From Desulfatiglandales bacterium (GTDB lineage Bacteria > Desulfobacterota > DSM-4660 > Desulfatiglandales > Desulfatiglandaceae): a stretch of DNA of 64,000 nt. The stretch lies in contig OY762721.1 in assembly GCA_963666345.1 (NCBI GenBank), positions 2,016,001 through 2,080,000 on the forward strand. The letters run 5' to 3'. The translations under genes were made by a program, and so were the position numbers. The notes beneath the pieces were generated by a model. It worked only from the letters and a program-made list of their open reading frames with translations, was not told the DNA's origin and searched no databases. Within the stretch, counting starts at the first letter, position 1. The number at the start of each line of letters is the position of its first letter. Below, in pieces: positions 1 through 64,000 of the stretch.

Positions 1-21
1 GGTATTTGAAAGGATACAGGC

Positions 22-585
22 ATGATACGGAATACATATCCAAAGGATGTGATGCTGAAGGACGGCACTGAGGTAACGCTCACACTTGTAAACAAGGACA
101 ACCGGGACAGGCTTATCAGCTTTTACGCCTCCCTTTCAGAGACGGACCGCTGGTTTTTGACGGAGGACACCCTTGATCCTCAAGTCATCGATAGCTGGTT
201 GGAAAACCAGGAAAAGGGGAATTCCTTCTGTATCGTCGCTACATTTGATGAAGTCGTGGTTGCCCATGCCTGCCTGCTTATGCGTCGCTATGGTGGAAGA
301 AACAGGATCGGGCGGCTCCGCGTTATGGTGTCCCGGGATTTCAGGGGCAGGAGATTGGGAACCTGGATGATCTTTGATCTTACCAGAAGGGCAATGGAGC
401 TGGGGCTTGAGAAACTTCGGGCCGATTTTGTGGTGGGTATCGATGACCCGGCAATAGAGGCTGTAAAAAAAATGGATTTTTTCAGGCAGGGTCTCCTTGA
501 AAACTACCTCCTGGACCAAAAAGGCAAAAAATACGACTATATAATTATGACAAAAAACCTACATAAAGATTGGAGTGATTTTTAA
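22..585 (+). CDS. GNAT family N-acetyltransferase
   Basis: 187-aa ORF with acetyl-CoA-binding motif V.RDFRGRRLGT. Confidence 0.85.
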   Translation: MIRNTYPKDVMLKDGTEVTLTLVNKDNRDRLISFYASLSETDRWFLTEDTLDPQVIDSWLENQEKGNSFCIVATFDEVVVAHACLLMRRYGGRNRIGRLRVMVSRDFRGRRLGTWMIFDLTRRAMELGLEKLRADFVVGIDDPAIEAVKKMDFFRQGLLENYLLDQKGKKYDYIIMTKNLHKDWSDF

Positions 586-591
586 CAGCAG

Positions 592-1233
592 ATGTGCAAC
601 CTGGAAAAAAAGGAGATAAACCAGCCGATCTCGGAAGGAATTATAAAGATACGCTCGGTGGCGTGCGAAGAGGAATTTTCCTCTCTTTTTCTTGAAAAGG
701 AATTCAGCGGATATCCATGCTACAAACCTGTCGTGTCCGGGAAAAATGAACTCCTTAAGGCCTTCAGGCGCTCGGATACAAGGCTGACGCTCGCGATCAA
801 GGATGAAACGGATATTATCGGGTTTGGATTACTTGAACCCCCCTTTCCCGATGAAAGATGGGCCAGGCTCCGAAAGGGCTTGATGCTGGAGGTTTCCGTA
901 TTTGAGGTAAGCCGGAAATGGAGATCCATGGGTATATCAACCGGGATACTGAAACACCTTGTAAACAGTGGGAAATGGGAAGACTCGATCCTTTACATGG
1001 TGGGATATTCATGGACCTGGGATCTCGACGGAAAAGGGCTTGACCCGATGTCCTACCGGGATATGCTTATAAATATTTTTTCCAGGCAGGGGTTCCGGAG
1101 ATTTCAGACAAATGAACCGAACGTGATGTTGCGGCCGGAAAACCTTTTCATGGCAAGGCTGGGGGAATCGGTGCCGGAAGATCTGAAGAATCGTTTTAAA
1201 CTTTTAAGGTTTGATCTGGACCGTCTCCAATAG
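592..1233 (+). CDS. AcuA-like protein acetyltransferase (GNAT)
   Basis: ERW...EVSRKWRSMG, YSWTWDL, TNEPNV...ENLFMARLG resemble Bacillus AcuA. Confidence 0.7.
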   Translation: MCNLEKKEINQPISEGIIKIRSVACEEEFSSLFLEKEFSGYPCYKPVVSGKNELLKAFRRSDTRLTLAIKDETDIIGFGLLEPPFPDERWARLRKGLMLEVSVFEVSRKWRSMGISTGILKHLVNSGKWEDSILYMVGYSWTWDLDGKGLDPMSYRDMLINIFSRQGFRRFQTNEPNVMLRPENLFMARLGESVPEDLKNRFKLLRFDLDRLQ

Positions 1234-1272
1234 AAATCATTACTTCATCGCATAACTATAGGGCAATCCGCC

Positions 1273-2352
1273 ATGAAAAATTTTCTCATAAATTCGTATG
1301 ACAAGGTGCTCAAAGATCCATGGCCCCTTCTTAATGCCGCCTTTCACCTGCTGGGCATCTTCGTTGCAGCCTCTCTTGCCTGGTGGATCTTAAACAAGCT
1401 CTTAGCCAAATTGAAAAAGAGGTATGAAGGCACTCAGTTTTTTTTAAAAAACGAGATCTTTTTTACCCTTATCAGGAGGGCAGGGCACTTTTCCATCCTT
1501 CTTGTTACCGCCATATGGATTCTTAAGGTCTTTAATATCCTTTTTGTCGAAAAAATATTTTTCGCCGCCATTATTATCATCCTGACATATTTTGCCAACG
1601 GCATAGCAAACCTTCTCATTCCACTTCTGCAGGAAAGACTGGCCAAGAATACAGCCACGAATTTTGACGACGTCTTGCTCGACCTTTTCAGGAAATTCTC
1701 CGGGATAATAATTTATCTGACAGGCTTCGTGCTTGCCCTTGATGCCCTCGGCGTTGATATTATGCCCTTTGTCGCCGGCGCGGGCGTGGTTGGAATTGCC
1801 ATTGGTTTTGCCGCCAAAGACACCCTCTCGAATCTCATCGCAGGTGTCCTTCTCATAATCGACCGCCCCTTTGAGGTGGGAGACCGGATAGAGGTCTGGA
1901 CCGCCCCTTCAAACTCGGCAACCTGGGGAGATGTGATGGATATAGGGATGAGGGCGACAAAAATCAGGACCACCGACAATATAATAATAGTCATACCGAA
2001 CAACGAGATAATGAAACGCGACATCATCAACTACACCACTATTACGGATGAAATAAGGGTAAGAATCCCTATTGGAATCGGCTATGATGCTGATATCAAA
2101 AAGGCCAAAAAGGCCGTTGAAGAAATCAGCTACGAGATGGACTGGGTAATGAAAGACCAGCCCACCAAGGTGGTGGTCAAAAGCTTCGGAGACTCGTCGG
2201 TCAATCTGGAGGCCAGAATCTGGATAAAGGACCCGCGCCGCAGGATTGATACGATCTCATACGTCACGGACAGGACAAAGGAGGTGTTTGACGAGGAAGG
2301 CATTGAAATCCCTTATCCCAAAAGGGATATCATCATACGAAAGGAATCTTGA
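1273..2352 (+). CDS. MscS small-conductance mechanosensitive channel
   Basis: TM helices then GAGVVGIAIGFAAKDTLSNLIAG, RPFEVGDRI, IEIPYPKR. Confidence 0.92.
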   Translation: MKNFLINSYDKVLKDPWPLLNAAFHLLGIFVAASLAWWILNKLLAKLKKRYEGTQFFLKNEIFFTLIRRAGHFSILLVTAIWILKVFNILFVEKIFFAAIIIILTYFANGIANLLIPLLQERLAKNTATNFDDVLLDLFRKFSGIIIYLTGFVLALDALGVDIMPFVAGAGVVGIAIGFAAKDTLSNLIAGVLLIIDRPFEVGDRIEVWTAPSNSATWGDVMDIGMRATKIRTTDNIIIVIPNNEIMKRDIINYTTITDEIRVRIPIGIGYDADIKKAKKAVEEISYEMDWVMKDQPTKVVVKSFGDSSVNLEARIWIKDPRRRIDTISYVTDRTKEVFDEEGIEIPYPKRDIIIRKES

Positions 2353-2597
2353 CGGAAGCGGACCAGCACAGTTTCCTCTCACAGAGTCCACAGAGCACAC
2401 AGAGAAAAGGCCATGGCTCTTCTACAACAGCATTTCCCTTCGCCACTTGAATCCTCGACCCCTCGGACCCTTGAACCCTGCTCTTTTTAACCGCCCGCTT
2501 CGCTTGACAAAAGCGGATAACTACGGATGGTATTTTTTACTCTCCCGATGCCGGCAGAGTAAAAGCCTCGTTTGCTTCGCAAAAGGTGCCTGGTTGT

Positions 2598-2684
2598 TCC
2601 TTTTTCAACACCTGACCTTTAAAATCCCGGATCCTCTTATTCTGCATGTCACACAAAAAGTTGAATGATAAACTCCGGAGTTTA
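2598..2684 (-). repeat. Family D ~87-bp repeat, copy 1
   Basis: Near-identical inverted copy at 18346-18432; ends in palindrome TAAACTCCGGAGTTTA. Confidence 0.9.
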
Positions 2685-2829
2685 CCTCAAGGCATTTCCA
2701 CTTGAACCCTAGACTCCTCGAATCCTTGGACCCTTCTCTTTAAACCCTTTTTCACCTTTCTCGCCCACTAATAACAGTACCCTTGTTTTCTCAGGTTCAC
2801 CCCTCGGACCCTCGGACCCTCGGACCCTC

Positions 2830-2887
2830 GAAACCGGAAACCAGCTGCGAAGCAGTGGGCCTGAGCGAAGCGTAGCGTAGCAAAGAA
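2830..2887 (-). repeat. Family A 56-bp mini-element
   Basis: Reverse complement resembles TTTGCTCCGCTTACGCTTCGCTCAGTCCCACTGCTTCGCAGCGGGTTCCCGGTTTC. Confidence 0.85.
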
Positions 2888-3090
2888 AAACTCCCTCTAC
2901 CGTAGCTCTATACCAGCAAACGACCAGCAGTTTTTAGGGCACAAACACAGATGGGCAAAGACAAAGTTCAGGCTATGGAGCATTATTTAATTTTTGATTT
3001 TTCAATAAAATTTGGATATAGCTGGTAAGGATAGTCTGTTTCAGTTTTTAATCGCATTTTAATCCCGATCAGTCTGAATTTTTAAGGATA

Positions 3091-4821
3091 TTGGACAGCA
3101 AAAACCTTTACAATCTTTACTTTCTCTGCTTCTCCGTGGCCATAGGCATCCTTGCCGCCATAGGGGCACTGTTCTTTCGTACCCTTATCGAAGTCTTTCA
3201 AGGCCTTTTCTGGCATTCAGGGACCACATTTCTTGACAGGCTCATAGAGTCTCCCTGGTGGATCAAACTCATCGTACCGACGGCGGGGGGGCTGATCGCC
3301 GGGATATTGATAAAAAACTGGGTACCAGAGGCAAAAGGCCCGGGGGTATCCGAACTGATCCTCTCGGTGGCAAGAAGGGGAAGCACTATCCGCCACAGGG
3401 TAACCTTTTTAAAAGCCCTGGTAACGAGTCTCCTTATAGGAAGCGGGGCATCGGTGGGCCGAGAAGGTCCCATAGCACAGATAGGTGCATCGGTCGGCTC
3501 ATCCCTGGCGCAGCTCTTCAAACTGGACCCGGATCTCAGAAGGGTATGCCTTGCCGCAGGGGCCGCGGCAGGCATATCCGCCACATTTAATGCGCCCATA
3601 ACCGGCACCCTTTTTGCCGTGGAAATAATCCTCCTTGACATCGAGATGGTCTACATAAGTCATATCATCATCGCTTCCGTTATCGCCTCGGTGCTTTCAA
3701 GGATGTTCTGGGGGGAATTCCCCACGTTTCACGCCTTTTCCTTTCACCTGGACCACTACTGGGAACTCAATATCTACCTTGTTCTGGGAGTGCTGGCGGG
3801 TTTTGTTTCCATAGCCTTTGTCCGCCTGATATACGCGACAGACGGGGTCTTTCAGAAGATCAACATCCCCGAATGGATAAAACCGGGCATCGGCGGGGCT
3901 CTACTCGGAATAATAGCCCTGAAGCTTCCCCATGTCATGGGTGTGGGGTACGAAACGGTAAATCTCTCCCTTGCTGGAACTATCGGCCTGAAGCTGGCTG
4001 CGCTTGTCCTGCTGGGCAAGATAGTGGCCACATCCCTTTCCATCGGCTCCGGCATGAGCGGGGGGATCTTCGCACCGTCTCTGTTCCTTGGCGCGACCCT
4101 CGGCACGGTAGTGGGAATCGGAGCCGATCAGATACTCGACCCCTCCCTCATTCCGAGCAACTATGCCCTGGCCGGAATGGGCGCGGTCGTGGCCGGCACC
4201 ACCCTTGCGCCGATAACGGCAATACTGACCATATTCGAACTGACCTATAATTATCAGATAATGCTTCCCTTGATGGTCGCCTGCATAACAAGCGCCATTA
4301 TCATGAGGGTGTTCTTCGGATATTCGGCCTACGAGATGAAACTCATCAAACAGGGGATCAACATAGTAAGGGGCCATGATGTGGGGATACTGAGGAACCT
4401 CATTGTGAAGGACTACATGGTGACCGAGTTTGAACACCTCCATGAAGACAGCAGGCTATCCGAGATAGCAGAAAGGGTGATGGACTCCCCGTATCCCCAT
4501 TTCCCGGTATTTGACAAGGCGGACAGGCTTACCGGTGTGCTCTCTCTCAAGGACCTAAAGGCGTCTCTGGATAAATTTCTGGAACTGAGAGAGATAGTCA
4601 TAGCCGCCGATCTCATGACAAAGGAGGTAATAACCATTACCGCGGAAGACAACCTGGAAAAGGCGCTGCACCTGTTCGAAAGCCGCAAGGTGTCTCTTCT
4701 GCCCGTAACGGACGCCCGGGATAAGGGAATCGTCCTGGGGATACTGAAAAAAGACGACCTCCTTCACACATACAAGGAAAGGGTACTCAAGTTTCAGATG
4801 CTTTCCACTCCACTCAAGTAA
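3091..4821 (+). CDS. CLC chloride channel/antiporter with CBS domains
   Basis: GPGVSE, GREGP, GGIFAP motifs; C-terminal CBS pair. Confidence 0.95.
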   Translation: MDSKNLYNLYFLCFSVAIGILAAIGALFFRTLIEVFQGLFWHSGTTFLDRLIESPWWIKLIVPTAGGLIAGILIKNWVPEAKGPGVSELILSVARRGSTIRHRVTFLKALVTSLLIGSGASVGREGPIAQIGASVGSSLAQLFKLDPDLRRVCLAAGAAAGISATFNAPITGTLFAVEIILLDIEMVYISHIIIASVIASVLSRMFWGEFPTFHAFSFHLDHYWELNIYLVLGVLAGFVSIAFVRLIYATDGVFQKINIPEWIKPGIGGALLGIIALKLPHVMGVGYETVNLSLAGTIGLKLAALVLLGKIVATSLSIGSGMSGGIFAPSLFLGATLGTVVGIGADQILDPSLIPSNYALAGMGAVVAGTTLAPITAILTIFELTYNYQIMLPLMVACITSAIIMRVFFGYSAYEMKLIKQGINIVRGHDVGILRNLIVKDYMVTEFEHLHEDSRLSEIAERVMDSPYPHFPVFDKADRLTGVLSLKDLKASLDKFLELREIVIAADLMTKEVITITAEDNLEKALHLFESRKVSLLPVTDARDKGIVLGILKKDDLLHTYKERVLKFQMLSTPLK

Positions 4822-4860
4822 CTTGAAAAACGGGCAGGTCAATATGTCACACCCGGTTTC

Positions 4861-4916
4861 TTTGCTCCGCTTGTGCTTTGCTCAGTCCCACTGCTTCGCA
4901 GCGGGTTCCCGGTTTC
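4861..4916 (+). repeat. Family A 56-bp mini-element
   Basis: Matches 48504 and 50623 copies with few mismatches. Confidence 0.9.
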
Positions 4917-4951
4917 AGGTATTAGACACCTTGGAACCTCGACCCGTTCAA

Positions 4952-5299
4952 TCAGAAATCCTTGTACTCTTCTCTTGCAGGGGTAAAGACCTCGACAAAT
5001 TCGGCATCCTCCACGACTTCGGCGCCATGCGTCTTGTCCGCTGAAAAGATGTACGAATCACCCTTTTTTACCTGAAATTCATCATCAGGACTTTCCCCCT
5101 TGAAAAGCATTTTACCTGATATGACATAGCCCACCTGTACTGCACGGTGCGAATGAAGAGGAATACGTGCGCCCGCCTTCAGCGTAAAATGGCAGAGCAT
5201 CGCCTCATCATCATATGCTAGGGTCTTGCGGATTACCCCTTCCGGACCTTCAACAGGAATTCCTTGATCAACACTTTTCATCTTCATAATATAATTCAC
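4952..5299 (-). CDS. Cupin domain protein
   Basis: PLHSH...GYVISG...KTHGA; VEVFTPAREEY. Confidence 0.88.
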   Translation of the reverse strand: MNYIMKMKSVDQGIPVEGPEGVIRKTLAYDDEAMLCHFTLKAGARIPLHSHRAVQVGYVISGKMLFKGESPDDEFQVKKGDSYIFSADKTHGAEVVEDAEFVEVFTPAREEYKDF

Positions 5300-5310
5300 T
5301 CCTCTGTTAA

Positions 5311-7457
5311 TTAGTGCACATCCGGAAACGGATCATTTCCGGATGTTGCTTTCAGCCCTGCCACATTCAGACGGCCAAGCCTGTTAAACCGAGCGTACAG
5401 CCCGGCCCTCTGCATAAGCTCCTCGTGATTTCCGCTCTCCATTATCCTGCCCCGGTCCATCACGAAGATCCTGTCCGCCTTTCTGATTGTCGCCATTCTG
5501 TGTGCCACAATAATGGTCGTCCTGGAGCGGGTCATATGGTTTACGGCCTCCTGGATAAGCCGCTCCGTCTCAGGGTCCACGCTCGAAGTCGCCTCATCCA
5601 GTATCAGCACCCCGGGGTCTCCGGCAAGGGCCCTTGCAAAGGAGAGAAGCTGCCTCTGCCCGGCGGAGATGCTCGCCCCTTCTTCTCCCACCTCATGGCC
5701 GAGACCCTGCGGCAGCCTCTTTATAAACCCTGCCGCGTTTGCCTTAACCACGGCCCTTTGAAGAGCGCCTCGATCGATCCCGCTCCTTCCAAGCAGTATG
5801 TTATCCTGAAGGCTGCCCGCAAATATGAAGACATCCTGAAGCACCAGGCTTATCGAGTCTCTAAGCTTTTCCTTCGGCCACATCCTCAGATCGACCCGGT
5901 CCAGGCTTATTCTGCCTTGATCCGGATCATGGAAGCGTTCAAGAAGGCTTATAAGGGTGGTCTTTCCGGATCCCGTAGCACCCACTATCGCGACCGTTTC
6001 CCCCGGTTTTACCTCAAATGAGACGTCATCTATCACCTTCCGCCCTTTTTCATATGAAAACGAGACCCTGTCAAATATCACGTGACCTTCGCTTTTCCCG
6101 GGCATAACAGGGTTTACCGGCTCAGGGATCTCCTCTCTGTGATCCATGAATTCAAAGATCCGCTCGGTAGAAGCCATGGCCGACTGCATGATGTTGTATT
6201 TCTCCGATATGTCCCTTATCGGTTTAAAGAACATCTGTATATAGCTTATAAATGCCACCAGGGTCCCGAGGGTGATCTGCTCCGATACGACCCGCCCCCC
6301 GCCCTTCCAGATAATGAGGGCCACGGCAAATGAGGAGAAAAGTTCCATAAGGGGCATAAAAACGGCAAACACCCGTATCTGCTTCATCCCTGCCAGGTAG
6401 TTTTCCCTGCTTATGGACCTGAAAGCCGCATACTGCGACTCCTCCTGCGCGAAAAGCTGTATTACCCTCATCCCTTTATCCTTTCCTGAATAAAGGAGTT
6501 TATCTTTGCAACCGTGGTTCTCAGTTCGCGAAACGCCTCCCTGGCCAACCTGCTGAACAGGAGGGTAAGTGCGAAAATAAAGGGAACAAGGGCCATACAG
6601 ATAAGCGCAAGGCCGATATTTAGATAGAAAAGAACGGAAAGGATACCCAGAAGGAGAAAAAAATCCTTGAAAAGGGTAATAAGCACCGACTTGAACATCT
6701 CGTTCAGGTTTTCCACGTCGTTTGTCACGCGGGTGACGAGCCTTCCCACCGGGTGCCTGTTAAAAAAAGAAAGAGACTGGGAAAGGATCCTGTCAAAGAG
6801 CTTAAGCCTTATATCATGCATCACCCTCTGACCTATGAATTCAAGTGTGTAATGTTCGGCATAGCCGAATGCGAAAGAAAAAAAGATGAAAGAAAAAAAG
6901 ATGAAGGCGACAAAAGAAACTCCTCTTACATCCCCGCCCCTTATATCAAGCACCTTATCCCTTTCAAGACCATCCATAAGCTCAAACGGGATGAGAAAGG
7001 AGCCGTCATGCATTTTGCGGCATTTATCTCTTTTATCCGGCCCGATGCCTGAATAAAAGGCATCCGGCCCGGCCCTGTAAAACCTTTCACTCCCTATTAT
7101 GCCGCGGCTTTTAAACCTGCTTAGTTCCGCGGGATCGATCTTTCTCATATCCTCATGGGAAATGAAATCGACGGACTCCGCCTTTATCAGAAGATCGTCA
7201 TATTTTTCAACCGTCAGGCCTTCTCCCCCCTTATCCGGTTGAACCATATACCAGGATGAGATTATATACCTGTCTATGGCGATCTTTGCCAGATAGGGCG
7301 ATGCCAGATCGAAGATGGTGATGAAAAGGGAAAGTGAAAGCCCCAGCAGGATCCGCTTCTTATAGGGAAACGCGTGTTTTGCAAGCCTTTTTAAAAGCGA
7401 AAGGTTATAGGGCCTTCCAAGCTCCCCTTCCTCCATATAGCCGTATTCCCCGTACAT
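5311..7457 (-). pseudogene. ABC exporter (TMD+NBD), split by a 1-nt frameshift at ~6470 (real or sequencing error)
   Basis: ORFs 6468-7457 and 5311-6471 join as IQERIKG/MRVIQLF; Walker A GATGSGKT, ISAGQRQ. Confidence 0.8.
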
Positions 7458-9241
7458 TACGACCCGTCTCCTTCGGCAACCCCTCGTTCCATAAGAGATT
7501 CTTCATAAAGCTCCGCGTATATGCCCCCTTTATTCAAGAGACTGTCATGATTTCCCCTCTCCGCAATGAGCCCCCCTTCAAGCACAAGGATCTTATCCGC
7601 CCTTGCTATGGTGGAGACACGGTGAGAGACCATAAGGGTCGTCTTATCACCCCTTGTCTCAAGAAGTCTTTCAAGTATCCGTTCCTCGGTGTGTATATCC
7701 ACCATTGACAGGGAATCATCCAGGATAAGGAGCGGCGGATTTTCAAGCACTGCCCTTGCAACCGACAGCCTCTGCCTCTGCCCGCCCGAAAGGGTGATGC
7801 CCCTTTCACCGAGGAGGGTATCGACACCTGCTTCAAGCCCGTTTACCTCATCAAGGATTCCGGCGACATCGAGGCTTTTTTCAAGTGCCTTTTCTGAAAC
7901 GCCGTTTCTTCCGAACACTATATTGTTTCTTATGGTGTCTGAAAAAAGGAAAACCTCCTGGGTGACAAAGCCTATCGATTTTCTGAGCAATGCCGTAGAG
8001 ATGTCTCTTATGTCTGTGCCGTCAAGAAATACCCGTCCCACAGGCACATCCAGGAGCCTCGGTATCGATTGAAGCAGTGTGGTCTTTCCCGAGCCCACCC
8101 TGCCCACTATGGCGATCGTCTCCCCCGGCTCGGCAACAAAGTCGATCCCCTTGAGCGTCGGCTCGCCTTGCCCGGGAAAGCTGAAAACAAGGCCTCTTAA
8201 CTCAAGCCCCCTGATCGGGCCGACAGCCGCCGGCTCGACCGGCTGCCTGATTTCAGGTTCCTCTTCAAGTATCCGGTTTATCCTGTTCATGGATGCCGAT
8301 CCGCGCTTGATGAGGTTTGTTACCCATCCCATTGCCATCATCGGCCAGGTCAATAGGTTCAGATAGGCGATAAAGGCCACAAAATCGCCTGTAGTTATAT
8401 CACCTGCGATTGCCAGGCGGCCGCCCACAAGCACTACTACGGCAAGACCCGCGTTCGTAAAAAGCGCCATCATGGGGAAAAAAAAGGCCAGCACCTTTGC
8501 AAGGCTCATGTTTTCACTGACATAGAGCTCACCCTTCTCATTGAGCCGCTCACACGCCCACCCGCCCCTGTTGTACGACTTGATGACCCTTATACCTGAA
8601 AACGACTCCCGCACCCTTTCGGTCATCTCCGAAAATGAGCTCTGCACCCTGTCAAAACCCCTTGACATACGCTTTGTGATCAGCCTGGTTCCAAGGACAA
8701 CGACCGGCGCGGGGATAAGCGATATGAGGGTAAGCTTCACGTCTATGGAAAGCATGAACCCGACCGCCGCCGTTCCAAGGACGATTCCGTCCGTAAAGGC
8801 CACAAGGCCCATGCCGGTTGCCATCCTTATCGCGTTTATATCGTTTATCGACCTGGCCATCAGATCCCCGGTCCTTGTCCGTTGAAAGAAGGAAAGAGAA
8901 AGGAGCTGCAGGTGAGCGTAGAGACGGTTTCTCAACTCCCTTTCGACAAAACGGGAATGACCCAGGATAAAAAACCGCCAGGTGTACCTGAAAGACGCGA
9001 TAACGGCCGCAATGACAAGTATTATAAGACCCTGCCTTATAAGGATGGCAGCGCCGGCTTCATTTATCGTCAAAAGATCGACCGTCTTTTTTATGACAAT
9101 GGGGATGACAAGCTGCAGGAAATCCACCACAAGAAGGCTCATCAGCCCGATGGCGAGCCTCCACCGGTTTCTGTAAAAGTACTGTTTGAGGGGGGAAAAA
9201 GGCCTTATGCTGTCTTTAAAAGGAAACCATGGAATTCTCAT
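7457..9241 (-). CDS. ABC exporter ATP-binding/permease (MdlA-like heterodimer partner)
   Basis: TMD + GRVGSGKT, LSGGQRQ, degenerate Walker B ILDDSLS. Confidence 0.93.
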   Translation of the reverse strand: MRIPWFPFKDSIRPFSPLKQYFYRNRWRLAIGLMSLLVVDFLQLVIPIVIKKTVDLLTINEAGAAILIRQGLIILVIAAVIASFRYTWRFFILGHSRFVERELRNRLYAHLQLLSLSFFQRTRTGDLMARSINDINAIRMATGMGLVAFTDGIVLGTAAVGFMLSIDVKLTLISLIPAPVVVLGTRLITKRMSRGFDRVQSSFSEMTERVRESFSGIRVIKSYNRGGWACERLNEKGELYVSENMSLAKVLAFFFPMMALFTNAGLAVVVLVGGRLAIAGDITTGDFVAFIAYLNLLTWPMMAMGWVTNLIKRGSASMNRINRILEEEPEIRQPVEPAAVGPIRGLELRGLVFSFPGQGEPTLKGIDFVAEPGETIAIVGRVGSGKTTLLQSIPRLLDVPVGRVFLDGTDIRDISTALLRKSIGFVTQEVFLFSDTIRNNIVFGRNGVSEKALEKSLDVAGILDEVNGLEAGVDTLLGERGITLSGGQRQRLSVARAVLENPPLLILDDSLSMVDIHTEERILERLLETRGDKTTLMVSHRVSTIARADKILVLEGGLIAERGNHDSLLNKGGIYAELYEESLMERGVAEGDGS

Positions 9242-9467
9242 ATTCTTATCAAGCCGCCGCCTTTTTTATCAGGCACTTATCTTATACCACCGGGCTTTAA
9301 ACGCACAAGCGCCGACGCCCGGATAAAACTCAAACACCAATTACTTCATCGACTGCTACGGCAAAAAAAACATAAAAGATCTTCCGCCCTTATGTTGCCT
9401 TTGCCCTTGGCCCCTAGACCCCTGGAATCCTTGGACCCTCGCATCTTTACATCCTGGCAACCCATTT

Positions 9468-10694
9468 CTAATAGTTTTCAGCCGACCCCTTTATCCTCAT
9501 AATAAAGATTATCGATACTGCCAGCAGCACGCAGAAACCGCTCCATACGATATCATAGCTTCCGAGCACATCAAAGGCCCAGCCGGCAATGGTAGGCCCT
9601 ATGATACCTCCGATGGAAGCGGACCCGAGTGTGATCCCGAGGAGTTTTCCAAAGGACTGTCTGCCGAAATACTTTTTGAGTATGGCACCTCTTAGAACCA
9701 TGCCTCCACCGATTCCGGGAGAGTAAAGAAAAAGGAACAACATGACAAGACCCGTTCCGTTTATGAACCTGAACGCAACCATGCCGGCCGCCATAAAGCA
9801 GAAGGCTGCGGCCATGACATATCTCTTGTCGAAAAAATCGGAAAACCAGCCGAAGCCGAATCTTCCGAGAATGCTTATCAGAGGTATCCCGGCCGCCACA
9901 AAGCCTCCCACGCTTCTTTCAAACCCGAGATCGCTCAGATAGGGCATGACATGTATTACAACGGAGGTAAGCACTACCATCCTTACGGCCTCAGTTAGAT
10001 TGAGGTACCAGAAACCCTTTTTCTTTATTACCTCTTTAAATGCCCAGTCCTTGTCGTCCGGCTCCTCCTTTGCTCCCAGATCCGAGGGAAGGCTTTCAAG
10101 ACCGTCTGGAAGGCATCCGTATTTCTCCGGGCTGTCACGTATGACAAAGGCCATTGGGACACCCAGGACCCATATGCCTATCCCGAGTATGACAAGGGTG
10201 TTTCTCCAGCCGTACAAGGTAATAAACTTGACGATAACTGGTACAAGCAGGCCTCCCGCGCCGAAACCGGACACCATTATCCCCAGCGCCAGCCCCAGTC
10301 TCTTGTGAAACCAGTTCGTTACGACCGTCATGGTCACGACACTCGTGCATCCCCCCGCCCCGAATGCCAGCAGGACGAATGCCATGTAGAACATGAAAAG
10401 GGATTGGGTCATACTGAGAGTTATCAGGCCCAGACCGACCGTTACGGTCCCGCACAGGATAATCTTGCGCGACCCGAACCTGTCCACAAGAAAACCCACA
10501 AGGGGTGCCAGTATGCCCATCTCAAGCCCGCGCAGGCTGGTGGCAAGGGATATCTGCGCGTAGCTCCAGCCGAACTCCTCCCTGATAGGCTCAAAAAAGG
10601 CGGTAAAGCTGTAAAAAACGACTCCGCCGAAATAAAAGCTCACAATGAAGCAGGCAAGAACTATCCACCATCCGTAAAATATCTTTTTGCTCAT
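9468..10694 (-). CDS. MFS transporter (OFA/MCT-like)
   Basis: FYGWWIV start, GFLVDRFGSR motif A, about 12 TM segments. Confidence 0.92.
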   Translation of the reverse strand: MSKKIFYGWWIVLACFIVSFYFGGVVFYSFTAFFEPIREEFGWSYAQISLATSLRGLEMGILAPLVGFLVDRFGSRKIILCGTVTVGLGLITLSMTQSLFMFYMAFVLLAFGAGGCTSVVTMTVVTNWFHKRLGLALGIMVSGFGAGGLLVPVIVKFITLYGWRNTLVILGIGIWVLGVPMAFVIRDSPEKYGCLPDGLESLPSDLGAKEEPDDKDWAFKEVIKKKGFWYLNLTEAVRMVVLTSVVIHVMPYLSDLGFERSVGGFVAAGIPLISILGRFGFGWFSDFFDKRYVMAAAFCFMAAGMVAFRFINGTGLVMLFLFLYSPGIGGGMVLRGAILKKYFGRQSFGKLLGITLGSASIGGIIGPTIAGWAFDVLGSYDIVWSGFCVLLAVSIIFIMRIKGSAENY

Positions 10695-10866
10695 TACTTA
10701 ATGCCTTCAGATCATACCGATTTTCGGGTATGCTTTTCTTGCCTATCACAGGACCGGCGGAAAACTGAGGGGTAAAAGAAAAAACAACCCCGAAGCCTGT
10801 GCTGCGGGGTTACAATACCGTGATTATAGTCCATGAATAAAATGCTGTCAAAAAATCATACTGATT

Positions 10867-11957
10867 AGGGGGACGCCCATGATTTTATGCTTTTCTCATT
10901 CCATAAGGGTTAAACGTTCGTCATTCGCAAGACCGGCACCTCGCTCTAGCGCACGACTTACCGCAGGCTGAACAAGGCCCAGCCTTCTCCCTACCTCTGT
11001 ACCGGACATTCCCAATTCCCTGACCGCCCAGTAGCATACAAGACTTCTTGCTCTAACCCTCTCCGGCTTTTTACTCGGCCTCAGAATTTCTTCGATATCT
11101 ATTTCCAATAATTCCGATACCCGCTCAATAACTTTATCAAAATCGTACCCCCGGCTTTTTAGCTCATACCGCCTCTCAAATTTTTCATCCTGCTCCCTCA
11201 GCACCGATTCCACAAACCCACTGTCACCAAGCATCCGCTCATCGCTCTTGAAGAGCACTCCCTGCCGACGCAGATCTTTCAACTCCTCCCAACCCCCTGA
11301 ACTTCTAATCAAACCTCCGCCTATTAAATCATTTCTCTTTCCCAGGGCAACGCCGGCCTCCACAAATCTTCTGTATTCCCTTCGAGCAAGAAATTCACGA
11401 TCACCAAACAACCGCAAGACATATTTGGTATCCTGCCACTCATTCTTATATTTTCCCAATATAAAACCGTGCCCGCAAAAACCGTATCGGTCCAGCTCAA
11501 TCATAGACGATACAATCTGTGCCCGCAGGGGATTCAGATGGATGTAACGGACAAGCTCCAAAAGATAGGAATCTTCCTGGCAAAGAATTGATTTATAACG
11601 ATTCTGAAACAGGTGCCCATGTCTTTTATATTTTTTATTAAAGGTTACAGCATATCCCGTAAGCAGTCTTCTCATTATTCCTGCAATAGGCAGATTGCCT
11701 GTTCTCAAAAGCAGATGAAAATGATTCGGCATTAACGCCCATGCAAAACAGGACGTCGCCGTAGCAGTCAGAATAGATCCCAGCCGGTCAATGAACCCTT
11801 TTCGGTCTGCCTGATCACGGAAGATCCTTCGATTTTCAATTCCTCGACATATGACATGGTGAAGAGCACCGGATGCATCTATACGGGCTTGACGGGGCAT
11901 GATTTTCCTCCTCAAAAAAAATTTTTAAGAAAAGCATAAAATCATGGGCGTCCCCCT
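10867..11957 (-). mobile_element. HUH/Y1 (RAYT-like) transposase element bounded by perfect 29-bp inverted repeats
   Basis: AGGGGGACGCCCATGATTTTATGCTTTTC at 10867-10895 and its exact reverse complement at 11929-11957. Confidence 0.85.
10896..11900 (-). CDS. REP-associated-type tyrosine transposase with C-terminal HTH
   Basis: MPRQAR...HHVICRG, LMPNHFHLL (HUH), GHLFQNRYKS, RYIHLNP; C-terminal DnaA-C-like HTH; ATG at 11900. Confidence 0.92.
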   Translation of the reverse strand: MPRQARIDASGALHHVICRGIENRRIFRDQADRKGFIDRLGSILTATATSCFAWALMPNHFHLLLRTGNLPIAGIMRRLLTGYAVTFNKKYKRHGHLFQNRYKSILCQEDSYLLELVRYIHLNPLRAQIVSSMIELDRYGFCGHGFILGKYKNEWQDTKYVLRLFGDREFLARREYRRFVEAGVALGKRNDLIGGGLIRSSGGWEELKDLRRQGVLFKSDERMLGDSGFVESVLREQDEKFERRYELKSRGYDFDKVIERVSELLEIDIEEILRPSKKPERVRARSLVCYWAVRELGMSGTEVGRRLGLVQPAVSRALERGAGLANDERLTLME

Positions 11958-11997
11958 TTTTGGTTAAAAAAAGGGTTTTCAGTTTTTATCGGTGGTA

Positions 11998-12741
11998 TCA
12001 GTAGTTGGAGATGGTGATGGAGCCCTTTTTGTCCTTTTTTACCTTGAGGGTCTTCTTCCTGTACCTGAAAAGCTTGGTGCTTTTTCTCGACTCCGGGCTG
12101 AGGTCAACAACATATTTTCCGGGGACCGCAAAATTGAGGTTCTGTCCGTCCACTATCTGAAAGGTAGCCACCCCTATTACCTCACCCCGCATGTTTATGA
12201 CCGGGCTTCCGCTCGAGCCCTTTGAGATGGGTGCCGAGATCTGGAAAATGTCCTCTTTTTTATGAATCGTGCGAAGGGCGGATACTATGCCCTCCGTCAC
12301 AGTCTTTTCAAGGCCCATCGGGCTTCCCAGAACCATGATTTTCTCGGCTGCAAGCGGCAATTCATCGCTTATCTCCACCCACCTGACGGCCCCTTCAGGT
12401 ATGTCAACCTTCACCTTTATGAGATCGACGGCACGGTTTTCAGCCAGGGCCGATGAGATGGGGTATGTTTTCCCATCGCTCGTCCTCACCTCCGCCTTGT
12501 AGACATTCTTGAACACGTGATAATTGGTTATGAGATGGCCCTTGCGGTTAACGAAAAATCCGGTCGCGGACCCCGCGATCTTGTCCTCGGAATTGTAATT
12601 GATGATGGTGACAACCGCGGGCTGTATCCTTTGCACAAGCTCGGGCAGACTCACCTCGGCATGGGCCGGGGCAAAAGCAGCAAGAAGCAGAAGAGCGTTA
12701 AGGAGGACAAAAGATATTCTTTTTGAAAAAGACCGTTCCAT
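11998..12741 (-). CDS. Exported trypsin-like (S1C) serine protease without PDZ
   Basis: Signal peptide; TNYHV, DL, GSSGSP catalytic triad motifs. Confidence 0.9.
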   Translation of the reverse strand: MERSFSKRISFVLLNALLLLAAFAPAHAEVSLPELVQRIQPAVVTIINYNSEDKIAGSATGFFVNRKGHLITNYHVFKNVYKAEVRTSDGKTYPISSALAENRAVDLIKVKVDIPEGAVRWVEISDELPLAAEKIMVLGSPMGLEKTVTEGIVSALRTIHKKEDIFQISAPISKGSSGSPVINMRGEVIGVATFQIVDGQNLNFAVPGKYVVDLSPESRKSTKLFRYRKKTLKVKKDKKGSITISNY

Positions 12742-12900
12742 ACCACAATTTCCCTATTGTTTGAAAAAGATGTTAAAATCTGAGACTCCCCTTCCCATTT
12801 GCTGAGAACCCGGCAGGCTCATGCCGCCTTCCCGGAAGATTACCCATTATCCGCTTATCTCATGAATCCCCATCTTTTTCAATGACAATAGACAGGGTTC

Positions 12901-12945
12901 TTTGCTTCGCTCAGTCCCACTGCTTCGGAGCGGGTTCCCGGTTTC
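12901..12945 (+). repeat. Family A mini-element (short variant) abutting the IS110 left end
   Basis: TTTGCTTCGCTCAGTCCCACTGCTTCGGAGCGGGTTCCCGGTTTC. Confidence 0.88.
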
Positions 12946-13043
12946 AAGATAAAATGAGAAGGCCGATCTCCCACGAGCTGTGATATGATCACGCTCAAAC
13001 CTTTAACGCAGTCAAATTGCTGCAATAAGAAAGGAGACCGGCC

Positions 13044-14096
13044 ATGAGCAAACATATCACAATTGGGATGGATTTGGGAGACCGAAATCACATTGTTGTT
13101 GTATTGGACCCTGATGGTCAGGAACTCGGGTGCTTTGAATTGATCAATAAGAAAGTGTCATTGAAACGGTTTTTTGAGCGGTACTTTGGAGCGACGGTGG
13201 CTATTGAGGCAGGCACACACTCACCTTGGATCAGTCGTTTACTGGAGCAGATGGGTTTTCAGGTATACGTGGGTAATCCACGAAAGTTACGAATGATATG
13301 GGACAGTACCGACAAAAGCGATGAAAGAGACGCCAGGATGTTGGCGATGGTATGCCGTTTGGAGCCGAAGCTTCTGTGGCCGATACGGCATCGTGGTATG
13401 AAATCTCATAGCGATCTGGAGATAAGTAAGGCACGCAATATGCTGGTTCAGACTCGCACGAAGCTGATCAATCATGTACGCTCAGTGGTCAAAGGGGTTG
13501 GAGAGAGGTTACCAAGCTGCAGCGCAGCCAGTTTTTGCAGAAGGGTAGTTGATTTTCTGCCCGAAGAACTGCTTTGTGCGTTGATGCCGTTGATTGATAC
13601 CATCAGTGATGTTACGGGCAGGATCCGGGAGATAGACAAGCGGATCGATGAGTTGTCTTTGGAACAATATCCGGAGGCTCAGACACTGCAACAGATTAAT
13701 GGAGTCGGTCCGGTGACGGCTCTAGCCTATGTGTTAACGCTGGAAGACCCTGGTCGTTTTAAAAAAAGCCGTATGGTAGGAGCGTATCTGGGTCTGACGC
13801 CGCGTCGGGACCAGTCGGGGAATACGGACAAGCAGCTTAGAATCACCAAGGCGGGCAATGCGTATTTGCGCAAGTTGTTGGTAGGCTGTGCCCATTACAT
13901 CATCGGGCCGTTTGGCCCTGACAGCAATCTGAGGCGTCACGGAATGATTATTGCGGCCCGTGGAGGCAAAAACGCCCGCAAACGGGCAGCGGTGGCTGTG
14001 GCGCGCAAACTAGCTGTATTAATGCATCGGCTGTGGGTCAGTGGGCAGGCTTATGAACCGCTGTATGTTACAAGGGAAATCAAAAAGGCGGCATAG
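13044..14096 (+). CDS. IS110 family transposase/recombinase
   Basis: RuvC-like DEDD (GMDLG, IEAG, KSDERDA), GVGPVTA, GLTPRRDQSG, AVARKLA. Confidence 0.96.
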   Translation: MSKHITIGMDLGDRNHIVVVLDPDGQELGCFELINKKVSLKRFFERYFGATVAIEAGTHSPWISRLLEQMGFQVYVGNPRKLRMIWDSTDKSDERDARMLAMVCRLEPKLLWPIRHRGMKSHSDLEISKARNMLVQTRTKLINHVRSVVKGVGERLPSCSAASFCRRVVDFLPEELLCALMPLIDTISDVTGRIREIDKRIDELSLEQYPEAQTLQQINGVGPVTALAYVLTLEDPGRFKKSRMVGAYLGLTPRRDQSGNTDKQLRITKAGNAYLRKLLVGCAHYIIGPFGPDSNLRRHGMIIAARGGKNARKRAAVAVARKLAVLMHRLWVSGQAYEPLYVTREIKKAA

Positions 14097-14164
14097 AAAC
14101 AAGGCAGTATATTGTCATAAGGCAGTCAGGGTTATGTTGACAATTTCTTTAAAGAGTCTTTGAC

Positions 14165-14330
14165 GTCTGGTCCGGGTGACTGCGGCCGAACCCTTGCACC
14201 GGCCAATGTACCGTTGGCCAAAAAAGAGTGCGAGTTCAAGATAGCAGCACCCACCGACTGATTTTACCATGCACCGGGCCAAAGGTAAGGCCCTAAAAAA
14301 GAGTGCGAATGGAAGTGTGACGGTCAGGGC
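14165..14330 (+). ncRNA. Putative bridge/seek RNA of the IS1111-type element
   Basis: Two tandem stem-loops with a shared scaffold (TGCACC..GGCC..GGCC..AAAAAAGAGTGCGA); loops carry target- and donor-matching segments; boundaries approximate. Confidence 0.8.
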
Positions 14331-14829
14331 TCGAAAGGAAAAAGGATGTCCGTGAAGCGGACCTCTTGACTTGCCTTCTCATGGAAGGGTCCAAGGGGTC
14401 CAGGGGCCAGCTGAACCGCTGTCGAAGAAAAAGCATGTCCTGTCTCTATGCCCTCTGTGGTCTCTGTGAGAAACAAAAGGCATTTGGACTTCAGGCCCCA
14501 CTGATACTGAAACCGCTGATAGCCCTTTGCGAAGCAAAAAATCTTTTTATCCTTAGTTATCAAGCGAAGCGGGCGGCAAATAAAACAGGGGCACTGTTAT
14601 TTGTTATTCGTTATTGGCGGGCAAGAAAAGCGAGACCGTGCCCCTCTATGTCCTGCCTTGTCCCTCCATATCGTTCCGATATTCATAGGTATTGCTACTG
14701 AAAGCCCATAGGTTATTTTCTATAAGAAACTTTGATGATTATTTTGAATAGTTTCTTTTATAAAAGAAACTATTGACATTTTTGCTGATTATGATAAGTT
14801 TTTGCCATAACCAAAAGAGAAGCAAAAAG

Positions 14830-16041
14830 ATGGAAACTTTACTTCATAAAAGAAACTTATATATAGACAAGGTCCGCCCCTTTATTGACAAGCCGGTGAT
14901 CAAAGTGATCACAGGCATGCGCAGGACGGGAAAAAGCTGTTTACTCAAGCTGATCATCGAAGAGATGCAAATTTCTGAAAACAGCAAGCTGTACATAAAC
15001 AAAGAGTCGCTGGATTATGATTTCATTCAGGACTACGGTGAGCTTCACCGTCATGTAAAAAAATACTTTTCAGCCGTTGAGGGGAAAAAATATCTCTTTG
15101 TCGATGAAATACAGGAAATAGAGGGATGGGAAAAGGCCGTAACTTCTCTTTTCAATGCTGGAGACTACGATATTTACATCACCGGATCCAACGCGCATCT
15201 CCTTTCGTCCGAGATCGCGACACTGATCGCGGGCCGGTATATTGAAATACCTGTCTATTCTCTGAGTTTTGAAGAATTTTTAATGTTCCGGCAAAAAAAG
15301 CAGGAAAAAGGACATGAAGAATTCTTAACATACCTTTGGGCAGGCGGCTTTCCTGCAATTCATCATTTCGATTTTAACCGGGAGGTCGTATATCAGTATA
15401 TCAATTCAATCTACGATACCATCCTCTTAAAGGACGTGATAAGAAGAAACAACGTCAGGAATGTCACCCTTCTTGAAAACATCACCCGGTACCTGTTTCA
15501 GAATATAGGTAATATTTTTACCGCCAAGAAGGTGTCGGATTATCTTAAATCCCAGAAACTGAAAATCGGCGTCGATACGGTGCAGAAGTATATTTCATAC
15601 CTTATGTCGACTTTTGCCGTATATAAGGTTCCCCGGTTTGACATAAAAGGTAAACGCCTGCTGGAACTGCATGAAAAATATTACCTTGGAGACATAGCCC
15701 TTCGAAATGCGCTTTTCGGATATCGTGAGGGAGATATCTCAGGTCTGCTCGAAAATATTGTCTTCCTTGAACTCAAGCGAAGAGGCTACGATGTCCATAT
15801 AGGAAAATTGGGAGAACGGGAGATTGACTTTATCGCGGAAAAAGAGCACCGGAAAATTTATGTTCAGGTGGCCTATCTTCTGTCATCACAGGAAACCATT
15901 GAAAGGGAGTTTTCCGCTTTGAGATCTGTCAGGGACAATTATCAGAAATATGTTATCAGCATGGACTCCGTATTCGGAAAAGACATTGAAGGCATCCACC
16001 GGATTAATCTGGTTGATTTCCTGTTAAACCCCGACATATAG
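14830..16041 (+). CDS. AAA_14 ATPase with DUF4143 domain
   Basis: GMRRTGKS, FVDEIQ, ITGSNA, GGFP, C-terminal EIDFIA...YVQV; ATG at 14830 preferred. Confidence 0.9.
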   Translation: METLLHKRNLYIDKVRPFIDKPVIKVITGMRRTGKSCLLKLIIEEMQISENSKLYINKESLDYDFIQDYGELHRHVKKYFSAVEGKKYLFVDEIQEIEGWEKAVTSLFNAGDYDIYITGSNAHLLSSEIATLIAGRYIEIPVYSLSFEEFLMFRQKKQEKGHEEFLTYLWAGGFPAIHHFDFNREVVYQYINSIYDTILLKDVIRRNNVRNVTLLENITRYLFQNIGNIFTAKKVSDYLKSQKLKIGVDTVQKYISYLMSTFAVYKVPRFDIKGKRLLELHEKYYLGDIALRNALFGYREGDISGLLENIVFLELKRRGYDVHIGKLGEREIDFIAEKEHRKIYVQVAYLLSSQETIEREFSALRSVRDNYQKYVISMDSVFGKDIEGIHRINLVDFLLNPDI

Positions 16042-16107
16042 GCGCTGTTTCATTGAAAAAACATCCGCCATCCCTGGCCGTCCACGTTTATCCTGCTGCA
16101 GTTGGCA

Positions 16108-16136
16108 GAAAAGCATAAAATCATGGGCGTCCCCCT
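16108..16136 (+). repeat. Solo copy of the 29-bp Y1-transposase end repeat
   Basis: Identical to 11929-11957. Confidence 0.92.
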
Positions 16137-16283
16137 TTTTACGGCACCGGAAGAGCAGAAAATATTTTCATCCTGTTTTGTCAAGCGAAGCGGGCAGGCT
16201 GTTCCGGAATAATCAAAACATCTGTATATCTCATTTCACATGTGTAAAAATAAGACTTTACAGAGACCAGGCGCGGGGATCAG

Positions 16284-17174
16284 ATGCGGGAATCAGCCTT
16301 TAAGAACAGATTAATGCTTCTCATCAAGGTAAGCAGGCCTATGTGGTGGGTCGTGCTTCCCGTCTCATACACGGTCGGCCTGGCCTTCGGCAGGCACGGC
16401 CTTAAAAGCGCCGATTTTCATTTCTCTTTTTTCATGGCGCTTCAACTCTTTTTTCTCTCCTTTCCTTTGTGCCTTTTTACATTCGGCCTTAACGACATCT
16501 ACGACTATCGCGCGGACATGAAGAACCCGAGGAAAATGGGAAAATCGCTTAAAAGCGCGCTCAATTTCGACGGCACGGTCTCGGATGAAAAGGATCAGGA
16601 TTTTCTAAAAAAAGCCGCCTGGTTTTGCGGAACCCTCTTCTTCCTGATCTCGCTCTCAGGCATGAACATCTTCAATATCTTTTACGCGTTTTCACTTCTG
16701 CTGTTGAGTTTTACCTATTCGATGCCCCCCTGGCGCCTTAAGACAAGACCCCCGCTTGATTCCATCCTAGGCGGCATTATAACTGTTATTGCGCCTTTCG
16801 GCATGGCCTTCAGCCTTGTTGACGACCCCTTCAGGATACCCCTTCAGATATATCTTTTTTCCATATGCGGCATGGGGGTCCACGCCTTTTCCACCACCAT
16901 GGATCATGAAGCGGATAAAAAGCTGGGGGAAAGGACCTTTGCCGTGGTATTCGGAATGAGATGGGCGGCATTTTTCCCTGCCGCGGCTTTTCTGATGACC
17001 TTTTTTTCCTTACACGGACTCCGCTACAAGATATATTTTGCACTCTGCATCTGTATCTTTACCTGGTTTATCTTCCGCCCTTCGGAAAAACAGGCAAGAA
17101 ATGCCCTCTTGATGATGCTGGCGGGAGCCGTTGTTGTCTCCATATACGGAGTTTATGAAATGTTCGCGATGTAG
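16284..17174 (+). CDS. UbiA-superfamily prenyltransferase (LyeJ/CrtEb-like motifs)
   Basis: SRP.WW, GLNDIYDYRAD..NPRK, YSMPPWRLK, DHEAD. Confidence 0.85.
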   Translation: MRESAFKNRLMLLIKVSRPMWWVVLPVSYTVGLAFGRHGLKSADFHFSFFMALQLFFLSFPLCLFTFGLNDIYDYRADMKNPRKMGKSLKSALNFDGTVSDEKDQDFLKKAAWFCGTLFFLISLSGMNIFNIFYAFSLLLLSFTYSMPPWRLKTRPPLDSILGGIITVIAPFGMAFSLVDDPFRIPLQIYLFSICGMGVHAFSTTMDHEADKKLGERTFAVVFGMRWAAFFPAAAFLMTFFSLHGLRYKIYFALCICIFTWFIFRPSEKQARNALLMMLAGAVVVSIYGVYEMFAM

Positions 17175-17424
17175 GGGGGTAAAAGGACAGGGTCCGGGAA
17201 GCCCAGGGGTCAAGGGTTCCAGGATGGCGATAGGACAAAGGTTCCTATCTCGCCTTTCCCGCTTTTCCCGCCTCGGCGTAAGGCCTTTAAAAGAGGTTGT
17301 CAACAGCCTTGAAATGCCTGATAATGCCGGAATCGCAGGAAAAAAATCGCCCTGGAGCTGATCATGGAGCATCTATGTAAGATTTTCAATGCAAGATTTT
17401 TCTCTTTAAAGGACGGTGTTCTAA

Positions 17425-17452
17425 AAAAGCATAAAATCATGGTCGTCCCCCT
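17425..17452 (+). repeat. Solo copy of the 29-bp repeat (1 mismatch over 28 nt)
   Basis: AAAAGCATAAAATCATGGTCGTCCCCCT. Confidence 0.88.
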
Positions 17453-17482
17453 CGGGTGGGCATGGAGGTTTCTTAAAGGGAT

Positions 17483-18343
17483 ATGCTGCCAAGGATTAAT
17501 ATCGGAGTAATGAGCACGTACAACCTATGTTACCTGCTCGGGATTCTCATCGGCTGGGTGATGTTCGTTGCCGCCGAAGAGGATATATATAATTGTGAGA
17601 GCCGACATATTAATATGAAAACCGTTTTTCTCGCCTCAATCGCCTATCTTGTGGTGGTGATCGTATGCATTCAGGGGGCAAACTACTTTCATTTTATTTT
17701 TGATCATATCCCGGCCGCCGCAAGAAAAAAACTCACATGGAAGGATATCATCTTCCCCGATCTTATGAGGACGGTTAAGGTGCTTTACGGAGCGATTTTT
17801 TTCTACCCGGTCGCGATCTTCATCGTCTCAAAGGTGCTCAAAAAGAAAGACTTTCTCGACTACCTGAGCAGAAAGGGGTTTATCCTCTTTTTCATACTGG
17901 GATTTGCCAGGCTTGGATGCTTCGCAAACGGATGCTGCTACGGGATCCGCTCCGACCTGTTCGGGATAAGATTTCCAATGGGCTCGGCCGTCTCTGGCGA
18001 GCATATGAGAAGAGGGCTTACCTACGGGTTCGTGCCGCCCCCTTCCCTTCCGGTAATACCCACCCAGATCATTTCGGCGGCCGTTATTTTCGCGCTCTCT
18101 TTTTTCTGCTGGAGATCCTACAGAAAAGAAAAAAACAGAACGCTTTTTTTCAATTATGTTCTCTATTACGCGATATTCAGGTTTCTCATAGAGTTCATAA
18201 GGGATGACATAGACAGGGCCTACTGGTTAGGGATATCGGCTTCACAGTGGATATCCATACTCATTATGATATGCTTTCTGGTATATTATGGGGTTAAAAA
18301 GAGAGGGTCCGAGGGGTCGAGGGGCCAAGTGAAAACACCTTGA
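17483..18343 (+). CDS. Lgt-family (prolipoprotein diacylglyceryl transferase-like) membrane protein
   Basis: RLGCFANGCCYG, PTQI, RFLIEFIR.D, SQWIS. Confidence 0.85.
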   Translation: MLPRINIGVMSTYNLCYLLGILIGWVMFVAAEEDIYNCESRHINMKTVFLASIAYLVVVIVCIQGANYFHFIFDHIPAAARKKLTWKDIIFPDLMRTVKVLYGAIFFYPVAIFIVSKVLKKKDFLDYLSRKGFILFFILGFARLGCFANGCCYGIRSDLFGIRFPMGSAVSGEHMRRGLTYGFVPPPSLPVIPTQIISAAVIFALSFFCWRSYRKEKNRTLFFNYVLYYAIFRFLIEFIRDDIDRAYWLGISASQWISILIMICFLVYYGVKKRGSEGSRGQVKTP

Positions 18344-18345
18344 AA

Positions 18346-18432
18346 TAAACTCCGGAGTTTATCATTCAACTTTTTGTGTGGCATGCAGAATAAGAGGATC
18401 CGGGGTTTTAAAGGTCAGGTGTTGAAAAAGGA
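18346..18432 (+). repeat. Family D ~87-bp repeat, copy 2
   Basis: Inverted match to 2598-2684. Confidence 0.9.
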
Positions 18433-18483
18433 CCAAACCTTAACCTTTGCGAAGCAAAAGGTTAAACGTCATTATAAAACAAG

Positions 18484-19134
18484 ATGATTCCTGACTTTCT
18501 CAAGATAAAAAAACACAGATGCATCCTGAATTACTATCTCATATGGCTTCCGTTTATCATGGTCTACCAGGTGACCAACCGGTTTCACTTCATTGAACCG
18601 AGGCTGCTTCCCATGTCACGGCTGGATGAGGCCATACCCTTTCTGCCATGGACCATTCCGGTCTATGTCAGCTATCTTGTCTATACATTTGTGGTGATTA
18701 CGAGAAGCAGGGATGATAATGAGGTAAGGGAGATCTTCGTTTTCACCCATATCCAGCTTGTGATAGCGGCCCTGTTTTTCATCTTTTTCCCGGTGACCTA
18801 TCCAAGGGAAGGGTTTTACTACCCGGGAAGCATGACATCCATGTTCAACGGTTTCTGGGTGATGTTCGACGAACCCAACAACTGTTTCCCGAGCCTGCAC
18901 ACCATGCTCTGCCTGACCGCCATAAGATACAGCATGGACAAGCCCGGCAAATGGTTATTCTGCGCGTGGGGGGCTCTCATTATCGCAACCACCCTGACAT
19001 GCAAACAACATTACGTAATTGATATCGCCGGGGCGTTCGCGGCCTACTGGCTGTCTTTAAAGATATTTTCTCTCTACTGCTCCCGGACCCCCGGGAAAAG
19101 CCCTGACTGTCCTCCTTCCCAGAGCAGCCAGTAA
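18484..19134 (+). CDS. PAP2-superfamily membrane phosphotransferase/phosphatase
   Basis: LD..IPF, NCFPSLH, KQHYVID. Confidence 0.85.
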   Translation: MIPDFLKIKKHRCILNYYLIWLPFIMVYQVTNRFHFIEPRLLPMSRLDEAIPFLPWTIPVYVSYLVYTFVVITRSRDDNEVREIFVFTHIQLVIAALFFIFFPVTYPREGFYYPGSMTSMFNGFWVMFDEPNNCFPSLHTMLCLTAIRYSMDKPGKWLFCAWGALIIATTLTCKQHYVIDIAGAFAAYWLSLKIFSLYCSRTPGKSPDCPPSQSSQ

Positions 19135-22100
19135 AAATCGTCGAAATATGCCACCTCCTGGTTGTCGGGATCAGTGCTCTCCCCGTTTATTCCAAGCGTG
19201 TGAAGACCGAATTCCGACACGTCATAAGTGTTTGCCAGCTGAAAATAGTCTGCTGTTGTATAGGTCCCGGTATAGACAATCACATTGTCCCCTTCGTTGT
19301 CCTTTCCCTTTTCAACCAATTTGATATCGGCAGAGGCACTTCCACAGCCGCTGGCCTCCGGGTTTTGAACCGTATGGCTTGTATAGCCGGTTTCTCCGTC
19401 AAACACGGGGCCGCCCGAATTCCTCAGTCCTCTCCAGACTATCTGGGAAAAATAGTCGCCTTCATAAGTCCACCTTATTGTGTCCCTTGGGACCGCCTCC
19501 CTTACATCGTCTTTCGGATACCCTAGGGTTCCGGCCTTTCCGTCCGGGTCCGTTATGAAAGCCGTTATCGCGTTCACCCTCTCGTTACCCTCGGCATCCC
19601 CTGTGCCGGTATCGCAGTCCAGGTTGCCTTCCATCTCATAGACCCTGACCAGTATGGTGGCCCAAGGCTTTATGTAGATCTTGTAATTATAGTCTGACTT
19701 TCTCTCCTCATTGCTGATAGTAGGCACTCGAATAAACCCCACCGGGCACGTGGTTGTACCGTCAAAGGTGTTAACAGGGTCCCCGGGGTCAGTAGGGTTT
19801 GCAGGGTCGACGGCATTATGCACATAATTGGCCGGGTCCCTGATTATAACATTGCTCGGGCCCGGAGAACCCAGGATTTCAACACCTTCCAGTGTGGTCG
19901 TACTCAATATGTTATACCTGTCCTTGAGCTTCCAGGACCAGTATTCGTTTTGATAATAAGGGGTTATGCCCGGATCAGGATTTGCACCTTCATAAAAAAG
20001 ATTAGTACTGCCTATCTTGTAGTGGTAGATACGTACCCTCACGGCATCTACAAGGGGGGAGTAGGCAAGCCACTCCCACGGTGAGTAGTCCGCCCCTCCA
20101 CCGCATCCGCCCGTGTTTACAGGATCTCCATCCGCGTTCGTGCTTACATCCTTCTGCCACAGAACTATGTAAGGAATACCGTCGAGCGGAGGGTCGTCAT
20201 TCCAGTTGGTCGGCGTAAAGGCCGAATCAGGGCAGGCCTGTATCTCCGACGCGTTTGTTGTGTCGCTGTGGTCGTTGAAAAAATTATCCGTTATATCATC
20301 GTTTTCCGTGAAACTATAGGTTGAACCGCCGCAACTTCCTGAGGATTCTTCATGTTCCTCGAGGCCCTGAAGACCGCGCAGAAAAGAAAGCCCGTAGTAT
20401 GTTGCCTGGCCGAAATTGCCTGCCTTGGGAGACCGTATCCGGAATGAAAGTCCGGGCATATAGCAGCCCGGGTGGTTTATGGGTGCGCTGTCCGTATCGT
20501 CTTCGGTCTCAGTGAATTTGACCTTTGCCTGTAAATCATAGGTAAGCTTGTTGCCCGATTTTTCCCATAGCTGTTTGAGAAAATTGGTTTCGAATGAGTG
20601 GTGGTCCCAGTTTACAACGGCAAGGCTTTCGCTGTGAAGAACCGGCCCGGTATGTCCATCCTGGGTGTAATTGGTGTATGAATATGTCTGCTCCGTGCTT
20701 GTTACCTTTAGGGCGCCGCCTTCAATGGCGTGGGTCCCGAGCTTTGATGAGATCTTTCCGGCATCCCCTGCGTCATTAAAATCGATGCCTCCCTCCACCT
20801 TCTTGTACAGTTCCACAGTCGACAGGGGCTGGTGCATCTTTACCGTCTGGGTGCTCTGTAAAGAGCCTGTCCCGGCGATCCCGGTGCTTGATATTACCGC
20901 ATGTTTTCCAAGAACCACCGGGGTGTTGCTGTTTACCGACACACCTGAAAATGAAAAAGAGACCCCTTTGGGATACTGGAGTCCTCTCAATTTCCCGTCT
21001 TTCTTTAACCTGTAGACCAGGAGCTGGTCATTGCCGGCAGCGTCCGTGAAGTTGATTATCCCGTTTACTTCGGGAAATATGGCAAGGTGCGCGATATCTG
21101 TTGGAGTCAACACATCATTTGCAAGGTCGGGATCCTCTCCGATCACACTTGCCGTCACGGTCTGGGCACTTGCCAGAAACGCGGGAAACACGTCTCCGGC
21201 CGTATATGAGACAGATCCGTTCAGGGCGAACCTCAGATTTCCTCCCGACCAGATGGTATTTGTGAATCTTTCGACAGATGTTCCGCCTGACACAGGGATC
21301 TGGATATACCCTGAAAGCCCGGCGGTTACATTATCAGGAAAAGATCCGAATGGAGACACCGTGATAGTGCCGGATGACCCGGATGAATTGTTGTCAAACC
21401 AGTAGCCGTCAAGGTCAAGGGCGAAGCTGTCGTTTCCAAGCGGGATCGAGCCGCCCAGGTTGAGGTCGTTTACAAACGCGGTATCGTTTCCGTCATGTTT
21501 GTGATATCGCTGGGCCGCGTAGGCAAGCCCTGATTCGGCAAGGTAGTAGGCCTGCTGTGAAATCTGGGGAGACACGGTGCCCACGGTGGAACTGCTGAAC
21601 ATGCCGACCATGGCGGCGGAAAGGACGGCCATGATAACGATCGTTATTATGATGCCTATCAGAATGGCTCCCGTTGTGTTTCTGATAAATCTTAAGGCTT
21701 TCACTTTTTTCTCCTTTTTGGCAACCAGCCTGAAAATCAGCCATGCAACGACTGCGAAGGCCATAAAGGCCCATGGAAAATGAAAGGTCAAAAAGAGCAG
21801 CCCTGTCACCGGCAGAAACATGACCTTCAAAAAGGGAAGAAGCCCGGGGATCTTGTCCGCGAGCAGGCACAGCCTGGGGCTGATGAGGTTATAGAGGGAA
21901 ACCATTTTTCCGCCGATTGTTCCCGCCTCAAGCATCTTCCGCCTGGCCTCCCTGTAAAGGTCAATAATTGCCGGGCCGCCGTCTTTGTAGATTCGTGACT
22001 TGATAAAGCAACTGAACTCACTGCTTGTAGTACCCGCGGATGCTCCGGGAGCGCCGGTCGAGGGAATAAATGTGTTTCTCGGAACCACACGATCTGAAAA

Positions 22101-22613
22101 CTGCATGGTCTGGCTGCCGTCACCCCCTGCAAGGGTCAGGTTTACCGTCACATAGGAAAGCTCCGAAATCAGGTCCCCCAAGGACCATGATCCTGCTCCC
22201 CCTGACTGGGTCTGAAAGTCGAGGGTAAAGGACTGGACCACGTCCACAAGATCATGAGGGCCGCTGCTGCCGCTGCTGTCGGTTACGGTCAGGGTCAGTG
22301 GAGTGTCCACAGTCCCGGACCAGGCATAGGTCTCAGTTATATTTTCCCCGTTGCTGAGCCTGTCCAGGGTTATGGAGTTGGCACCGGCCGCTGTTATGAG
22401 AGTAAGATTTGCGATCGATCTCCTGAGCCTTGTCAACGGCAGCACGTTTTTCTGGCCCATCTCCGTCGTGTTTTTTGTAAAGATAAACGCCTTTGACGCC
22501 TGCACAATGCCAAGACCCGCCACAGAGGCAAGCACACCCACCAGCAGAAGTACCGCGATCAATTCTATAAGGGAAAATCCTTTGTTTCTGCCGCCCTTTT
22601 TATTAAAAGTCAT
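19074..22613 (-). CDS. Large pilin polyprotein: prepilin (PilW/MshO-like) + CFI-box-CTERM-like segment + PilX-like pilin with large extracellular domain
   Basis: KG|FSLIE N-terminus; SCFI...YNLISP...FLPV membrane segment; second TG|AILIG...QAYYLAESG motif; ATG at 22613. Confidence 0.8.
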   Translation of the reverse strand: MTFNKKGGRNKGFSLIELIAVLLLVGVLASVAGLGIVQASKAFIFTKNTTEMGQKNVLPLTRLRRSIANLTLITAAGANSITLDRLSNGENITETYAWSGTVDTPLTLTVTDSSGSSGPHDLVDVVQSFTLDFQTQSGGAGSWSLGDLISELSYVTVNLTLAGGDGSQTMQFSDRVVPRNTFIPSTGAPGASAGTTSSEFSCFIKSRIYKDGGPAIIDLYREARRKMLEAGTIGGKMVSLYNLISPRLCLLADKIPGLLPFLKVMFLPVTGLLFLTFHFPWAFMAFAVVAWLIFRLVAKKEKKVKALRFIRNTTGAILIGIIITIVIMAVLSAAMVGMFSSSTVGTVSPQISQQAYYLAESGLAYAAQRYHKHDGNDTAFVNDLNLGGSIPLGNDSFALDLDGYWFDNNSSGSSGTITVSPFGSFPDNVTAGLSGYIQIPVSGGTSVERFTNTIWSGGNLRFALNGSVSYTAGDVFPAFLASAQTVTASVIGEDPDLANDVLTPTDIAHLAIFPEVNGIINFTDAAGNDQLLVYRLKKDGKLRGLQYPKGVSFSFSGVSVNSNTPVVLGKHAVISSTGIAGTGSLQSTQTVKMHQPLSTVELYKKVEGGIDFNDAGDAGKISSKLGTHAIEGGALKVTSTEQTYSYTNYTQDGHTGPVLHSESLAVVNWDHHSFETNFLKQLWEKSGNKLTYDLQAKVKFTETEDDTDSAPINHPGCYMPGLSFRIRSPKAGNFGQATYYGLSFLRGLQGLEEHEESSGSCGGSTYSFTENDDITDNFFNDHSDTTNASEIQACPDSAFTPTNWNDDPPLDGIPYIVLWQKDVSTNADGDPVNTGGCGGGADYSPWEWLAYSPLVDAVRVRIYHYKIGSTNLFYEGANPDPGITPYYQNEYWSWKLKDRYNILSTTTLEGVEILGSPGPSNVIIRDPANYVHNAVDPANPTDPGDPVNTFDGTTTCPVGFIRVPTISNEERKSDYNYKIYIKPWATILVRVYEMEGNLDCDTGTGDAEGNERVNAITAFITDPDGKAGTLGYPKDDVREAVPRDTIRWTYEGDYFSQIVWRGLRNSGGPVFDGETGYTSHTVQNPEASGCGSASADIKLVEKGKDNEGDNVIVYTGTYTTADYFQLANTYDVSEFGLHTLGINGESTDPDNQEVAYFDDFYWLLWEGGQSGLFPGVREQ

Positions 22614-22662
22614 AATATTACCCTGTCTTAAAGTTGAGGAATTCGTAAAAAGGCATAATTGA

Positions 22663-22787
22663 GACGGCAAAGTAAAAAGCTCCAAATGCAAGGCTTGCGA
22701 ATCTTGAGGAATGAGGCGTACTTACAGTACGCCGCAATGACGAAAGATGAAGCATAACGCAGCAGTTGGACTTTTTACAAAGCCGTC
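22663..22787 (+). mobile_element. 125-bp MITE-like element (family G), copy 1
   Basis: Imperfect ~20-bp terminal IRs GACGGC...GTAAAAAG / CTTTTTAC...GCCGTC; copies at 30161 and 52760. Confidence 0.82.
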
Positions 22788-22791
22788 AAAG

Positions 22792-23214
22792 TTACTCTAT
22801 CAAAAGAAAAGATGTTGTCAGGCCATCCTCCCCGGAGGTCGGAGTCACCGTCACTTTTAGTATGCCTTCAGAGCCGCCGTCTGCTATCTCGTTGAAGCCG
22901 GAGTCATACGCGATATACTGTGTTGAAACAGTGGCTCTCGAGTTGTCATACTTATTGCCGTCTATATCAGCTTTCATGCCTGAAAGGGCACCGGAAGACA
23001 TGTGCATGTAATCGGCCATATAGTCTGCTATTATGTTGTCCGCCACCTGGTTCCTCTCATAGAACCTGGCCATTGTTATGGCAGGAAAGGCGCTTTTCTG
23101 AAGGGCGGTCCCTGTGAAGGAGATGAGCATGGACCCCATTATTGCCGCGATTATGATAGCAATTATCACTTCAATAAGGGTAAAGCCGCTATTGTCTTTT
23201 CTCTTTTTTATCAT
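22792..23214 (-). CDS. Minor pilin (prepilin N-terminal cleavage/methylation domain)
   Basis: SG|FTLIEVII. Confidence 0.9.
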   Translation of the reverse strand: MIKKRKDNSGFTLIEVIIAIIIAAIMGSMLISFTGTALQKSAFPAITMARFYERNQVADNIIADYMADYMHMSSGALSGMKADIDGNKYDNSRATVSTQYIAYDSGFNEIADGGSEGILKVTVTPTSGEDGLTTSFLLIE

Positions 23215-23696
23215 GGTATAAATCCTGTTACGGGAGTAACTGTAATTGATTCACTTATAAAGGATAAAGACCCGGACATCGGAGTTCCGCAGTTGGGATC
23301 CGTGTAAGGCGCCCCCCACCAGTCAAACGCGATTGTGTCATTGCATGAAAGATTTGACTGCAGGGTTACGACATCTGAATCAGCACCGGGAAGAGCAACC
23401 TTTTCATTCGCTGAAAAAGTGTTGTCATCGTTGTCATTTCTGTAAAGGGAATAGGTTGACCCGACAAACTTGATTCCCCACCGCTTGGCGCTGTCGGCCA
23501 TGGCCCTGCTCTGGGCATACCTGAGATGGCTTTTTACCAGTTCAATGTCCGCGATCTTATCCGCGTTTATTGTATTGGCCCTGCTTATTACAATTGCTGA
23601 AACGATTCCTATAACAATCAGGGTCACAACCACCTCAATTATAGTAAATCCTGAGCAATTCATGCTTCCGCCGGAACCTGATCTTTTTACAACCAT
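23211..23696 (-). CDS. Minor pilin, FimT/GspH/MshC-like
   Basis: SG|FTIIEVV...LRYAQSRAM. Confidence 0.9.
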   Translation of the reverse strand: MVVKRSGSGGSMNCSGFTIIEVVVTLIVIGIVSAIVISRANTINADKIADIELVKSHLRYAQSRAMADSAKRWGIKFVGSTYSLYRNDNDDNTFSANEKVALPGADSDVVTLQSNLSCNDTIAFDWWGAPYTDPNCGTPMSGSLSFISESITVTPVTGFIP

Positions 23697-23745
23697 TTTT
23701 TTAATTACCCCTTCTCTTTCAGTTCTTCAGACCTACCCAATTCTG

Positions 23746-24345
23746 TTAACTCTGGAAGCTGATGTTGGAGGAGTACCTGTCCATCACATAAGTGAGCAGG
23801 CCTCCTATTATTATGCTTCCGATCGTAAGAGGCAGCAGGGCAAGGGCCACAATCGGAATTTTCAGATCCATCTGAAGAAATATGTTATTCATGATGATTG
23901 CACCCACATATATAAGAATGCCGAGCCTGGCAGATCTTACCGACACGGGCCGGCCCGATATAAACGATATGCCGAGAAGAGCAAAGCCTACGGCAACGCC
24001 AAAAGCGACCTCCGGCTGATAGAGCAGCCAGACTGCGTTATAACCGGCGCTGGTGATCGTTTCCATGCTCAATAAAAACATGAGTCCCACCACAAGATAA
24101 AAAAGGCTTACAAGCATAAAGAAGAAACCGCACTGCCTGCCGGTGATGCCTTCAGGAAATAGACTCAGCCCCTTTATTGCACGAGGCTGTATAAGAAAGT
24201 CCCGGAGCCTTTTAAGCGCCCCGTACCGGGACGGACAAGTTCCCATCCGGGCCATGACCAGATCGGTAAAATCATCAGGTGCGGCAACCCGGGGAGTCTT
24301 TTCAAGGATATTTATGATGTGCTGAAATTTTTCTTGTTTTTTCAA
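23746..24345 (-). CDS. Putative membrane anti-sigma factor
   Basis: N-terminal APDDFTDLVMARM plus several TM segments, downstream of ECF sigma; TTG start at 24345 inferred. Confidence 0.6.
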   Translation of the reverse strand: MKKQEKFQHIINILEKTPRVAAPDDFTDLVMARMGTCPSRYGALKRLRDFLIQPRAIKGLSLFPEGITGRQCGFFFMLVSLFYLVVGLMFLLSMETITSAGYNAVWLLYQPEVAFGVAVGFALLGISFISGRPVSVRSARLGILIYVGAIIMNNIFLQMDLKIPIVALALLPLTIGSIIIGGLLTYVMDRYSSNISFQS

Positions 24346-24354
24346 GTCGTTCTC

Positions 24355-24610
24355 GCCTTCTAATAACGAATAACAAATAACCGTGTCCTCATTTTCTTTG
24401 CCGCCCGCTTCGCTTGACAAAACAGGATCAAAACAAATGTAAAGATTTTTTACTCTGCCGACATTGGCAGAGCAAAAGCTTCGTTTGCTTCGCAAAAGGG
24501 CATAGCATCTCTATTTTGCAATGTTTGAATACTCTCACAACCAATAACAAATAACCATACTCTTGCTTTTTCAGTTTCACCCCTCGACCCCTTGAAACCG
24601 GGAACCCTTA
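24355..24610. repeat. Intergenic repeat mosaic (family C, TAACAAA 7-mers, 9-mers)
   Basis: 24401-24498 matches 2491-2587. Confidence 0.85.
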
Positions 24611-24652
24611 TTTATATATACCCCCCAGCATGGAAAAAGTCACAGGCCCTTT

Positions 24653-25195
24653 TTACTTTTCGTTCATCATCCTGTTGAGCCCTTCAAGCCCCCTGTAGAC
24701 CCGCATTTTGGCCGAGCTTACAGAGCAGGCCGTGATTTCGGCAATCTCATCAAATGAGAGATCCTGGTAGAACCTCAGGACAACCGCCTCTTTGAGCTTG
24801 ACAGGCAGTCTGTCAAGACAACTGGATATCCGAAGCACCTCCTCCTGTTGGATCATGTCCTGTTCCGGATCAGGGGGGCTGTTTTGCGAATGATAATCGG
24901 CCCCCCGCATCCGGTTATTCACATAATTCTTCTTTTTCTTCAGATGATTGCGGATGAGATTAAGCCCTATGGTGTAAAGCCAGGTGAAAAACCTCCTTTT
25001 CCGGTCAAAACGCCCCAGATTTTCAAATGCCTTTACAAAGGTCTCCTGCGCCAGATCGCCTGCCTCCTCGTACGACCCGGTCATGCGAAAGGCAAGGTTG
25101 AAAACAGGGGCATTGTATTTGTGGACAAGTGCGGCATAGGAGTCCCTGTCTCCCGCCATAATCCTTTCAATTATGGAATGATCTTCTTCTGACAT
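24653..25195 (-). CDS. ECF RNA polymerase sigma factor
   Basis: DLAQETF.KA, FFTWLY.I, region 4 LSFDEIAE...KMRVYRG. Confidence 0.94.
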   Translation of the reverse strand: MSEEDHSIIERIMAGDRDSYAALVHKYNAPVFNLAFRMTGSYEEAGDLAQETFVKAFENLGRFDRKRRFFTWLYTIGLNLIRNHLKKKKNYVNNRMRGADYHSQNSPPDPEQDMIQQEEVLRISSCLDRLPVKLKEAVVLRFYQDLSFDEIAEITACSVSSAKMRVYRGLEGLNRMMNEK

Positions 25196-25440
25196 TACGT
25201 GCCCTGAGGGTCATGGCGCGCCGTGCGCCGGTAATAGAGGTTCGAGATCATTATTTAAGACGGGGTCTCAAAACCGGTAGAAATGCTCCTGGATCAGGCT
25301 CTTTGCTGAATGTGCTAAAATTATCAATGGCTTTGCAAATTTTCAACGAAATTTTTGGATCATCTCCCGATTAGTTGGTGTTAAACAGGGCCGAATAAAG
25401 GAATTCTTCTTATTTAAGCGGCTGAGAACTCGTAGGATTC

Positions 25441-25497
25441 TTCGCCCTCGCTTAGCTCAGCTCAGTCCCACTGTTTCGCAGCGGGTTCCCAGTCTCA
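25441..25497 (+). repeat. Family A mini-element (diverged)
   Basis: CTCAGTCCCACTGTTTCGCAGCGGGTTCCC core. Confidence 0.82.
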
Positions 25498-25521
25498 AGG
25501 ATTCCAGTGCTCCATTGAAAC

Positions 25522-25690
25522 GGCGGATAAAACCGCTAAAGCATTACAAAGATTTAAAGCTGTTGCAGAGATCCTGCGAATGTTTTTCAGGTATATAGAA
25601 TAAATGAAAAATTCTCAAATAACATGGGGTACACAGAGATCACAAAATTGTTAAAAATGCCGATAAAATCCTTAGAAAACAAACCCTTGA
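25522..25690 (+). pseudogene. Decayed four-helix-bundle gene (internally deleted)
   Basis: Reads LKHYKDLKL... and IKSLENKPL, matching both ends of 50701-51072. Confidence 0.7.
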
Positions 25691-25801
25691 TCGGTTGACT
25701 CATCATCATGAAATCATTGAAACCTGTAGGACGAAACATGCGGCTTCACAGATAAAAAAAGAAGAAATCTTCAACACCTGGTGACATTTTATGAATGGGA
25801 A

Positions 25802-27049
25802 CTAAAAACCACCAAAAATAGGATCAATTAGACACAAGTAATAGTTGAACGAGGCAACTATACCAGTGAGTATTTCCGCAAAAAAAGATAACCCGGAAAA
25901 TAGCAATATAACTGCAGTAAAAGACTTTTTAAAAGTAGATTTAATACCAAGCTCGATTCTTCGAATAGTTTCGGTAGTTAGAATCGAAAACAGCAATATT
26001 GAAGGTGGCGTAATTAGGATTATATAGCGAACAACTTTGGAATAGCCTAAGTAGGCTAATATGACATGAAAAATTATAACCACAAATATCCACATGAAAA
26101 GACACGCACCTTGGCGTCTTAAGCTTTTATTTTTCCATAAAAATATATAAAGAAAAATTGAGGGGATAAAAGTACACATAATTCTTGGCAACAACGATAA
26201 ATATATCCAATGAGATCGAATTACAGTCAGATATTTAACATAATTATTGCTTTCAATAAGGCTATCGCATGGCTTGCCCGCCCAGCCGGGAAAAGGTGTG
26301 CCTACTTTAATCCACTGATAAACCTCCCAGGGGGTTTGCACTAGAATTGCTGGTACAATTAAATATGGAACAAATCGCAGGAATTTCTTCTTATCTGTAC
26401 AAAGAAGCCAGGCCAGAGCGGTAATGCCTGGAAAAATCAGGAACGCTGTTAATTTTATTAGGCTGGCATATCCCAAAAGCAGGCCGGAAATAATAGCCAG
26501 CAAAGCACTTTCACGCTTTACAGCCCAGATAAAAACAGCAGAGGCAAGAGTGGAAAAACCCAATAACGGGCCATCCAACCAGTAATATATTGTGACGTGA
26601 GCCATGATTGGACTAAAGGCAGAGAGCCCGGCAACCAGAAGTAATCCGATGCTTGATGACGCCAAGCCGAACAGACGCGCCAGAAGAATCATACTACAAA
26701 AGAAAAGGACATAGCTAAAGAGTTGTGCAAGAGGAAAACCCCAAATTCCAATAACATTATAAAATAACCAAAATAATGCTATGCCTCCTGGTGGATGAAA
26801 AAAAAGCGGTTTGTCATATCCATTTCTATCGATTATGTCTAGTTCCAGCAGAGGCGTCCCCTGGAGGGTATAACCATTTCCGCTATCCAACTGTTTAACC
26901 AATTCAATATAAATGATTTCATCGATCTCATTGTGTGCCACTACAAAAACTACTAGACGTAAACAAAAGCCCAGAAAAAACAAGACCATCACAATTTTCC
27001 ATCGTGAAATAAATGATCTAAGGCTAGAAAGAAAATTGATTTCAGTCAT
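25802..27049 (-). CDS. GT-C fold (ArnT/PMT-like) membrane glycosyltransferase
   Basis: EIDEIIY acidic loop, FHPPG, many TM segments; AT-rich. Confidence 0.78.
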   Translation of the reverse strand: MTEINFLSSLRSFISRWKIVMVLFFLGFCLRLVVFVVAHNEIDEIIYIELVKQLDSGNGYTLQGTPLLELDIIDRNGYDKPLFFHPPGGIALFWLFYNVIGIWGFPLAQLFSYVLFFCSMILLARLFGLASSSIGLLLVAGLSAFSPIMAHVTIYYWLDGPLLGFSTLASAVFIWAVKRESALLAIISGLLLGYASLIKLTAFLIFPGITALAWLLCTDKKKFLRFVPYLIVPAILVQTPWEVYQWIKVGTPFPGWAGKPCDSLIESNNYVKYLTVIRSHWIYLSLLPRIMCTFIPSIFLYIFLWKNKSLRRQGACLFMWIFVVIIFHVILAYLGYSKVVRYIILITPPSILLFSILTTETIRRIELGIKSTFKKSFTAVILLFSGLSFFAEILTGIVASFNYYLCLIDPIFGGF

Positions 27050-27617
27050 CTGTGTGCATTATCCCAATCATTATGTTGACATCATCATGATCCTGGAAGT
27101 GAATCCCATTTATTTTACAGCCTGATGGACACAAGCTATAATCCCCAAAAATGTATAAACAAGAAAAAGCATCAGACAGCTTCGGCAAATGGGCGAGGTA
27201 AATCGCAGTAAACCTCACCTGATGTTTTACCGTCAAGAGAAGAATGGCATCTGATGACAATATTGTTCTTAATCCACTTGCTAAACCCCAAGCAAACACA
27301 GAGACTTTCCCGTATCAAATGAATGCAGCAGATGTAATGATATTTTAATATCCGCCGTATATTGGTTTATAAATATAAGAAAAAGATCCATTTACAACAA
27401 TTTGGAGTTCTATTAATATAATATTGTTAATAAATTAGTATCAATCCAGGAATGGACTATTTCCGGATGTTGCTTTCAGCCCCGCCACATTCACGGCGGG
27501 CAAGCATCAGCCATCGGCAAGTAACCAATAACCTCTCGCCCCGCTATGTCTGTTTTGTCAAACGAAGCGGGAGGTAAAAGAAAGGGGTCAAGGAGCCGAG
27601 GGGCCTAGGGTTCAAGT

Positions 27618-27860
27618 GATCCGCCACAGAACAGGCGGATAAAAATACTTAAAAATTATAGGAGGTTAAACATCCGGCAGAAATCTCATGCACCTTGGTT
27701 GCATATCTATAAAGAAACGAAACGTTTTTTATGCATGAGCGATACGAGTTTATCTTCAAGATCATAAGATCCGAGGTATCCGTACCATGGAATACCGCAT
27801 GAGCATATGTGGGATTCCTCTATATTGCATATGGTTCAGTCACTGAACTGGAAACCGTGA
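27618..27860 (+). pseudogene. Decayed four-helix-bundle gene
   Basis: Same upstream hairpin GATCCGCCACAGAACAGGCGGATAAAAAT as the 51072 copy; reads ...VSVPWN..FLYIAYGSVTELET with stops and shifts. Confidence 0.78.
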
Positions 27861-27976
27861 GCCATGATATTGGGTCAGTCGGGTTATCCTCGAACCCTTG
27901 AATCCTGGAACCCTTGGACCCTCTTCGACAACTAAGTTGGAGAAAAAGCATAATATTAAAATTCGGAGAAGCGATA

Positions 27977-28741
27977 GTGTTTAAAGACAAAAAGGTCATC
28001 GTGGTCATGCCGGCCTACAATGCTGAAAAGACCCTGCGGAAAACGCACAAAGAGGTCCTGGATCAGCAGATAGTGGATCTGATCATACTGGTGGATGACG
28101 GAAGCTCCGACAGGACGGTAAAGGTTGCTGAAACCCTGCCTGATACGATGGTGTTCGTTCATGAAAAAAACAGGGGGTACGGGGCAAACCAGAAGAGCTG
28201 CTACCGTCTTGCGCTTGAGCAGGGTGCGGATATAGTAGTAATGGTGCATCCCGACTACCAGTACACCCCTAAGCTGATCCCGGCAATGGCCTCTTTAATC
28301 GGAAACGGGCTTTACCATTGCGTGCTCGGCTCAAGGGTCCTTGGCGGTCAGGCCCTGAAAGGAGGCATGCCCTGGTGGAAATACCTTTCAAACAGGGTCC
28401 TTACCATGGCTGAAAACCTCCTGACCGGGGCAAAGCTGTCCGAATATCACACAGGCTACAGGGCCTTTTCAAGAAAGCTCCTCGAGCAGTTGCCGCTTGA
28501 GCAGAATTCAGATGATTTTGTGTTTGACAACCAGATGCTTGCCCAGATCATCCGGCTCGGTCACACCATAGGAGAGATAAGCTGCCCCGCCAAATACTTT
28601 GAAGACGCCTCTTCCATAAACCTTTCACGCAGCATCAGGTACGGCATGGGCTGCCTGGGGGTGGCCTTGAGCTTTTTTGCGGCCCGGGTGGGACTCACAA
28701 AAGAGAGAAGGTTAAAAAAAAGGGTCCCAGGAGCCAAGTGA
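27977..28741 (+). CDS. GT2 polyprenyl-phosphate glycosyltransferase
   Basis: VVMPAYN, VDDGS.D, HPDYQY, TGYRAF; GTG start with RBS. Confidence 0.92.
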   Translation: MFKDKKVIVVMPAYNAEKTLRKTHKEVLDQQIVDLIILVDDGSSDRTVKVAETLPDTMVFVHEKNRGYGANQKSCYRLALEQGADIVVMVHPDYQYTPKLIPAMASLIGNGLYHCVLGSRVLGGQALKGGMPWWKYLSNRVLTMAENLLTGAKLSEYHTGYRAFSRKLLEQLPLEQNSDDFVFDNQMLAQIIRLGHTIGEISCPAKYFEDASSINLSRSIRYGMGCLGVALSFFAARVGLTKERRLKKRVPGAK

Positions 28742-28939
28742 ACCACGAAGAAACAGCATGTTTTTTCTCCGTGTTCTCTGTGGTTTCTGTGAGAAATAAA
28801 AGGCATTTGAACTTCAGGCCCCAACTGGTGAAACTGAAACCGCTGTTCAACTTTTGGGAAGCAAACGAAGCTTTTGATTTGCCAATGTCGGGAGAGTAAA
28901 AATATTTTTGACAACAGGTTTTAAGGGTACGTTACAGGA

Positions 28940-28968
28940 GAAACGCATAAAATCATGGGCGTCCCCCT
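28940..28968 (+). repeat. Solo copy of the 29-bp repeat (1 mismatch)
   Basis: GAAACGCATAAAATCATGGGCGTCCCCCT. Confidence 0.88.
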
Positions 28969-28991
28969 TTTTTGACTGGCAACGCAGTCGG

Positions 28992-30113
28992 CTATTTTTC
29001 CCACGGGCCGCTGGATGGTTCGGGAAAAACCGCGAATCTCCGGCCTATGAAATTACCGACAAGACCTGCCGTGCTTGCAGAAAGCTTTGCGATAAAAGGC
29101 CAAAAGCCAATCGACATTAAAGAGCTTGTGATGACAAGGTCCAATAAAACCATAAAACAGACAACCAGAAAATATATGAACACTTCCATAGCTGAATTCC
29201 ATTTTGCCCGGTGCCTGAACAAAAGCTTAATACATAAAATATAGTTTACAGCCGCAGCAAAAATAAACGCAACCGGGGCAGCCACAAACACCTCAAGATC
29301 AAACCGTAACAACAGAAGGAATACCGCAAGGTTTACAAGCGCCGCAGTACCGCCGATAAAGAGGTAAAAGAGGAATTGAACCGGAACAGGCGCCCTGTAT
29401 GCATTGTACCTGAAGATGCAGTACAACGCCCTGAAACCGTCTTTTACCCCTATTTTTTTACCTTCCCCGTAGGTCCTGCCATAATAGGATATCCCCATTT
29501 CAAAAATTCTTACCCTCATGTGAGCGACTTTTGCCACTATCTCCGGCTCAAAGCCGAAGCGGTTTTCCCTGATATCGATCTGTTCAATTATCTCTCTTTT
29601 AAAGACCTTGTAGCAGGTCTCCATATCGGTCAGGTTCAGGTCGGTAAACATATTGGAAATAAATGTAAGAAACCTGTTTCCCATGTAGTGCCAGAAGTGG
29701 AACACCCTGTGCGCACCCCTGGAAAGGAATCTTGAACCGAAAACTACATCGGCCCTGTCTTCAATTATTGGAATTATCAGTCTCTTAAGGTCTTGCGGAT
29801 CGTATTCCAGATCCGCATCCTGAACAGCCACAAGGTCCCCGGTTGCATGCCGGAATCCGGTACGCAGTGCCGCACCCTTACCGGCATTTTCTTTGTGGGA
29901 TACCACCCTTATGTTCTGAAATACCTTATGAAGTTCCTGCGCTATGGCAGGGCTTTTATCGGATGATCCATCATTTACGATTATTACTTCCAGGATTAAA
30001 GAATCATCTTCAATTTCGAGTAGTTTTCGAATGCATTTCTCAAGAGTCGCTTCTTCATTATAGCAGGGGACCACTACACTCAGCTTCATAGCTTTTTCAG
30101 GTGTTTTCTTCAT
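28992..30113 (-). CDS. GT2 glycosyltransferase fused to GtrA-like flippase domain
   Basis: VVPCYNE, QDADLEY, TDMETCYK; C-terminal 4-TM GtrA-like region. Confidence 0.9.
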   Translation of the reverse strand: MKKTPEKAMKLSVVVPCYNEEATLEKCIRKLLEIEDDSLILEVIIVNDGSSDKSPAIAQELHKVFQNIRVVSHKENAGKGAALRTGFRHATGDLVAVQDADLEYDPQDLKRLIIPIIEDRADVVFGSRFLSRGAHRVFHFWHYMGNRFLTFISNMFTDLNLTDMETCYKVFKREIIEQIDIRENRFGFEPEIVAKVAHMRVRIFEMGISYYGRTYGEGKKIGVKDGFRALYCIFRYNAYRAPVPVQFLFYLFIGGTAALVNLAVFLLLLRFDLEVFVAAPVAFIFAAAVNYILCIKLLFRHRAKWNSAMEVFIYFLVVCFMVLLDLVITSSLMSIGFWPFIAKLSASTAGLVGNFIGRRFAVFPEPSSGPWEK

Positions 30114-30160
30114 TAGATAACACAACCCATATCGATGGACTCGTAACAAGTCATAATTGA

Positions 30161-30285
30161 GACGGCAAAGTAAAAAGTCCCAAATGCAAGGCCTGCGAAT
30201 CTTGAGGAATGAGGCGTACGTACAGTACGTCGCAATGACGAAAGATGAAGCATAACGCAGCAGTTGGACTTTTTACGAAGCCGTC
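30161..30285 (+). mobile_element. MITE-like family G, copy 2
   Basis: Near-identical to 22663-22787. Confidence 0.82.
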
Positions 30286-30296
30286 CATATTGATTA

Positions 30297-31811
30297 TCAT
30301 ACCTCCGGATGTCCTTTTTTTATATACAATACAGATCCCTTATCCTGGTAAACCTTCATCCATCCCGGCTCCTTTTGAAGAAGAAGGTTCAATTTCGATC
30401 TTGTTTTTATCAATATCATTTCATGGGGATACTTTGTCAGAAAATTTCTCCATTTTTTTCTGCCATATATAAATTCAAAATATTCCTCGCTATAGGTTTC
30501 CGTATATACGGTTTCATACCTCCCGTCCATTCCCACCAGGCAGCCTGGGTATAAACTCCAGGCGATATATTCCCCCCATTCAAAAAGGGGCAGCAGATTG
30601 CCTTTAAATCCATTGTGCTTGATATATTCGACCGCCCCTGTGGGGAAATAAAACCCCGATAGCCCAACATCTTCCACAGATGCCGACCTGAGATTTAATG
30701 GATTATCAGAAATGATATTTTTGAAAAAAGAGACTGAAGCATCAGCAAAAATAAGGGATAAAAATATGATAAAAACAATTTTTATTCGCCTTAAACCGTG
30801 ACCGACATTATGACTCTTAATCAGTTTCGTACAAAAATCAGTGAAAATCAAAGGCATGAATATCATAAAGGATATTGCGAAAAACACCATGTGCCGAATA
30901 TGCGACACTCCCAGATAGGCCGTTATCGCCAGCATCAGGAAAGGTGTAACTTCCCTCTTTTTATACCAGACAAAAACAGCCAGGCATATTGCGATGGAGA
31001 CGGAAAATAAAATTGCCTGCTCAAGATAAAGCCCGTTTTTAAGACAATAAAAAAGGGAGCGCCATTCCCCTATATTCGACCGGGGCATTAAGATTGCGTT
31101 TGTGATATAGGTCCAGTAATCCAACCCGTAAGGATTAACAAGAGTAACAGCCAGAGACAGGCCCATTATACCGAGATAAGGCAGGAATTTCCTTTTCGAC
31201 AGGGCCTCGCCAAATGAATAGACTCCAATAATCGCAATGCCTGCGACAAAGCCTCCGTGCAGGTTACACCACAGCAACTGAACAGGCAGAAGCCACAAAA
31301 GGCATTTATATTGATTGCTTTTTCTGGCTCTCTCCAACAGATACACTGTAAGAGCAAAAAAGAGATAGGTAAAAACCTGTGCCCTTACAGGACCATAACC
31401 ATACGAAAAAATTTTCAGACTCAATAGAAGAGTGACGGCGAATGAAACGAAATCAGATCCCCTTTTCCTGGAAGTCAAATAGGCAATGAACAAGGTCAGA
31501 AGTGCTAAAGCATATTTTAAAACCTGCAGCCCGGCAGCGCCGGTTGCCTTATACACAGGGAAAAACAGCACTCCCGTCAACCATTCATGATATACCCACA
31601 GATCTCTTGTAGGGGCATACGAAAAAATATCCTTATAAGGAAACCCTTTTCCTTCCCAGAATAGTCTGCCGAAAGCAAGGTAACCCCAGAGATCAAAATC
31701 AGCAAACGTGCCATGCAGGCAGTTGAAGGCAAATATTAAAGACCCGACTGAAACAAGCAATTTATTCAGATTGAAACTTGACTGACTCTCTTCTAAAGCC
31801 ATGGAAACCAC
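30297..31811 (-). CDS. Polytopic membrane protein, probable GT-C glycosyltransferase
   Basis: DFDLWGYLAFGR, HEWL, RAQVF, LWCNLHGGF, DGRYE. Confidence 0.68.
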   Translation of the reverse strand: MVSMALEESQSSFNLNKLLVSVGSLIFAFNCLHGTFADFDLWGYLAFGRLFWEGKGFPYKDIFSYAPTRDLWVYHEWLTGVLFFPVYKATGAAGLQVLKYALALLTLFIAYLTSRKRGSDFVSFAVTLLLSLKIFSYGYGPVRAQVFTYLFFALTVYLLERARKSNQYKCLLWLLPVQLLWCNLHGGFVAGIAIIGVYSFGEALSKRKFLPYLGIMGLSLAVTLVNPYGLDYWTYITNAILMPRSNIGEWRSLFYCLKNGLYLEQAILFSVSIAICLAVFVWYKKREVTPFLMLAITAYLGVSHIRHMVFFAISFMIFMPLIFTDFCTKLIKSHNVGHGLRRIKIVFIIFLSLIFADASVSFFKNIISDNPLNLRSASVEDVGLSGFYFPTGAVEYIKHNGFKGNLLPLFEWGEYIAWSLYPGCLVGMDGRYETVYTETYSEEYFEFIYGRKKWRNFLTKYPHEMILIKTRSKLNLLLQKEPGWMKVYQDKGSVLYIKKGHPEV

Positions 31812-31935
31812 CTTGATTATTTAACTGGTTATAATATATATATCGCAACATGTTCTTTTTTCCACATTTATCTATAACCGCTGCCGTGAAGATGCAAAAG
31901 GATGGTCTGCCGATTCAGTCAAAAGCGCCCCTTGC

Positions 31936-33390
31936 ATGGAAATTGTGAAAATGGATGCTGAAAGTCCCAAGAAACTTCATTACACTAAAGAGAGGTTAGC
32001 GCACTGGAACGGTGTGGCCCTTAAGATGGATTCATGGAAGGGAGCGGGGGCCTTATATCACAGGCGGCTAAAAAAGATTTTTCAGGCCTGCGTACACCCC
32101 GGACAGAGGATACTTGAGATCGGCTGCGGACAGGGCGACCTCCTGGCCGCGCTTAAGCCCACTTTTGGAGTTGGAATCGATCTCTCCGACGAGATGATAA
32201 GGCACGCCGGGACTAAATTTGCAAACCTTGAATTTATACAGGCCGACATCCACCGGTTACCGCTCGATACCACATTTGATGTAATCATACTCTCCGATCT
32301 TGTGAATGACCTCTGGGATGTTGAGGCCGCCTTTCGTCAATTGCAGAAGGTCTCAAGACCTGACACCCGTCTGATAATAAACACCTACAGCAGACTGTGG
32401 GAAGCGCCTCTTGCCCTTGCGCGCCGGTTCGGGCTTGCCAAACCCTGTCTTGAGCAGAACTGGCTCACGCTCGAGGATATTTGCGGACTTTTGAATCTTG
32501 CAGATTACGAACCGGTTCATTCATCGGAAGAGATAATATGGCCTTTTCCCACGCCCTTGATTGAATCGTTTATAAACAGATACCTGGTAAAATTGTGGCC
32601 GTTTACAGCACTGGCTCTTACTCATCTGATCGTGGCGCGCTCCGTATCCGCTTCAAACAAGCGCGATGAACAAGACACCGTCTCGGTAATAATCCCGGCA
32701 AGGAACGAGGCCGGATCAATACAATCAATTTTCGAGCGTACCCCGGAGATGGGAAAAGAAACCGAGCTTGTCTTTATAGAAGGCGGCTCCTCGGACAATA
32801 CGTGGGATGAAATCATACGTTGCAGAGACCTCTTTCCTGAACGTAAATGCATACTTCTCAAACAGCAAGGGGAGGGTAAGGGAGACGCAGTCCGTCTGGG
32901 ATTCGCCCATGCAACAGGGGACATCTTCATGATCCTTGACTCTGACCTTACAGTGCCACCTGAGATGCTCCCGCGGTTTTATGACGCCCTTCACTCGGGA
33001 AAAGGGGAATTCATAAACGGCGTACGCCTTGTATATCCTGTCGAAAAAAAGGCAATGAGGTTTTTCAACCTTGTTGGCAATAAATTTTTCTCCCTTGCAT
33101 TTACGTGGCTGCTGGGGCAGCCAATAAAAGACACCCTGTGCGGAACAAAGGCCTTGTGGAGAGATGACTACCTCAAGATTTCCAATAACAGGGCAATATG
33201 GGGCATCACTGATCCATTCGGCGACTTTGAACTTCTTTTCGGGGCAGCCAGGCAGAAGCTGAAAATCGTCGAAATTCCCGTCCGGTACAGCGACCGCATG
33301 TACGGGCAGACGAATATTCACAGGTGGCGCCACGGATGGCTTCTAATCAAGATGGCCCTCTGCGCTCTTAGAAAACTTAAATGTGTTTAA
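31936..33390 (+). CDS. SAM methyltransferase-GT2 fusion
   Basis: LEIGCGQG; C-terminal IIPARNE, ILDSDL, DTLCGTK. Confidence 0.9.
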   Translation: MEIVKMDAESPKKLHYTKERLAHWNGVALKMDSWKGAGALYHRRLKKIFQACVHPGQRILEIGCGQGDLLAALKPTFGVGIDLSDEMIRHAGTKFANLEFIQADIHRLPLDTTFDVIILSDLVNDLWDVEAAFRQLQKVSRPDTRLIINTYSRLWEAPLALARRFGLAKPCLEQNWLTLEDICGLLNLADYEPVHSSEEIIWPFPTPLIESFINRYLVKLWPFTALALTHLIVARSVSASNKRDEQDTVSVIIPARNEAGSIQSIFERTPEMGKETELVFIEGGSSDNTWDEIIRCRDLFPERKCILLKQQGEGKGDAVRLGFAHATGDIFMILDSDLTVPPEMLPRFYDALHSGKGEFINGVRLVYPVEKKAMRFFNLVGNKFFSLAFTWLLGQPIKDTLCGTKALWRDDYLKISNNRAIWGITDPFGDFELLFGAARQKLKIVEIPVRYSDRMYGQTNIHRWRHGWLLIKMALCALRKLKCV

Positions 33391-33432
33391 TCAAGTCATT
33401 ATCGATTATTTTCTCTTAGGGGCATAGTCGCG

Positions 33433-34215
33433 ATGAAAAACTCTCGCAGAGTACGGGAGCTTAGGCATAGCAGGAAACTTGCGGCACTGGATACTGAACA
33501 TGTGTGGGGATGGAATACCCCGGCCGGAAGGTTAAGGGCACAACGACGGGCCCGCTTGATTGCGGAACGAGCCTGTCTGGGGGCAGGCACCTTCGCATTG
33601 GAAATAGGTTGCGGCACAGGTTTTTTCACAAAATTTTTCGCGCAAACCGGTGCGCGTATCACTGCAATCGATATCTCACCTCAACTCCTCTCAATTGCCG
33701 GCACCCGCCTGGCAAAATTCAATAATGTTGAGTTAATCCGGACCTCGTTCGAGGATTGTTCTCTTAAGGGTCCTTACGATGCAATAATTGGATCCTCGAT
33801 ACTTCACCATCTTGATATCCATATAGCCTTGAGAAAGGCCCAACGGCTCTTGAGGCCTGGTGGAATTGCATGTTTTGCTGAACCGAATCTTCTAAATCCA
33901 CACGTGTTTCTTATAAAAAAAATCCCCTGGCTTAAACGACTTGCCATGGAATCACCTGATGAAACCGCTTTTCAGCGCTGGATATTACAGGGCCTCCTGG
34001 TGAAATCAGAATTTGAACAGATCGAGATTCTTCCCTTTGATTGGGTCCACCCATGGACGCCTAGATCGCTTATTCCAATGGTAACCAGATTGGGAATCGG
34101 ACTTGAGAAAATCACACTGATCCGGGAATTCGCAGGCTCTCTTCTTATCACTTGCCGCCGACCTAAAAATGGACTGCAGGATAAAAATTCGAGCCAAAAA
34201 TTATTTTTATCATGA
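33433..34215 (+). CDS. Class I SAM-dependent methyltransferase
   Basis: LEIGCGTG, ILHHL, LRPGG. Confidence 0.9.
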   Translation: MKNSRRVRELRHSRKLAALDTEHVWGWNTPAGRLRAQRRARLIAERACLGAGTFALEIGCGTGFFTKFFAQTGARITAIDISPQLLSIAGTRLAKFNNVELIRTSFEDCSLKGPYDAIIGSSILHHLDIHIALRKAQRLLRPGGIACFAEPNLLNPHVFLIKKIPWLKRLAMESPDETAFQRWILQGLLVKSEFEQIEILPFDWVHPWTPRSLIPMVTRLGIGLEKITLIREFAGSLLITCRRPKNGLQDKNSSQKLFLS

Positions 34216-35882
34216 AAAGCATACCCAACATAAGAAAAGCCCTGATAGCATTTATCCTCTTAATCGCCATTTCGGGAGTTTACTTTCAGGTAGGCTCTTT
34301 TGATTTTGTGGCTTTTGATGATGATAGTTACGTCTTTAACAATCCGGTCGTCCGCCAGGGCGTCTCATGGAAAGGAATTCTGTGGGCATTTGATTTTTCG
34401 CGCAGCCTGACAGCAACATACTGGCATCCGGTAACCTGGATATCCCATATGGTCGATTGTGAGATCTTCTCTCTCAATCCGGGTGCTCACCATCTCATAA
34501 ATGTAGCGTTTCATTATGCTTCAAGCGTGCTTCTCTTCGTTATTCTCATTAAAATAACCGGGGCACCCTGGAAAAGCGCGTTTGTTGCGATGCTTTTCGC
34601 TGTCCACCCACTAAATGTGGAATCAGTGGCATGGATAGCTGAGCGAAAAAGCGTCCTGAGCACTTTCTTCTGGATGCTTACCACACTGGCATACCTGAGA
34701 TACACGAGGAAACGATCGTTTTTCTCATACCTTGTTATCCTGGCACTTTTTGCCATAGGCCTTATGTCAAAGCCGGTGCTGGTAACCCTGCCCTTTGTTT
34801 TTATTCTGCTCGACTTCTGGCCGTTAGGACGGCTCAACTCATTAGCTTTGAATAATAAAGCCGGAAATCCTTCTCACCTGAAAGCTATTGATGCCCGTGC
34901 ATTTCCAGTCCTCAAAAAACTACTTTTAGAAAAAACCCCTCTCTTTTTGATGTCCATTGCCTCAGTGGCGGTATCATCGCTGTCATTGCAAGGCAAAGGG
35001 AACCTAATAGGGACTGAAACCATTTCTATGGGCCAGCGCATAGGCCATGGCCTTGTCTCATATGCTATGTATATTGGGAAGATATTATGGCCAACGGATA
35101 TGTCTGTCTTCTATCCCCCGCCTGATACTACGCCATTACTCCATTCAGTATGTGCTGCGCTCTTACTGGCATTTATAACGATCCTGACGGCAGTTTTAAG
35201 GAATAAAAGGCCCTATCTTCTTTTCGGCTGGCTCTGGTATTGTATCACGCTTACTCCGATGATTGGACTCATGAGGGCGGGATTATGGCCTGCAATGGCC
35301 GACCGTTTCACCTATATTCCCTCTATAGGCATTTTTATTATGCTTACGTGGCTGACCGCAGACCTGTTAGCATACATGAAGATGTCAAGACCTTTTGTTG
35401 TATTTTTTGGCATTGCTGTTGCGATATCTTTGGCTGGTGCAACTCATTTTCAGGTTCGCCACTGGCAAGGCACCAGGCCGCTTTTTGAACATGCACTCCG
35501 GGTAACTGAAAATAATTATCTTGCACATTTCAAACTCTTTATGCTTGAAAAATCGGAAGGAAAAAAAGAAGAAGCGACCTGGCACTACAATAAGGCCCTC
35601 ACACTGAACCCCACCTTTGTTGCAATGGGCCACAATGTGCTTGGATACAAATTCGCGATCAAAGGAAAGCTGGAGGAGGCAAAAATAGAATTTTTAAAGG
35701 CGGTTGAAATATTACCGGCCTACGCGGAAACACGCAACAATCTGGGCGTGGTTCTGGCCCGAATGGGTGATTATGAAAAGGCCGCTTTTCATTTAAAGCA
35801 GGCTATTAAAATCGATCCAAACTTCATGAAAGCCAGGGAAAACCTAAATAATATCAGGTGTAAAAAATTAGAAAACAAATAG
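34212..35882 (+). CDS. TMTC-like GT-C membrane protein with TPRs
   Basis: FDDDSYV, WHPVTW, HPLNVESVAW..ERK, ADRFTY; C-terminal TPR. Confidence 0.88.
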   Translation: MKSIPNIRKALIAFILLIAISGVYFQVGSFDFVAFDDDSYVFNNPVVRQGVSWKGILWAFDFSRSLTATYWHPVTWISHMVDCEIFSLNPGAHHLINVAFHYASSVLLFVILIKITGAPWKSAFVAMLFAVHPLNVESVAWIAERKSVLSTFFWMLTTLAYLRYTRKRSFFSYLVILALFAIGLMSKPVLVTLPFVFILLDFWPLGRLNSLALNNKAGNPSHLKAIDARAFPVLKKLLLEKTPLFLMSIASVAVSSLSLQGKGNLIGTETISMGQRIGHGLVSYAMYIGKILWPTDMSVFYPPPDTTPLLHSVCAALLLAFITILTAVLRNKRPYLLFGWLWYCITLTPMIGLMRAGLWPAMADRFTYIPSIGIFIMLTWLTADLLAYMKMSRPFVVFFGIAVAISLAGATHFQVRHWQGTRPLFEHALRVTENNYLAHFKLFMLEKSEGKKEEATWHYNKALTLNPTFVAMGHNVLGYKFAIKGKLEEAKIEFLKAVEILPAYAETRNNLGVVLARMGDYEKAAFHLKQAIKIDPNFMKARENLNNIRCKKLENK

Positions 35883-35904
35883 GGATAGATCTACAAGATT
35901 ATTT

Positions 35905-36040
35905 CTAAGTCCTTTAAGGGGAAGCCCTCTCCCTCCCAGAATATTCTGCCGAAAGCAAGGTAACCCCAGAGACCAAAATCAGCGAACGTGCCATGCAGGC
36001 AGTTGAGGGCAAATATTGAACTCCCGACTAAAATCAATAT
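35905..36040 (-). pseudogene. 5' fragment duplicated from gene 30297-31811
   Basis: High nucleotide identity to ~31630-31755 (NCLHGTFADF.LWGYLAFGR). Confidence 0.85.
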
Positions 36041-36336
36041 ATCTTTTCTTTTTTTATTAATTGGTTGCATTAATTTTAACCAAGCCGCCCTTTCCATTTT
36101 GGATTCTGTAACACACAATTTCCATAAAACCGATTTAAGTGTAGAACCTATGAAAAAATTGCTATACCCTTTACAATTAAAAACAACGCTGAAAAACTGG
36201 CATCTACCAAAGTCGCTTCGCTGCGATTTCCACGCTCGCTTGTGGGGTAATCCTCTTGACGGGGCAGTAGGAGTGCTTGTGAATCCAGCGTGATTCAAAA
36301 AATAAATCCATTTTAACTAATTATTAAAAAAATATT

Positions 36337-37977
36337 GTGAAACATATTAAACCCAATCATAACATTTTGACACCCCAGGTCTCCCCTGAACGGGCCATAG
36401 GATGCGTCCTAATCGCCCTCGTCTTATCATGCTATGGCCGGGTAATTTACAACGGTTACATTCCCCTTGACGACCCCAACTATCTCTTTCTCAATGAGCA
36501 GATAAGGCAGGGCTTGAGCCTTGAAAACATAAAATGGGCATTTAAGAGCCTTACTATGTCAAACTGGCATCCTGTAACCTGGATATCCTATTTTATGGAT
36601 TACGAAATATACGGGATGAGCCCCGCAGGTTTTCATCTGACGAATTTATTTCTTCACGCGGCAAACACCCTCCTCGTCTTTCTTTTCCTGCGCAAGGCCA
36701 CAGGTAAATTGTGGCAGTCAGCTTTGGTTGCATCGATTTTTGGTCTGCACCCCATACATGTGGAATCGGTTGCATGGCTTTCGGAGCGAAAAGACGTATT
36801 GAGTGTGTTTTTCGGCATGATTTCTCTGTCGGCCTATGTTGATTACAGCAAAAATCCCTCCTTTGGGAGATATCTCCTTGTTTCAACCAGCCTTATCCTG
36901 GGTCTTATGTCCAAGCCGATGCTCGTTACACTGCCGTTTTTATTTCTGTTGCTCGATTACTGGCCCCTCCAAAGATTTGACAAATCAAATGAAAAAAAAA
37001 CCACATTCTTACATATCATACTGGAGAAAACACCTCTTATTGCTCTTTCCCTACTGTCAAGCATTATAACCTTAATTGCTCAAAAAGCAGCCATGACTTC
37101 AAACCTAACAGAAAATATCTCCATAGCCTACAGGGTGTTGAACACAGGTTTGTCATATATAACTTATTTAAAAAAAATCTTCTGGCCTCTGGACCTGGCA
37201 ATATTCTATCCTCACCCTGGAATGACACTTCCTGCCTGGAAAGGAATTGCTTCCATCTTGTTTCTTTTTTTAATAACATTGTTCGTCTTAAAAAATTACA
37301 GGAAATGGCCCTTTGCCGCAACCGGCTGGATTTGGTTTCTCGGCACATTGGTTCCTGTTATAGGAATTGTACAGGTGGGAATGCAGTCCATGGCTGATCG
37401 ATATGTCTATCTTCCGGCCGTAGGGTTATACATGGCAGTTGTGTGGTCAGTAAGTTTTTTTATTAAAAAATATATTAAAATGAAATCGATATCTCCTTTA
37501 ATGATTTCATTTCTTGTCATACTGCTATCCATTGCGACATTCAAGCAACTATCGCATTGGAAGGACGGAGAGTCCGTCTTCAGATATGCTCTTGCCGTTA
37601 CAGAGGACAACTATCTTGCTCATCACGCGCTTGGTAAAATTGAAAAAAACCGTGGAAATTTTGAAAAGGCCGCTTTTCATTACAACAGCGCCCTTGATTT
37701 AAACCCCACCTTTGTTGCCCTTGAGCATAACAAAACCGGGTTTAAAATGGCGGAAAATGGAAAGTTTGACCAAGCTGTAAAGGAATTCTCAATGGCGCTG
37801 ACAATAAATGATCACTACGCAAATGCGCACAACAATCTTGCCGTGGTTTTGGCCCGAACAGGAAATTTTGAAAAGGCCGCTTTTCATTTGAAAAAGGCCG
37901 TTCAGCTTGATCCAGGCTTTAAAAAGGCGAAAATGAATCTTGACAATATTTTAAAACAAAAGCCGGATTTAAAATGA
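36337..37977 (+). CDS. TMTC-like GT-C membrane protein with TPRs (paralog)
   Basis: LDDPNY, WHPVTW, HVESVAW.SERK, ADRYVY; TPR. Confidence 0.88.
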   Translation: MKHIKPNHNILTPQVSPERAIGCVLIALVLSCYGRVIYNGYIPLDDPNYLFLNEQIRQGLSLENIKWAFKSLTMSNWHPVTWISYFMDYEIYGMSPAGFHLTNLFLHAANTLLVFLFLRKATGKLWQSALVASIFGLHPIHVESVAWLSERKDVLSVFFGMISLSAYVDYSKNPSFGRYLLVSTSLILGLMSKPMLVTLPFLFLLLDYWPLQRFDKSNEKKTTFLHIILEKTPLIALSLLSSIITLIAQKAAMTSNLTENISIAYRVLNTGLSYITYLKKIFWPLDLAIFYPHPGMTLPAWKGIASILFLFLITLFVLKNYRKWPFAATGWIWFLGTLVPVIGIVQVGMQSMADRYVYLPAVGLYMAVVWSVSFFIKKYIKMKSISPLMISFLVILLSIATFKQLSHWKDGESVFRYALAVTEDNYLAHHALGKIEKNRGNFEKAAFHYNSALDLNPTFVALEHNKTGFKMAENGKFDQAVKEFSMALTINDHYANAHNNLAVVLARTGNFEKAAFHLKKAVQLDPGFKKAKMNLDNILKQKPDLK

Positions 37978-38058
37978 AAAGACGATTTATCAAAATAGTT
38001 TTTAATTCCCCCCTTTATATATAAGGGCCTGAAAGGCAGGAGAATTGAGGCGATTAAA

Positions 38059-38943
38059 ATGCCTGAAATAAGTATTATAATCCCCGCATACCGGGAGGAA
38101 AAGGTTATAGGCACGGTTGTCAGCGGCATACGCAGTGTCATGGATGATTCGGATAGAAGCTATGAAATACTGGTGATAAATGACGGATCAGACGATGATA
38201 CGGCCGCTGAGGCGGAAAAAGCCGGTGCGTGCGTGATATCCCACCCGTACAATATCGGAAACGGGGCCGCCGTAAAGACCGGGATCAGGAACGCAAAGGG
38301 AGATATCCTTGTCACCATAGACGGTGACGGACAGCACTCTCCCCACGACATACCCAGGCTGCTTGAAAAAATGGATACCTATGATATGGCGGTCGGCGCT
38401 CGAACGAACGATTCGGAGGCATCTTTTCATCGAAAAGCAGCGAATTGGGTCTACAACCGTTTTGCGAGCTATATGTGCAAAAGAAAAATAGAGGACCTCA
38501 CTTCCGGATTTAGGGCCATAAAACCGGATATCGCCAAACGCTTCATCTCCCTTCTGCCAAATACCTTCTCCTATCCCACAACAATCACCATGGCGGTCGT
38601 GCGTTCAGGGCACAGCCTTGTGTACGTTCCGATAAAGGCTGCTGGCCGCGTGGGTAAAAGCAAGATAAGGCTAATGGAGGACGGCTCGCGGTTCCTGCTG
38701 ATTATCATCAGGATCGCCACCCTTTTTTCACCTCTCCGGATCTTCATCCCTGTCAGCGCCTCCATGTTCTTTGCCGGACTATTCTACGGTCTTTACAAAA
38801 TATTCTTCCTAGAGGCACGATACGGTCCAACCGCCGCCATGCTGATGACAGTGGCAGTTGTTATATTCATGGTAGGGCTTGTATCGGAACAGGTGGCACA
38901 GTTGAGGTTCAACAGAAGTGAAACATATTATAACAAAAGATAA
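38059..38943 (+). CDS. GT2 glycosyltransferase with C-terminal TM helices
   Basis: IIPAYRE, NDGS.D, DGDGQH, TSGFRA. Confidence 0.92.
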   Translation: MPEISIIIPAYREEKVIGTVVSGIRSVMDDSDRSYEILVINDGSDDDTAAEAEKAGACVISHPYNIGNGAAVKTGIRNAKGDILVTIDGDGQHSPHDIPRLLEKMDTYDMAVGARTNDSEASFHRKAANWVYNRFASYMCKRKIEDLTSGFRAIKPDIAKRFISLLPNTFSYPTTITMAVVRSGHSLVYVPIKAAGRVGKSKIRLMEDGSRFLLIIIRIATLFSPLRIFIPVSASMFFAGLFYGLYKIFFLEARYGPTAAMLMTVAVVIFMVGLVSEQVAQLRFNRSETYYNKR

Positions 38944-39027
38944 TTCAAATATAGGTCAAATATAAAATGTTGGACGATACACTGCATTAAGCATTTTATT
39001 TTTATAAGTTCTCTACCGAGAAGGATT

Positions 39028-40167
39028 ATGCGCATACTTGTATTTACTCAACAACTCGCTGCCTTTAGAAGCGGAGTTGGGACTTATACATCAGGCCTGA
39101 TTAAAGGATTGAGGGAGATTGGACATCAGATTACAGTAGTAGCCCCCACTGATGAAATTATTACAAATTCAGATTTAAATATTATTAAAGTCCAACCTTT
39201 TCGGTTCGATCCAACTCCTGGCGGCTGGTTAAGCTTAGGCATGTCATTTGCTAAAGTTCTATCACAGGAGGCAATGAAACATGACATCGCTCATTTTACG
39301 GATGCGAGGGAGGCATGGTTTGTTCGAAAATCTCCGATTCCAGTCACTGGAATGATCAATGATTCTTATGCTTTGGACTGGCTGGAGGAAACATTTCCAT
39401 GTAAACTTTTCACGGATCGGCATTTGCGAACCTTTTACTATTGTTTTCTTCGCAAAGTGGAAAGACATACCTACCACCGTCTTTCTTCACTTATAGTAAA
39501 TGGGTCATATGTTGGCCAAAAGATTATGAAGAAATACCAAATACCCTCTGGAAAAGTACAACGGATTTATTACGGCCTTCCTGATTTACCCACAGTTCCA
39601 AGAATACAACTGGAAGGCTCGCCTTCAATACTTTTTGTAGGAGGCAATTTCCAGCGAAAAGGCCTTCCTGTTCTTTTGCACGCAATTGCTATATTACTCT
39701 TACGATTTCCTGACATCCGGTTGCATGTTGTTGGCAAAGATCGTAATCAATCATTACTTGTATTGGAAGCACATAAACTTGGGATCTATGATGCAGTAGA
39801 ATTTCATGGCTTGCAACCGAATGATACGGTTCGAGGCATGATGTATGGCACTGATATTTTTGTTCTTCCATCTTTCAGTGAAAGCTTCGGCCTAGTTTAT
39901 TTAGAAGCCATGAGGGCAGGAACACCAGTAATAGCGACATCAATGGGAGGAGCAAAAGAGGTTTTTGTTAACGGTAAAGAAGTTCTTTTTGTTGATCCAA
40001 GAAACGAAAAAAGGCTTACAAATGCTATCCAAAAAATTGCATCTAACCCAGATATTGCTCGTAAGTTAAGTAAGTACGGGCAAGATTCGGCAAAACGTTT
40101 TACCATTGATGCCATGGCAAGGGCAACAGAGAAAGTTTTTAGAAATATTTTGTCATCTTGCCATTAA
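39028..40167 (+). CDS. GT4 glycosyltransferase
   Basis: RKG, ESFGLVYLEAM. Confidence 0.92.
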   Translation: MRILVFTQQLAAFRSGVGTYTSGLIKGLREIGHQITVVAPTDEIITNSDLNIIKVQPFRFDPTPGGWLSLGMSFAKVLSQEAMKHDIAHFTDAREAWFVRKSPIPVTGMINDSYALDWLEETFPCKLFTDRHLRTFYYCFLRKVERHTYHRLSSLIVNGSYVGQKIMKKYQIPSGKVQRIYYGLPDLPTVPRIQLEGSPSILFVGGNFQRKGLPVLLHAIAILLLRFPDIRLHVVGKDRNQSLLVLEAHKLGIYDAVEFHGLQPNDTVRGMMYGTDIFVLPSFSESFGLVYLEAMRAGTPVIATSMGGAKEVFVNGKEVLFVDPRNEKRLTNAIQKIASNPDIARKLSKYGQDSAKRFTIDAMARATEKVFRNILSSCH

Positions 40168-40229
40168 GCAGAATTGTACTGAATATTTAGAAATATTTTT
40201 CTGAAAGACCAAAACTACCAAAGGGATAT

Positions 40230-41405
40230 ATGTTAACATACGAAAAAGCTAGCACGGTACCAATGAAGGTTCTTTATTTCGGCATTTATTCTAAGAGGGC
40301 AGAGTATCCTCGAAACAACAACCTGATTCGTTCTCTGCGCGTAAATGGAGCAGTAGTTACCGAGGCTCACTTTAAACTGGCCGGTTCATTTTTCCAAAGA
40401 ATAGAGATTGCTCAGAGTGTTTTAAAATCCCTATATTTCTTTATCGGTCTTTTTTTAAGCTACATAGTTTTAACATGGAAATTTATCAAAACATCTGATG
40501 CAAACGTTATTATCGTCGGTCATCCTGGATATTTTCACATTCACCTTGCCCAGCTTCTTCGTATTTTCTTCAAAAAGAATGCATTACTGGTGTACGATGT
40601 CTTCATACCACTTTATGAGGCTTTGGTAGAAGATCGAAACCTTGTAAGGCCAAACAGATTTTTGGGTAGATTGTTACATCGTTTTGAGAAATCATGTTGT
40701 CGACAAGCAGATGTATGTTTAATAGATACCGAAGAACACCGCTTGTACCTTAGTAAGGAATATGGATTGAGTTATGATAGGATAGTTAAAATTTTTGTGG
40801 GTTCAACCATTAAACAACAACTTGAACCACCTCAAACTATTTTAAGGAAATCATTTAAAGTTCTTTATGTTGGGACCTACATCCCCCTTCATGGAGTAGA
40901 TATAATATTGAATGCTGCCCGCCTTTTAGAAAAAGATAGAAAAATACATTTTTTTTTCGTTGGTTGTGGGCAGCTTAGGGATAACATAGAAACTTTAGCT
41001 AGCAACTTCGATCTCCCTAACCTAACTTTTCATGATTGGATTCCCACTGAGCATCTTGGCACTTTTATAAGGTCTTTTGATTTGTCCCTTGGCGTGTTCG
41101 GAAGTACACCAAAAACATCACGTGTTATACCTTCTAAGATATTTGATATCTGTGCGGCAGGCGTCCCTTTTATAACGGCTAATACCCCAGCCATTAGAGA
41201 GGCATTCATACACTGCAAAAATGCATACTTAATTAGATCTGGAAGTCCTGAAAGCCTCGCAAATGCCATAAAGGACTTAAAATTGAACAAGGATCTTAGA
41301 TATAAAATAGGAATAGAAGCTTGGCAAACTGCAAATAGCCTTTTTTCTCTTAAAACAATAGGAAAAGATCTTATTAGCGCAATTTTATTCAAACAACAAT
41401 TGTGA
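40230..41405 (+). CDS. GT4-like glycosyltransferase
   Basis: YPRN, GTYIPLHG, VIPSKIFD. Confidence 0.85.
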   Translation: MLTYEKASTVPMKVLYFGIYSKRAEYPRNNNLIRSLRVNGAVVTEAHFKLAGSFFQRIEIAQSVLKSLYFFIGLFLSYIVLTWKFIKTSDANVIIVGHPGYFHIHLAQLLRIFFKKNALLVYDVFIPLYEALVEDRNLVRPNRFLGRLLHRFEKSCCRQADVCLIDTEEHRLYLSKEYGLSYDRIVKIFVGSTIKQQLEPPQTILRKSFKVLYVGTYIPLHGVDIILNAARLLEKDRKIHFFFVGCGQLRDNIETLASNFDLPNLTFHDWIPTEHLGTFIRSFDLSLGVFGSTPKTSRVIPSKIFDICAAGVPFITANTPAIREAFIHCKNAYLIRSGSPESLANAIKDLKLNKDLRYKIGIEAWQTANSLFSLKTIGKDLISAILFKQQL

Positions 41406-41475
41406 TATTTGCAATATTTACTCCAGCATTGAAACCCTGGTCCTTTGCGCTAGATCAGAGGCGGTTCAGTAATAT

Positions 41476-42432
41476 ATGACTAAAGTTACAATTAATAATA
41501 AGAAAATTTTGTTAACTGTAGTAATGGCTTTTATACTTACTGCAACGCTGATTTTCATTTATATTCATCGCAACCTTTGGAAAAGTATTAATAATATTAA
41601 TCTATCCACTTTTGTCTATTTAGTCCTTATTTCGATCGTATCTCAAATTTTTAATGGCCTTTTATTTAATAAGATTGCATTAAAATTTGGAATTCTATTG
41701 AAACCCATAGAATGGATCGGCCTGCCTTTCACTACAGCTATGGGCAACTATATTACACCATTCTCTGGTGGAATAATTTCACGGGCTGTTTATTTAAAAT
41801 ATAGGTATACTTTTCCTTATGCAAGATTCTTATCTGTGATTGGAGCAAGTCAGCTGGTTTTTTTTGGGGTCGCCGGAACTGTAGGGACCTTTACTGTGAT
41901 TTTTTTATCGGGGCGACTGGACTATTATTTTGAAATCCTGATATTCTTTGTTGGGGTGGTCTTTATTATTTCAACTTTGATTCTGGTTCCTGTCAAAAAA
42001 ATACCAGGTAATAACTGGTTGGTTACTTCTTTGAATAATGTAATTGAAGGATGGATTTTAATCAAAAAAGATTATATTCTTCTAACTAAACTTGCCGTTT
42101 ATACGCTTACCAATATTTTTCTAAACGGTTTCTCCTTCTGGTTAGCGTTTAATGCGCTATGCGGAACTGATCAATCATTTGGAAAAATATTTTTAATCAG
42201 CCTCTTCTCAAGTTTTTCCATTCTGTTCAAATTAACGCCAGGCAACCTAGGATTTTTTGAAGTTATTATCAGTTTTACCTCTGGGATTCTTGGAGTTGGT
42301 GTTGGAATCGGTTTAATGGTATCGTTGCTAATGAGGTGCACATCTATTATGCCAATTTTCACCCTAGGGCCTGTCTTCAGCTTCATGCTTACCCGCGAAT
42401 TGTCAGGAGAAAAGTTCAGGAATGATAACTAA
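41476..42432 (+). CDS. LPG-synthase-TM / flippase-like membrane protein
   Basis: NYITPFSGG, LTPGNLGFFE; polytopic. Confidence 0.8.
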   Translation: MTKVTINNKKILLTVVMAFILTATLIFIYIHRNLWKSINNINLSTFVYLVLISIVSQIFNGLLFNKIALKFGILLKPIEWIGLPFTTAMGNYITPFSGGIISRAVYLKYRYTFPYARFLSVIGASQLVFFGVAGTVGTFTVIFLSGRLDYYFEILIFFVGVVFIISTLILVPVKKIPGNNWLVTSLNNVIEGWILIKKDYILLTKLAVYTLTNIFLNGFSFWLAFNALCGTDQSFGKIFLISLFSSFSILFKLTPGNLGFFEVIISFTSGILGVGVGIGLMVSLLMRCTSIMPIFTLGPVFSFMLTRELSGEKFRNDN

Positions 42433-44524
42433 AAACAATGGATTTGATCTAAACATCAAACTTCGGTTTCCTGATGGCGGCAAATATGCATTCACATTTA
42501 TCGTGCTGTTCGTTATCCTTATAATCATATATGCAAACAGTTTTCACGGAGAGTGGCACTATGATGATAATCCAAATATCGTACACAATACCAGTGTCCA
42601 TACAAAGGATCTTTCGTGGCAGGAGATTGAGAAATCATTTGATTTCAGAAGAACACTATCAAGACCAATTGCATATATAAGTTTTGCGATTAACTATTAT
42701 TTCGGCAGATTAAATACCTATGGATACCACATTGTGAATTTTGCAATTCACTATATAGCCTCCATATTTCTATTTCTATTCATTTATAACACTCTGAAAC
42801 TTCCCAATTTAAGGAACAGCTATGGGACAAGTTCTTATTCCATTGCACTCTTGGCCGCATTTCTGTGGGCTATAAATCCCTTGCAGGTGCTTGCCGTAAG
42901 CGTTGTTGTTCAAAGGATGGCAAGCATGGCGGCCATGTTTTATATCATCTCACTTTACCTTTACCTTAAGATAAGAACAGGTGGAAGCCTGAGACTGAAG
43001 ATTGTCTTTGGAATTCTTTGCCTTTTGTCCTCCCTTATGGCATTTGGAACAAAAGAAAATGCAACCATGCTTCCCGTAACTGCATTTCTGTACGACCTTA
43101 TTCTTATACAGGGAATAACCCGAAAAAATCTCAGGAAAAACATATTTATTGCTATCATACCTTTGGCACTCATTTTCCTGTTTACCCTTTTTTACATTGA
43201 TTTTAAGTCGGTACTTGATGGTTATGAAATAAGGCCTTTTTCTTTGTCGGAAAGACTTCTAACGGAACCTAGAATAGTTCTTTTTTATATTTCGCTATTG
43301 CTCTACCCCTTATCCTCCCGACTTACGCTTCTCCATGATATAGATATATCGAAAGGCCTGATTATCCCCTGGGACACCCTTCCCTCTATCCTGCTGATAC
43401 TCGCTCTCATTATCCTCGCGTTTTCCATAGCACGGAAATGGCCGTTTGTATCATTCTCTATCCTTTTCTTCTTCATCAATCACCTTATTGAAAGCTCCAT
43501 TTTCCCATTGGAGCTTATCTATGAGCACAGAAACTATTTACCATCAATGCTTTTCTTTGTTCCAATTTCCATTGTGATCATACTGGTACTCGATTACTTT
43601 TCTTACAGAAAATCAATTCAGTGGGTAATAGCTTTTGTACTGATATTAATCATGATCACCCAGGGCCACACGGTTTATCTTAGAAATAATATTTTAAAAA
43701 GCGAATTTCGTCTCTGGTATGACAATGCTGAAAAGTATCCCCGACTAAGCGTCGTTCATACCAACCTTGGAAAGCATTACTGGAGGATGGGGCAGTATGA
43801 AAAGGGATTTGAGGAAAGCAACAGGGCTATCGAATCTGATTGGTATCTGAATTCTCAACAACGAGGTCTTGCCTATTATAATGCCGGGCTCTACTATCAG
43901 TATGAGGGTAATATTGCTGCTGCTTCAGATCTTTATAAGAAGTCCGTAGAGCTTTCACCCTTTAATGAAAACGGGTGGGCCGCAATGGCAAACCTTGAAG
44001 TCGAAAGCGGCAATATTGCCGGTGCGCACGATTACATCAGAAAGGCAAAGGAGGCAGGTTTAAACAGCCCTATTATACGCGCCATACAATGCAAAATCCT
44101 TTTGAAAAATAATCAAATCGACAATGCAATCAGGATTGCCTACTCCATATTGATCGACGAACCTGCCGACACAATGGCAAAATGCATTCTCGGTGAAGCA
44201 TTCAGATTAAAGGGCAAATATTTAAGGGCAATAGACTACTGGGAAAGGTTCTTGCGGAGAAGGCCCTTATCGGTAATGGGCCATCTCGCACTTCTTGAGC
44301 TTTATTACAGTAGCGAAAACAAAAAAATGCTCTCACAAATTGTCGGAAAGATATTATGCCTGAAAAAGAACCAGGAATTTTTAGACTTTATTAAGGCCTT
44401 TGCTCAAAACGAAGAGTTTATAACCTTCTACACACCTGATTCGAATGTGCTTCTTCCGATCATCAGGAATACCCTTCAAAACGATGTGGCCGCTATAAAT
44501 TCAGATCCCATAAGACAGCCTTGA
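42422..44524 (+). CDS. TMTC/TfpW-like GT-C protein with TPRs
   Basis: YDDNPNI, VVQRMAS, YEHRNYLPS; long TPR C-terminus; converges on pilin genes. Confidence 0.82.
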   Translation: MITKNNGFDLNIKLRFPDGGKYAFTFIVLFVILIIIYANSFHGEWHYDDNPNIVHNTSVHTKDLSWQEIEKSFDFRRTLSRPIAYISFAINYYFGRLNTYGYHIVNFAIHYIASIFLFLFIYNTLKLPNLRNSYGTSSYSIALLAAFLWAINPLQVLAVSVVVQRMASMAAMFYIISLYLYLKIRTGGSLRLKIVFGILCLLSSLMAFGTKENATMLPVTAFLYDLILIQGITRKNLRKNIFIAIIPLALIFLFTLFYIDFKSVLDGYEIRPFSLSERLLTEPRIVLFYISLLLYPLSSRLTLLHDIDISKGLIIPWDTLPSILLILALIILAFSIARKWPFVSFSILFFFINHLIESSIFPLELIYEHRNYLPSMLFFVPISIVIILVLDYFSYRKSIQWVIAFVLILIMITQGHTVYLRNNILKSEFRLWYDNAEKYPRLSVVHTNLGKHYWRMGQYEKGFEESNRAIESDWYLNSQQRGLAYYNAGLYYQYEGNIAAASDLYKKSVELSPFNENGWAAMANLEVESGNIAGAHDYIRKAKEAGLNSPIIRAIQCKILLKNNQIDNAIRIAYSILIDEPADTMAKCILGEAFRLKGKYLRAIDYWERFLRRRPLSVMGHLALLELYYSSENKKMLSQIVGKILCLKKNQEFLDFIKAFAQNEEFITFYTPDSNVLLPIIRNTLQNDVAAINSDPIRQP

Positions 44525-44647
44525 TCAAGCGCCGGGTCTTTCAACAGTTTTGCTTGAAGAAGCTCCGCTGAGTACGGAACCGGTCTTTCCTTCAGCCGTT
44601 ACTGTTATTGAGCTGCCGCTGGCATTGTACGAAAGGGTAAAATCGCC
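44525..44647 (-). pseudogene. Orphan pilin C-terminal cassette (40 codons + stop, no start)
   Basis: GDFTLSYNASGSSITVTAEGKTGSVLSGASSSKTVERPGA*, aligns with both pilins. Confidence 0.9.
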
Positions 44648-44656
44648 CTATTTTTT

Positions 44657-45025
44657 TTATACTGTCCCGGGTTCTGGAACGTCTCTTGATGAAGACGCGC
44701 CAGCCACTGCAGTAGTAGTTTTTCCGACAGCTTTAACAGTTATCGTATCACCATCAGTATACGTAAGCGAGAAATCACCAGCATCTGAGCCAAGAGTAGC
44801 AGTGGTATATACAACTTGGCCTGGAGTACTCCCGGATAGAACGGCCTGACCGAAATGAGCGTTGATCCTGCTTACGCCCTCAGCCAGGGCACCTTCAACC
44901 GCTTTGTTAATAGCTTCATTCCTGAGATCGAAATATTTTGGTATGGCTATAGCCGACAGCATTCCCAGAATAAGCAAGACGGTAATAAGCTCCAGAAGTG
45001 TAAAACCGTCATTTTTCATAATCAT
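44657..45025 (-). CDS. Second type IV pilin (MshA-like)
   Basis: DG|FTLLEL...IPKYFDL; paralog of 45163-45546; ATG at 45025 or 45019. Confidence 0.88.
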   Translation of the reverse strand: MIMKNDGFTLLELITVLLILGMLSAIAIPKYFDLRNEAINKAVEGALAEGVSRINAHFGQAVLSGSTPGQVVYTTATLGSDAGDFSLTYTDGDTITVKAVGKTTTAVAGASSSRDVPEPGTV

Positions 45026-45097
45026 TCCATCGTGTTCAGGCATGCACACCTTTTAATTATCAATCAAGGGCAAAAGAGGGGCAGGATAGCCAGTTTT

Positions 45098-45133
45098 ATG
45101 TCTGAGAAAGATAAACATATCTTTCTCAGACAT
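45098..45133. terminator. 16-bp perfect hairpin between the two pilin genes
   Basis: ATGTCTGAGAAAGATA-AACA-TATCTTTCTCAGACAT. Confidence 0.7.
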
Positions 45134-45162
45134 CTGATAAATAATTAATCTCTCAAATTTTT

Positions 45163-45546
45163 TTATACTGTCCCTGGTGATGATACCTTTCTCGTTGAAG
45201 ACGCACCGGACACTGCAGTACCAGTTTTTCCTATAGCTTTGACAGTTATCGAAGCAGCATCAGTATACGAAAGCGTGAAATCACCGGCATCTGAGCCAAG
45301 AGTATCAGATGTATATACAACCTGGCCCGGTGTACTCCCGGCTAGAACGGCCTGACCGAAATGAGCGTTGATCCTTCCAATACCCTCTGCTAAAGCACCT
45401 TCAACGGCCTTGTTCTTTGCTTCATCCTGAAGATCGAAATATTTGGGGATTGCCACCGCAGCAAGTATGCCAAGAATGATCAGAACCGCGATGATCTCGA
45501 TCAGGGTAAAACCTTTCTGGTTTCGCTTCAAAAGCATTTTCTTCAT
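45163..45546 (-). CDS. pilA: Major type IV pilin (MshA/PilA-like)
   Basis: KG|FTLIEIIAVLIILGILAAVAIPKY; strong RBS AAGGAGG; sigma-54 promoter upstream. Confidence 0.9.
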   Translation of the reverse strand: MKKMLLKRNQKGFTLIEIIAVLIILGILAAVAIPKYFDLQDEAKNKAVEGALAEGIGRINAHFGQAVLAGSTPGQVVYTSDTLGSDAGDFTLSYTDAASITVKAIGKTGTAVSGASSTRKVSSPGTV

Positions 45547-45678
45547 TTTACATCCTCCTTATTATAATTATATAAATTCAAATTTTACTGCTAACAAAAG
45601 TCTTCACTCCTGATTACCCGATATCACCCCCTTTAGCTATTGAATAAAGACAACCAAAGCTACCTGGAATTCATATAA

Positions 45679-45694
45679 TGCAGTATTTGTACCA
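45679..45694 (-). promoter_or_regulatory. Sigma-54 (-24/-12) promoter of pilA
   Basis: TGGTAC-AAATA-CTGCA (GG-N10-GC) on the minus strand. Confidence 0.78.
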
Positions 45695-45802
45695 AAATGC
45701 CGCATGAATCCCGATATAAAACATGCACAATCAATTCAATCGGTTATAAAAGCAGCGATGCTCACGCAATGGGCATTTGCTACAAAAAATGTAGATCAGC
45801 CC

Positions 45803-47122
45803 TCAAATAATGATGCTTTTAAACAACTTGGGATCGATCCCATGCTTTTTCACCCTGTGCCACAGGCTTCTCTGGCTGACACCCAGAATCCCCGCAGCCT
45901 TGTTTTGAACCCCGCCTGTTTTTTTCAAGGCGTCAAGTATAAACCTTTTTTCTATCCTTTTTATTTCTTCATCTAAAATTATATTTCCCGATATCCCCAG
46001 TGAAGGTGCAATTCCTCCCCTTCTTATCTTCTCAGGCAGATGTTCGACCCTCATAACACCATTTTCAGCCACCACAGAAGCCCTTTCAAGCACATTTTTC
46101 AGTTCCCTCACATTTCCGGGCCACTCGTAACTCATCAGATATCGAAGCATATCATCAGAAAGTTTTAACTCAACGTTCAAGGCGCTCAAAAAATGTTCTG
46201 CAAGCAAAGGGATATCTTTTTTTCTCTCCCTCAGGGGCGGCATGTTTATGGCAAACACATTAAGCCTGAAATACAGGTCCTCACGGAAACCGCCCTGTTC
46301 CACCATTTTTTCAATGTCTTTGTTTGTAGCAGCTATAACCCGCAGATCACTTAATATCTCACGCGTGCCCCCAACCCGTTCGAACCGGCCATCCTCAAGC
46401 ACTCTCAGCACCTTCGCCTGTGTACCCGGAGCCATGTCACCTATTTCATCAAGAAAGATGGTTCCGTTATTTGCCAGTTCAAACTTTCCGATCTTTCTTG
46501 AATGGGCACCTGTGAATGCCCCTTTTTCATGACCCAAAAGCTCGCTTTCAAGGAGCCCTTCAGGGATCGCCGCGCAGTTGACCTTTATGAATGGTTTGTT
46601 TTTCCTTTTGCTGTTGCCCTGTATGCTTTCAGCGATAAGCTCCTTGCCTGTCCCACTCTCCCCCAGTATCAGCACTGTCGAATCAGTGGCGGAAACCTGC
46701 TTTACCTGCTTGAGTATCCCCCTTATGGCCCTGCTCTCCCCAACTATTTCAGGGAACAGTTCTCTTGCCTCCACAGCGCTCAGGACCTCTGTTATCTGAT
46801 CAAAAAACCTCTCATACCTTTCAATGGGGTCCTTCTTGTCATCCACATTTTCCTTATTTTTCCCAATCGCCGAAATCGCCCCTGTTTCCGAAATGAATTT
46901 GTCAACCGGCTTCAGTATACCCCTGATAACCAAAAGCCCGCACGCAAAAGAAAACCCAAAGATAAACAATATCCAGAAAAATAAATACCAGTTTTCCGGC
47001 AACCCTCTTCTCAAACAATACTCCGAAAGCCTGAAGGCCCCAAGAGATGAAAGAATTGATATTCCTGATATAATTATCGGGATGATTATTGTAAGGCGTA
47101 TAAAATATTGTTTTTTTTTCAA
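45803..47122 (-). CDS. Sigma-54 enhancer-binding protein with two N-terminal TM helices
   Basis: GESGTGKE, GAFTGA, FLDEIGD, WPGNVREL, Fis HTH; no receiver domain. Confidence 0.93.
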   Translation of the reverse strand: MKKKQYFIRLTIIIPIIISGISILSSLGAFRLSEYCLRRGLPENWYLFFWILFIFGFSFACGLLVIRGILKPVDKFISETGAISAIGKNKENVDDKKDPIERYERFFDQITEVLSAVEARELFPEIVGESRAIRGILKQVKQVSATDSTVLILGESGTGKELIAESIQGNSKRKNKPFIKVNCAAIPEGLLESELLGHEKGAFTGAHSRKIGKFELANNGTIFLDEIGDMAPGTQAKVLRVLEDGRFERVGGTREILSDLRVIAATNKDIEKMVEQGGFREDLYFRLNVFAINMPPLRERKKDIPLLAEHFLSALNVELKLSDDMLRYLMSYEWPGNVRELKNVLERASVVAENGVMRVEHLPEKIRRGGIAPSLGISGNIILDEEIKRIEKRFILDALKKTGGVQNKAAGILGVSQRSLWHRVKKHGIDPKLFKSIII

Positions 47123-47193
47123 ATCACTCGTTTGTTTTAATTGCCATATTCAAAAACAAAATCAGTTTTTCTCCAAAAAAAACAAAAACCCTT

Positions 47194-48420
47194 CTACCCT
47201 GTCATCTTGGTCAGATCCCACATGGGTAAAAATATGGACAAGGCAAAAAAGCCGACCACCGCCGCGAGACCGACAACAAGCGCCGGTCCAATCGCCTCTG
47301 CCAATCCTCTTGTCGCGTACGTGACCTCTTCGTCATAGTGGCCTGCAACCTCTCTCAGCATCTCGTCCAGGTTGCCCGATTCCTCCCCGATCGCCACCAT
47401 GTTTATTACCATGGGCGTGAAGTATTTCGCAGCCCTGAGAGGCGCTGAAATACCCTGCCCTTCTTCGAGCCTTTCACGCAAGGTCCCGAACTGGTTTGAA
47501 ATCGCACTGTTACCTAGTGTTCCCGCAAGAATCCGCATCGATTCAAGCACACCCACCCCGCTTGACTGGAGAATTGCAAAGATACTCGCAAACCTGGACA
47601 TCGCGGCCTTCTGAAAAAGAGGACCGAAAAGGGGTATCCTGAGGATGGCACTATCTTTCATAAGCCGCCCTTTTTCCGTCTTAAAAAAGGAGTAGTAGCA
47701 CCCGCCAACCACAACCAAGACAAAAAGAATCAGTATGTACCAGTAATTTGCCAGCACATTATACATCACCATACATATCTTTGTCGGAAGCGGGAGTTCC
47801 AGGCCCGCCCTGTTGAATATCTTTATAAATTTCGGAATTACGAAGGTAAGAAGCACAAAAAACGCAATTCCAAGGAACGCAAACACTAATGCAGGGTATT
47901 GAAGGGCGGATTTTATGTCCGACTTCACCTTTTCTTCATGCTCCAGGATATATGTCAGACGATCCAGCACCTCGGGAAGCGCACCGCTTGACTCGCCCGC
48001 CCGCACCATGCTGCAGTAAAGAGGTGAAAATATCTTGTGCTTTCTGAAGGTCTCAAAGATTGTAAAACCCTCTTTTACATCCTGGACCATCTGGGTGATT
48101 ATCTTTTTAAACCTCTTGTTTTCGGTCTGGCTTTCCAGGATCTGAAGCAGTGTGACTATAGGAATTCCGGCATTCAGCATGGTCCTGAACTGCTTGGTAA
48201 AAAGGATTATCTCCTTGAGCTTTATAGGGCTCAGTATCTCTTCCAGTTTGTGGACAACTCCCGATTCCTTGGCGTCTCCAAACTGCTGGGAGCTTACCTT
48301 TGTGGGGATATAGCCCTTTTCACTCAGGATGGCGCTTGCCATGTCGATGGATTCCGCCTCGACAACTCCCGTTACGCTGCTGCCTGTCTCGCTTATTGCC
48401 TTGTAGGAAAACTTGGGCAT
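47194..48420 (-). CDS. pilC: Type IV pilus platform protein (PilC/MshG)
   Basis: Two GspF repeats, AGESSG.L, IGEESGNL. Confidence 0.93.
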   Translation of the reverse strand: MPKFSYKAISETGSSVTGVVEAESIDMASAILSEKGYIPTKVSSQQFGDAKESGVVHKLEEILSPIKLKEIILFTKQFRTMLNAGIPIVTLLQILESQTENKRFKKIITQMVQDVKEGFTIFETFRKHKIFSPLYCSMVRAGESSGALPEVLDRLTYILEHEEKVKSDIKSALQYPALVFAFLGIAFFVLLTFVIPKFIKIFNRAGLELPLPTKICMVMYNVLANYWYILILFVLVVVGGCYYSFFKTEKGRLMKDSAILRIPLFGPLFQKAAMSRFASIFAILQSSGVGVLESMRILAGTLGNSAISNQFGTLRERLEEGQGISAPLRAAKYFTPMVINMVAIGEESGNLDEMLREVAGHYDEEVTYATRGLAEAIGPALVVGLAAVVGFFALSIFLPMWDLTKMTG

Positions 48421-48503
48421 AATGGTTGTTCTACCCTCTTAAAGATGTTCATTGTAAATAGATATCTTTATTTCGCCTGCAGTACATTTGAATAAAAGGG
48501 TTC

Positions 48504-48690
48504 TTTGCTCCGCTTACGCTTCGCTCAGTCCCACTGCTTCGCAGCGGGTTCCCGGTTTCAAGGGGTCAAGGGCTTATTTTCCAGAGATTTTATCAGTGCT
48601 TTGAGCATTCTTTCCACTTCTACGATATTACCTTTTATTGTAGCCAATGCCCCTTTTTCAATGAACCCTAAATCACCTGCCAATAATAAA
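48504..48690. pseudogene. Family A element + 3' remnant of four-helix-bundle gene
   Basis: Near-identical to 50623-50830. Confidence 0.88.
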
Positions 48691-48851
48691 TAACAAATAA
48701 CCTTGTACTACTTTCTTTTAACCGCCCGTTTCACTTGAATCCTTGAAACCTCGGATCCTTGAACCCTTTCTCGCCCACTCATAACCAATAACAAATAACC
48801 ATGTCCTTTTTTATTCAGCGGGAACCGCTGAACCCTCGACCCCTCGGACCC

Positions 48852-50579
48852 TTAAGTTAATACTGCCGTGGCCGCCTCTTCAAGCGTGGTCAGTCCCTTC
48901 AGAGCCTTTTCCAGGGCGTCTTCTTTGAGGGTGGTGAGCTTTCCCGCATCTTTGGCGGCCCGCGTGATCTCCTGGGCCGAGCGTCTTTTGAGGATCATGT
49001 CCTGGATCACCTCGTCTATCACAAGGACCTCGAACACCCCGGTCCTTCCCTTGTAACCGGTATCCATGCACTGGAAACATCCGTTGCTTCGGTAAAATTT
49101 CATGCCGTTCGACTCATCCTCTTCAATTCCCCACTGTTTGAGTACCGCGTCGGATGGCCTGTATTCCTCCTTGCAATGAGGGCAGATCTTTCTGACAAGC
49201 CTCTGGGCGAATGAGACAAGCATTACGGATGAAACCAGAAAGGGCTCTATGCCCATATCGATAAAACGTGTTATGGCGCCTGCCGCGTCGTTTGTATGGA
49301 CCGTGCTCAGGACCCTGTGTCCTGTCATGGCGGCCTGGACCGCGATGGTGGCGGTTTCCGCATCCCTTATCTCACCTACCATGATCACGTCCGGGTCCTG
49401 GCGAAGTATGGACCGAAGGCCGCTCGCGAAAGTCATGCCCGCCCTGCGGTTAAGCTGCACCTGCCTGATCTTTCCCATGCGGTACTCCACCGGATCCTCA
49501 AGCGTTATGATATTTATGTCCGGCTGATTTATTTCACTTAAGATCGAATAGAGGCTCGTGCTCTTTCCGCTCCCGGTGGGCCCGGTGCTCAGGATCATGC
49601 CGTAAGGCATCTTTATGATCGACTCGATTTTTTCCTGGTCCTTTTTGCTCATGCCCAGAAGACCCAGTTCATACACGCCGCTGCTCATATCGAGCAGTCT
49701 CAGCACGATATTTTCACCATAGATCGTGGGAAGGGCGGAGGCCCTGATGTTTATCTCCCTGTTTTCCATCTTTATGGTGAATCTTCCGTCCTGGGGTATC
49801 CTTGAAACCGCGATATCCATGTTCGAGAGGATCTTTATCCTTGACGCGATGGGAAGAAACATCGACTTGGGCGGGGCCGGCACCTCGTGGAGCTTCCCGT
49901 CCACCCTGAATCTGACCTGGACATAGTCCTTTTCAGGGCTGATATGAATATCGCTTGCCTTTTCACGAATCGCCTGTGACAAAATCGAGTTTACAAGACG
50001 TATGACAGGGGCCTCTTCAGCCATACCCTGAAGGGAACTCACCTGCAGGTCCTCTGTTACGGTTATCTGCTCCTGCTCGGCCTCGACCTCCTCTTCTTCC
50101 TCGATCTGCGATTCATCCACGCTGTTTAAGACGGATCCCATATCCGAATACATACCGTAGATCTTGCCGGTCAACTGGTTGAGTTCCTGCTCTGTGCAGA
50201 TGACCGCTTCCACCTCCATGTTGGTCAGGCTCTCTACGGCATCGACGGCCTGGATATCCATCGGGTCGGGCATGGCTATCTTAAATAGAGTAGCGCCCTG
50301 CCTCAGAGGGACGACCTGGTATTTTCTCGCAATCTCAAGAGGAATAACCGAGGCAAGGGTGGAATCAAGCGTGAATTTTTCACTTCTGTATTTCTCGATT
50401 CTTAGCTGCCTGGAGATCAAATCCATTATCTGGGATTCGCTCACTATTCCCTGGCGCGTAAGATACTGCCCCAGCTTAAGCCCCGCCGCCTTCTGGCCCG
50501 CAAGAGCCTTATTGAGCTGGGCCTCGCTTACCAGCCCCTCTTCAATGAGCATCTCTCCTAGTCTCTTTTTTATTCTCAA
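48852..50579 (-). CDS. pilB: Pilus assembly ATPase (PilB/MshE) with MshEN domain
   Basis: RLGEML..EGLV....L..AL..Q, GPTGSGKS, LRQDPD, CxxC pairs. Confidence 0.95.
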   Translation of the reverse strand: MRIKKRLGEMLIEEGLVSEAQLNKALAGQKAAGLKLGQYLTRQGIVSESQIMDLISRQLRIEKYRSEKFTLDSTLASVIPLEIARKYQVVPLRQGATLFKIAMPDPMDIQAVDAVESLTNMEVEAVICTEQELNQLTGKIYGMYSDMGSVLNSVDESQIEEEEEVEAEQEQITVTEDLQVSSLQGMAEEAPVIRLVNSILSQAIREKASDIHISPEKDYVQVRFRVDGKLHEVPAPPKSMFLPIASRIKILSNMDIAVSRIPQDGRFTIKMENREINIRASALPTIYGENIVLRLLDMSSGVYELGLLGMSKKDQEKIESIIKMPYGMILSTGPTGSGKSTSLYSILSEINQPDINIITLEDPVEYRMGKIRQVQLNRRAGMTFASGLRSILRQDPDVIMVGEIRDAETATIAVQAAMTGHRVLSTVHTNDAAGAITRFIDMGIEPFLVSSVMLVSFAQRLVRKICPHCKEEYRPSDAVLKQWGIEEDESNGMKFYRSNGCFQCMDTGYKGRTGVFEVLVIDEVIQDMILKRRSAQEITRAAKDAGKLTTLKEDALEKALKGLTTLEEAATAVLT

Positions 50580-50622
50580 GGCTCATCCTTTCAAAAAATT
50601 ATAAAAAGGGGTTCAAGGATTC

Positions 50623-50678
50623 TTTGCTCCGCTTACGCTTCGCTCAGTCCCACTGCTTCGCAGCGGGTTCCCGGTTTC
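50623..50678 (+). repeat. Family A 56-bp mini-element within 9-mer repeats
   Basis: GGTTCAAGGATTC[element]AAGGATTCAAGGGGTCAAGGATTCAAGGGG. Confidence 0.9.
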
Positions 50679-50700
50679 AAGGATTCAAGGGGTCAAGGAT

Positions 50701-51072
50701 TCAAGGGGCCGAGTGTTTATTTTCTAATGATTTTATCAGTGCTTTGAGCATTCTTTCCACTTCTACGATATTACCTTTTATTGTAGCCAATGCCCCTTTT
50801 TCAATGAACCCTAAATCACCTGCCAATAATATCTGGGTTTCCACTTCACAGATTGAACCATAAGCAATATAAAGCATCCGGATGTAATCAGCCGTGGTCT
50901 TTCTTCCATATCCTTCTGCAATATTGGAAGGCACAGACACAGGCGATCTTCTTAGTTGTGAAGTAAGACCGTATTTTTCTTCCTTTGGAAATTTGCCTGT
51001 TATTCTACATATCTTTAAACAGAGTTCGTATGACTTTTGCCAGACCTTCAGATCCCTGTAAGTCTTAAGCAT
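50701..51072 (-). CDS. Four-helix bundle protein (23S rRNA-IVP/bAvd-like family)
   Basis: YRDLKVWQKS, FPKEEKYGLTSQLRR, SNIAEG, GS..E.ETQ. Confidence 0.93.
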   Translation of the reverse strand: MLKTYRDLKVWQKSYELCLKICRITGKFPKEEKYGLTSQLRRSPVSVPSNIAEGYGRKTTADYIRMLYIAYGSICEVETQILLAGDLGFIEKGALATIKGNIVEVERMLKALIKSLENKHSAP

Positions 51073-51122
51073 TTTTATCCGCCTGTTCTGTGGCGGATCA
51101 CTCGGCCCCTTGAACCCTTCTT

Positions 51123-52748
51123 TCACCTTCCCTCACAGAAAAACATGGTCCCTTCATCCCACCCGCTGATTACGGTGGAAGAAGACGCCATTTCAGGGGA
51201 AAGTGACTTTATACAGCTTTCCGCGCTCTGCTCGGATATAAAACTTTCATTGACAATGACCACGCTCTTTACACCCTCCCTGCTGTTCCAGTAGGGTACC
51301 AACCGTAAGGCAGGTACACGCGGCCTGTTTCTTATAATTTCATAGGAGCCTTCCAATGATTTTCCGCCTGACAGGCAAACCCAGTTGCCCGCACCTGAAA
51401 ATGCCCGGCCTTTCAAAACAACCGCCGGCAGGTTCACTACCTGGCCCACCTCTATCCTGTCCAGGTTTCTTATGTGGGGGTTGGCCTTTGAAACCGCGTC
51501 AAGATAATCTGGCCTGAAACTGCCGTATATGTTCGAGATGATTCGGCTGGCGATATCTCCCCTTTTGACTATGATCCTGCCTATCATCTCCGGCACAACA
51601 GCCGATGTTTTTTCCACTCCCTCCGGTTTACCGCCCGAAGGCCCGCTTTTTTCGGCAAAAGGGTCAGGCAGTGGAGTTACCGCCGCCTCTACCCTCTTTG
51701 CCCCTGAGGAAGCTGGAGTCAAATCGGCTGTGTCGTCATATGAGGCAGGCACCTTTGCTTCAGGCGCGCCGGCTATCTCCTTTACAACCACCTGGCCTGC
51801 CTTTTTCTCCCCGCTCCAGGGCATCCTGATACCGTACGGAGGCGGAACCATGTTTATTATGGCCCATGTAAACAGCGCGCACGCCCCCGCCGTTACAAAA
51901 GACCACCTGAGCCTTTTTGCCCCTGTTGAACCGTCTCTTTTGACGCATGAGCGCACAAGCGACCAGGTTACCTTTGACCTGTTCTGAATGATAAGGCTCA
52001 ATACGATCTTGTGGCACAGATGGATTATCTTTCTGGGATAGCCCCCTGTAGCCCTGTAAATGTAGACAAACGCCGGATAGGTGAACCTGACGGCGGTCCT
52101 GTCCCTCCTGCTCGCCCTTTTGAGGCGGAACCGGATCATATCCCCGGCATCCCTGAAATCGAGCGCCTTCAGATAGTGCAGGAGATTTATCCTGTCGCTG
52201 AAATTCGGTATCTGCTCAATGGTTGACTCGAATTCGCTCTGGGCGAATATCACTATCTGCAGGAGCTTGTACTCATTGGTCTCGTAGTTTAAGAATTCCC
52301 TCAAAAGCTCGAGGCAGAAACCGGGTATCTTCTGGCCTTCATCGATAATCAGGACGACCGTCTTTTTATCGTCAACACCCCTTTCAAAGAGGTACTTTTT
52401 TATGGCCTCCTTGAGCTGCCATTCACCCCGGGTTTCTTCTTCCCCGTACCTGCCGAACATACCGGCGACCGCACGAAGGAAATCAATGGGAGAGCCGAAC
52501 GCCGGATCAAATATCAGGTGGGTCTCGATCCTGTCATCTGTGGCGAATCTCTGTATGAGCTGCCTGCACAGGGTGGTCTTTCCGGTTCCCACCCTGCCCA
52601 GCACCACATTGAGCCCGCGCTTGAGCCGGAGGGCCACTTCAAGCTTCTGAAGACAGTCCAGGTGCTGGCGGGACTGGAAAAAAAACGCGGGGTCGGGAGA
52701 GTTTGAAAAGGGCTCCCGACTGAAATCAAGGATCTTGTAGTAGTCCAT
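51123..52748 (-). CDS. ExeA/MshM-like AAA ATPase with TM and LysM-like domain
   Basis: EPFS.SPDP.FF, GRVGTGKT, IIDEGQ, GGYPR; ANPHI.NLDRI.VGQ. Confidence 0.88.
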   Translation of the reverse strand: MDYYKILDFSREPFSNSPDPAFFFQSRQHLDCLQKLEVALRLKRGLNVVLGRVGTGKTTLCRQLIQRFATDDRIETHLIFDPAFGSPIDFLRAVAGMFGRYGEEETRGEWQLKEAIKKYLFERGVDDKKTVVLIIDEGQKIPGFCLELLREFLNYETNEYKLLQIVIFAQSEFESTIEQIPNFSDRINLLHYLKALDFRDAGDMIRFRLKRASRRDRTAVRFTYPAFVYIYRATGGYPRKIIHLCHKIVLSLIIQNRSKVTWSLVRSCVKRDGSTGAKRLRWSFVTAGACALFTWAIINMVPPPYGIRMPWSGEKKAGQVVVKEIAGAPEAKVPASYDDTADLTPASSGAKRVEAAVTPLPDPFAEKSGPSGGKPEGVEKTSAVVPEMIGRIIVKRGDIASRIISNIYGSFRPDYLDAVSKANPHIRNLDRIEVGQVVNLPAVVLKGRAFSGAGNWVCLSGGKSLEGSYEIIRNRPRVPALRLVPYWNSREGVKSVVIVNESFISEQSAESCIKSLSPEMASSSTVISGWDEGTMFFCEGR

Positions 52749-52759
52749 AACTCAAATAT

Positions 52760-52934
52760 GACGGCTTCGTAGAAAGTCCAACTGCTGCGTTATGCTTCAT
52801 CCTCGCCCTGTTAAATTCTCGCTGAGCGAGACGGCCTAGCCGATTGAACAGGGTGAATCATTGCGGCGTACTTTAGGTACGCCTCATTCCTAAAGCTTTG
52901 CAAGCCTTGCATTTGAACTTTCTACTGTGCCGTC
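52760..52934 (-). mobile_element. MITE-like family G, copy 3, with nested ~50-bp insert
   Basis: Inverted copy interrupted at ~52805-52857. Confidence 0.82.
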
Positions 52935-52995
52935 TCAATTTTGACTTGTTAGGATGTCATCAAATATCGACGATCCGGTATAGGCCCCCCGGGAC

Positions 52996-54625
52996 CTAGT
53001 TTCTGGCGCTTAACCGCTTTTTCAGGATATAAGGGGTGATAAAGACGAGCACCTCTTCCATCTTGGCCGAAGTTGACTCGGAGCTGAAAAGCTTGCCCAT
53101 GATAGGTATATCCCTCAGCCACGGGACACCGGCATCGTTGTCAAACTCGGTCTTCTTGGTCAGCCCTGAAATCACTATGGTCTCACCGTCCTCCACTATA
53201 AGGGTGGTCTCCGTCTGCTTTCTGATTATGTAGGGGTTTCCCAGGACCGTGCGGCTGTCATCCACCTCGTCCTTTTTGACAAGCACCTTCATCTTGAGTT
53301 TATGTCCCTCGATTATGTGGGGGGTGATCTCAAGCCTCAAGACCGCGTCTTCAAACTCGACCTCCTGGTCCCCCTCGGTCATCGATGGTGACAAACGGGA
53401 CCTTTTCCCCGTTTTCCGTGTAGGCCATCTGGTTGTCAAGCGTGGATATGGAGGGGCTGGACAGAATCTTGACCTTGCCTTCTTCCTGAAGTGCCTGGAG
53501 CTGCATCTCAAGTATGCTCCCTCCGATCCTTCCGAACATCAGGCCGAGGGAACCCGCACCCATCGCGTCGGTTACGTCGATCGGGAAATTGGACGCATAT
53601 CCCTGTCCGCTTATGCCGGAGGGCCCGTAATACGGGCTGTAGTTTCCGCCCTTGACCGTGTTGTCGGCCGGATCAGCGCTTCCGCTAGAACCTCCGGGGG
53701 TGAGATACACCTGGTCGCCGCTGACGGTGCCTGCAAACGCGCCTCCCCATCTCACGCCCAAGGCGCGCGCCGTGTCCTTGGTGGTCTCAACGATATTGGC
53801 CTGTATCCGGATCTGGAGGGTGGGCCTGTCGAGCTGCTCCACAAGACTTATCATCTTTGACATGTCTTCCATTGTGGCGTTTACGATAAGGGCGTTGTTG
53901 TGCTCATCCACCGTCACCAGCGGTTCCCCGGCCATGAACTGTTCGACACCCTTTTTGTCGTCTTTGCCCTCACCGCCGGTTTTCTGAAGAAGCAGCTTTG
54001 AGAGATTGTCGCTCAATTTCTTGGCATCCGCGTAATGGATCGGGATTATCCTGGTAAGAAGTGGTTTCAGCCTCTTTATCTCCCTTTCCTGGGCCTCCCT
54101 TTCCTTTTCAACCGTCTTTATCTCAAGATCGTACTTCATGTCGCTTATGGACATCACGCGTATTATGTCGCCCTCCCAGGAATAGGTGAGCCCGCGTGTG
54201 CTCAGGATCGCCTTGAACACCTCGTCCCACGGCGCCTGACTGACGTTTATGTTGGTAACCCCTTTTACCCCCTCGTTCATCATGATGTTCTGACCCGCGC
54301 TTCTGGCAAGCGCCCGCAAAATCACGTTTACGTCGGTATTGCGCATGGTCATGGTGACCTTTGTCCTGGGAAGGGGCTTTTGAGGCTTGATCTTCTTTAC
54401 CTTGATCTCGGAAGGCTCTTTTCTCTCGGGAAGATCGATTTTCCGGGAAGAGGCCTCAGGTGAATGACCCCACGACTCGTCAGCCATCTTCTGCCATTTC
54501 TCGAAAAAGGGGTCCTCCTTTTTTGCCTGTTTTTCCCACGTGCAAGAGGAAAAAACAAAAATAAGGCCTGAAATGACGCAGGCTGACAAGAGGAACCTAC
54601 TCCTGGATCTGATAATTGACGCCAT
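52996..54625 (-). pseudogene. pilQ: Secretin (PilQ-like lipoprotein), 1-nt frameshift at ~53375 (real or sequencing error)
   Basis: Lipobox FSSC; SSPSI.TLDN in one frame, LEITPHI...VPWL.DIP..G.LF...LVFITP in another. Confidence 0.82.
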
Positions 54626-54637
54626 AATCTATTTCCC

Positions 54638-55141
54638 CTATAAAATTTCTTCTTCCATTGGAACGATTGTCTGTTGCTGTTTTCCCTTTGCCCCGATCAC
54701 AAGCTTGTTTGAGTCTATGCTCAGGAGCATGAATCCTCCGGGCTCCAATTCCTCACCCTGCTCGTACTCGAGTCCGTTTATAATGGCCATCTTCTTTTTA
54801 CCCACATTCATGAACCCTGAATAGGTAAAGGCCGGAAACTGGATATTCTCTTCCTTTTTTTGTGCCTCAGCCGCTATGTCGGCAAGCTCGGTCCAGAGAA
54901 AAGGGTCCTTTCCCCACTTATCTTCCGCCCCCGCTATGACATAGGATTCATTCGGTTTTAGACTGCGCGAGCCCATGTCCACGGACACCGTGCCCACAAA
55001 GGACATCAGTTCATCCCTGGCGGCCTTGGCGACATCGACCTTTGCCTTTTCCTTGCCCGATGAGGAAAAAAGCATGTAAAGCCCGCCCGCAATCACCGCG
55101 ACTGCGGCAATGGCTATGATTATTTTTTCTCTTTTATTCAT
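54638..55141 (-). CDS. PilP/GspB-like pilus accessory protein
   Basis: Single TM, W..DPF, MAIING; position between pilO-like and secretin genes. Confidence 0.55.
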   Translation of the reverse strand: MNKREKIIIAIAAVAVIAGGLYMLFSSSGKEKAKVDVAKAARDELMSFVGTVSVDMGSRSLKPNESYVIAGAEDKWGKDPFLWTELADIAAEAQKKEENIQFPAFTYSGFMNVGKKKMAIINGLEYEQGEELEPGGFMLLSIDSNKLVIGAKGKQQQTIVPMEEEIL

Positions 55142-55175
55142 GAGATACCCTTGATTCCTGCTTGATGAATAGGGA

Positions 55176-55715
55176 TTAAGACTCCAGGAAGACCCAGAAC
55201 TTGACCTTGAATTCACGGTCGCCCGGTGTCTGATATATCCTTACCAGCTCCACCTCTTCAAGGAAAGGCAGGCCGCCCGTTTCCCTCAAAAAGGCCTGAA
55301 AGTCTTCGAAACTGCCCTTACACTGCGCGCTCACCAGCATCCGGCCTTTTTTCTCACCGAGCGACCCGACGTCCGGGGCGATCCCGATATCCCGCATTCC
55401 GGTCTTTGAGGCGATCTGTTTGAAGGCGGATGAAATCCTTTCTATTTCTTTCCTGGGAATCATCTCCTTTTCAGGTAAAGGGAGGTTTCCTATGCTTTTT
55501 TTGTCAAGTTCGGTCTTAAGCTTGGTGTAGATAGGCTTCAGGGTCTGATGCTCTTCCACCCGCATTTCCAGTTTCGCGACCCTCGAATCAAGGACCTTTA
55601 TGGAGTTGTGCCTCGGATATACGAGGAAAAAGAGTGCCGCCGCAAGGACCACCAGGAATATGACTATATTGCGCAGGGTGTCGGCATGCATTTTAATGGA
55701 TTTTTTTTCGGCCAT
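55176..55715 (-). CDS. PilO-like protein
   Basis: TM, coiled coil, GSFEDF..FL; operon position. Confidence 0.65.
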   Translation of the reverse strand: MAEKKSIKMHADTLRNIVIFLVVLAAALFFLVYPRHNSIKVLDSRVAKLEMRVEEHQTLKPIYTKLKTELDKKSIGNLPLPEKEMIPRKEIERISSAFKQIASKTGMRDIGIAPDVGSLGEKKGRMLVSAQCKGSFEDFQAFLRETGGLPFLEEVELVRIYQTPGDREFKVKFWVFLES

Positions 55716-55720
55716 CTGGG

Positions 55721-57676
55721 CTATTCCTCAATATCGAGTTTCAATTCAAAGCTTAGGGCCTCGCCTTTGACCGTATTTTTAAATGCGGTCTTTTCAACTT
55801 TGGGCCTTCCGAAAAGCCGGCAGTCTTCAAGGTTGATCACATAGGTGGTGAGGGCCTGATCATACGATTTCGCAGACCCGAAAACAAAACCGGTGATATC
55901 GACTCTCCTGGCCTTGCCCCCCCCCTTTTTCCCTTTCTCATTATTCTGCTTGTCCTGCCCTTTTTGCTCCGACTTGAATATACATTCCGCGCTCGTTAGC
56001 TTGATGCTCGGAGGGGTTCTCTTTGTTATCTCATTTATCACGGAAATGGGTCCGTATTTTTTTATGTACTCCCTTGCTGCCGCCTGCTTCTTTTTTACCT
56101 TGGCCGACATGCGGCTTATCAGGTCCTTGTTTATCACCACTTCATACTGATTGAGCCTGGCGTTGAGCGCGGCGGCCTGGTCCTCTTTCTGAGACTCTAT
56201 GCGGCCCTGCCAGAGGTAATAACCCAGGACTGCTATAAGCAGGACGGAAAAACCGACCCTTATTCTCCTGTTAAGGGCCTTCTTTCTTTCAACCGCATCC
56301 CTTGCCTCATGGGTAAAGTTGAGATTGGGGGTGCGTGATTCGTCTGAAAGAGCGATCCCTGTGGCCACGGTATACCTGATTCTCTCGCTCAGGGAACGGG
56401 GAGGAAGCTTTATCCCCAGGAAGGGATTTTCGGAATCCATGGGATCGAGAATGCCCCTGTCGATCCCCAGCTGCTCACCGATATAATCGATTATCGGTCG
56501 ATAGCCCTCTATTCCGCCTGCCACAAATATCTTGTCGACCCGTTCGTTTCCAAGAACATTGGTGTAATGCTCGAAAGTCCTCTCAGCCTGCCTTATAAGC
56601 CTTTCAAGGGCGGGCCCTATAAACTCGATCACCTCTTCGTCACTGAAACTCAAACGGTGAGGGGGTGCCTCCGAGTCGGGAGACAGGGCATTAAGGATAC
56701 CCCTTGCCTCGTCGAAATTCAAAGGCGATATGTCTGCGGGGATTTCATCGGGAGTAACCTCAAGATCCCCTTCCGCATCAAGATCACCCAGAGAGAACTG
56801 CTCTTCCCGGTCTGAAAGATCAATGGAAGGCCCTGCCGCAAGCTTATCGTTATATGCCTCCACAAAGGACTGGATCATGCTGTTAAGCCCTGTCTTTATA
56901 TCCCTTGTAAGGACGAGATTTCCTTCCGAGAAGATATCTATGCGGGACCAGTCTCTTCCTATGTAAAGGCTTCCGACCGCACCGGTTCCGGTCTCCAGCC
57001 AGCCGGTCTTAAAGAGGTTCTGGTTGGCAAAGGGTGTAATGGAGATTCCTTCCAGCTCGATCCCTGCCCTGGAAAAAATTCCGTTTATCTCCTTTACCTC
57101 ACTTTTGGGGGCTGTGTACACAAGCACGGCCAGCTTGGGTATCCCCTTTTCCATGACCTCCTTCTGGACCTGGAAATCGAGGAACTTCTCTTTCTCATCA
57201 AAAGGGTGGTCCTTCTTAACGGTCCAGTAAACCGCATTTGCCACCTGGCCTTTTGAGATCTTGGGTATCAGGATATTGTACACATCGACATTGGCAGCGG
57301 AAAGAGAACTCCAGATGCTTACGTTTTTAAGAGACCCGTTGAAGCTGACAAGCGCGTTTTTCAGGAATTTGGCAAACTGCGGAGAACTCCTTATGAGATC
57401 TCCCTCATAGGGGACCTTTTGATAATCGAGCAGCTCCCAGCGCCTTTCAGAGGACTGCTTCACCTTTACAAGCCTCAGGGCCTCAGGCCCCAGGTCCACG
57501 CCGATGGTAACCCCCTTTTTCAATGAAAGGATCTTTCCCTTGGGCGTTTTTCTTTTCTTTGGGATTGATGTTTGGGGGGGCTGGGCATCCGTTTCCACCT
57601 CCGGGGGGGAGGATTCAGGAGAACGGATGGCATCCAGAAGTTTTTCAGTGGAAGTGATCTCGTCTTTTTTGGGCAA
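55721..57676 (-). CDS. PilM-PilN fusion protein
   Basis: IGVDLG actin-like start, IFVAGG, A.GIAL, then NLN + TM + PilN-like C-terminus. Confidence 0.78.
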   Translation of the reverse strand: MPKKDEITSTEKLLDAIRSPESSPPEVETDAQPPQTSIPKKRKTPKGKILSLKKGVTIGVDLGPEALRLVKVKQSSERRWELLDYQKVPYEGDLIRSSPQFAKFLKNALVSFNGSLKNVSIWSSLSAANVDVYNILIPKISKGQVANAVYWTVKKDHPFDEKEKFLDFQVQKEVMEKGIPKLAVLVYTAPKSEVKEINGIFSRAGIELEGISITPFANQNLFKTGWLETGTGAVGSLYIGRDWSRIDIFSEGNLVLTRDIKTGLNSMIQSFVEAYNDKLAAGPSIDLSDREEQFSLGDLDAEGDLEVTPDEIPADISPLNFDEARGILNALSPDSEAPPHRLSFSDEEVIEFIGPALERLIRQAERTFEHYTNVLGNERVDKIFVAGGIEGYRPIIDYIGEQLGIDRGILDPMDSENPFLGIKLPPRSLSERIRYTVATGIALSDESRTPNLNFTHEARDAVERKKALNRRIRVGFSVLLIAVLGYYLWQGRIESQKEDQAAALNARLNQYEVVINKDLISRMSAKVKKKQAAAREYIKKYGPISVINEITKRTPPSIKLTSAECIFKSEQKGQDKQNNEKGKKGGGKARRVDITGFVFGSAKSYDQALTTYVINLEDCRLFGRPKVEKTAFKNTVKGEALSFELKLDIEE

Positions 57677-57909
57677 AACAGGGCTCCTGATTAAAAGGCT
57701 TTTTGACTAATTAAACACACAAAAGATTAGGGCGCCAAAAGAAATATCATGACTGAAAAAATCATATCCCCTGTTCATGTCTGAAACGATATGATACGGA
57801 AAAGATAATATATTTTATATATATATATAAATTAATCAATATAATTAAAGGACTAAAACATCGATTTGTCAACACTTTTCTGGCTTTACTGTCCAAAAGC
57901 AACCCTTTT

Positions 57910-59619
57910 TCACTTCTTTTTGCCAATTTTATCTTCAACGTTCATGAACCTTCTGCACATCTTCACATAACCGGAGGCAACAGGCGAACCCCTGAAAGGC
58001 AAGAGATCTTCCAATGCTTCTGTCCATTTGTCAACATTGAAATAACTGATGCCCCTGCATATTTTAAGATCAACGCTTTCGGGAAAAACTTTTATCCCCT
58101 CTGAGAGGGCCTCGATTGAACCTTTGAAATCACCTCTTCTCTGAAGCACGGTTCCAAGGCCCAGGTAGGCACGGTGATCCTTGGAAAAGGAAAGAGCGCG
58201 CCTGAAAAGCTTCTCCGCGGCGGCATCCGAGTCCCTCACTTCACTGATTGCCGAATAGTCACCATGGCTGAAGGTAAGGCCGAGCCTTGAGAGGAAATCG
58301 GCGTGCAGGGCATCCATTCCCCTGTCTTCAACAAGCACCAGTTTTTCCGCGAAATCACTCAGGCTATGAAAATAATATTCCCTGAGGACCGCACCGAATT
58401 CCAGGACCCGGTCCTTTGAAAGCGCGCCGTCAGACTCGAAATACATGATATCCTCGATACGGTTCAGCCATATATCATCCGTGAATTTCTTATTCTTCTT
58501 TATGTCCTCATAAAGTTCGGTTCCGGGAAAAAGATCCAGGATGTAAAACACGGCCGCGAGCGGCTTTATCTCCTCTATAAGGGAAAGGGTCTGTTGTACC
58601 GTATCAGATGTTTCGCCGGGCGAGCCGTATATGATATACGCACGCGCGAGTATACCAAAACTTTGCGTAAGAAAAAAGGCATTTCTTATATCCTGTCTCT
58701 TGAGATTTTTTTTCAGTACACTGTTTCTTATCGTCTCGGAGCCGCTTTCCACCCCGTAGCTGATCTGTATGCACCCCGCCTTTCTCATCCAGAACAGCAG
58801 CTCTTCATCAACATAGTCGACACGCGATATGGCGGACCAGCTTATGGCAAGCCCCCTTTCAATGATCCCCCTGCAGATCTCTATGGCCCTTGCCCTGTTT
58901 ATGGTAAAGGTGTCATCGGAAAAATAGAAAAAAGACACACCCCTTTTGAAGAGCAGCTCCAGCTGCCCGACAAAGTATTCCGGAGAATGAAATCTTACCC
59001 TGTTTCCCCAGAACCTGGGGGACCCGCAAAATGAACAGCGGTTCGGGCAGCCACGGCTTGAACAGACATGCTGGTAATCAAAATATCCGGAAGGAACCGG
59101 CAGGGTGTCGAGATCCTCTATAAAAGGGGCATCCTCCGTCTTTATGATCCTGCCCTCTTTTCTGAAGGCGATTCCCTTGATTTCATCAAGAATGCAGGAA
59201 GACCTGTCTTCAACCCATCTGGCAATATCGAGAAAGGCGTATTCACCCTCTCCCAGGACAACCACGTCCACCTGCATGAAATTTTTCAGAAAAAGCTCAT
59301 ACAAGAACGTGGCCCCCACCCCGCCGAAGACCACCTTTACCCCGGGATCTATCTCTTTTGCGATTCCTGCTATCTCAAGGCCGCCCCACCTGTTGGCGTT
59401 TAAAATGGAAATACCGATCAGGGAAGGCCTTTGCTCAAGGAGTTGTTCCCTTATTAGATCAGGCCGCTCTCTCATACCGTGGCAGTTCAGGATATCCGTT
59501 TCAAAACCGTTTTCCTTAAGGAGTGCGCCTATATAGTAGAGGCCTATGGGAGGCACCCGGACATCTTCTTCCTGGAGCCTGTCTTCGAGGCAGTATGGGT
59601 ATATGAGGAGTGTTTTCAT
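57910..59619 (-). CDS. B12-binding radical SAM protein with C-terminal TPR
   Basis: PPIGL, SRGCPNRCSFC, YGVESG. Confidence 0.92.
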   Translation of the reverse strand: MKTLLIYPYCLEDRLQEEDVRVPPIGLYYIGALLKENGFETDILNCHGMRERPDLIREQLLEQRPSLIGISILNANRWGGLEIAGIAKEIDPGVKVVFGGVGATFLYELFLKNFMQVDVVVLGEGEYAFLDIARWVEDRSSCILDEIKGIAFRKEGRIIKTEDAPFIEDLDTLPVPSGYFDYQHVCSSRGCPNRCSFCGSPRFWGNRVRFHSPEYFVGQLELLFKRGVSFFYFSDDTFTINRARAIEICRGIIERGLAISWSAISRVDYVDEELLFWMRKAGCIQISYGVESGSETIRNSVLKKNLKRQDIRNAFFLTQSFGILARAYIIYGSPGETSDTVQQTLSLIEEIKPLAAVFYILDLFPGTELYEDIKKNKKFTDDIWLNRIEDIMYFESDGALSKDRVLEFGAVLREYYFHSLSDFAEKLVLVEDRGMDALHADFLSRLGLTFSHGDYSAISEVRDSDAAAEKLFRRALSFSKDHRAYLGLGTVLQRRGDFKGSIEALSEGIKVFPESVDLKICRGISYFNVDKWTEALEDLLPFRGSPVASGYVKMCRRFMNVEDKIGKKK

Positions 59620-59833
59620 GATGATCTTTTCCCGAACAGCCGGAAGCAGGGGTTCATGCGCATGTTATCTTGAAACCCCGACCCCTTGGACCCTGTCTTC
59701 TTTAACGGTTGAGACCTGAAGGCCGAATACCTATTATTTCTTACCTGGGGAGACGATGACAAGGAGAAAAAAACGGCTCCTCCCTAATGCAACAACAATC
59801 ACTTGACATGATATCACAACATAGTATCATCTT

Positions 59834-59923
59834 TTTCATAGACCACACCCTGATCGAGTCACAGAAAAGGGTGCCGTAAAATCAGCAAGAAGATTTTTCA
59901 AGGAAACAGGGGCGTTACGATAA
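59834..59923 (+). pseudogene. Truncated HicA-like toxin (C-terminal 29 codons only)
   Basis: FHRPHPDRVTEKGAVKSARRFF...*, stop overlaps hicB ATG. Confidence 0.78.
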
Positions 59924-60264
59924 TGGAATATAAAGGATATTTCGGGAAAGTTGAATTTGATGATGAGGCGGATATATTTTACGGCGAAGTAATTAACCTG
60001 CGGGATGTAGTCACTTTTCAAGGCGAAACAGTCAAGGAATTACGGAAAGCCTTTTATGACTCTGTTGATGATTATCTCGAACTTTGCGCCGCTCGCGGTG
60101 AGGAACCTGAAAAACCTTATTCCGGAAAGTTCGTGGTTCGGGTTGACCCTGAACTCCACAAAACCATTTCCATACAGGCAAGAAAAAACGGGAAGAGCCT
60201 CAACGCATGGGTTCATGAGGCTTTATCAGAAATTGTAAAAGAGGGGGCGGGGAAAAACCTGTAA
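59923..60264 (+). CDS. hicB: HicB family antitoxin
   Basis: MEYKGY.G...SVDDYL...PEKPYSGKF.VR..PELH. Confidence 0.93.
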   Translation: MEYKGYFGKVEFDDEADIFYGEVINLRDVVTFQGETVKELRKAFYDSVDDYLELCAARGEEPEKPYSGKFVVRVDPELHKTISIQARKNGKSLNAWVHEALSEIVKEGAGKNL

Positions 60265-60447
60265 ATATAATACGCCTTGTACATCGCTCCCTGGCGCCTT
60301 ACATGTGACATCCTGCACCGGTGGGCAGGTGTACCAAATTCTTTTACCTTCGTGCCGATACCCGAATTAGACAGTGGTACGGGAAGTAACGGCCGGAAAC
60401 AGCTGTATTGGTTGAAAAAGATATAAGCGGGAAAGGGGCAGAATCTG

Positions 60448-61122
60448 ATGGAAAAAATGGACGCAAGGCTTTCAATTTGTTCGAAATCTTCAAGATATAT
60501 GGAAAAATACCCGGACCTGTCCTTCGGGCTGACTCTCATCAGGGGATGCGTTAACCATGAAAATCCCCCCGGATTTGATCAATATAAGAGGAAACTTTTG
60601 AGAAAGATGCGCAGGCGGGAGAACCTGAATGAAATCACGGAAAGGATTAACGCCTATGACAGCTTTTTCAGCAGTTTCGGGCACGCCTGCCCCCTTCCCC
60701 TTCACCTTAAAAGGACCATCAACAGCGGGTTTCCCAGATACAACCTCATGGTGGACGCCCATTTCATGGCCGAGATGTGCGCGGGCATACTTGTCGCGGT
60801 AACCGACTTTGACAGGTTCAACGGCAACCTTCTGCTGGATGTGGCCTCCGAAGGAGAACGGCTCGCCGCCATGGGCGGAAGAGAAATGACAACAAGGGAA
60901 AACGAGATCGTCCTGAGAGACGAAAAGGAGATTGTCTGTGTTCTCTGCCAGGGGGCGGATGAAAAGACAAGGGTTACGGATGACACCTCAAATGTCCTTT
61001 TCTACGGATATTCGGTTCCGGGGATTGAGCGCATGTTTCTTGAAAAAGGTCTTGCCATAGCAGCCGAGACAATGGCCGGTTTCGGGGGAGGTACGGTTGA
61101 GGGAATTGAGATAATACCCTGA
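60448..61122 (+). CDS. B3/B4 (PheRS beta editing-like) domain protein
   Basis: FPRYN.MVD, D.D, EIV..D, KTRV...T.NVL. Confidence 0.72.
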   Translation: MEKMDARLSICSKSSRYMEKYPDLSFGLTLIRGCVNHENPPGFDQYKRKLLRKMRRRENLNEITERINAYDSFFSSFGHACPLPLHLKRTINSGFPRYNLMVDAHFMAEMCAGILVAVTDFDRFNGNLLLDVASEGERLAAMGGREMTTRENEIVLRDEKEIVCVLCQGADEKTRVTDDTSNVLFYGYSVPGIERMFLEKGLAIAAETMAGFGGGTVEGIEIIP

Positions 61123-61496
61123 ATCACCGGGAATACGTCATCTGCCGCGTTGCCATCGCTCGCTCCTCGGCGCCCTGCATCTAACATATTCCCGGTGCCC
61201 AGGGATCAGTGGAAATGGGACAGGATTTCGAAGTAAAACCGCTGAAAAAACCAAACCTCAACCTTTGCGTAAGCAGTAAGAGCTTTCCTCTTGGGAAAAT
61301 CGCCATGGGGAAAAACATCCTGTTTTGTCAAGCGAAGCGGGCGGCAAAAAGATGGGGTTTGAGGATTAGAGGGGGGCCTTGGATTTTTTCTACAACAAAA
61401 CTGGAAGAAAAAAACTTGACAAAAACATTTTCATTGAATTAATAGTAGTTCTTTAGCTTTTATTAATTTATTTTAAACCGGGTATAATCTGAGATC

Positions 61497-61613
61497 ATGT
61501 TCTCAATCGCAAAAAATATTATAGTCATTATCAACGCGGCAGGGATACTTATATCCTTGTTGCTTCTCCTTGTTGGGGTCAAAATAAAACGACCGGGCCT
61601 GATAATGACATAG
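61497..61613 (+). CDS. Branched-chain amino acid attenuator leader peptide (38 aa)
   Basis: MFSIAKNIIVIINAAGILISLLLLLVGVKIKRPGLIMT; 19/38 Ile/Leu/Val. Confidence 0.82.
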   Translation: MFSIAKNIIVIINAAGILISLLLLLVGVKIKRPGLIMT

Positions 61614-61630
61614 TTACCGATAGAAACCAC

Positions 61631-61669
61631 AAAATCCGTTATCAGGCACCTGATAACGGATTTTTTTTT
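61631..61669 (+). terminator. Attenuator intrinsic terminator
   Basis: AAAATCCGTTATCAG-GCAC-CTGATAACGGA followed by T9. Confidence 0.88.
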
Positions 61670-61691
61670 GCAGTCAAAAGGAGAAATTCAG

Positions 61692-63278
61692 ATGCCGACG
61701 CAAGTCATCCTCTATGACACCACTTTACGGGACGGAACCCAGGGTGATCAGGTAACCCTTTCCGCGGAAGACAAGCTTCGAATCGTTCAAAAGCTGGATG
61801 ACACGGGCATACACTATATTGAGGGCGGATGGCCCGGATCAAATCCTAAGGACGCAAGGTTCTTTGAAATGGCCGGAAAGATTAATCTTAAAAATTCCCG
61901 GCTTACCGCCTTTGGAAGCACCAGGTTATGCAAAAGCAGCCCTGAAAAAGACAGGAACGTACAGGCGCTCCTCGAAACAGAGGTCGAAACACTCACCATT
62001 TTCGGCAAAAGCTGGGACCTGCACGCCTCCCAGATACTCGGGGTTGCGCTTTCGGAAAACCTGGACATGATTTATGAAACCGTAGATTACCTGAAAAAGG
62101 CAGGCAGGCGGGTGATCTATGACGCGGAACACTTCTTTGATGGGTATGGCAACAATCCTTCCTACGCGATAAAGACCCTTAAAGCGGCTGAGGAGGCCGG
62201 AGCCGATTATATCGTCCTGTGCGACACAAACGGCGGATCAATGCCCCGGGATATCAAGAAGATCCTTGAGGATGTCATGCCCATTTTAGAAGTCCCCACA
62301 GGGATACACACCCATGACGACTGCGGGCTGGCGCTTGCAAACAGTATCGCGGCCGTTGAATCCGGGGTCAAGATGGTACAGGGAACCATAAACGGCTACG
62401 GCGAAAGGTGCGGAAACGTTGATCTGCTGTCGGTAATCGGCAATCTGCAGCTCAAAATGGACTGCCTGTGCCTTCCCGGGGAAAGGCTGAAACAGCTGAC
62501 CGAGCTTTCACGTTTTGTAAGCGAGATAGCAAATATACCACCTGTCAACCAGCGTCCCTTTGTCGGGAAAAGCGCGTTTGCCCACAAGGGGGGGGTCCAT
62601 GTCAGCGCCATCCAGAAAAACGCGGCAGCCTATGAACACATGGACCCCGAGATTGTAGGAAACAGGAGAAGGGTAATTGTTTCGGACCTTTCCGGCAGAA
62701 GCAACATAGAGTACAAAGCCAACGAGCTGGGCATAAAACTGGGCGGAAACGGTTATGACAGCCAGAAGATAGTCAATGAGATCAAAAGGCTGGAAGATGA
62801 GGGTTTCCAGTTTGACGCGGCGGAGGGCTCCCTGGAGCTTCTGATAAAAAAGGTGACCGGACAGTACAAGGAACCCTTTACCCTTGAATCCTTCAGGGTA
62901 ACCACCGAAAAAAACGGATCGGGCGACAGCATGTGCCAGGCAACGATCAAGATCTCGGTGGGAGATGAAGAGGAGATAACGGCAGCCGAAGGTGACGGCC
63001 CCGTCAACGCGCTTGACAATGCACTGAGAAAGGCGCTTACAAAATTCTATCCCCAGATAATGGAAATGGGGCTTGTGGATTTCAAGGTCCGTGTCATAGA
63101 CGGAAGCGACGGTACTGCCGCCAAGGTAAGGGTGCAGATAGAATCAAGGGACTCGAAGGATATCTGGTCCACGATAGGTGTGTCTGAAAACGTTATTGAG
63201 GCAAGCTGGCAGGCGGTGGTGGACAGCATCAGGTACAAGCTTTCCAAGGAAACAGACGATGAAAACAGAGATGATTGA
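61692..63278 (+). CDS. cimA: Citramalate synthase
   Basis: YDTTLRDGTQ, IEGGWPGSNPKD, GERCGN, AFAHKGGVH. Confidence 0.92.
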   Translation: MPTQVILYDTTLRDGTQGDQVTLSAEDKLRIVQKLDDTGIHYIEGGWPGSNPKDARFFEMAGKINLKNSRLTAFGSTRLCKSSPEKDRNVQALLETEVETLTIFGKSWDLHASQILGVALSENLDMIYETVDYLKKAGRRVIYDAEHFFDGYGNNPSYAIKTLKAAEEAGADYIVLCDTNGGSMPRDIKKILEDVMPILEVPTGIHTHDDCGLALANSIAAVESGVKMVQGTINGYGERCGNVDLLSVIGNLQLKMDCLCLPGERLKQLTELSRFVSEIANIPPVNQRPFVGKSAFAHKGGVHVSAIQKNAAAYEHMDPEIVGNRRRVIVSDLSGRSNIEYKANELGIKLGGNGYDSQKIVNEIKRLEDEGFQFDAAEGSLELLIKKVTGQYKEPFTLESFRVTTEKNGSGDSMCQATIKISVGDEEEITAAEGDGPVNALDNALRKALTKFYPQIMEMGLVDFKVRVIDGSDGTAAKVRVQIESRDSKDIWSTIGVSENVIEASWQAVVDSIRYKLSKETDDENRDD

Positions 63279-63434
63279 AATCAAGGAGAATAACGCCGCA
63301 CGTTCCCGGGTTTTCGGGAATCTGCGGCGGGCCCTTATGGAATAACTATCCGGTCGGAAATCGAGTATTTCCGGATGAGCATCGGGTCGTTTTGCTTGAG
63401 AGGATTTTTTAATTTCATATCAGGAGGTTGTTCC

Positions 63435-64000
63435 ATGAAAGACAGGGTTATTATATTTGATACCACATTAAGGGATGGGGAGCAGTCACCCGGCGCCAGC
63501 ATGAATGAGGCTGAAAAGCTGCGTCTTGCCATGCAGCTTGAAAAGCTGGGCGCAGACGTTTTAGAGGCCGGTTTTCCCGCCGCCTCGGAGGGTGACTTCA
63601 AAGCGGTCAGACTGATCGCGGAAAAGATCAGGAACCTTCAGGTAACCGCCCTTGCAAGGGCGTCAAAATCGGATATCGACCTGGCGGGCAAGGCGATAGA
63701 AAACGCCGCCCACCCCAGGATACATACCTTTATCGCCACCTCGGACATACATCTCAAGCACAAACTCAAGATGAGCCGCCAGGAGGTGCTGAGTGCGGCG
63801 TTTGAATCGGTAAAACACGCCAGGGGCTACACCGATAACGTGGAGTTCTCAGCTGAAGACGGCTCACGCAGCGACAGGGATTTTCTCTGCTCGATATTCG
63901 AGACGGCCATAGATGCCGGGGCAACAACTGTCAACATCCCGGATACGGTCGGATACGCCATGCCTGACGAATTCGGAGAACTTGTTTCATATATCATAAA
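63435..64000 (+). CDS. leuA: 2-isopropylmalate synthase (runs off window)
   Basis: [23 protein letters not shown]...EAGFP...IHTFIATS...EFSAED; not in ORF track because truncated. Confidence 0.93.

Follow-up and report, generated by a model that had tools for sequence, protein, structure and literature searches.

The 64,000-nucleotide stretch of DNA analysed here (the window) very probably carries an intact IS1111-group element with a bridge RNA (seekRNA) matching the 8-bp tandem repeat that the element occupies. At the level of sequence, we could demonstrate the anatomy of the element, its predicted folds, covariation of guides and flanks over three elements, and a promoter motif at the joined element ends; RNA production, binding by the recombinase, recombination and current activity we infer. 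The whole architecture agrees with the bridge RNA/seekRNA systems described in 2024, that is, a known mechanism with a mildly unusual target.

Relatives were obtained by a search of genome contigs, which yielded three loci, and two of these, L001 and L002, were used. One of the two has a transposase 67% identical to that of the window, the other one 50% identical, and the sequences into which these elements are inserted differ. The right flank of L002 is missing, since the contig ends at the element end. The third locus, L003, was rejected as a comparison element, since its match is limited to residues 215-337 and its element is both truncated and disrupted.

Anatomy of the element

The original prediction of an IS1111-type element was borne out by the Pfam domains, the subterminal repeats and the long right non-coding end, all of which are present. 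The main features are as follows (a hyphen marks each junction).

12949..14387, + strand: IS1111-group insertion sequence (IS110 family), 1439 bp, with junctions TTTCAAG-ATAAAAT and ATGGAAG-GGTCC
12954..12963, + strand: left subterminal inverted repeat ATGAGAAGGC, 5 nt inside the element end; 10 nt, 100% complementary to 14373-14382 (pair I4)
13044..14096, + strand: transposase/recombinase gene, 350 aa, DEDD/Ser (Pfam PF01548 and PF02371)
14373..14382, + strand: right subterminal inverted repeat GCCTTCTCAT (pair I4)

The subterminal repeats form a perfect 10-bp pair, each 5 nt from its end; the IS1111 group is described as having inverted repeats of 7-17 bp that lie inward of the ends (PMC11208160). 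The non-coding ends measure 95 nt on the left and 291 nt on the right, the longer one being 3' of the transposase gene, and in the IS1111 group the longer non-coding region is reported to lie downstream of that gene (PMC11187229). The AG core stands at both junctions, and the element can therefore equally be written as 12947-14385. An AG core had been predicted, and it held up: the sequence shared between left flank and right element end is AAG for the window and for L002, and only AG for L001. When the restored site was compared with uninterrupted paralogous sites, the junctions were found to have only AAG/AG in common, i.e., the insertion brought no duplication beyond the shared core. There is one copy of the element in the 64-kb window.

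Both Pfam domains of the transposase scored over the cut-off (PF01548, E 7e-17, 62 bits; PF02371, E 3e-21, 76 bits), and an AAGGAG sequence lies at 13031-13036, 7 nt upstream of the gene. The predicted catalytic residues are D10, E55, D93, D96 and S258, the last within GLTPRRDQSG (250-259), which corresponds to the GL-P----S/T-G motif. Among structures in the PDB, the protein matched ISCro4 (9t56, E 5.7e-11) and IS621 (8wt6, E 1.1e-10); the D/E/D/D and Ser-Gly motifs are aligned in these matches, and D10, E55, D93, D96 and GLTPRRDQSG align with ISCro4. The open reading frame is full length, with its catalytic motifs. Close protein relatives comprise at least 120 clusters at 64-94% identity, mostly metagenomic, one of them named as from Desulfobacterales. 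Plasmid-borne IS110-family relatives, IS4321 and IS5075 included, reached at most ~34% protein identity in a tblastn search against plasmids and are therefore too distant for RNA alignment. Judged by its domains, GL-P----SG motif, subterminal repeats, 3' non-coding end and junction promoter motif, the element is an intact member of the IS1111 group.

A promoter motif at the joined ends

The two halves of a candidate promoter lie at opposite ends of the element.

12950..12955, + strand: -10 hexamer TAAAAT of the junction promoter
14366..14371, + strand: -35 hexamer TTGACT of the junction promoter

Joining the ends yields TTGACT-N17-TAAAAT (10/12). The corresponding sequence in L002 is TTGACA-N17-TAAAAT (11/12); that in L001 is poor (9/12). 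No sigma-70-like promoter was found in the linear sequence between 12700 and 14700. These observations fit a promoter motif that arises only once the element ends join, and a junction promoter in the circle has been reported for related elements (PMC11187229, PMC11208160).

The insertion site

The element is flanked by two different kinds of repeated sequence.

12904..12948, + strand: left flank, a 45-nt dispersed module ending ...GGTTTCAAG; its final 7 nt form the target's left half (BLAST copies, family D3)
14388..14410, + strand: right flank, the remaining 8-mer tandem array (GGTCCAAG GGGTCCAG GGGCCAG), the right half of the target

Excision of 12949-14387 in silico brings ...GGTTTCAAG up against GGTCCAAGG..., and this junction lines up with uninterrupted paralogous sites that share the 45-nt left module, at 48562 (...ggtttcaag-GGGTCAAGG), at 24591 on the minus strand (...ggtttcaag-GGGTCGAGG) and at 2827 on the minus strand (...ggtttcgag-GGTCCGAGG), in agreement with the prediction that removing the element restores a dispersed-repeat site. 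The sole observed insertion is at the exact module/array boundary, which is the first unit boundary of the 8-mer array. BLAST located module copies in the window at 48518, 50637, 4874, 2871 (minus strand) and 25452, with a partial copy at 24591 (minus strand); none of these other copies is occupied by the element. The module was also considered as a REP-like hairpin and rejected, as 0/6 copies fold better than shuffled sequences (z -0.30 to +0.63).

Two stem-loops on a shared scaffold

The right non-coding end contains a predicted target-binding loop followed by a predicted donor-binding loop.

14174..14252, + strand: target-binding stem-loop, 79 nt, with outer stem GGGTGACTGC/GCAGCACCC, 5' loop 14184-14195 and 3' loop 14232-14243
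14196..14199 and 14228..14231, + strand: target-loop inner stem, GCAC with GTGC
14188..14195, + strand: 5' target guide GAACCCTT (reverse complement AAGGGTTC), which would pair with top-strand bases spanning the core and entering the right flank (AAG+GGTCC)
14234..14240, + strand: 3' target guide GTTCAAG, an in-register match to the top-strand left flank TTTCAAG (6/7)
14253..14324, + strand: donor-binding stem-loop, with outer stem ACCGAC/GACGGT, 5' loop 14259-14270 and 3' loop 14307-14318
14271..14274 and 14303..14306, + strand: donor-loop inner parts GCAC and GTGC, around an apical hairpin GGGCC/GGCCC
14258..14270, + strand: 5' donor loop CTGATTTTACCAT, containing ATTTTA (14261-66) and partly complementary to the core and left element end
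14309..14315, + strand: 3' donor guide ATGGAAG, the same sequence as the final 7 nt of the element (14381-14387)

Both loops are built on one scaffold, which is duplicated at 75-nt spacing (families D1 and D9); the original prediction had likewise read the same scaffold in both, and the loop 1 letters that it gave, GAACCCTTG at 14188-96 and GTTCAAG at 14234-40, are present at those positions. Folding of the right non-coding end supported the target loop in all three elements. Its energy in the window is -35.5 kcal/mol (z -3.88), with 0/200 shuffles as stable, and the z scores in L002 and L001 are -2.77 and -2.68. The 9-bp outer stem is kept in 3/3 elements with two double-sided changes, and the inner stem, GCAC/GTGC in the window, is replaced by GCAA/TTGC and GGAG/CTCC in the relatives, i.e., by compensatory changes. 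In a consensus fold of the three elements, 5/25 predicted pairs showed double-sided changes. ACCCTTG (14190-96), the longest match in antisense, runs across the insertion point. ATA, which follows the 3' target guide GTTCAAG, equals the first 3 nt of the element and is possibly a handshake guide.

The donor loop gave a mixed picture. Its inner hairpin is kept, with compensatory changes, in L002 (GGGAC/GTCCC) and L001 (GAACC/GGTTC); the same folding analysis found the whole donor loop no more stable than shuffles, with z scores of -1.44 in the window and +0.28 and +1.13 in the relatives. The 3' donor guide matches its element end at 7/7 positions in 3/3 elements and occupies the scaffold position of the 3' target guide; it is invariant and hence contributes no covariation. 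In register, the 5' donor guide matches at 10/13 positions in the window, and this falls to 8/13 for L002 and to 4/13 for L001. Of the predicted correspondence between loop 2 and the circle junction, the placement of the letters and the 7/7 match of ATGGAAG stood, and the reading of the left element end by the 5' donor guide is partly supported.

Guides covary with flanks in the relatives

The strongest evidence for guide function comes from comparing each guide with its own and with foreign flanks, within a set of three elements only. The 3' target guide matches its own left flank at 6/7 positions in the window and at 7/7 in both L002 and L001, as opposed to 3-4/7 in 6/6 non-cognate comparisons. 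The 5' target guide matches its own core and right flank at 7/8 positions in the window and in L001, and non-cognate pairs match at 3-4/8 in 4/4 comparisons; for the window guide, the single usable non-cognate flank, that of L001, gave 3/8. With the register fixed on the window, L001 and L002 then match at 13/13 non-core positions (binomial 1.5e-8 at p=0.25).

When the window element alone was put to an unbiased test of exact matches, 68/500 shuffles of the non-coding end reached both a sense match of 6 or more and an antisense match of 7 or more; the same test for L001 alone gave 38/500. The match lengths in the window are thus within chance, and we therefore relied on the fixed-register comparison across elements: it is the agreement in the relatives that makes the guide match significant. 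As a method control we used an IS4321 copy (locus L004), ~25% identical in protein. A 10-nt antisense match in its 3' non-coding end spans its own insertion point, and 1/500 shuffles equalled this. The control was half clean, in that the sense-strand match found by the exact-match scan is not adjacent to the insertion point.

A search of Rfam 15, which may hold no IS1111 bridge-RNA model, gave 0 matches at E<=1 in 12500-15000 and 0 at gathering score window-wide, and a blastn search of the 3' non-coding end against plasmids gave no match. The reading as a bispecific guide RNA is supported by the duplicated scaffold, the target-loop folds, the compensatory stems and, above all, the guide-flank register in the relatives.

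The tandem repeat and candidate targets

The dispersed repeat had been described as a 9-mer. This did not hold: the period is 8, with a unit of approximately GGRKYCNA in 15 arrays in the window, and for most sites Tandem Repeats Finder (TRF) called a period of 8 or 16, a period of 9 being called only locally (14387-14406). Raw matches to the 8-mer repeat numbered 30 in the window and 0 in each of 20 shuffles. The 12-mer specified by the guides, GTTCAAG-GGTTC (GTTCAAGGGTTC), equals a GGGTTCAA tandem of 1.5 units. At the occupied site, TTTCAAGGGTCC, 10/12 positions agree with this 12-mer and 2/12 differ. There are 0 perfect sites for this 12-mer in the 64-kb window and six with one mismatch, one of them the guide's own DNA at 14188-99. 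Sites with at most two mismatches number 28, compared to 6.5 +/- 2.7 in shuffles, an approximately fourfold enrichment that 0/100 shuffles reach. The original prediction of a guide programmed against the repeat is supported in that the 12-mer equals 1.5 repeat units and is enriched; the occupied site fits at 10/12, and the period is 8. The two empty targets that it had proposed were both found on the minus strand, each with one mismatch.

2465..2476, - strand: unoccupied candidate target GTTCAAGGGTCC, inside an 8-mer array; one mismatch to the 12-mer, with an exact TTCAAGGGT
27892..27903, - strand: unoccupied candidate target ATTCAAGGGTTC, inside an 8-mer array; one mismatch to the 12-mer, with an exact TTCAAGGGT

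The site preference of this exact element is read from a single visible insertion.

These data support a model in which the element would excise as a circle, as published relatives do, and the joined right and left ends would build the sigma-70 promoter TTGACT-N17-TAAAAT. Transcription from this promoter would cover the DEDD/Ser recombinase gene and the 3' non-coding end, and the transcript would yield a bridge RNA (seekRNA) of ~150 nt (14174-14324). On the evidence of the sequence comparison, the target loop would read both strands: its 5' side (GAACCCUU) would pair with the top strand over the AG core and on into the right flank, and its 3' side (GUUCAAG) with the left flank on the bottom strand. 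The donor loop keeps this register: AUGGAAG equals the right end, and the AUUUUA-containing side would pair with the left end, as is partly shown. The target would be GTTCAAG-GGTTC, 1.5 units of the dispersed intergenic 8-bp tandem repeat of this genome.

Specificity could instead reside in the junction between the 45-nt module and the array, the element still being RNA guided but with a contribution from a further protein- or structure-read feature of the module, so that arrays in general are not targets. The only insertion seen is exactly at that boundary, six further module copies, one of them partial, lie in the window, and there is a precedent in ISPpu10, for which a preprint describes a 5' stem-loop encoded in the target that adds a second layer of specificity (bioRxiv 10.64898/2026.03.19.712850). 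We nonetheless regard this as rather unlikely: the guide has a better fit to the array-internal GGGTTCAA-GGGTTC (12/12, by construction) than to the module end, where TTTCAAG gives 6/7, and all the other module copies are unoccupied. Moreover, the module is no more stable than shuffles in 6/6 copies (z -0.30 to +0.63), and an ISPpu10-like hairpin is thus not supported.

The element might also be an immobile relic, in which the mismatches and the weak donor loop reflect decay and the guide match records past activity. Such a history would accord with the single copy in 64 kb, with the weak donor-loop fold (z -1.44), and with a site-guide match of 10/12 while five unoccupied sites fit better, with one mismatch each. 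It is quite unlikely, however, given the full-length open reading frame with its catalytic motifs, the perfect subterminal repeats, the junction promoter (10/12) and the strong target-loop fold. Mismatch tolerance of IS621 also argues against decay, as target mismatches were reportedly tolerated in a screen of that element.

It is highly improbable that the likeness of loops and flanks is coincidental, with the 3' non-coding end a structured UTR or end-recognition region and the protein picking the target: the window element alone gives 68/500 in the shuffle test and matches no Rfam family, but the two independent relatives agree at 13/13 non-core in-register positions (p ~1.5e-8), the stems carry compensatory changes, and related IS1111 elements have experimental proof (PMC11187229).

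Relation to known systems

The preferred reading, an intact element with a bridge RNA matching its tandem-repeat site, can be set beside several described systems. A seekRNA has been demonstrated by experiment for ISEc11, ISKpn4, ISPa11 and ISPst6 of the IS1111 family (Siddiquee et al. 2024, PMC11187229). As described there, these elements share with the window element a 3' non-coding region after the gene, subterminal repeats with short terminal extensions, a junction promoter (in the window a predicted one), and a transposase of 330-350 aa with GL-P----S(T)G (350 aa in the window). IS1111 seekRNAs, like the predicted one here, carry the match to the top strand 5' of that to the bottom strand, with an overlap at the insertion point (PMC11187229). 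The RNA pieces predicted in the window, 79 nt and ~150 nt, compare with ISEc11 seekRNAs of 82 nt (short) and 154 nt (long) (PMC11187229). Unlike in those elements, the target here is an 8-bp tandem array and not a REP, attC or transposon inverted repeat, and it is predicted from sequence.

With IS621 (Durrant et al. 2024, PMC11208160; Hiraizumi et al. 2024, PMC11208158), the window element shares the DEDD and Ser recombinase, a dinucleotide core and, as predicted features, target and donor loops, the reading of both strands and a promoter that would be rebuilt at the circle junction. The 2-4 nt that follow the core on the 3' strands agree with the other partner, in resemblance to the published handshake guides. 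Mismatch tolerance of IS621 was assessed in a screen (PMC11208160). Unlike IS621, whose bridge RNA is described in the left end, the window element carries its predicted one in the right end, after the gene; the order of guide strands is reversed, the subterminal repeats are long, and the core is AG instead of the CT of IS621.

ISPpu9 and ISPpu10 of Pseudomonas putida are, like the window element, aimed at a short multi-copy, mostly intergenic host repeat (PMC12288879; bioRxiv 10.64898/2026.03.19.712850). Their target is described as a palindromic stem-loop REP, whereas here it is a degenerate 8-bp array with a 45-nt module lacking a significant hairpin. Literature searches on 8-mer arrays or on elements targeting short tandem repeats found nothing relevant, and on tandem-repeat targets of IS110 elements no paper was found, the "tandem repeat" matches being cargo repeats.

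The system offers a natural pair of bridge RNA and recombinase that can be read cleanly, from a lineage with little sampling, with guides, AG core, scaffold and promoter mapped to the base, and shows that a host landing repeat can be an 8-bp tandem array, beyond REP, attC or a transposon end. Its use would be as an extra orthologue for comparative and engineering work and in the annotation of such genomes; knowledge of the mechanism is unchanged. The original prediction also spoke of a "safe harbour" and of a scaffold that may be "reprogrammable"; both would be properties carried over from published work on relatives.

It is conceivable, if unlikely, that guides in this widespread, mostly metagenomic clade are tuned to the consensus unit junction of degenerate short tandem arrays and not to one unique site, with several mismatch-tolerated registers per locus, and that elements and arrays shape each other; array-to-array recombination by a bridge recombinase would then be an example of such mutual shaping. 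The left flank of L002 is GCAAAGAC GCAAAG, and its guides specify a quasi-periodic site, which hints that the array habit is perhaps common to relatives; neither the predicted target of L002 nor tandem repeats were found in its 3.8 kb.

A third small hairpin, whose stem was listed by computation, lies between the donor loop and the -35 box.

14348..14362, + strand: third small hairpin GTCCG-TGAAG-CGGAC

By our reading of the alignment, the homologous positions in L002 and L001 hold sequences that differ from it yet are self-complementary.

An intact IS1111-group element

The element is intact, and its single long open reading frame (ORF) encodes the transposase.

12949-14387, IS1111-group element, 1439 bp, with junctions TTTCAAG/ATAAAAT (left) and ATGGAAG/GGTCC (right)
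13044-14096, + strand, transposase ORF, 350 aa

An AAGGAG sequence is located 7 nt 5' of the start codon. The protein contains both IS110-family transposase domains, Pfam PF01548 (E value, 7e-17) and PF02371 (E value, 3e-21), and is similar to the solved bridge recombinases ISCro4 (9t56; E value, 5.7e-11) and IS621 (8wt6; E value, 1.1e-10). Aligned with ISCro4, the protein has its acidic residues and the Ser-Gly of GLTPRR..SG at matching positions, namely residues D10, E55, D93, D96, and S258. A perfect 10-bp inverted repeat, ATGAGAAGGC/GCCTTCTCAT, lies 5 nt in from each element end, and the noncoding ends are 95 nt (left) and 291 nt (right). The hallmarks described for the IS1111 group are 7- to 17-bp subterminal repeats, a long downstream noncoding region, a 330- to 350-aa transposase, and a GL-P----S(T)G motif (PMC11208160; PMC11187229); the subterminal repeats, long right end, 350-aa product, and GL-P----SG motif of this element correspond to them. 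The element occupies the gap separating two divergent genes, one for a trypsin-like peptidase (11998-12741, - strand) and one for an AAA_14/DUF4143 ATPase (14773-16041, + strand).

Insertion site and 8-bp arrays

The 45 nt directly left of the element belong to a dispersed module, with more copies at 48518, 50637, 4874, 2871 (- strand), and 25452 and a partial copy at 24591 (- strand). In uninterrupted copies, ...GGTTTCAAG leads directly into a tandem array, e.g., GGGTCAAGG... or GGTCCGAGGGTCCGAG.... Excision of the element in silico yields ...GGTTTCAAG GGTCCAAG GGGTCCAG GGGCCAG, the same layout.

Dispersed module and tandem arrays in the window
4853-4929, 12882-12948, 25433-25509, 48496-48572, 50615-50691, 2827-2871 (- strand), 24591-24607 (- strand): dispersed module, 45 to 77 nt, ending in GGGTTCCCGGTTTCAAG and usually leading into an 8-mer array
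2439-2478, 2702-2733, 2796-2835, 9407-9446, 14387-14410, 17190-17221, 18305-18328, 24576-24607, 27584-27615, 27890-27921, 48546-48569, 48735-48766, 48828-48851, 50665-50712, 59670-59693: degenerate 8-bp arrays, unit ~GGRKYCNA, 3 to 6 units, either strand

The module was no more stable in its fold than shuffles. The arrays had been described in the original prediction as a 9-mer repeat, but their period is 8: TRF returned 8 or 16 at most array sites and 9 only locally (14387-14406), and a periodic scan with the unit GGRKYCNA found the 15 arrays listed (30 raw hits, versus 0 in each of 20 shuffles). All but one of the 15 lie between ORFs of at least 150 aa, the other overlapping the last codons of the ORF at 17483-18343. 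Literature searches found no description of 8-bp arrays with this unit.

A putative bispecific guide RNA in the right end

Bridge RNAs are predicted at the right end in 93% of catalogued IS1111 elements (PMC11208160). As originally predicted, and at coordinates that all proved correct, the right end here contains two stem-loops sharing one scaffold, ...GCACCGG-hairpin-AAAAAAGAGTGCGA-7 nt ending in AAG, repeated at a spacing of 75 nt. The first, target-binding stem-loop (14174-14252) folded at -35.5 kcal/mol (z, -3.88), with 0/200 shuffles equally stable; the second, donor-binding stem-loop (14253-14324) had a weak whole fold (z, -1.44) with its inner hairpin kept. Directly after GTGCGA, loop 1 carries the 3' guide GTTCAAG, which agrees with the left flank TTTCAAG at 6/7 positions, and loop 2 carries ATGGAAG, identical (7/7) to the final 7 nt of the element. 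The loop 1 5' guide, just before the inner stem, has the reverse complement AAGGGTTC and matches the core plus right flank, AAGGGTCC, at 7/8 positions; at the equivalent place in loop 2, 13 nt that include ATTTTA match the reverse complement of the core plus left end at 10/13.

This order of guides is that of IS1111 seekRNAs, in which the top-strand match is 5' of the bottom-strand match and the two overlap at the insertion point, and is the reverse of the IS110-type order (PMC11187229). The first stem-loop (79 nt) and the loop pair (~150 nt) are comparable with the 82-nt short and 154-nt long ISEc11 seekRNAs described in the same source.

The occupied site agrees with the guide-specified 12-mer, GTTCAAGGGTTC, at 10/12 positions. 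No perfect copy of this 12-mer was found in the window. There are six 1-mismatch sites; one is the guide's own DNA (14188-14199, - strand, 5' target guide plus inner stem, GTGCAAGGGTTC), and the other five are unoccupied, including 2465-2476 and 27892-27903, which had been proposed as empty candidate targets. At up to 2 mismatches, the window holds 28 sites, versus 6.5 +/- 2.7 in shuffles. The 12-mer equals 1.5 units of the GGGTTCAA tandem, and the guide thus appears to be aimed at the consensus unit junction of the array. The proposal that the RNA is programmed against a genome repeat stands with regard to the enrichment and the tandem unit, but not for a period of 9, and the occupied site is an imperfect match.

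In an unbiased test on the 26-nt restored site, 68/500 shuffles of the noncoding end reached both a sense match of 6 nt or more and an antisense match of 7 nt or more. As a method control, an IS4321 copy was read by the same procedure: its noncoding end gave a 10-nt antisense match across its own insertion point, equalled in 1/500 shuffles, and a sense match away from the insertion point, not abutting. The window element alone does not place the guide/site match beyond chance; at the level of sequence, the comparison with relatives is decisive.

Guides of relatives match their own flanks

A genome scan for relatives provided two usable loci.

L002: Desulfobacteraceae MAG, transposase identity 67%, left flank ...GACGCAAAG
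L001: Anaerolineales MAG, transposase identity 50%, left flank ...GGTTGAG

Their insertion sites are unrelated to the window site (L001 right flank, TAGGCCGCG); L002 has no right flank to compare, as its contig and its element share the same final base (position 3829). At equivalent scaffold positions, the loop 1 3' guides are CGCAAAG (L002) and GGTTGAG (L001), each matching its own left flank at 7/7, and the reverse complement of the L001 5' guide, T-AG-TAGGC, matches its own core plus right flank at 7/8. Noncognate pairings gave 3 to 4/7 for the 3' guide in 6/6 comparisons and 3 to 4/8 for the 5' guide in 4/4. With the register set on the window element, L001 and L002 agree at 13/13 noncore positions (binomial probability, 1.5e-8). 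The left flank and right element end have AAG in common in the window and L002 and only AG in L001, which identifies AG as the core, as had been proposed.

The predicted guide RNA structure covaries among the three elements. All three retain the 9-bp outer stem, with two double-sided changes, and such changes occur in 5/25 consensus pairs; the 4-bp inner stem reads GCAC/GTGC, GCAA/TTGC, and GGAG/CTCC, and the donor apical hairpin reads GGGCC/GGCCC, GGGAC/GTCCC, and GAACC/GGTTC. The donor loop folds of the relatives were no better than shuffles (z, +0.28 and +1.13). The donor 3' guide is invariant and so provides no covariation, and the 5' guide matches at just 8/13 positions in L002 and 4/13 in L001; the predicted reading of the circle junction by loop 2 is partly supported, with ATGGAAG matching at 7/7 in all three elements and the ATTTTA side matching less well. 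Since the loop 1 guides of both relatives match their own, different flanks in a fixed register, the prediction of a bispecific bridge RNA appears right in substance: the RNA would read both its target and the ends of its own element, the target being the junction between units of an 8-bp intergenic tandem repeat.

The element type is already known, and the target class is somewhat unusual. Relatives aimed at host repeats such as REPs are established (PMC12288879; bioRxiv 10.64898/2026.03.19.712850), and reprogramming of an IS1111 seekRNA has been shown (PMC11187229); in literature searches, tandem arrays did not come up as a target described for the IS1111/IS110 family.

Of the IS110-family transposase at a third locus (L003, Nitratireductor sp., 2099-2878), only a C-terminal fragment is present, and its context is disrupted. 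In L001, a 12-nt tandem repeat, TCGACAGGCCCT x 2.8, with 100% matches, occupies 1506-1538, ~50 nt past the downstream end of the element.

A predicted junction promoter and further features of the right end

When abutted, the right and left ends form TTGACT-N17-TAAAAT, a 10/12 promoter motif; the motif is 11/12 in L002 (TTGACA-N17-TAAAAT) and poor, 9/12, in L001. No sigma-70-like site was found in the integrated, linear region 12700-14700. A junction promoter driving the transposase gene and the noncoding region is described for both families (PMC11187229; PMC11208160).

On the loop 1 3' strand, the core is followed by ATA, the same 3 nt with which the element starts (2/3 in each relative); on the loop 2 3' strand of L001, it is followed by TAGG, a 4-nt match to the right flank. 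These post-core matches, which may be handshake guides, resemble those described for IS621 (PMC11208158).

14348-14362, third small hairpin, GTCCG-TGAAG-CGGAC, between the donor loop and the -35 box

The corresponding stretch differs in sequence in L002 and L001 and is self-complementary. On the minus strand, a T-run follows the hairpin, which is terminator-like in the window; the T-run is not conserved in L002.

Distribution and other repeats

Close relatives of the transposase form at least 120 protein clusters (64 to 94% identical). Among those listed, most are on contigs of 1.1 to 2 kb, about the element size; one carries the name "IS110 family transposase [Desulfobacterales bacterium]." Element-sized contigs, like the end of the L002 contig at the element end, would be expected if the elements were multicopy and broke assemblies.

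The window also contains several other short dispersed intergenic repeat families; intergenic DNA in this genome resembles a mosaic of modules used repeatedly.

11928-11961, 16107-16140, 17423-17456, 28939-28972: family D11, 34 nt, up to 100% identity
14423-14500, 28746-28823: family D14, 78 nt, 86%
24341-24394, 48661-48714, 48759-48812: family D12, AATAACAAATAACC-rich
5309-5369, 27433-27493: family D16/D17, internal palindrome

Three longer direct repeats, of 300 nt (82%; 44641-44940 and 45147-45446; D2), 152 nt (93%; 22636-22787 and 30134-30285; D4), and 143 nt (92%; 48546-48688 and 50689-50831; D5), are probably paralogous gene or upstream segments.

Follow-up and report, generated by a model that had tools for sequence, protein, structure and literature searches.

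Within the 64,000-nucleotide window (the whole stretch of DNA analyzed, from a sulfate-reducer-like bacterium), a single uninterrupted frame on the minus strand (19074..22691) encodes a fused minor-pilin protein of 1,179 amino acids, likely beginning at an ATG at 22613 (Table 1). From the N-terminus, the product comprises a leader, a J-like pilin, a flexible linker, and a Cys-Phe-Ile box with a CFI-box-CTERM-like domain. A hydrophobic segment, a basic loop, and a second leader-like site (between Gly315 and Ala316) follow, and then a hydrophobic helix and a large domain in the K position, with 864 residues lying beyond Gly315. Kyte-Doolittle hydropathy identifies hydrophobic segments at residues 10–45, 255–300, and 309–344. 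An earlier note on this DNA had described two pilins in one ORF, and the arrangement is real: the frame is unbroken in the window, and the same single frame spans the junction in 19 fetched loci. The note's positions for Cys202-Phe-Ile204 (22002–22010) and the Gly315 codon (21669–21671) are likewise correct. The minor-pilin set has four genes (H-like, I-like, J-like, and K-like, in that order), and the fusion joins the final two. The sigma factor and its partner in the anti-sigma position also occur upstream in four other loci (L012, L017, L020, and L024), and a sigma factor is also found in L014. The PAP2_3 gene adjoins the fused gene in seven further loci (L001, L002, L004, L005, L007, L014, and L016).

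Table 1. Features of the fused minor-pilin gene and its neighbors (positions within the window; residues refer to the 1,179-residue product)
Feature	Coordinates	Strand	Basis or remark
ECF sigma factor (24653-25195) and membrane protein in anti-sigma position (23746-24495), operon head	23746..25195	-	
GspH-like upstream minor pilin, 161 aa	23211..23696	-	PF07963; GspH E 1.3e-7, below cutoff
PilV/GspI-like upstream minor pilin, 140 aa	22792..23214	-	PF07963 32.8 bits; weak PilV and GspI matches
Fused minor-pilin gene, 1,179 aa (P0001)	19074..22613	-	Coordinates include stop codon
Leader 1, residues 1-12, MTFNKKGGRNKG, ending in Gly12; site 1 between Gly12 and Phe13	22578..22613	-	TIGR02532 and PF07963 above cutoff
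Hydrophobic alpha1-N / membrane segment 1 of J-like pilin, residues 13-40	22494..22577	-	Hydropathy; modeled helix 15-68
J-like pilin head, residues 41-181, conserved P-R-N motif at end	22071..22493	-	Foldseek
Gly/Ser/Thr/Pro-rich linker, residues 182-201, predicted disordered	22011..22070	-	pLDDT <50 for 182-214
Cys202-Phe-Ile box	22002..22010	-	Cys in 117/118 fused proteins (wider set)
CFI-box-CTERM-like domain, residues 202-269	21807..22010	-	NF041770 positions 1-68 of 69
Hydrophobic stretch / membrane segment 2, residues 257-299	21717..21845	-	Hydropathy; modeled helices 258-278 and 280-300
Basic loop, residues 300-315, KEKKVKALRFIRNTTG, ending in Gly315, predicted cytoplasmic	21669..21716	-	Net charge +5
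In-frame AAGGAG (21711-21716), A6 spacer, GTG (21702-21704); possible internal start of K-like part	21702..21716	-	
Site 2 (between Gly315 and Ala316) and alpha1-N / membrane segment 3 of K-like pilin, residues 315-342	21588..21671	-	Gly in 118/118 fused proteins (wider set)
A-Y-Y-L-A-E-S-G motif in alpha1-C, residues 355-362	21528..21551	-	Conserved in relatives
Large beta-rich extracytoplasmic domain of K-like pilin, residues 343-1179	19077..21587	-	Two models, pLDDT 68 and 71
PAP2_3 family membrane enzyme, convergent	18484..19134	+	PF14378; 61-nt overlap with 3' end of pilin gene
Divergent Lgt paralog, 286 aa; candidate enzyme for CFI-box Cys	17483..18343	+	PF01790 90.8 bits
UbiA-family prenyltransferase beside Lgt paralog	16284..17174	+	PF01040

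The proposal that the chain opens with a prepilin is upheld by an HMM scan, in which site 1 exceeds the curated cutoffs of TIGR02532 (24.8 bits, cutoff 16.3) and PF07963 (22.1 bits, cutoff 21.2). The site 1 consensus, G-F-T/S-L-x-E, is present in 117/117 fused relatives. Foldseek matched the J head with a probability of 1.00 to XcpW (6utu_B, 5vtm_W, and 5bw0_C) and EpsJ (3cfi_K), with TM-scores by target of 0.53–0.60, and these were the sole high-probability fold matches. As modeled, the head is of the GspJ fold, in common with GspJ (XcpW/EpsJ) of type II secretion. The spacing from P-R-N to the box cysteine is 18–37 residues in relatives.

The box has the consensus C-F-[VI]-A-T-A-A-[YF]-G and begins a domain resembling CFI-box-CTERM (NCBIfam NF041770), a putative C-terminal sorting signal. 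The likeness covers the Cys-Phe-Ile/Val box, a helical domain of ~55 residues, a membrane segment, and a basic cluster. The earlier assignment to this family is favored by the near-full-length model alignment and by matches in 12 of 17 relatives (best E 8e-24), whereas the window's own copy is degenerate, scoring 22 bits (E 1e-4) against a cutoff of 40. Unlike CFI-box-CTERM proper, the tag here is internal, with 864 residues after it. The combination of motif, membrane segment, and basic cluster supports reading the internal segment as one organized like a C-terminal sorting tag. Five stand-alone J pilins (P0164, P0167, P0168, P0169, and P0177; 297–332 amino acids, on contigs of up to 1.05 Mb) carry a truly C-terminal CFI-box-CTERM, and the tag also terminates four unrelated surface proteins (P0195, P0197, P0202, and P0226). 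A literature search found no paper on the CFI-box-CTERM domain.

We infer that membrane segment 2 crosses from the periplasm to the cytoplasm. In short-type relatives, the hydrophobic stretch measures merely 15–25 residues, enough for one crossing; in long-type proteins, it spans 35–45 residues and is modeled as two helices. The loop preceding site 2 has a median length of 17 residues. Its net charge is positive in 111 of 115 relatives, which would put the loop on the cytoplasmic side, the compartment in which prepilin peptidase works. The suggestion that the internal segment returns the chain to the cytoplasm is consistent with this charge; if segment 2 instead formed a hairpin, as the two-helix model of the long type would permit, the topology would be inverted. 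Pelicic (2023, PMC10191384) describes prepilin peptidase as an enzyme that cleaves behind a Gly or Ala at the cytoplasmic face, with leaders of variable length. Leaders of stand-alone K-like proteins range from 8 to 47 residues. The site 2 consensus, Q-[KR]-G/S-[VI]-L-[IV]-G-L-I (slash at the cut), is identical in fused proteins and at 25 N-terminal leader sites of stand-alone K-like proteins; the residue after the cut (n = 117) is S in 73, A in 21, N in 10, and G in 7. Site 2 of the window's protein matched neither the N_methyl (PF07963) nor the TIGR02532 model. Its description as a second, class III-like site is favored by the invariant glycine and the shared consensus and weakened by the missing model match. 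On balance of these sequence features, site 2 looks functional.

Within the K-like part, A355, Y357, A359, E360, S361, and G362 are invariant in 17/17 sequences, and a structure search matched the large domain to no solved structure. The label "PilX-type," previously attached to this part, is weakly founded because PilX_N has no match in the window's protein, and the GspK model NF037980 yields 14.6 bits against a cutoff of 130. PilX_N matches one of 27 K-like relatives.

A search for the same architecture among relatives recovered both sites in 118 of 160 aligned proteins; nine more are N-truncated fused forms. The 19 loci with a fused frame (L001–L003, L005–L008, L010–L014, L016, L017, L019–L021, L024, and L025) include two complete MAG chromosomes and, as L014, the genome of an isolate, Desulfatibacillum alkenivorans DSM 16219. 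Most matches to the K part (17/24) are 1,048–1,290 amino acids long, and a profile search retrieved 466 cluster representatives at E ≤ 1e-30. Gly12, Phe13, Glu17, Cys202, Gly315, and the A-Y-AESG motif are invariant in 17/17 sequences. The architecture is retained down to 23–26% identity, with some relatives retaining just the Cys box, membrane segment, and basic loop. Judged from these alignments, its conservation exceeds chance. Two separate genes in relatives, which the earlier note had named as evidence against a fusion, occur solely in four distantly related loci (L022, L027, L028, and L032), where J and K adjoin and J stops just past P-R-N, and in a deletion variant (L004) that has lost segment 2 and encodes K in its own frame with a Met and leader. 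This restriction points to the ancestry of the fusion rather than to an artifact, and the gene is evidently a natural, conserved, and old fusion.

The genes beside the fusion suggest candidate sorting enzymes. The Lgt paralog falls far under the Lgt equivalog cutoffs (89.5 versus 334 and 48.1 versus 118.9 bits). Of 20 loci whose sequence extends far enough downstream, 15 have an Lgt-like gene no more than ~3.3 kb beyond the pilin gene. In seven of them (L008, L010, L012, L013, L015, L017, and L018) it is fused to a CPBP domain, as a gene on the same strand immediately 3' of the pilin gene; these neighbor counts are inflated by kinship, with L008 and L010 near-identical and L012, L013, and L017 close. 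No Lgt-like neighbor was found in five fused loci (L019, L020, L021, L024, and L025), and the gene is absent from 9/9 loci without the fusion. The CPBP part retains EExxxR, FxxxH, and HxxxD and, among NCBIfam models, comes closest to MrtS, MrtJ, and MrtP, scoring below all Mrt cutoffs. In L014, PAP2_3 and Lgt-like genes directly follow the pilin gene on its strand, with a 4-nt gap. In L019 and L024, too, the fused gene has UbiA-family neighbors, two of them in L019. Neither a CPBP gene nor a prepilin peptidase gene was found within the 64-kb window. A large region of glycosyl- and lipid-active enzymes occupies ~25.8–44.5 kb; the Lgt-like, PAP2_3, and UbiA genes adjoin it and could serve another pathway.

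In a published model for Cys-type CTERM tags, the cysteine is lipidated by an "Lgt-like" enzyme, and a CPBP myxosortase then cleaves (Guo, Haft & Wall 2025, PMC11980579; Haft preprint, 10.1101/2023.06.07.544157). The available text of these two sources treats the lipidating enzyme as still unidentified, and "CFI" has no occurrence in that of the preprint. By a modest margin over even chances, we favor a scheme in which one chain yields two minor pilins through cuts at both sites, followed by lipidation and clipping of the tag. The N-terminus and basic loop would be cytoplasmic and the J head and K domain periplasmic, with segment 2 crossing inward and segment 3 outward. Prepilin peptidase would cut after Gly12 and Gly315 at the cytoplasmic face. 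The latter cut would free the K-like pilin with a normal N-terminus. It would also leave motif, membrane segment, and basic tail at the very end of the J-like pilin, so that the CFI tag would become C-terminal, a canonical tripartite sorting tag. With that cut alone, the J-like pilin would still be tethered by its second membrane segment. The tag would then be removed at or beside Cys202 by a Cys-dependent route of the myxosortase type: the neighboring Lgt paralog would lipidate the cysteine, and a CPBP/Rce1-like intramembrane protease would cleave, rendering the J pilin able to leave the membrane. The outcome would be two tip pilins in a 1:1 ratio from one chain and, possibly, a new way to cut and lipid-tag pilus proteins. 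We know of no precedent for a C-terminal lipid on a tip pilin. The fusion and the tag-like segment of the earlier account stand; the fate of the first pilin, the near-invariant cysteine, and the Lgt-like and CPBP neighbors were absent from it.

We regard it as unlikely, if worth serious consideration, that site 2 stays uncut and the product is one three-span inner-membrane protein, with J and K covalently linked through a hairpin of segment 2, loop, and segment 3. Such a protein might serve as a tethered component at the tip or base of a short pseudopilus, or as an adhesin anchored in the membrane. The failure of prepilin models to recognize site 2 would fit, as would the strict conservation of the fusion and its membrane segment, expected if the linkage itself matters. 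However, the glycine before the cut is invariant, within a consensus shared with the N-terminal site of stand-alone K-like proteins; L004 dispenses with segment 2 and gives K its own Met and leader; and the Cys-bearing tag, together with the CPBP protease genes alongside, suggests that segment 2 is removed. Quite improbable is a separation mainly by translation, with the K-like part made from an internal start and the long read-through a by-product. The window does offer a strong AAGGAG and a 6-nt spacer before an in-frame GTG 11 codons ahead of Gly315, and initiation there would give the leader MKALRFIRNTTG, of the same kind as in stand-alone K-like proteins. Against this, the signal is strong in the window only, weak in L001, L002, and L006, and missing from 14 of 18 fused loci analyzed; in L016 and L025, the loop contains no in-frame start whatsoever; and AAG-GAG may just encode Lys-Glu of the basic loop. 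Since there is no stop codon at the junction, every ribosome initiating at 22613 makes the fusion.

It is scarcely credible that a lost stop codon, or an indel in the A6 run (21705–21710), joined two genes through assembly or sequencing error or in a pseudogene. Deleting one base from that run would produce AAG-TGA overlapping the GTG, a classic coupled two-gene layout, and the window contains further split genes (a secretin, 52996–54625, and an ABC transporter, 5311–7457). Nevertheless, 19 independent loci and 118 proteins show the fused frame, with differing loop sequences and identities as low as 23%, and a separate data set contains a 98% identical protein of 1,179 amino acids (P0002). Artifact or pseudogene was rejected as a general explanation on the strength of those loci and proteins.

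Compared with known systems, the gene order matches the GspJ-GspK (XcpW-XcpX, EpsJ-EpsK) and PilW-PilX pairs: H-like, I-like, J-like, and a large last pilin without Glu5. Here, by contrast, J and K form one polypeptide, linked by a sorting tag plus one additional membrane segment, and the K part lacks a match to the GspK and PilX_N models or to solved structures. The tripartite tag with an invariant cysteine resembles MYXO-CTERM, JDVT-CTERM, Synerg-CTERM, and CGP-CTERM. As with myxosortases (MrtX, MrtJ, MrtS, MrtP, and MrtA), a CPBP/Rce1-like protease gene adjoins the client gene in seven loci; the CPBP domains here, however, lie under all Mrt cutoffs and share a polypeptide with an Lgt-like domain. 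The client differs too: instead of a Sec-exported protein, it is a type IV pilin bearing a class III signal. The eukaryotic CaaX route proceeds by prenylation of the cysteine and then Rce1 cleavage. The likeness to it consists of a cysteine with two hydrophobic residues after it (C-F-[VI]-x), with genes for an Rce1-family protease and a UbiA-family prenyltransferase close by, whereas the box here precedes a domain and membrane segment rather than one residue, and the candidate transferase is Lgt-like rather than a soluble farnesyl or geranylgeranyl transferase. Our literature search found no paper describing two minor pilins fused via an internal CFI tag and no description of an Lgt-like and CPBP fusion; a two-pilin fusion through a cysteine-marked sorting tag is apparently new to the literature. 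Elsewhere in the window, a type-4-filament machinery cluster at 44.6–57.7 kb encodes a PilM-like protein, a secretin, an MshE-type ATPase with an MshEN domain, a platform protein, and two pilins.

The minus-strand frame 19074..22691 is uninterrupted, and its ATG at 22613 begins a protein of 1179 amino acids (P0001) with two putative prepilin peptidase sites, after Gly12 (site 1) and after Gly315 (site 2). The earlier note had placed the features of this ORF correctly, and they are collected in the table. Of the profiles it had named, N_methyl (PF07963) was recovered at site 1 (22.1 bits, cut-off 21.2), PilX_N was not, and CFI-box-CTERM aligned over positions 1–68 of the 69 in model NF041770 with a score of 22 bits, where the cut-off is 40. 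Site 1 also exceeded the threshold of TIGR02532 (24.8 bits, cut-off 16.3) and carries the leader Gly, Phe, hydrophobic stretch, and Glu5 of a type IV pilin (class III) signal; G-F-T/S-L-x-E is preserved there in 117/117 fused relatives.

Features of the fused pilin protein P0001 and of associated genes in the window
Feature	Location	Remarks
Leader 1	residues 1–12	basic; ends in Gly12, with Phe13-Ser-Leu-Ile-Glu next
Long helix and beta-sheet head of the J (N-terminal pilin) part	residues 15–176	predicted model
Gly/Ser/Thr-rich linker	residues 182–201	low-confidence in model
Cys202-Phe-Ile, then about 55 helical residues		match to CFI_box_CTERM model NF041770
Hydrophobic stretch	residues 257–299	
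Basic loop KEKKVKALRFIRNTTG	directly before site 2	
Gly315/Ala-Ile-Leu-Ile-Gly, then second hydrophobic helix	residues 316–342	
A-Y-Y-L-A-E-S-G motif	residues 355–362	
C-terminal remainder	about 820 residues	mostly beta
Lgt paralog	17483–18343	Pfam LGT 90.8 bits
Type-4-filament machinery cluster	44.6–57.7 kb	PilM-like, secretin, AAA_22 ATPase, MshEN-bearing extension ATPase, platform protein, sigma-54 activator, two pilins

The N-terminal part has the predicted fold of a GspJ minor pilin. In Foldseek searches with the whole-protein model (mean pLDDT 68; about 66–85 per 10-residue block in the J head), it matched XcpW (6utu_B, 5vtm_W, 5bw0_C) and EpsJ (3cfi_K) at a probability of 1.00, with TM-scores by target of 0.53–0.60 over about 155 aligned columns. 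These GspJ-type pseudopilins were the sole high-probability structural matches of that model, the best non-pilin rows of the fold searches reaching a probability of at most 0.54 and a TM-score of at most 0.28. The GspJ equivalog TIGR01711 gave no match to P0001 at E ≤ 1, and a look-up with the N-terminal part returned a 341-aa N_methyl cluster as the nearest, which serves as a lead only. Two pilin genes lie upstream, one GspH-like (161 aa) and the other PilV/GspI-like (140 aa), and the ORF therefore takes the places of J and K in a set of four pilins. Between the I-like pilin gene and the fused gene is a gap of 178 nt; it contains a perfect hairpin (GGCGTAC..GTACGCC, 22715–22733) with a 7-bp stem and a 5-nt loop, which no T-run follows.

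The fused architecture is widely conserved. When the C-terminal 876 aa were used as the query, 17 of the 24 proteins returned were 1048–1290 aa long, and for nine of these 17, PF07963 appears among the precomputed Pfam assignments; one, from a separate data set, is 98% identical. An alignment of 17 fused proteins, with identity to the window protein as low as 23%, leaves Gly12, Phe13, Leu15, Glu17, Cys202, Gly315, and Leu318 invariant, together with Ala355, Tyr357, Ala359, Glu360, Ser361, and Gly362. A genome scan with a 9-sequence alignment as the query yielded 32 fetched loci, 19 of which carry the junction in one uninterrupted frame, including those from the isolate Desulfatibacillum alkenivorans DSM 16219 (L014) and from two 'Desulfobacterium' MAGs with complete chromosomes (L001 and L002). 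When 1.84 billion cluster representatives were searched with a profile, 466 matched at E ≤ 1e-30. Among the 160 of 166 proteins that aligned to the N-terminal profile, 118 have both sites, nine are N-truncated fused forms, 27 are without the J part, and one is J-only. Site-2 Gly is found in all 118 two-site proteins and the box Cys, as in myxosortase-type Cys systems, in 117; the exception, P0141, retains the membrane segment and basic loop. The earlier claim of two pilins in one frame is thus upheld, and the same architecture recurs in relatives.

Joining the two pilins is a tag with the tripartite build (signature motif, membrane segment, and basic cluster) found in the fused family. NF041770 matches 12 of the 17 relatives at E ≤ 0.01 (best, 8e-24). 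Long-type relatives have a full CFI domain followed by a hydrophobic stretch of 35–45 aa, and short-type relatives a Cys box, then 15–25 hydrophobic residues, and then the basic loop. Whereas CFI-box-CTERM proteins, stand-alone J pilins among them, bear the tag at the true C-terminus, the tag of the window family is internal, with 864 residues following the CFI domain in P0001. No paper naming CFI-box-CTERM, CFI-box, or the box consensus string was found in our literature search. The hydrophobic stretch of the short type has room for one membrane crossing only, and the J and K parts on either side of it are homologous between the long and short types; a single crossing by segment 257–299 is therefore a consistent reading of the sequences, set against a structural model that divides residues 258–300 into two helices.

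Site 2 is a candidate processing site. Across 115 fused proteins, a median of 17 residues (range 7–39) separates the hydrophobic segment from the site-2 Gly, and the net charge of the intervening loop is positive in 111, zero in four, and negative in none. The consensus in 117 fused proteins, Q-[KR]-G/S-[VI]-L-[IV]-G-L-I, is identical to the N-terminal consensus of 25 K-like proteins that stand alone and have leaders of 8–47 aa. Prepilin peptidase is described as cutting on the cytoplasmic side after Gly or Ala, with leaders of variable length (Pelicic 2023, PMC10191384). Neither PF07963 nor TIGR02532 matched at site 2.

On balance, we favor the reading of P0001 as a polyprotein that is cut twice. 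The chain would insert with three membrane crossings, and prepilin peptidase would cut after Gly12 and Gly315, the latter cut leaving the formerly internal tag at the real C-terminus of the J pilin, a position it would gain in no other way. An Lgt paralog might then modify Cys202 and a CPBP protease remove the membrane segment, leaving J free to leave the membrane; at the tip of the filament the two pilins, in a 1:1 ratio, would assemble with the H- and I-like ones. To our knowledge, pilins have been seen as single-gene products, with removal of the N-terminal leader as their only processing. A literature search, mostly of titles and the beginnings of abstracts, found nothing on pilins that are fused, tandem, internal, second, or part of a polyprotein, nor on an internal prepilin site. 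If real, a conserved polyprotein that prepilin peptidase cuts internally would represent a new route to fixed-ratio tip subunits, and a 'C-terminal' sorting tag would be able to act from within a chain. All of the parts are of known kinds; what is new is their combination, namely a two-pilin chain, an internal tag as topological adaptor that connects two proteins whose ends face opposite sides of the membrane, and an Lgt::CPBP fusion encoded nearby.

The junction sequence invites two other explanations. It reads GCC AAA AAG GAG AAA AAA GTG, and with one A fewer in the A6 run the frame would become AAG-TGA overlapping GTG, so that an erroneous extra A would have merged two genes; split genes do occur elsewhere in the window. 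This indel is rejected because the fused frame is conserved in relatives, the same junction-spanning frame recurring in the 19 loci and both sites in the 118 proteins, and we regard assembly artefact as excluded for practical purposes on this comparative evidence. The same bases offer an internal start, since an AAGGAG Shine-Dalgarno sequence, six A's, and an in-frame GTG follow one another at 21702–21716, within the basic loop. Among 18 loci analyzed, this signal is strong in the window only, weak in L001, L002, and L006, and absent from the other 14; because it is not conserved, internal initiation is rejected as a general route to K, and even a contribution of some additional K protein in the window organism seems improbable. 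In principle, slippage on the A6 run could toggle this organism between the fused form and a two-gene form in which J ends at a TGA overlapping the GTG (GTGA). The main rival to the two-cut polyprotein is a P0001 that stays one uncut protein with three membrane spans. Site 2 is unrelaxed in fused forms, as continued cleavage predicts, and we consider the uncut protein unlikely, albeit a stronger contender than an internal start.

The neighborhood of the fused gene supplies candidates for the later steps of the two-cut model. In 15 of 20 mutually related loci with enough downstream DNA, a gene for a Pfam LGT member lies no more than about 3.3 kb from the pilin gene. In eight (the window, L001–L004, L007, L014, and L016), the Lgt-like protein stands alone and is about 280 aa long (389 aa as called in L003). 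A PAP2_3 enzyme is encoded between the Lgt-like and pilin genes in seven of these eight, none being identified in L003; in L014, the PAP2_3 and Lgt-like genes share the strand of the pilin gene and follow it after a 4-nt gap. In seven further loci (L008, L010, L012, L013, L015, L017, and L018), the Lgt-like sequence forms the N-terminal half of a 497–536-aa protein and an Rce1-like CPBP domain the C-terminal half; the gene for this protein lies on the same strand directly downstream of the pilin gene. No Lgt-like ORF was found in five other fused loci or in nine non-fusion loci. The window protein belongs to Pfam LGT but falls far short of the equivalog cut-offs (89.5 bits against 334 for NF000778; 48.1 against 118.9 for TIGR00544) and is therefore a divergent paralog; a PDB sequence search with it returned no match. 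Both Lgt-like forms share the motif AR[LV][GA]C..GCC[YW]G. The CPBP halves retain EExxxR, FxxxH, and HxxxD; among NCBIfam models they come closest to MrtS, MrtJ, and MrtP, proteases of CTERM systems, without reaching any cut-off. The 64-kb window contains no CPBP gene. An LGT plus Rce1-like cluster of 54 members, mostly from Thermodesulfobacteriota, provides a lead only.

For tripartite tags with an invariant Cys, it has been proposed that an unidentified 'Lgt-like' enzyme lipidates the Cys before a CPBP 'myxosortase' cuts, and MrtX has been shown to cleave TraA (Guo, Haft & Wall 2025, PMC11980579; Haft preprint). The lipidating enzyme of this model is still called 'unknown' (PMC11980579), and the string 'CFI' has 0 occurrences in the Haft preprint. 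The fusion of an Lgt paralog with a myxosortase-like protease beside a Cys-tag client fits the published two-step model, and the paralog is a candidate for its unnamed first enzyme. Encoded beside or fused to such a protease, next to a Cys-tag client, it is the first concrete candidate for this role that we found. Lipidation and cleavage of the tag are a tentative proposal, with somewhat less than an even chance of being right. The more specific idea is at most as likely, namely that the CFI box is a bacterial CaaX-like signal whose Cys a dedicated Lgt paralog lipidates, perhaps fed by UbiA and PAP2_3, before a CPBP protease, fused to that paralog in some lineages, cuts away the membrane segment. 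UbiA prenyltransferases adjoin in the window, L019 (two copies), and L024. The Lgt-like, PAP2_3, and UbiA genes border a large glycosyl/lipid-enzyme region and might have another role. Were the CaaX-like reading right, the Lgt::CPBP fusion would supply the missing identity of the lipid transferase that serves every Cys-type C-terminal sorting signal. The pilus would then carry a tip pilin with a C-terminal lipid, and this pilin and its partner would come from one polyprotein that prepilin peptidase cuts internally.

Also near the fused gene is a Trypsin_2 peptidase (HtrA-like, no PDZ; 11998–12741, minus strand), which recurs a few kb from it in seven loci (the window, L001, L002, L004, L007, L008, and L010) and may be a further processing enzyme or reflect shared synteny only. 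In the window, it is flanked by an IS200-like Y1 transposase fused to a DnaA-C-like helix-turn-helix (10896–11915, minus strand) and an IS110-family transposase (13044–14096, plus strand); these transposases (10896–14096) stand between the Trypsin_2 gene and the UbiA, Lgt-like, and PAP2 genes.

Separate J and K genes in relatives were what the earlier note held would count against its reading. They occur only in the distant loci L022, L027 (Kiritimatiellae), L028, and L032 and in the variant L004, against the 19 single-frame loci. In the four distant loci, J and K are two adjacent genes, the J-like pilin stopping a few residues past P-R-N and the K-like gene having its own Met and leader. In the L004 sequence (10480–10860), 54% identical, the CFI domain and membrane segment have been lost, J and K lie in different frames, and K has a Met and leader; this is either a natural 'un-fused' variant or a pseudogene. 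Residues 1–303 of the window protein retrieved no stand-alone form among proteins of 166–531 aa, a result at the sensitivity limit of that comparison. A search with P0164 did recover J-like pilins of 297–332 aa ending in a complete CFI-box-CTERM (P0164, P0167, P0168, P0169, and P0177), with differing basic tails and with completeness judged from their contigs of up to 1.05 Mb. The J pilin is therefore a CFI-tag client in its own right. The same search returned dozens of unrelated surface proteins (DUF11, FN3, PKD, and beta-helix) that matched through the C-terminal tag alone. The fused gene looks like a read-through of a J plus CFI gene into the K gene behind it, an order of events that we infer.

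The label K is positional only. GspK (NF037980) scored 14.6 bits against a cut-off of 130, and the 'PilX-type' label of the earlier note is weakly founded, as PilX_N (PF14341) has no match in the window protein and matches one of 27 relatives. Neither the whole-protein model nor a separate K-part model (pLDDT 71, pTM 0.62) gave a credible match of the K domain to solved structures at E ≤ 0.001. A complex prediction for J 13–181 with K 316–640 scored 0.01, which bears neither way on J–K binding. The K-position domain holds differing inserts, with beta/gamma-crystallin in three of the 17 fused relatives and, in the K-like alignment A3, InhA-like MAM domains in 11 and Reelin subrepeat-B in nine of 27 members; examples are P0010, P0011, P0013, P0014, and the stand-alone K-like proteins of A3. 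This variety suggests a variable adhesin-like tip.

The type-4-filament machinery cluster lies 22 kb from the fused gene. Its secretin gene (52996–54625, minus strand) is split over two overlapping frames, one (53351–54625) with Secretin_N and Secretin positions 1–40 and the other (52996–53511) with Secretin positions 46–169, by a frameshift that is either genuine or a sequence error. Between the AAA_22 ATPase and extension ATPase genes stands a gene of the '23S rRNA intervening sequence protein' family (PF05635; 50701–51126, minus strand). At 5311–7457 (minus strand), an ABC transporter is divided into two ORFs that meet at 6468–6471, with ABC_membrane 36–189 in one and 190–273 plus the ATPase domain in the other. 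The interval 23746–28741, upstream of the pilin operon, encodes an ECF sigma factor with a membrane protein in the anti-sigma position, as well as a family-2 glycosyltransferase that is transcribed divergently. L012, L014, L017, L020, and L024 all share the sigma factor and the glycosyltransferase, and the anti-sigma-position protein is present in four of these five (L014 has an unclustered 169-aa ORF there); the pilin operon may be under envelope-signal control.

Follow-up and report, generated by a model that had tools for sequence, protein, structure and literature searches.

The four-helix-bundle (4HB) genes of the window, by which we mean the whole 64,000-nt stretch of Desulfatiglandales DNA analyzed here, probably belong to a widespread cassette of the intervening-sequence (IVS) type that dwells in operons and whose arms pair in RNA. 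The anatomy of this cassette is clear: in about 0.4 to 0.5 kb, a purine- or G-rich array of about three to five tandem 7- to 8-nt units is followed by an open reading frame (ORF) of the PF05635 family and then by the reverse-complement array at the stop codon. We also consider it very likely that the cassette has been mobile over evolutionary time. PF05635 (TIGR02436) is known from 23S rRNA IVSs and as a relative of the DGR cofactor Avd; it is a large family with solved structures, and we know of no function for it.

The intact cassette and its relics in the window

The intact gene lies between a gene for an AAA_22/PEP-CTERM-type ATPase (51123-52748) and a T2SSE pilB-like gene (48852-50579). 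Its product matches PF05635 23S_rRNA_IVP with an E value of 4.5e-38 (130.2 bits, cut-off 33.8) and is also above the cut-offs of TIGR02436 (127.9 bits, cut-off 24) and NF008911 (143.5 bits, cut-off 137). The motif R-x3-S-x3-N-x2-E is present in the translation as RSPVSVPSNIAE; the family consensus in PMC3936711 is GxxRxxxSxxxNxxE, and its leading G is not found at that spacing in the window's protein. The PDB relatives 2GSC (E 3.8e-24) and 2RLD have five chains per entry, and the window protein is predicted, only by homology to these two, to be a homopentamer of four-helix bundles. PADLOC gave no match for it. The cassette consists of the following parts.

50701-51072, minus strand: intact 4HB gene, 123 aa (PF05635, TIGR02436, NF008911)
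51099-51119, minus strand: 5' arm, G-rich tandem 8-mers in the gene's direction, adjoining the stop codon of the upstream ATPase gene
51077-51098, minus strand: small ATCCGCC/GGCGGAT hairpin with a loop of 8 nt, separating the 5' arm from the start codon
50676-50715, minus strand: 3' arm, C-rich 8-mer array in the gene's direction (Tandem Repeats Finder period 8 and 16)
50615-50675, plus strand: one copy, out of the window's six, of a repeat element of about 60 nt that has a GCGAAGC-type hairpin and is here joined to the 3' arm

Within the 3' arm lie the gene's last four codons and its stop codon. The 21-bp arms at 51099-51119 and 50695-50715 are reverse complements at 20 of 21 positions, and they form the 21-bp closing stem in both the MFE and the centroid folds of the 471-nt cassette RNA, which has a z of -4.5 and folds better than all of 100 shuffles. 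Three decayed copies and an extra array were also located.

48496-48768, minus strand: truncated cassette between pilB and the T2SSF (pilC-like) gene, with the 60-nt element (48496-48557), the 3' arm (48558-48575), the last 50 or so codons (48561-48707) and a 5'-side arm (48734-48768)
48830-48852, plus strand: extra C-rich array with no ORF, abutting the pilB stop codon
27582-27955, plus strand: decayed cassette (tblastn E 5e-12 and alignment), with a G-rich arm (27582-27616), a hairpin (27619-27640), an ORF relic (27645-27885), a C-rich arm (27886-27928) and an outer TTCGACAACTAAGTTGGAGAA-like hairpin
25434-25700, plus strand: strongly decayed cassette, with the 60-nt element (25434-25507), an N-terminal piece (25522-25619) and a C-terminal piece (about 25662-25700)

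In the truncated cassette, AATAACA-type repeats stand in place of the 5' two-thirds of the gene. Its 48496-48688 region is 86.6% identical to the intact copy over 217 columns (blastn), and 48561-48707 is 79% identical to residues 71-123 of the intact protein (tblastn); with all family proteins as queries, the remnant extends over 48561-48761 (best E 5e-19, tblastn at E of at most 0.01). The plus-strand stretch 27645-27955 matches residues 1-108, and alignment with the intact copy shows that the start codon of this relic is now ATA, that internal deletions have occurred in 27645-27885, and that the ATCCGCC...GGCGGAT hairpin is common to both copies. Its outer hairpin resembles one about 23 nt past the stop codon in related Desulfobacterota loci. 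In the most decayed copy about 230 bp are deleted; the piece starting at 25522 aligns by blastn at 70% over 100 nt (E 6e-5), and the 3' end piece aligns at about 25662-25700 and holds the start of a C-rich unit. This relic was not recovered by tblastn at E of at most 0.01, a threshold at which the whole window yielded three stretches only, and searches at E up to 10 were too noisy for further relics. These results confirm the first-pass annotation in describing one intact gene, a near-identical 3' remnant and two decayed copies (that at 25522 being the weaker), all four beside short repeats, with a hairpin common to the 27618 relic and the intact copy. Its "9-mer repeats" have to be revised, since most window arrays have period 8 in Tandem Repeats Finder, a few having period 9, and since each copy is flanked by arrays in inverted orientation, with a G-rich array 5' of the gene and its reverse complement overlapping the stop codon.

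Arrays also occur apart from the genes. Compared with 50 mononucleotide shuffles, the window holds 15 repeat clusters of at least two units against 0.52 expected, and 4 of at least three units against 0 expected.

2442-2482, 2698-2730 and 2795-2831, plus strand: orphan C-rich arrays, with a reversed 60-nt element at 2800-2887 (blastn)
4855-4942, plus strand: copy of the 60-nt element, then a 2-unit array
9404-9435, plus strand: orphan C-rich array of 4 units between ABC-transporter and MFS genes
12904-12948, plus strand: copy of the 60-nt element, shortened internally, that ends in GGTTTCAAG and borders the IS110 element on its left
14387-14410, plus strand: G-rich array right of the IS110 element, possibly the other half of an interrupted array
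24576-24609, plus strand: orphan C-rich array, then the initial bases of a 60-nt element in reverse orientation

Around the arrays at 2442-2887 we detected no 4HB remnant, and it is plausible that such orphan runs are scars of lost cassettes. A CRISPR-like reading of the arrays was dropped because the units are contiguous and without spacers, and a terminator reading because no T-run follows them. The IS110 gene (13044-14096) sits between the truncated 60-nt element and the array at 14387; the earlier proposal that IS110 exploits the cassette is no more than consistent with these junctions, and no second copy or empty site was seen. The window contains no rRNA by Rfam, as first annotated, and no tRNA by tRNA scan; likewise, none of its 51 non-overlapping ORFs of at least 90 aa has a reverse-transcriptase Pfam match.

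Arms, repeat units and inheritance in related loci

Among related loci, the 150-nt flanks upstream and downstream of the gene showed inverted similarity that was reached by at most 1 of 200 shuffles in 57 of 74 cases, while the direct-orientation control gave 7 of 74; at 10 of the 74 loci no significant inverted flank was found. The shuffles were made per locus. A strict single-motif count and a cross-locus control under-reported the pattern, because the units differ by lineage and loci of the same type match each other. The median arm length is 33 nt (interquartile range 21 to 39; 66 loci whose arm score is 24 or higher), and clearly periodic upstream arms have period 8 at 13 and period 7 at 6 of the 74 loci, against a background of 6 and 10 of 800 windows, respectively. 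The 5' arm has more G than C in 62 of the 66 loci, with four ties and none reversed. The cassette is also co-oriented with its upstream neighbor at 54 of 62 loci, with its downstream neighbor at 59 of 67 and with both at 42 of 53, against background values in these loci of 0.67 (pairs) and 0.52 (triplets).

These arrays could alternatively belong to an independent, genome-wide REP- or MITE-like family that is moved in trans, for example by the Y1 (RAYT-like) gene at 10896-11915, the 4HB genes being merely where the repeats accumulate. The orphan arrays fit such a reading, as do the six copies of the 60-nt element, three of which are away from any 4HB remnant, and the window resembles REP/BIME-RAYT systems in having short structured intergenic repeats in many copies together with a RAYT-like gene. 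That gene encodes a Y1_Tnp protein with a match below the cut-off to the REP-associated tyrosine transposase model REP_Tyr_transpos (58.5 bits, cut-off 80). However, this gene has perfect 29-bp inverted repeats of its own on either side and no arrays, and on account of these separate repeats it was rejected as the mobilizer. The arrays differ from REP/BIME units in being tandem 7- to 8-mers rather than single palindromic units and in being tied to the 4HB gene rather than to the Y1 gene: among the close, TYCRAGG-type loci (41 sources, 498 kb), a 4HB stretch is no more than 200 bp away from 61 of the 71 arrays with three or more units, which bears out the earlier view of gene and flanking repeats as one unit. 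This unit carries no transposase. The fixed polarity of the arms around the gene and a repeat unit that follows the protein clade and not the host argue in the same direction, and none of the 80 related loci has the 60-nt element, although arrays are present there. Folded together with its array, this element formed only a short GC hairpin, with z values from -1.4 to +0.2. We therefore regard an independent repeat family as highly improbable.

The repeat unit varies by lineage, including TYCRAGG, GGCACAAA, GGGTWTAG, GGCAAGAG and others, and loci with the same type of unit group together on the protein tree, also across phyla: the tree needs 19 changes of type, where 200 shuffles need 39 on average and none as few. 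At the groES|groEL site (L063 and L076 versus L065), the units differ between species, yet both arms of each copy still match; at a second orthologous site (L043, L049, L059) the units are likewise species specific, with the arms matched within each copy. Proteins at the same site form one clade, or one clade is not rejected, and vertical inheritance at fixed sites is seen in Phycisphaerae (groES|groEL), Flavobacteriaceae and WOR-3. All 15 evaluable pairs have dN/dS values of 0.05 to 0.25, a 16th pair being saturated; judged from these comparisons of sequences, the 4HB protein is functional and under purifying selection. In-frame stops or frameshifts occur in 9 of the 80 related loci.

No RNA-level signature was found in the arms, where G-U-compatible mismatches (74) do not outnumber those of the A-C kind (97; p 0.09). 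The match between arms could therefore be maintained in the DNA, or by one arm converting the other. The stem alone does not explain the strict G-rich-first polarity. Two kinds of locus depart from the common layout. In Pseudanabaena (L083, between cas6 and cas4), the flanking heptamer arrays are direct and not inverted, and in Flavobacterium loci about 60 to 70 AT-rich bases separate the 5' arm from the ORF, which may have its own promoter and then give an mRNA without the 5' arm. No consistent neighbor gene was found in the relatives' loci inspected, where the only ORF of full-length copies is the 4HB protein, and the host contexts are unrelated: chaperonin, conjugation, cas and pilus genes, and a putative ribonucleotide reductase gene (a guess from its first codons).

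Filled and empty sites in Nostocales plasmids

Filled and empty states were found at three sites in Nostocales plasmids, with flanks 84 to 98% identical, and in all three the inserted cassette sits at the 3' end of the upstream gene; for example, Nostoc sp. PCC 7120 pCC7120beta has an empty site and Trichormus variabilis ATCC 29413 plasmid C a filled one. Site 1 is filled in three plasmids, empty in seven (97.3 to 97.6% identity) and occupied by a truncated relic in one. The site 1 insert measures 428 bp and is bounded by GTAATAAA and GTAATTAA, where the empty site has a single GTAATTAA, giving an 8-bp duplication that is identical at 7 of 8 positions. Sites 2 and 3 have filled and empty states without a clean target duplication, which was thus seen at one of three sites overall; the site 3 target sequence resembles an array unit. 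In the Scytonema copy, the 5' arm is without two heptamers. The same cassette subfamily was located at 50 places across 30 plasmid records, and seven records carry ORF-less versions, 170 to 202 bp long, in which both arms are present.

These observations bear on the reading that the cassette is a domesticated, essentially immobile operon module, whose arms and protein regulate the processing, stability or translation of neighboring genes and whose extra copies in the window are old decaying duplicates. Vertical inheritance at the same sites in three groups, purifying selection on the ORF and co-orientation with the operon speak for it, and so does the recurrence of 23S_rRNA_IVP genes within cas operons described in PMC3936711, to which the locus between cas6 and cas4 can be added. 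However, an immobile module is hard to reconcile with filled and empty plasmid sites at 97% flank identity, with one subfamily at 50 places, or with ORF-less versions, pseudogenes at 9 of 80 loci and unrelated host contexts, and repeat-unit types cross phylum boundaries along the protein tree. We consider this module reading unlikely.

Taken together, the earlier interpretation as a mobile cassette is partly supported. Of the repeated gain and decay that it proposed, decay is seen in three window copies as well as in the nine related loci, and gain is seen in relatives at the Nostocales sites; no event was caught in the window's genome. The presence/absence comparison at orthologous loci succeeded for the plasmids, and none of the 80 related loci is syntenic with the window, hence no orthologous empty site is available for its copies. 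As for paralogs in conserved positions and lacking repeats, which the first-pass annotation would have taken as contrary evidence, many relatives are indeed inherited vertically at conserved positions, but they keep their repeats. A history of insertion and decay is thus documented for relatives, and we infer the same for the window's genome.

Relation to known elements and proposed explanation

ORF-bearing 23S rRNA IVSs are known from Leptospira, Coxiella and the Xanthomonas-type S23p. We found that plasmid AZO_p2 of Azospirillum lipoferum carries a PF05635 ORF inside a 23S rRNA gene (Rfam LSU 1786-4984), flanked by a purine-rich tandem array and its complement, the same kind of arms thus enclosing the ORF in this comparator IVS (L081). 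In Coxiella, according to PMC4990558, tandem heptamers lie upstream of the IVS ORF and the IVS is excised by RNase III. The likeness to the cassette covers the PF05635 protein, the purine-rich tandem repeat before the ORF, its complement after the ORF and the long closing stem, and both the rRNA inserts and the cassettes can be viewed as selfish and tolerated because RNA can be cut. In contrast, the window copies lie among protein genes (a pilus/secretion operon and a glycosyltransferase region) and not in helix 25 or 45 of 23S rRNA, and it is only for the rRNA forms that excision by RNase III has been documented. The earlier term "undescribed" is therefore too broad, as the architecture is that of ORF-bearing IVSs. 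A search of the literature other than subscription journals and bioRxiv supplements gave no account of repeat-armed 4HB cassettes away from rRNA; the papers that it retrieved do not report their spread beyond rRNA, repeat units specific to lineages, filled and empty sites, or versions without the ORF.

The second related system is the DGR, whose Avd is a homologous four-helix bundle that likewise forms pentamers. According to bioRxiv 10.1101/2023.10.23.563531, all five Avd protomers contact one RNA stem-loop, and the template RNA is bracketed by complementary upstream and downstream segments. The window protein scores below cut-off with the Avd models (NF033474, 25.3 bits against 80; PF22296, 25.8 against 40), and the window differs from a DGR in having no adjacent reverse transcriptase, and no template/variable repeat pair was seen. 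One could nevertheless envisage a retro-mobile cassette: a reverse transcriptase encoded at another place in the genome, for which the Avd-like pentamer serves as cofactor, would copy the stem-loop RNA, perhaps after RNase III has excised it, and the copy would be reinserted, the G-rich units arising by reiterative copying. The homology to Avd, the obligatory partner of the DGR reverse transcriptase according to the same preprint, and the weak model matches are in its favor, as are the short, G-rich, polar arrays of variable unit number (exemplified by the Scytonema copy) and the array-like target of site 3. However, the window has no reverse transcriptase and the loci inspected have no conserved neighbor, the 8-bp duplication at the sole clean junction fits DNA transposition equally, and neither poly-A nor adenine-specific variation was seen. 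We judge this retro-mobile route very unlikely.

MITEs and foldback transposons are non-autonomous elements with terminal inverted repeats, some of them built from tandem subrepeats. The cassette is similar to them in its inverted ends, the lack of an internal transposase, its many copies, its short ORF-less derivatives and the one 8-bp duplication. It differs in carrying a conserved, selected gene that is not a known transposase, in the polarity of its ends (G-rich first) relative to the gene and the host operon, and in showing a duplication at only one of three sites; in the loci inspected, no cognate transposase of an autonomous partner could be recognized.

The explanation that we prefer, that of an IVS-type, operon-dwelling cassette, would work as follows. 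As in its relatives, the cassette would have been inserted into the DNA at the borders of genes. It lies within host operons in the sense direction, and its arrays would pair in the operon transcript to form a duplex of about 20 to 35 bp that closes the ORF into a loop. Such a stem would be of the kind cut by RNase III in rRNA IVSs, and with RNase III-type cleavage the insert would therefore be tolerated wherever an RNA break is tolerated; whether the cassette RNA is actually processed by RNase III seems to us evenly balanced. After insertion, the cassette in relatives either persists for long periods, with its protein under purifying selection and both arms changing together, or decays through stops, internal deletions and ORF loss into relics, ORF-less hairpin versions and solo arrays, and decay of this kind is seen in the window. 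As for the mover, we would guess first at a partnership between a host enzyme and the Avd-like pentamer, with the latter bound to the repeat units in the cassette's arms, although binding of the protein to its own arrays is doubtful enough to be put forward only tentatively. A bolder version, which we think quite unlikely, is that PF05635 cassettes are a distinct and very widespread class of minimal mobile element, in which the pentamer reads the arm units, one per protomer, and a polymerase, reverse transcriptase or nuclease that it recruits from the host then copies or transfers the stem-loop to the borders of genes and to rRNA helices. If that were true, the IVS ORF, a 30-year-old puzzle, would be the element's own mobility and maintenance factor.

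For the family as a whole, the scattered labels "four helix bundle protein" and "S23 ribosomal protein" are brought together into one definable genetic element, whose non-ribosomal members across many phyla have a repeat-armed build, a unit that covaries with the protein, entry into and exit from operons, and ORF-less forms. The 4HB-family genes reported as CRISPR-cas "associated" (PMC3936711; figure legend of PMC10910872) may simply be insertions, or their arrays may be caught by repeat finders. Culturable strains with an empty site (Nostoc sp. PCC 7120) and a filled one (Trichormus variabilis ATCC 29413) make the question testable.

Cassette copies and repeat arms in the window

The intact four-helix-bundle (4HB) gene encodes a 123-aa protein matching PF05635 ('23S rRNA-intervening sequence protein', E 4.5e-38). 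In profile searches the protein scores above the cut-offs of TIGR02436 and NF008911, while models of Avd, the cofactor of DGR reverse transcriptases, match only below theirs; structures exist for two relatives, 2GSC and 2RLD, both structural-genomics entries with five chains. The gene lies in sense orientation within a minus-strand gene run, and the other window copies were checked by self-comparison, family-wide tblastn and a four-way alignment (A1).

4HB copies, their arms and neighboring genes
51123-52748, minus strand: AAA_22 / PEP-CTERM-type ATPase gene, first in the run
51099-51119: 5' arm of the intact cassette
50701-51072, minus strand: intact 4HB gene
50676-50715: 3' arm of the intact cassette
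48852-50579, minus strand: T2SSE pilB-like gene, following the 4HB gene
48561-48707: 3' remnant of a 4HB gene, near-identical to the intact copy, on the opposite side of pilB
47194-48420, minus strand: T2SSF gene, last in the run
27645-27885: dead 4HB relic, almost full length (E 5e-12), start codon changed to ATA
25522-25700: much weaker 4HB relic, both gene ends only

The first-pass annotation had proposed a mobile cassette without a transposase, and its intact gene was confirmed, as was, by all three comparisons, its near-identical 3' remnant across pilB. Of its two decayed copies, that at 27645-27885 is clear, but that at 25522-25700 is detected by blastn and alignment only. The ATCCGCC...GGCGGAT hairpin that it placed before both the relic from 27618 and the intact copy is indeed retained in front of each (27619-27640 and 51077-51098). 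Small GC-rich hairpins of this kind also lie within or beside the arms of the related loci L001 and L044, with a form like GCGCCCGC...GCGGGCG; those of the window and of the two loci resemble either secondary insertions or an added module. As it had also stated, neither rRNA nor reverse transcriptase was found within the 64-kb window, nor was any tRNA.

The 9-mer repeats described beside the copies are real, with 15 unit clusters against 0.52 expected from shuffles, but Tandem Repeats Finder gives a period of mostly 8, and 9 in a few arrays. The unit approximates GGnTYCRAG (CTYGRAnCC on the other strand). What had been missed is the orientation: the arrays are inverted around each copy, with a G-rich array ahead of it in the gene direction and the reverse complement of that array behind. 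In the intact gene, the 3' arm includes the final four codons and the stop. When the 471-nt RNA was folded, both the MFE and the centroid structure paired the arms as a perfect 21-bp stem enclosing the whole ORF (z-score -4.5; 0/100 shuffles as stable).

A 60-nt element containing a GCGAAGC-type mini-hairpin of high stability is present in six window copies (50615-50675, 48496-48557, 25434-25507, 4855-4923, 2800-2887 reversed, and 12904-12948), each ending in an array-like unit. It was found in none of the 80 related loci (the best 80 of at least 577), and therefore is probably an outer module specific to the source genome. Two short modules also stand beside arrays, one TTAACCGCCCGCTTCGCTTGA-like (2484-2510, 48706-48734, 14556-14585 reversed, 27557-27585) and one AATAACAAATAACC-like (2760-2783, 24538-24553, 48682-48701, 48771-48801, 14595-14625 reversed), giving the intergenic regions a mosaic build.

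Some window genes are irregular. Beyond the ATPase gene, the C-terminal end of a secretin-like ORF (53351-54625) aligns with only positions 1-40 of 169 of the Secretin profile; this ORF is followed by 602 bp without an ORF of at least 90 aa, and the region 52749-54625 may be a disrupted pilQ-type gene. An ABC transporter (5311-7457) is split over two ORFs overlapping by 4 nt, with ABC_membrane positions 36-189 in the first and 190-273 plus the ATPase domain in the second, likely through a frameshift or assembly error.

Conserved anatomy and polarity in related loci

From a genome scan we took the best 80 of at least 577 relatives, the source genome not being among the 80. The closest of these are 79-80% identical, come from Desulfatiglandales and Desulfobacterales MAGs and are flanked, as in the window, by TYCRAGG-type arrays. 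The units of more distant groups differ (for example GGCACAAA, GGGTWTAG, GGCAAGAG, GGCATTCG and GGGACTWG), and in each group the complement of the upstream unit is found behind the 4HB gene. Within these 80, inverted similarity between the upstream and downstream flanks was found in 57/74 loci (matched by at most 1/200 shuffles) and was absent in 10/74, while the direct-orientation control gave 7/74. The arms have a median length of 33 nt (IQR 21-39), and the 5' arm is the G-rich one in 62/66 loci, with 4 ties and none reversed. Across phyla, unit type clusters on the protein tree, with 19 changes where shuffles average 39 (0/200 shuffles as low), although some of this clustering arises from relatedness alone.

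The cassette is also co-oriented with its surroundings. Among the same 80, the upstream neighbor runs in its direction in 54/62 loci, the downstream neighbor in 59/67 and both in 42/53, against a background in these loci of 0.67 (pairs) and 0.52 (triplets), with p about 1e-4. This is in keeping with a cassette that depends on the host operon transcript or is tolerated by it.

Many Desulfobacterota copies (L004, L005, L009, L011, L018, L019, L024, L027, L028, L036, L044) have a palindromic, TCTCCAACTAAATTGGAGAA-like outer hairpin about 15-55 nt past the stop codon, mostly 23-25 nt. Additional hairpins of this type flag further relics in L027 and L044, and a degenerate one stands at 27929-27955, at a window relic.

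Of 71 arrays with at least three units (TYCRAGG group plus window; 41 sources, 498 kb), 61 have a 4HB stretch no more than 200 bp away; ten are orphans, five of them in the window. This tight association argues against independent REP-like repeats moved by the window's Y1 gene, as does the fact that this gene has its own, separate 29-bp inverted repeats, and we regard such an origin as very improbable.

Y1 and IS110 elements of the window
10869-11957: Y1 element; 339-aa protein with a Y1_Tnp (IS200-like) domain and a DnaA C-terminal HTH
13044-14096: IS110-family (RNA-guided) transposase gene, within the region 12949-14386

The Y1 protein scores below the cut-off of the REP-associated tyrosine transposase model, and with its perfect repeats (10869-10897, 11929-11957) the gene forms an odd self-contained element. 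The IS110 gene has on one side a shortened 60-nt element with GGTTTCAAG at its end and on the other, at 14387, a G-rich array, an arrangement that would agree with insertion into an array. Adjoining it is an AAA_14 + DUF4143 ATPase (14773-16041) that matches the PADLOC candidate defence family PDC-S01 (E 3e-153).

Fixed copies, insertion polymorphism and decay

Same-site copies occur at groES|groEL in three Phycisphaerae, at two further Planctomycetota sites, and at one site each in Flavobacteriaceae and WOR-3; in the protein tree the proteins of a site group as a single clade, or such a clade is not rejected. At these fixed sites the unit varies between species, yet both arms of each copy match, so that the arms change together; at groES|groEL, for example, L063 and L076 have GGCATTAG-type arms and L065 has GGCACTWG-type arms. 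The dN/dS of the 4HB ORF is 0.05-0.25 in 15/15 evaluable pairs, and the ORF is under purifying selection. That the cassette is a domesticated regulatory module seems unlikely to us. Overall, 4HB cassettes are both fixed and mobile.

Three filled/empty sites are polymorphic in Nostocales plasmids; plasmid C of Trichormus variabilis ATCC 29413, for example, is filled at a site that is empty in pCC7120beta of Nostoc sp. PCC 7120. At the first, the cassette is present in three plasmids and absent from seven (97.3-97.6% identity), and a truncated relic remains in a more divergent one. The 428-bp insert separates two conjugation-region genes, coming after the stop codon of one and before the start of the other; GTAATAAA and GTAATTAA border it, and the empty site has a single GTAATTAA. 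At the second site, the upstream gene has lost its 3' end to the insert, which replaces about 17 nt of target. At the third, six records have the gene annotated and no fewer than three of those aligned are empty; here the insert directly follows the upstream stop codon in a target similar to an array unit. Alignment of filled and empty plasmids revealed no clean duplication at the second and third sites.

This Nostocales subfamily, with heptamer TCAGRAK arms, was met at 50 places across 30 plasmid records. In seven of these records there are ORF-less versions of 170-202 bp, whose two arms surround a core that is conserved, non-coding and roughly 100 nt long. In-frame stops or frameshifts affect 9/80 related loci (the best 80 of at least 577), and several Desulfobacterota loci, like the window, have copies or relics in groups of two or three spanning a few kilobases. 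The proposal of a mobile, decaying cassette is partly supported by insertion polymorphism and decay in relatives, the observed mobility events all being in organisms other than that of the window. In L016 (about 7150-7760), both sides of the cassette carry the 31 nt with which the downstream gene begins (start MLSKILSA, presumably comM-like), an unusually long duplication, and an ORF-less G-array/loop/C-array hairpin comes after the 4HB gene.

Relation to ribosomal intervening sequences and CRISPR-cas loci

A plasmid search revealed an unannotated PF05635 match in plasmid AZO_p2 of Azospirillum lipoferum. It falls within a 23S rRNA gene (Rfam LSU 1786-4984), some 1,150 nt into the rRNA, a position that would agree with the helix-45 site named for Coxiella in PMC4990558. 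As in the window cassettes, the ORF of this intervening sequence (IVS) is preceded by a purine-rich tandem array and followed by the complement of that array. According to the same paper, three tandem heptamers precede the S23p start codon in the Coxiella IVS, RNase III excises it, and IVS mobility is an old idea. In view of the Azospirillum and Coxiella layouts, the window cassettes have the build of a known object, while lying outside rRNA. The suggested system is not wholly undescribed: although the literature searched gave no description of repeat-armed 4HB cassettes outside rRNA, the architecture itself is of the known IVS type.

By analogy with the IVS, the arms would pair in the operon RNA and be cut by RNase III. 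G-U-compatible arm mismatches are not enriched (74 vs 97 A-C mismatches, related loci among the best 80 of at least 577), which counts against a purely RNA-level reading of the arms, and the fixed G-rich-first polarity also needs an explanation beyond it. A DNA-inserting enzyme would be encoded elsewhere. A retro-mobile element served by a reverse transcriptase in trans seems quite improbable. All five Avd protomers touch one RNA stem-loop, as stated in bioRxiv 10.1101/2023.10.23.563531, and a 4HB pentamer may likewise read the repeated units. We may conclude that the window feature is an IVS-type cassette outside rRNA, in partial support of the first-pass interpretation.

PMC3936711 reports 18 4HB genes inside or near CRISPR-cas loci, and a figure legend of PMC10910872 also places some there. 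In L083, the Pseudanabaena galeata plasmid pPg_01, we found a 4HB gene between cas6 and cas4 (1280-1960) with long heptamer arrays in direct orientation, (AAAAGCT)n before and (AAAAGCC)n after, the inverted partner array lying further upstream. The CRISPR-cas-associated 4HB genes are probably insertions of the same element, and heptamer arrays of this type could mislead CRISPR or repeat finders.
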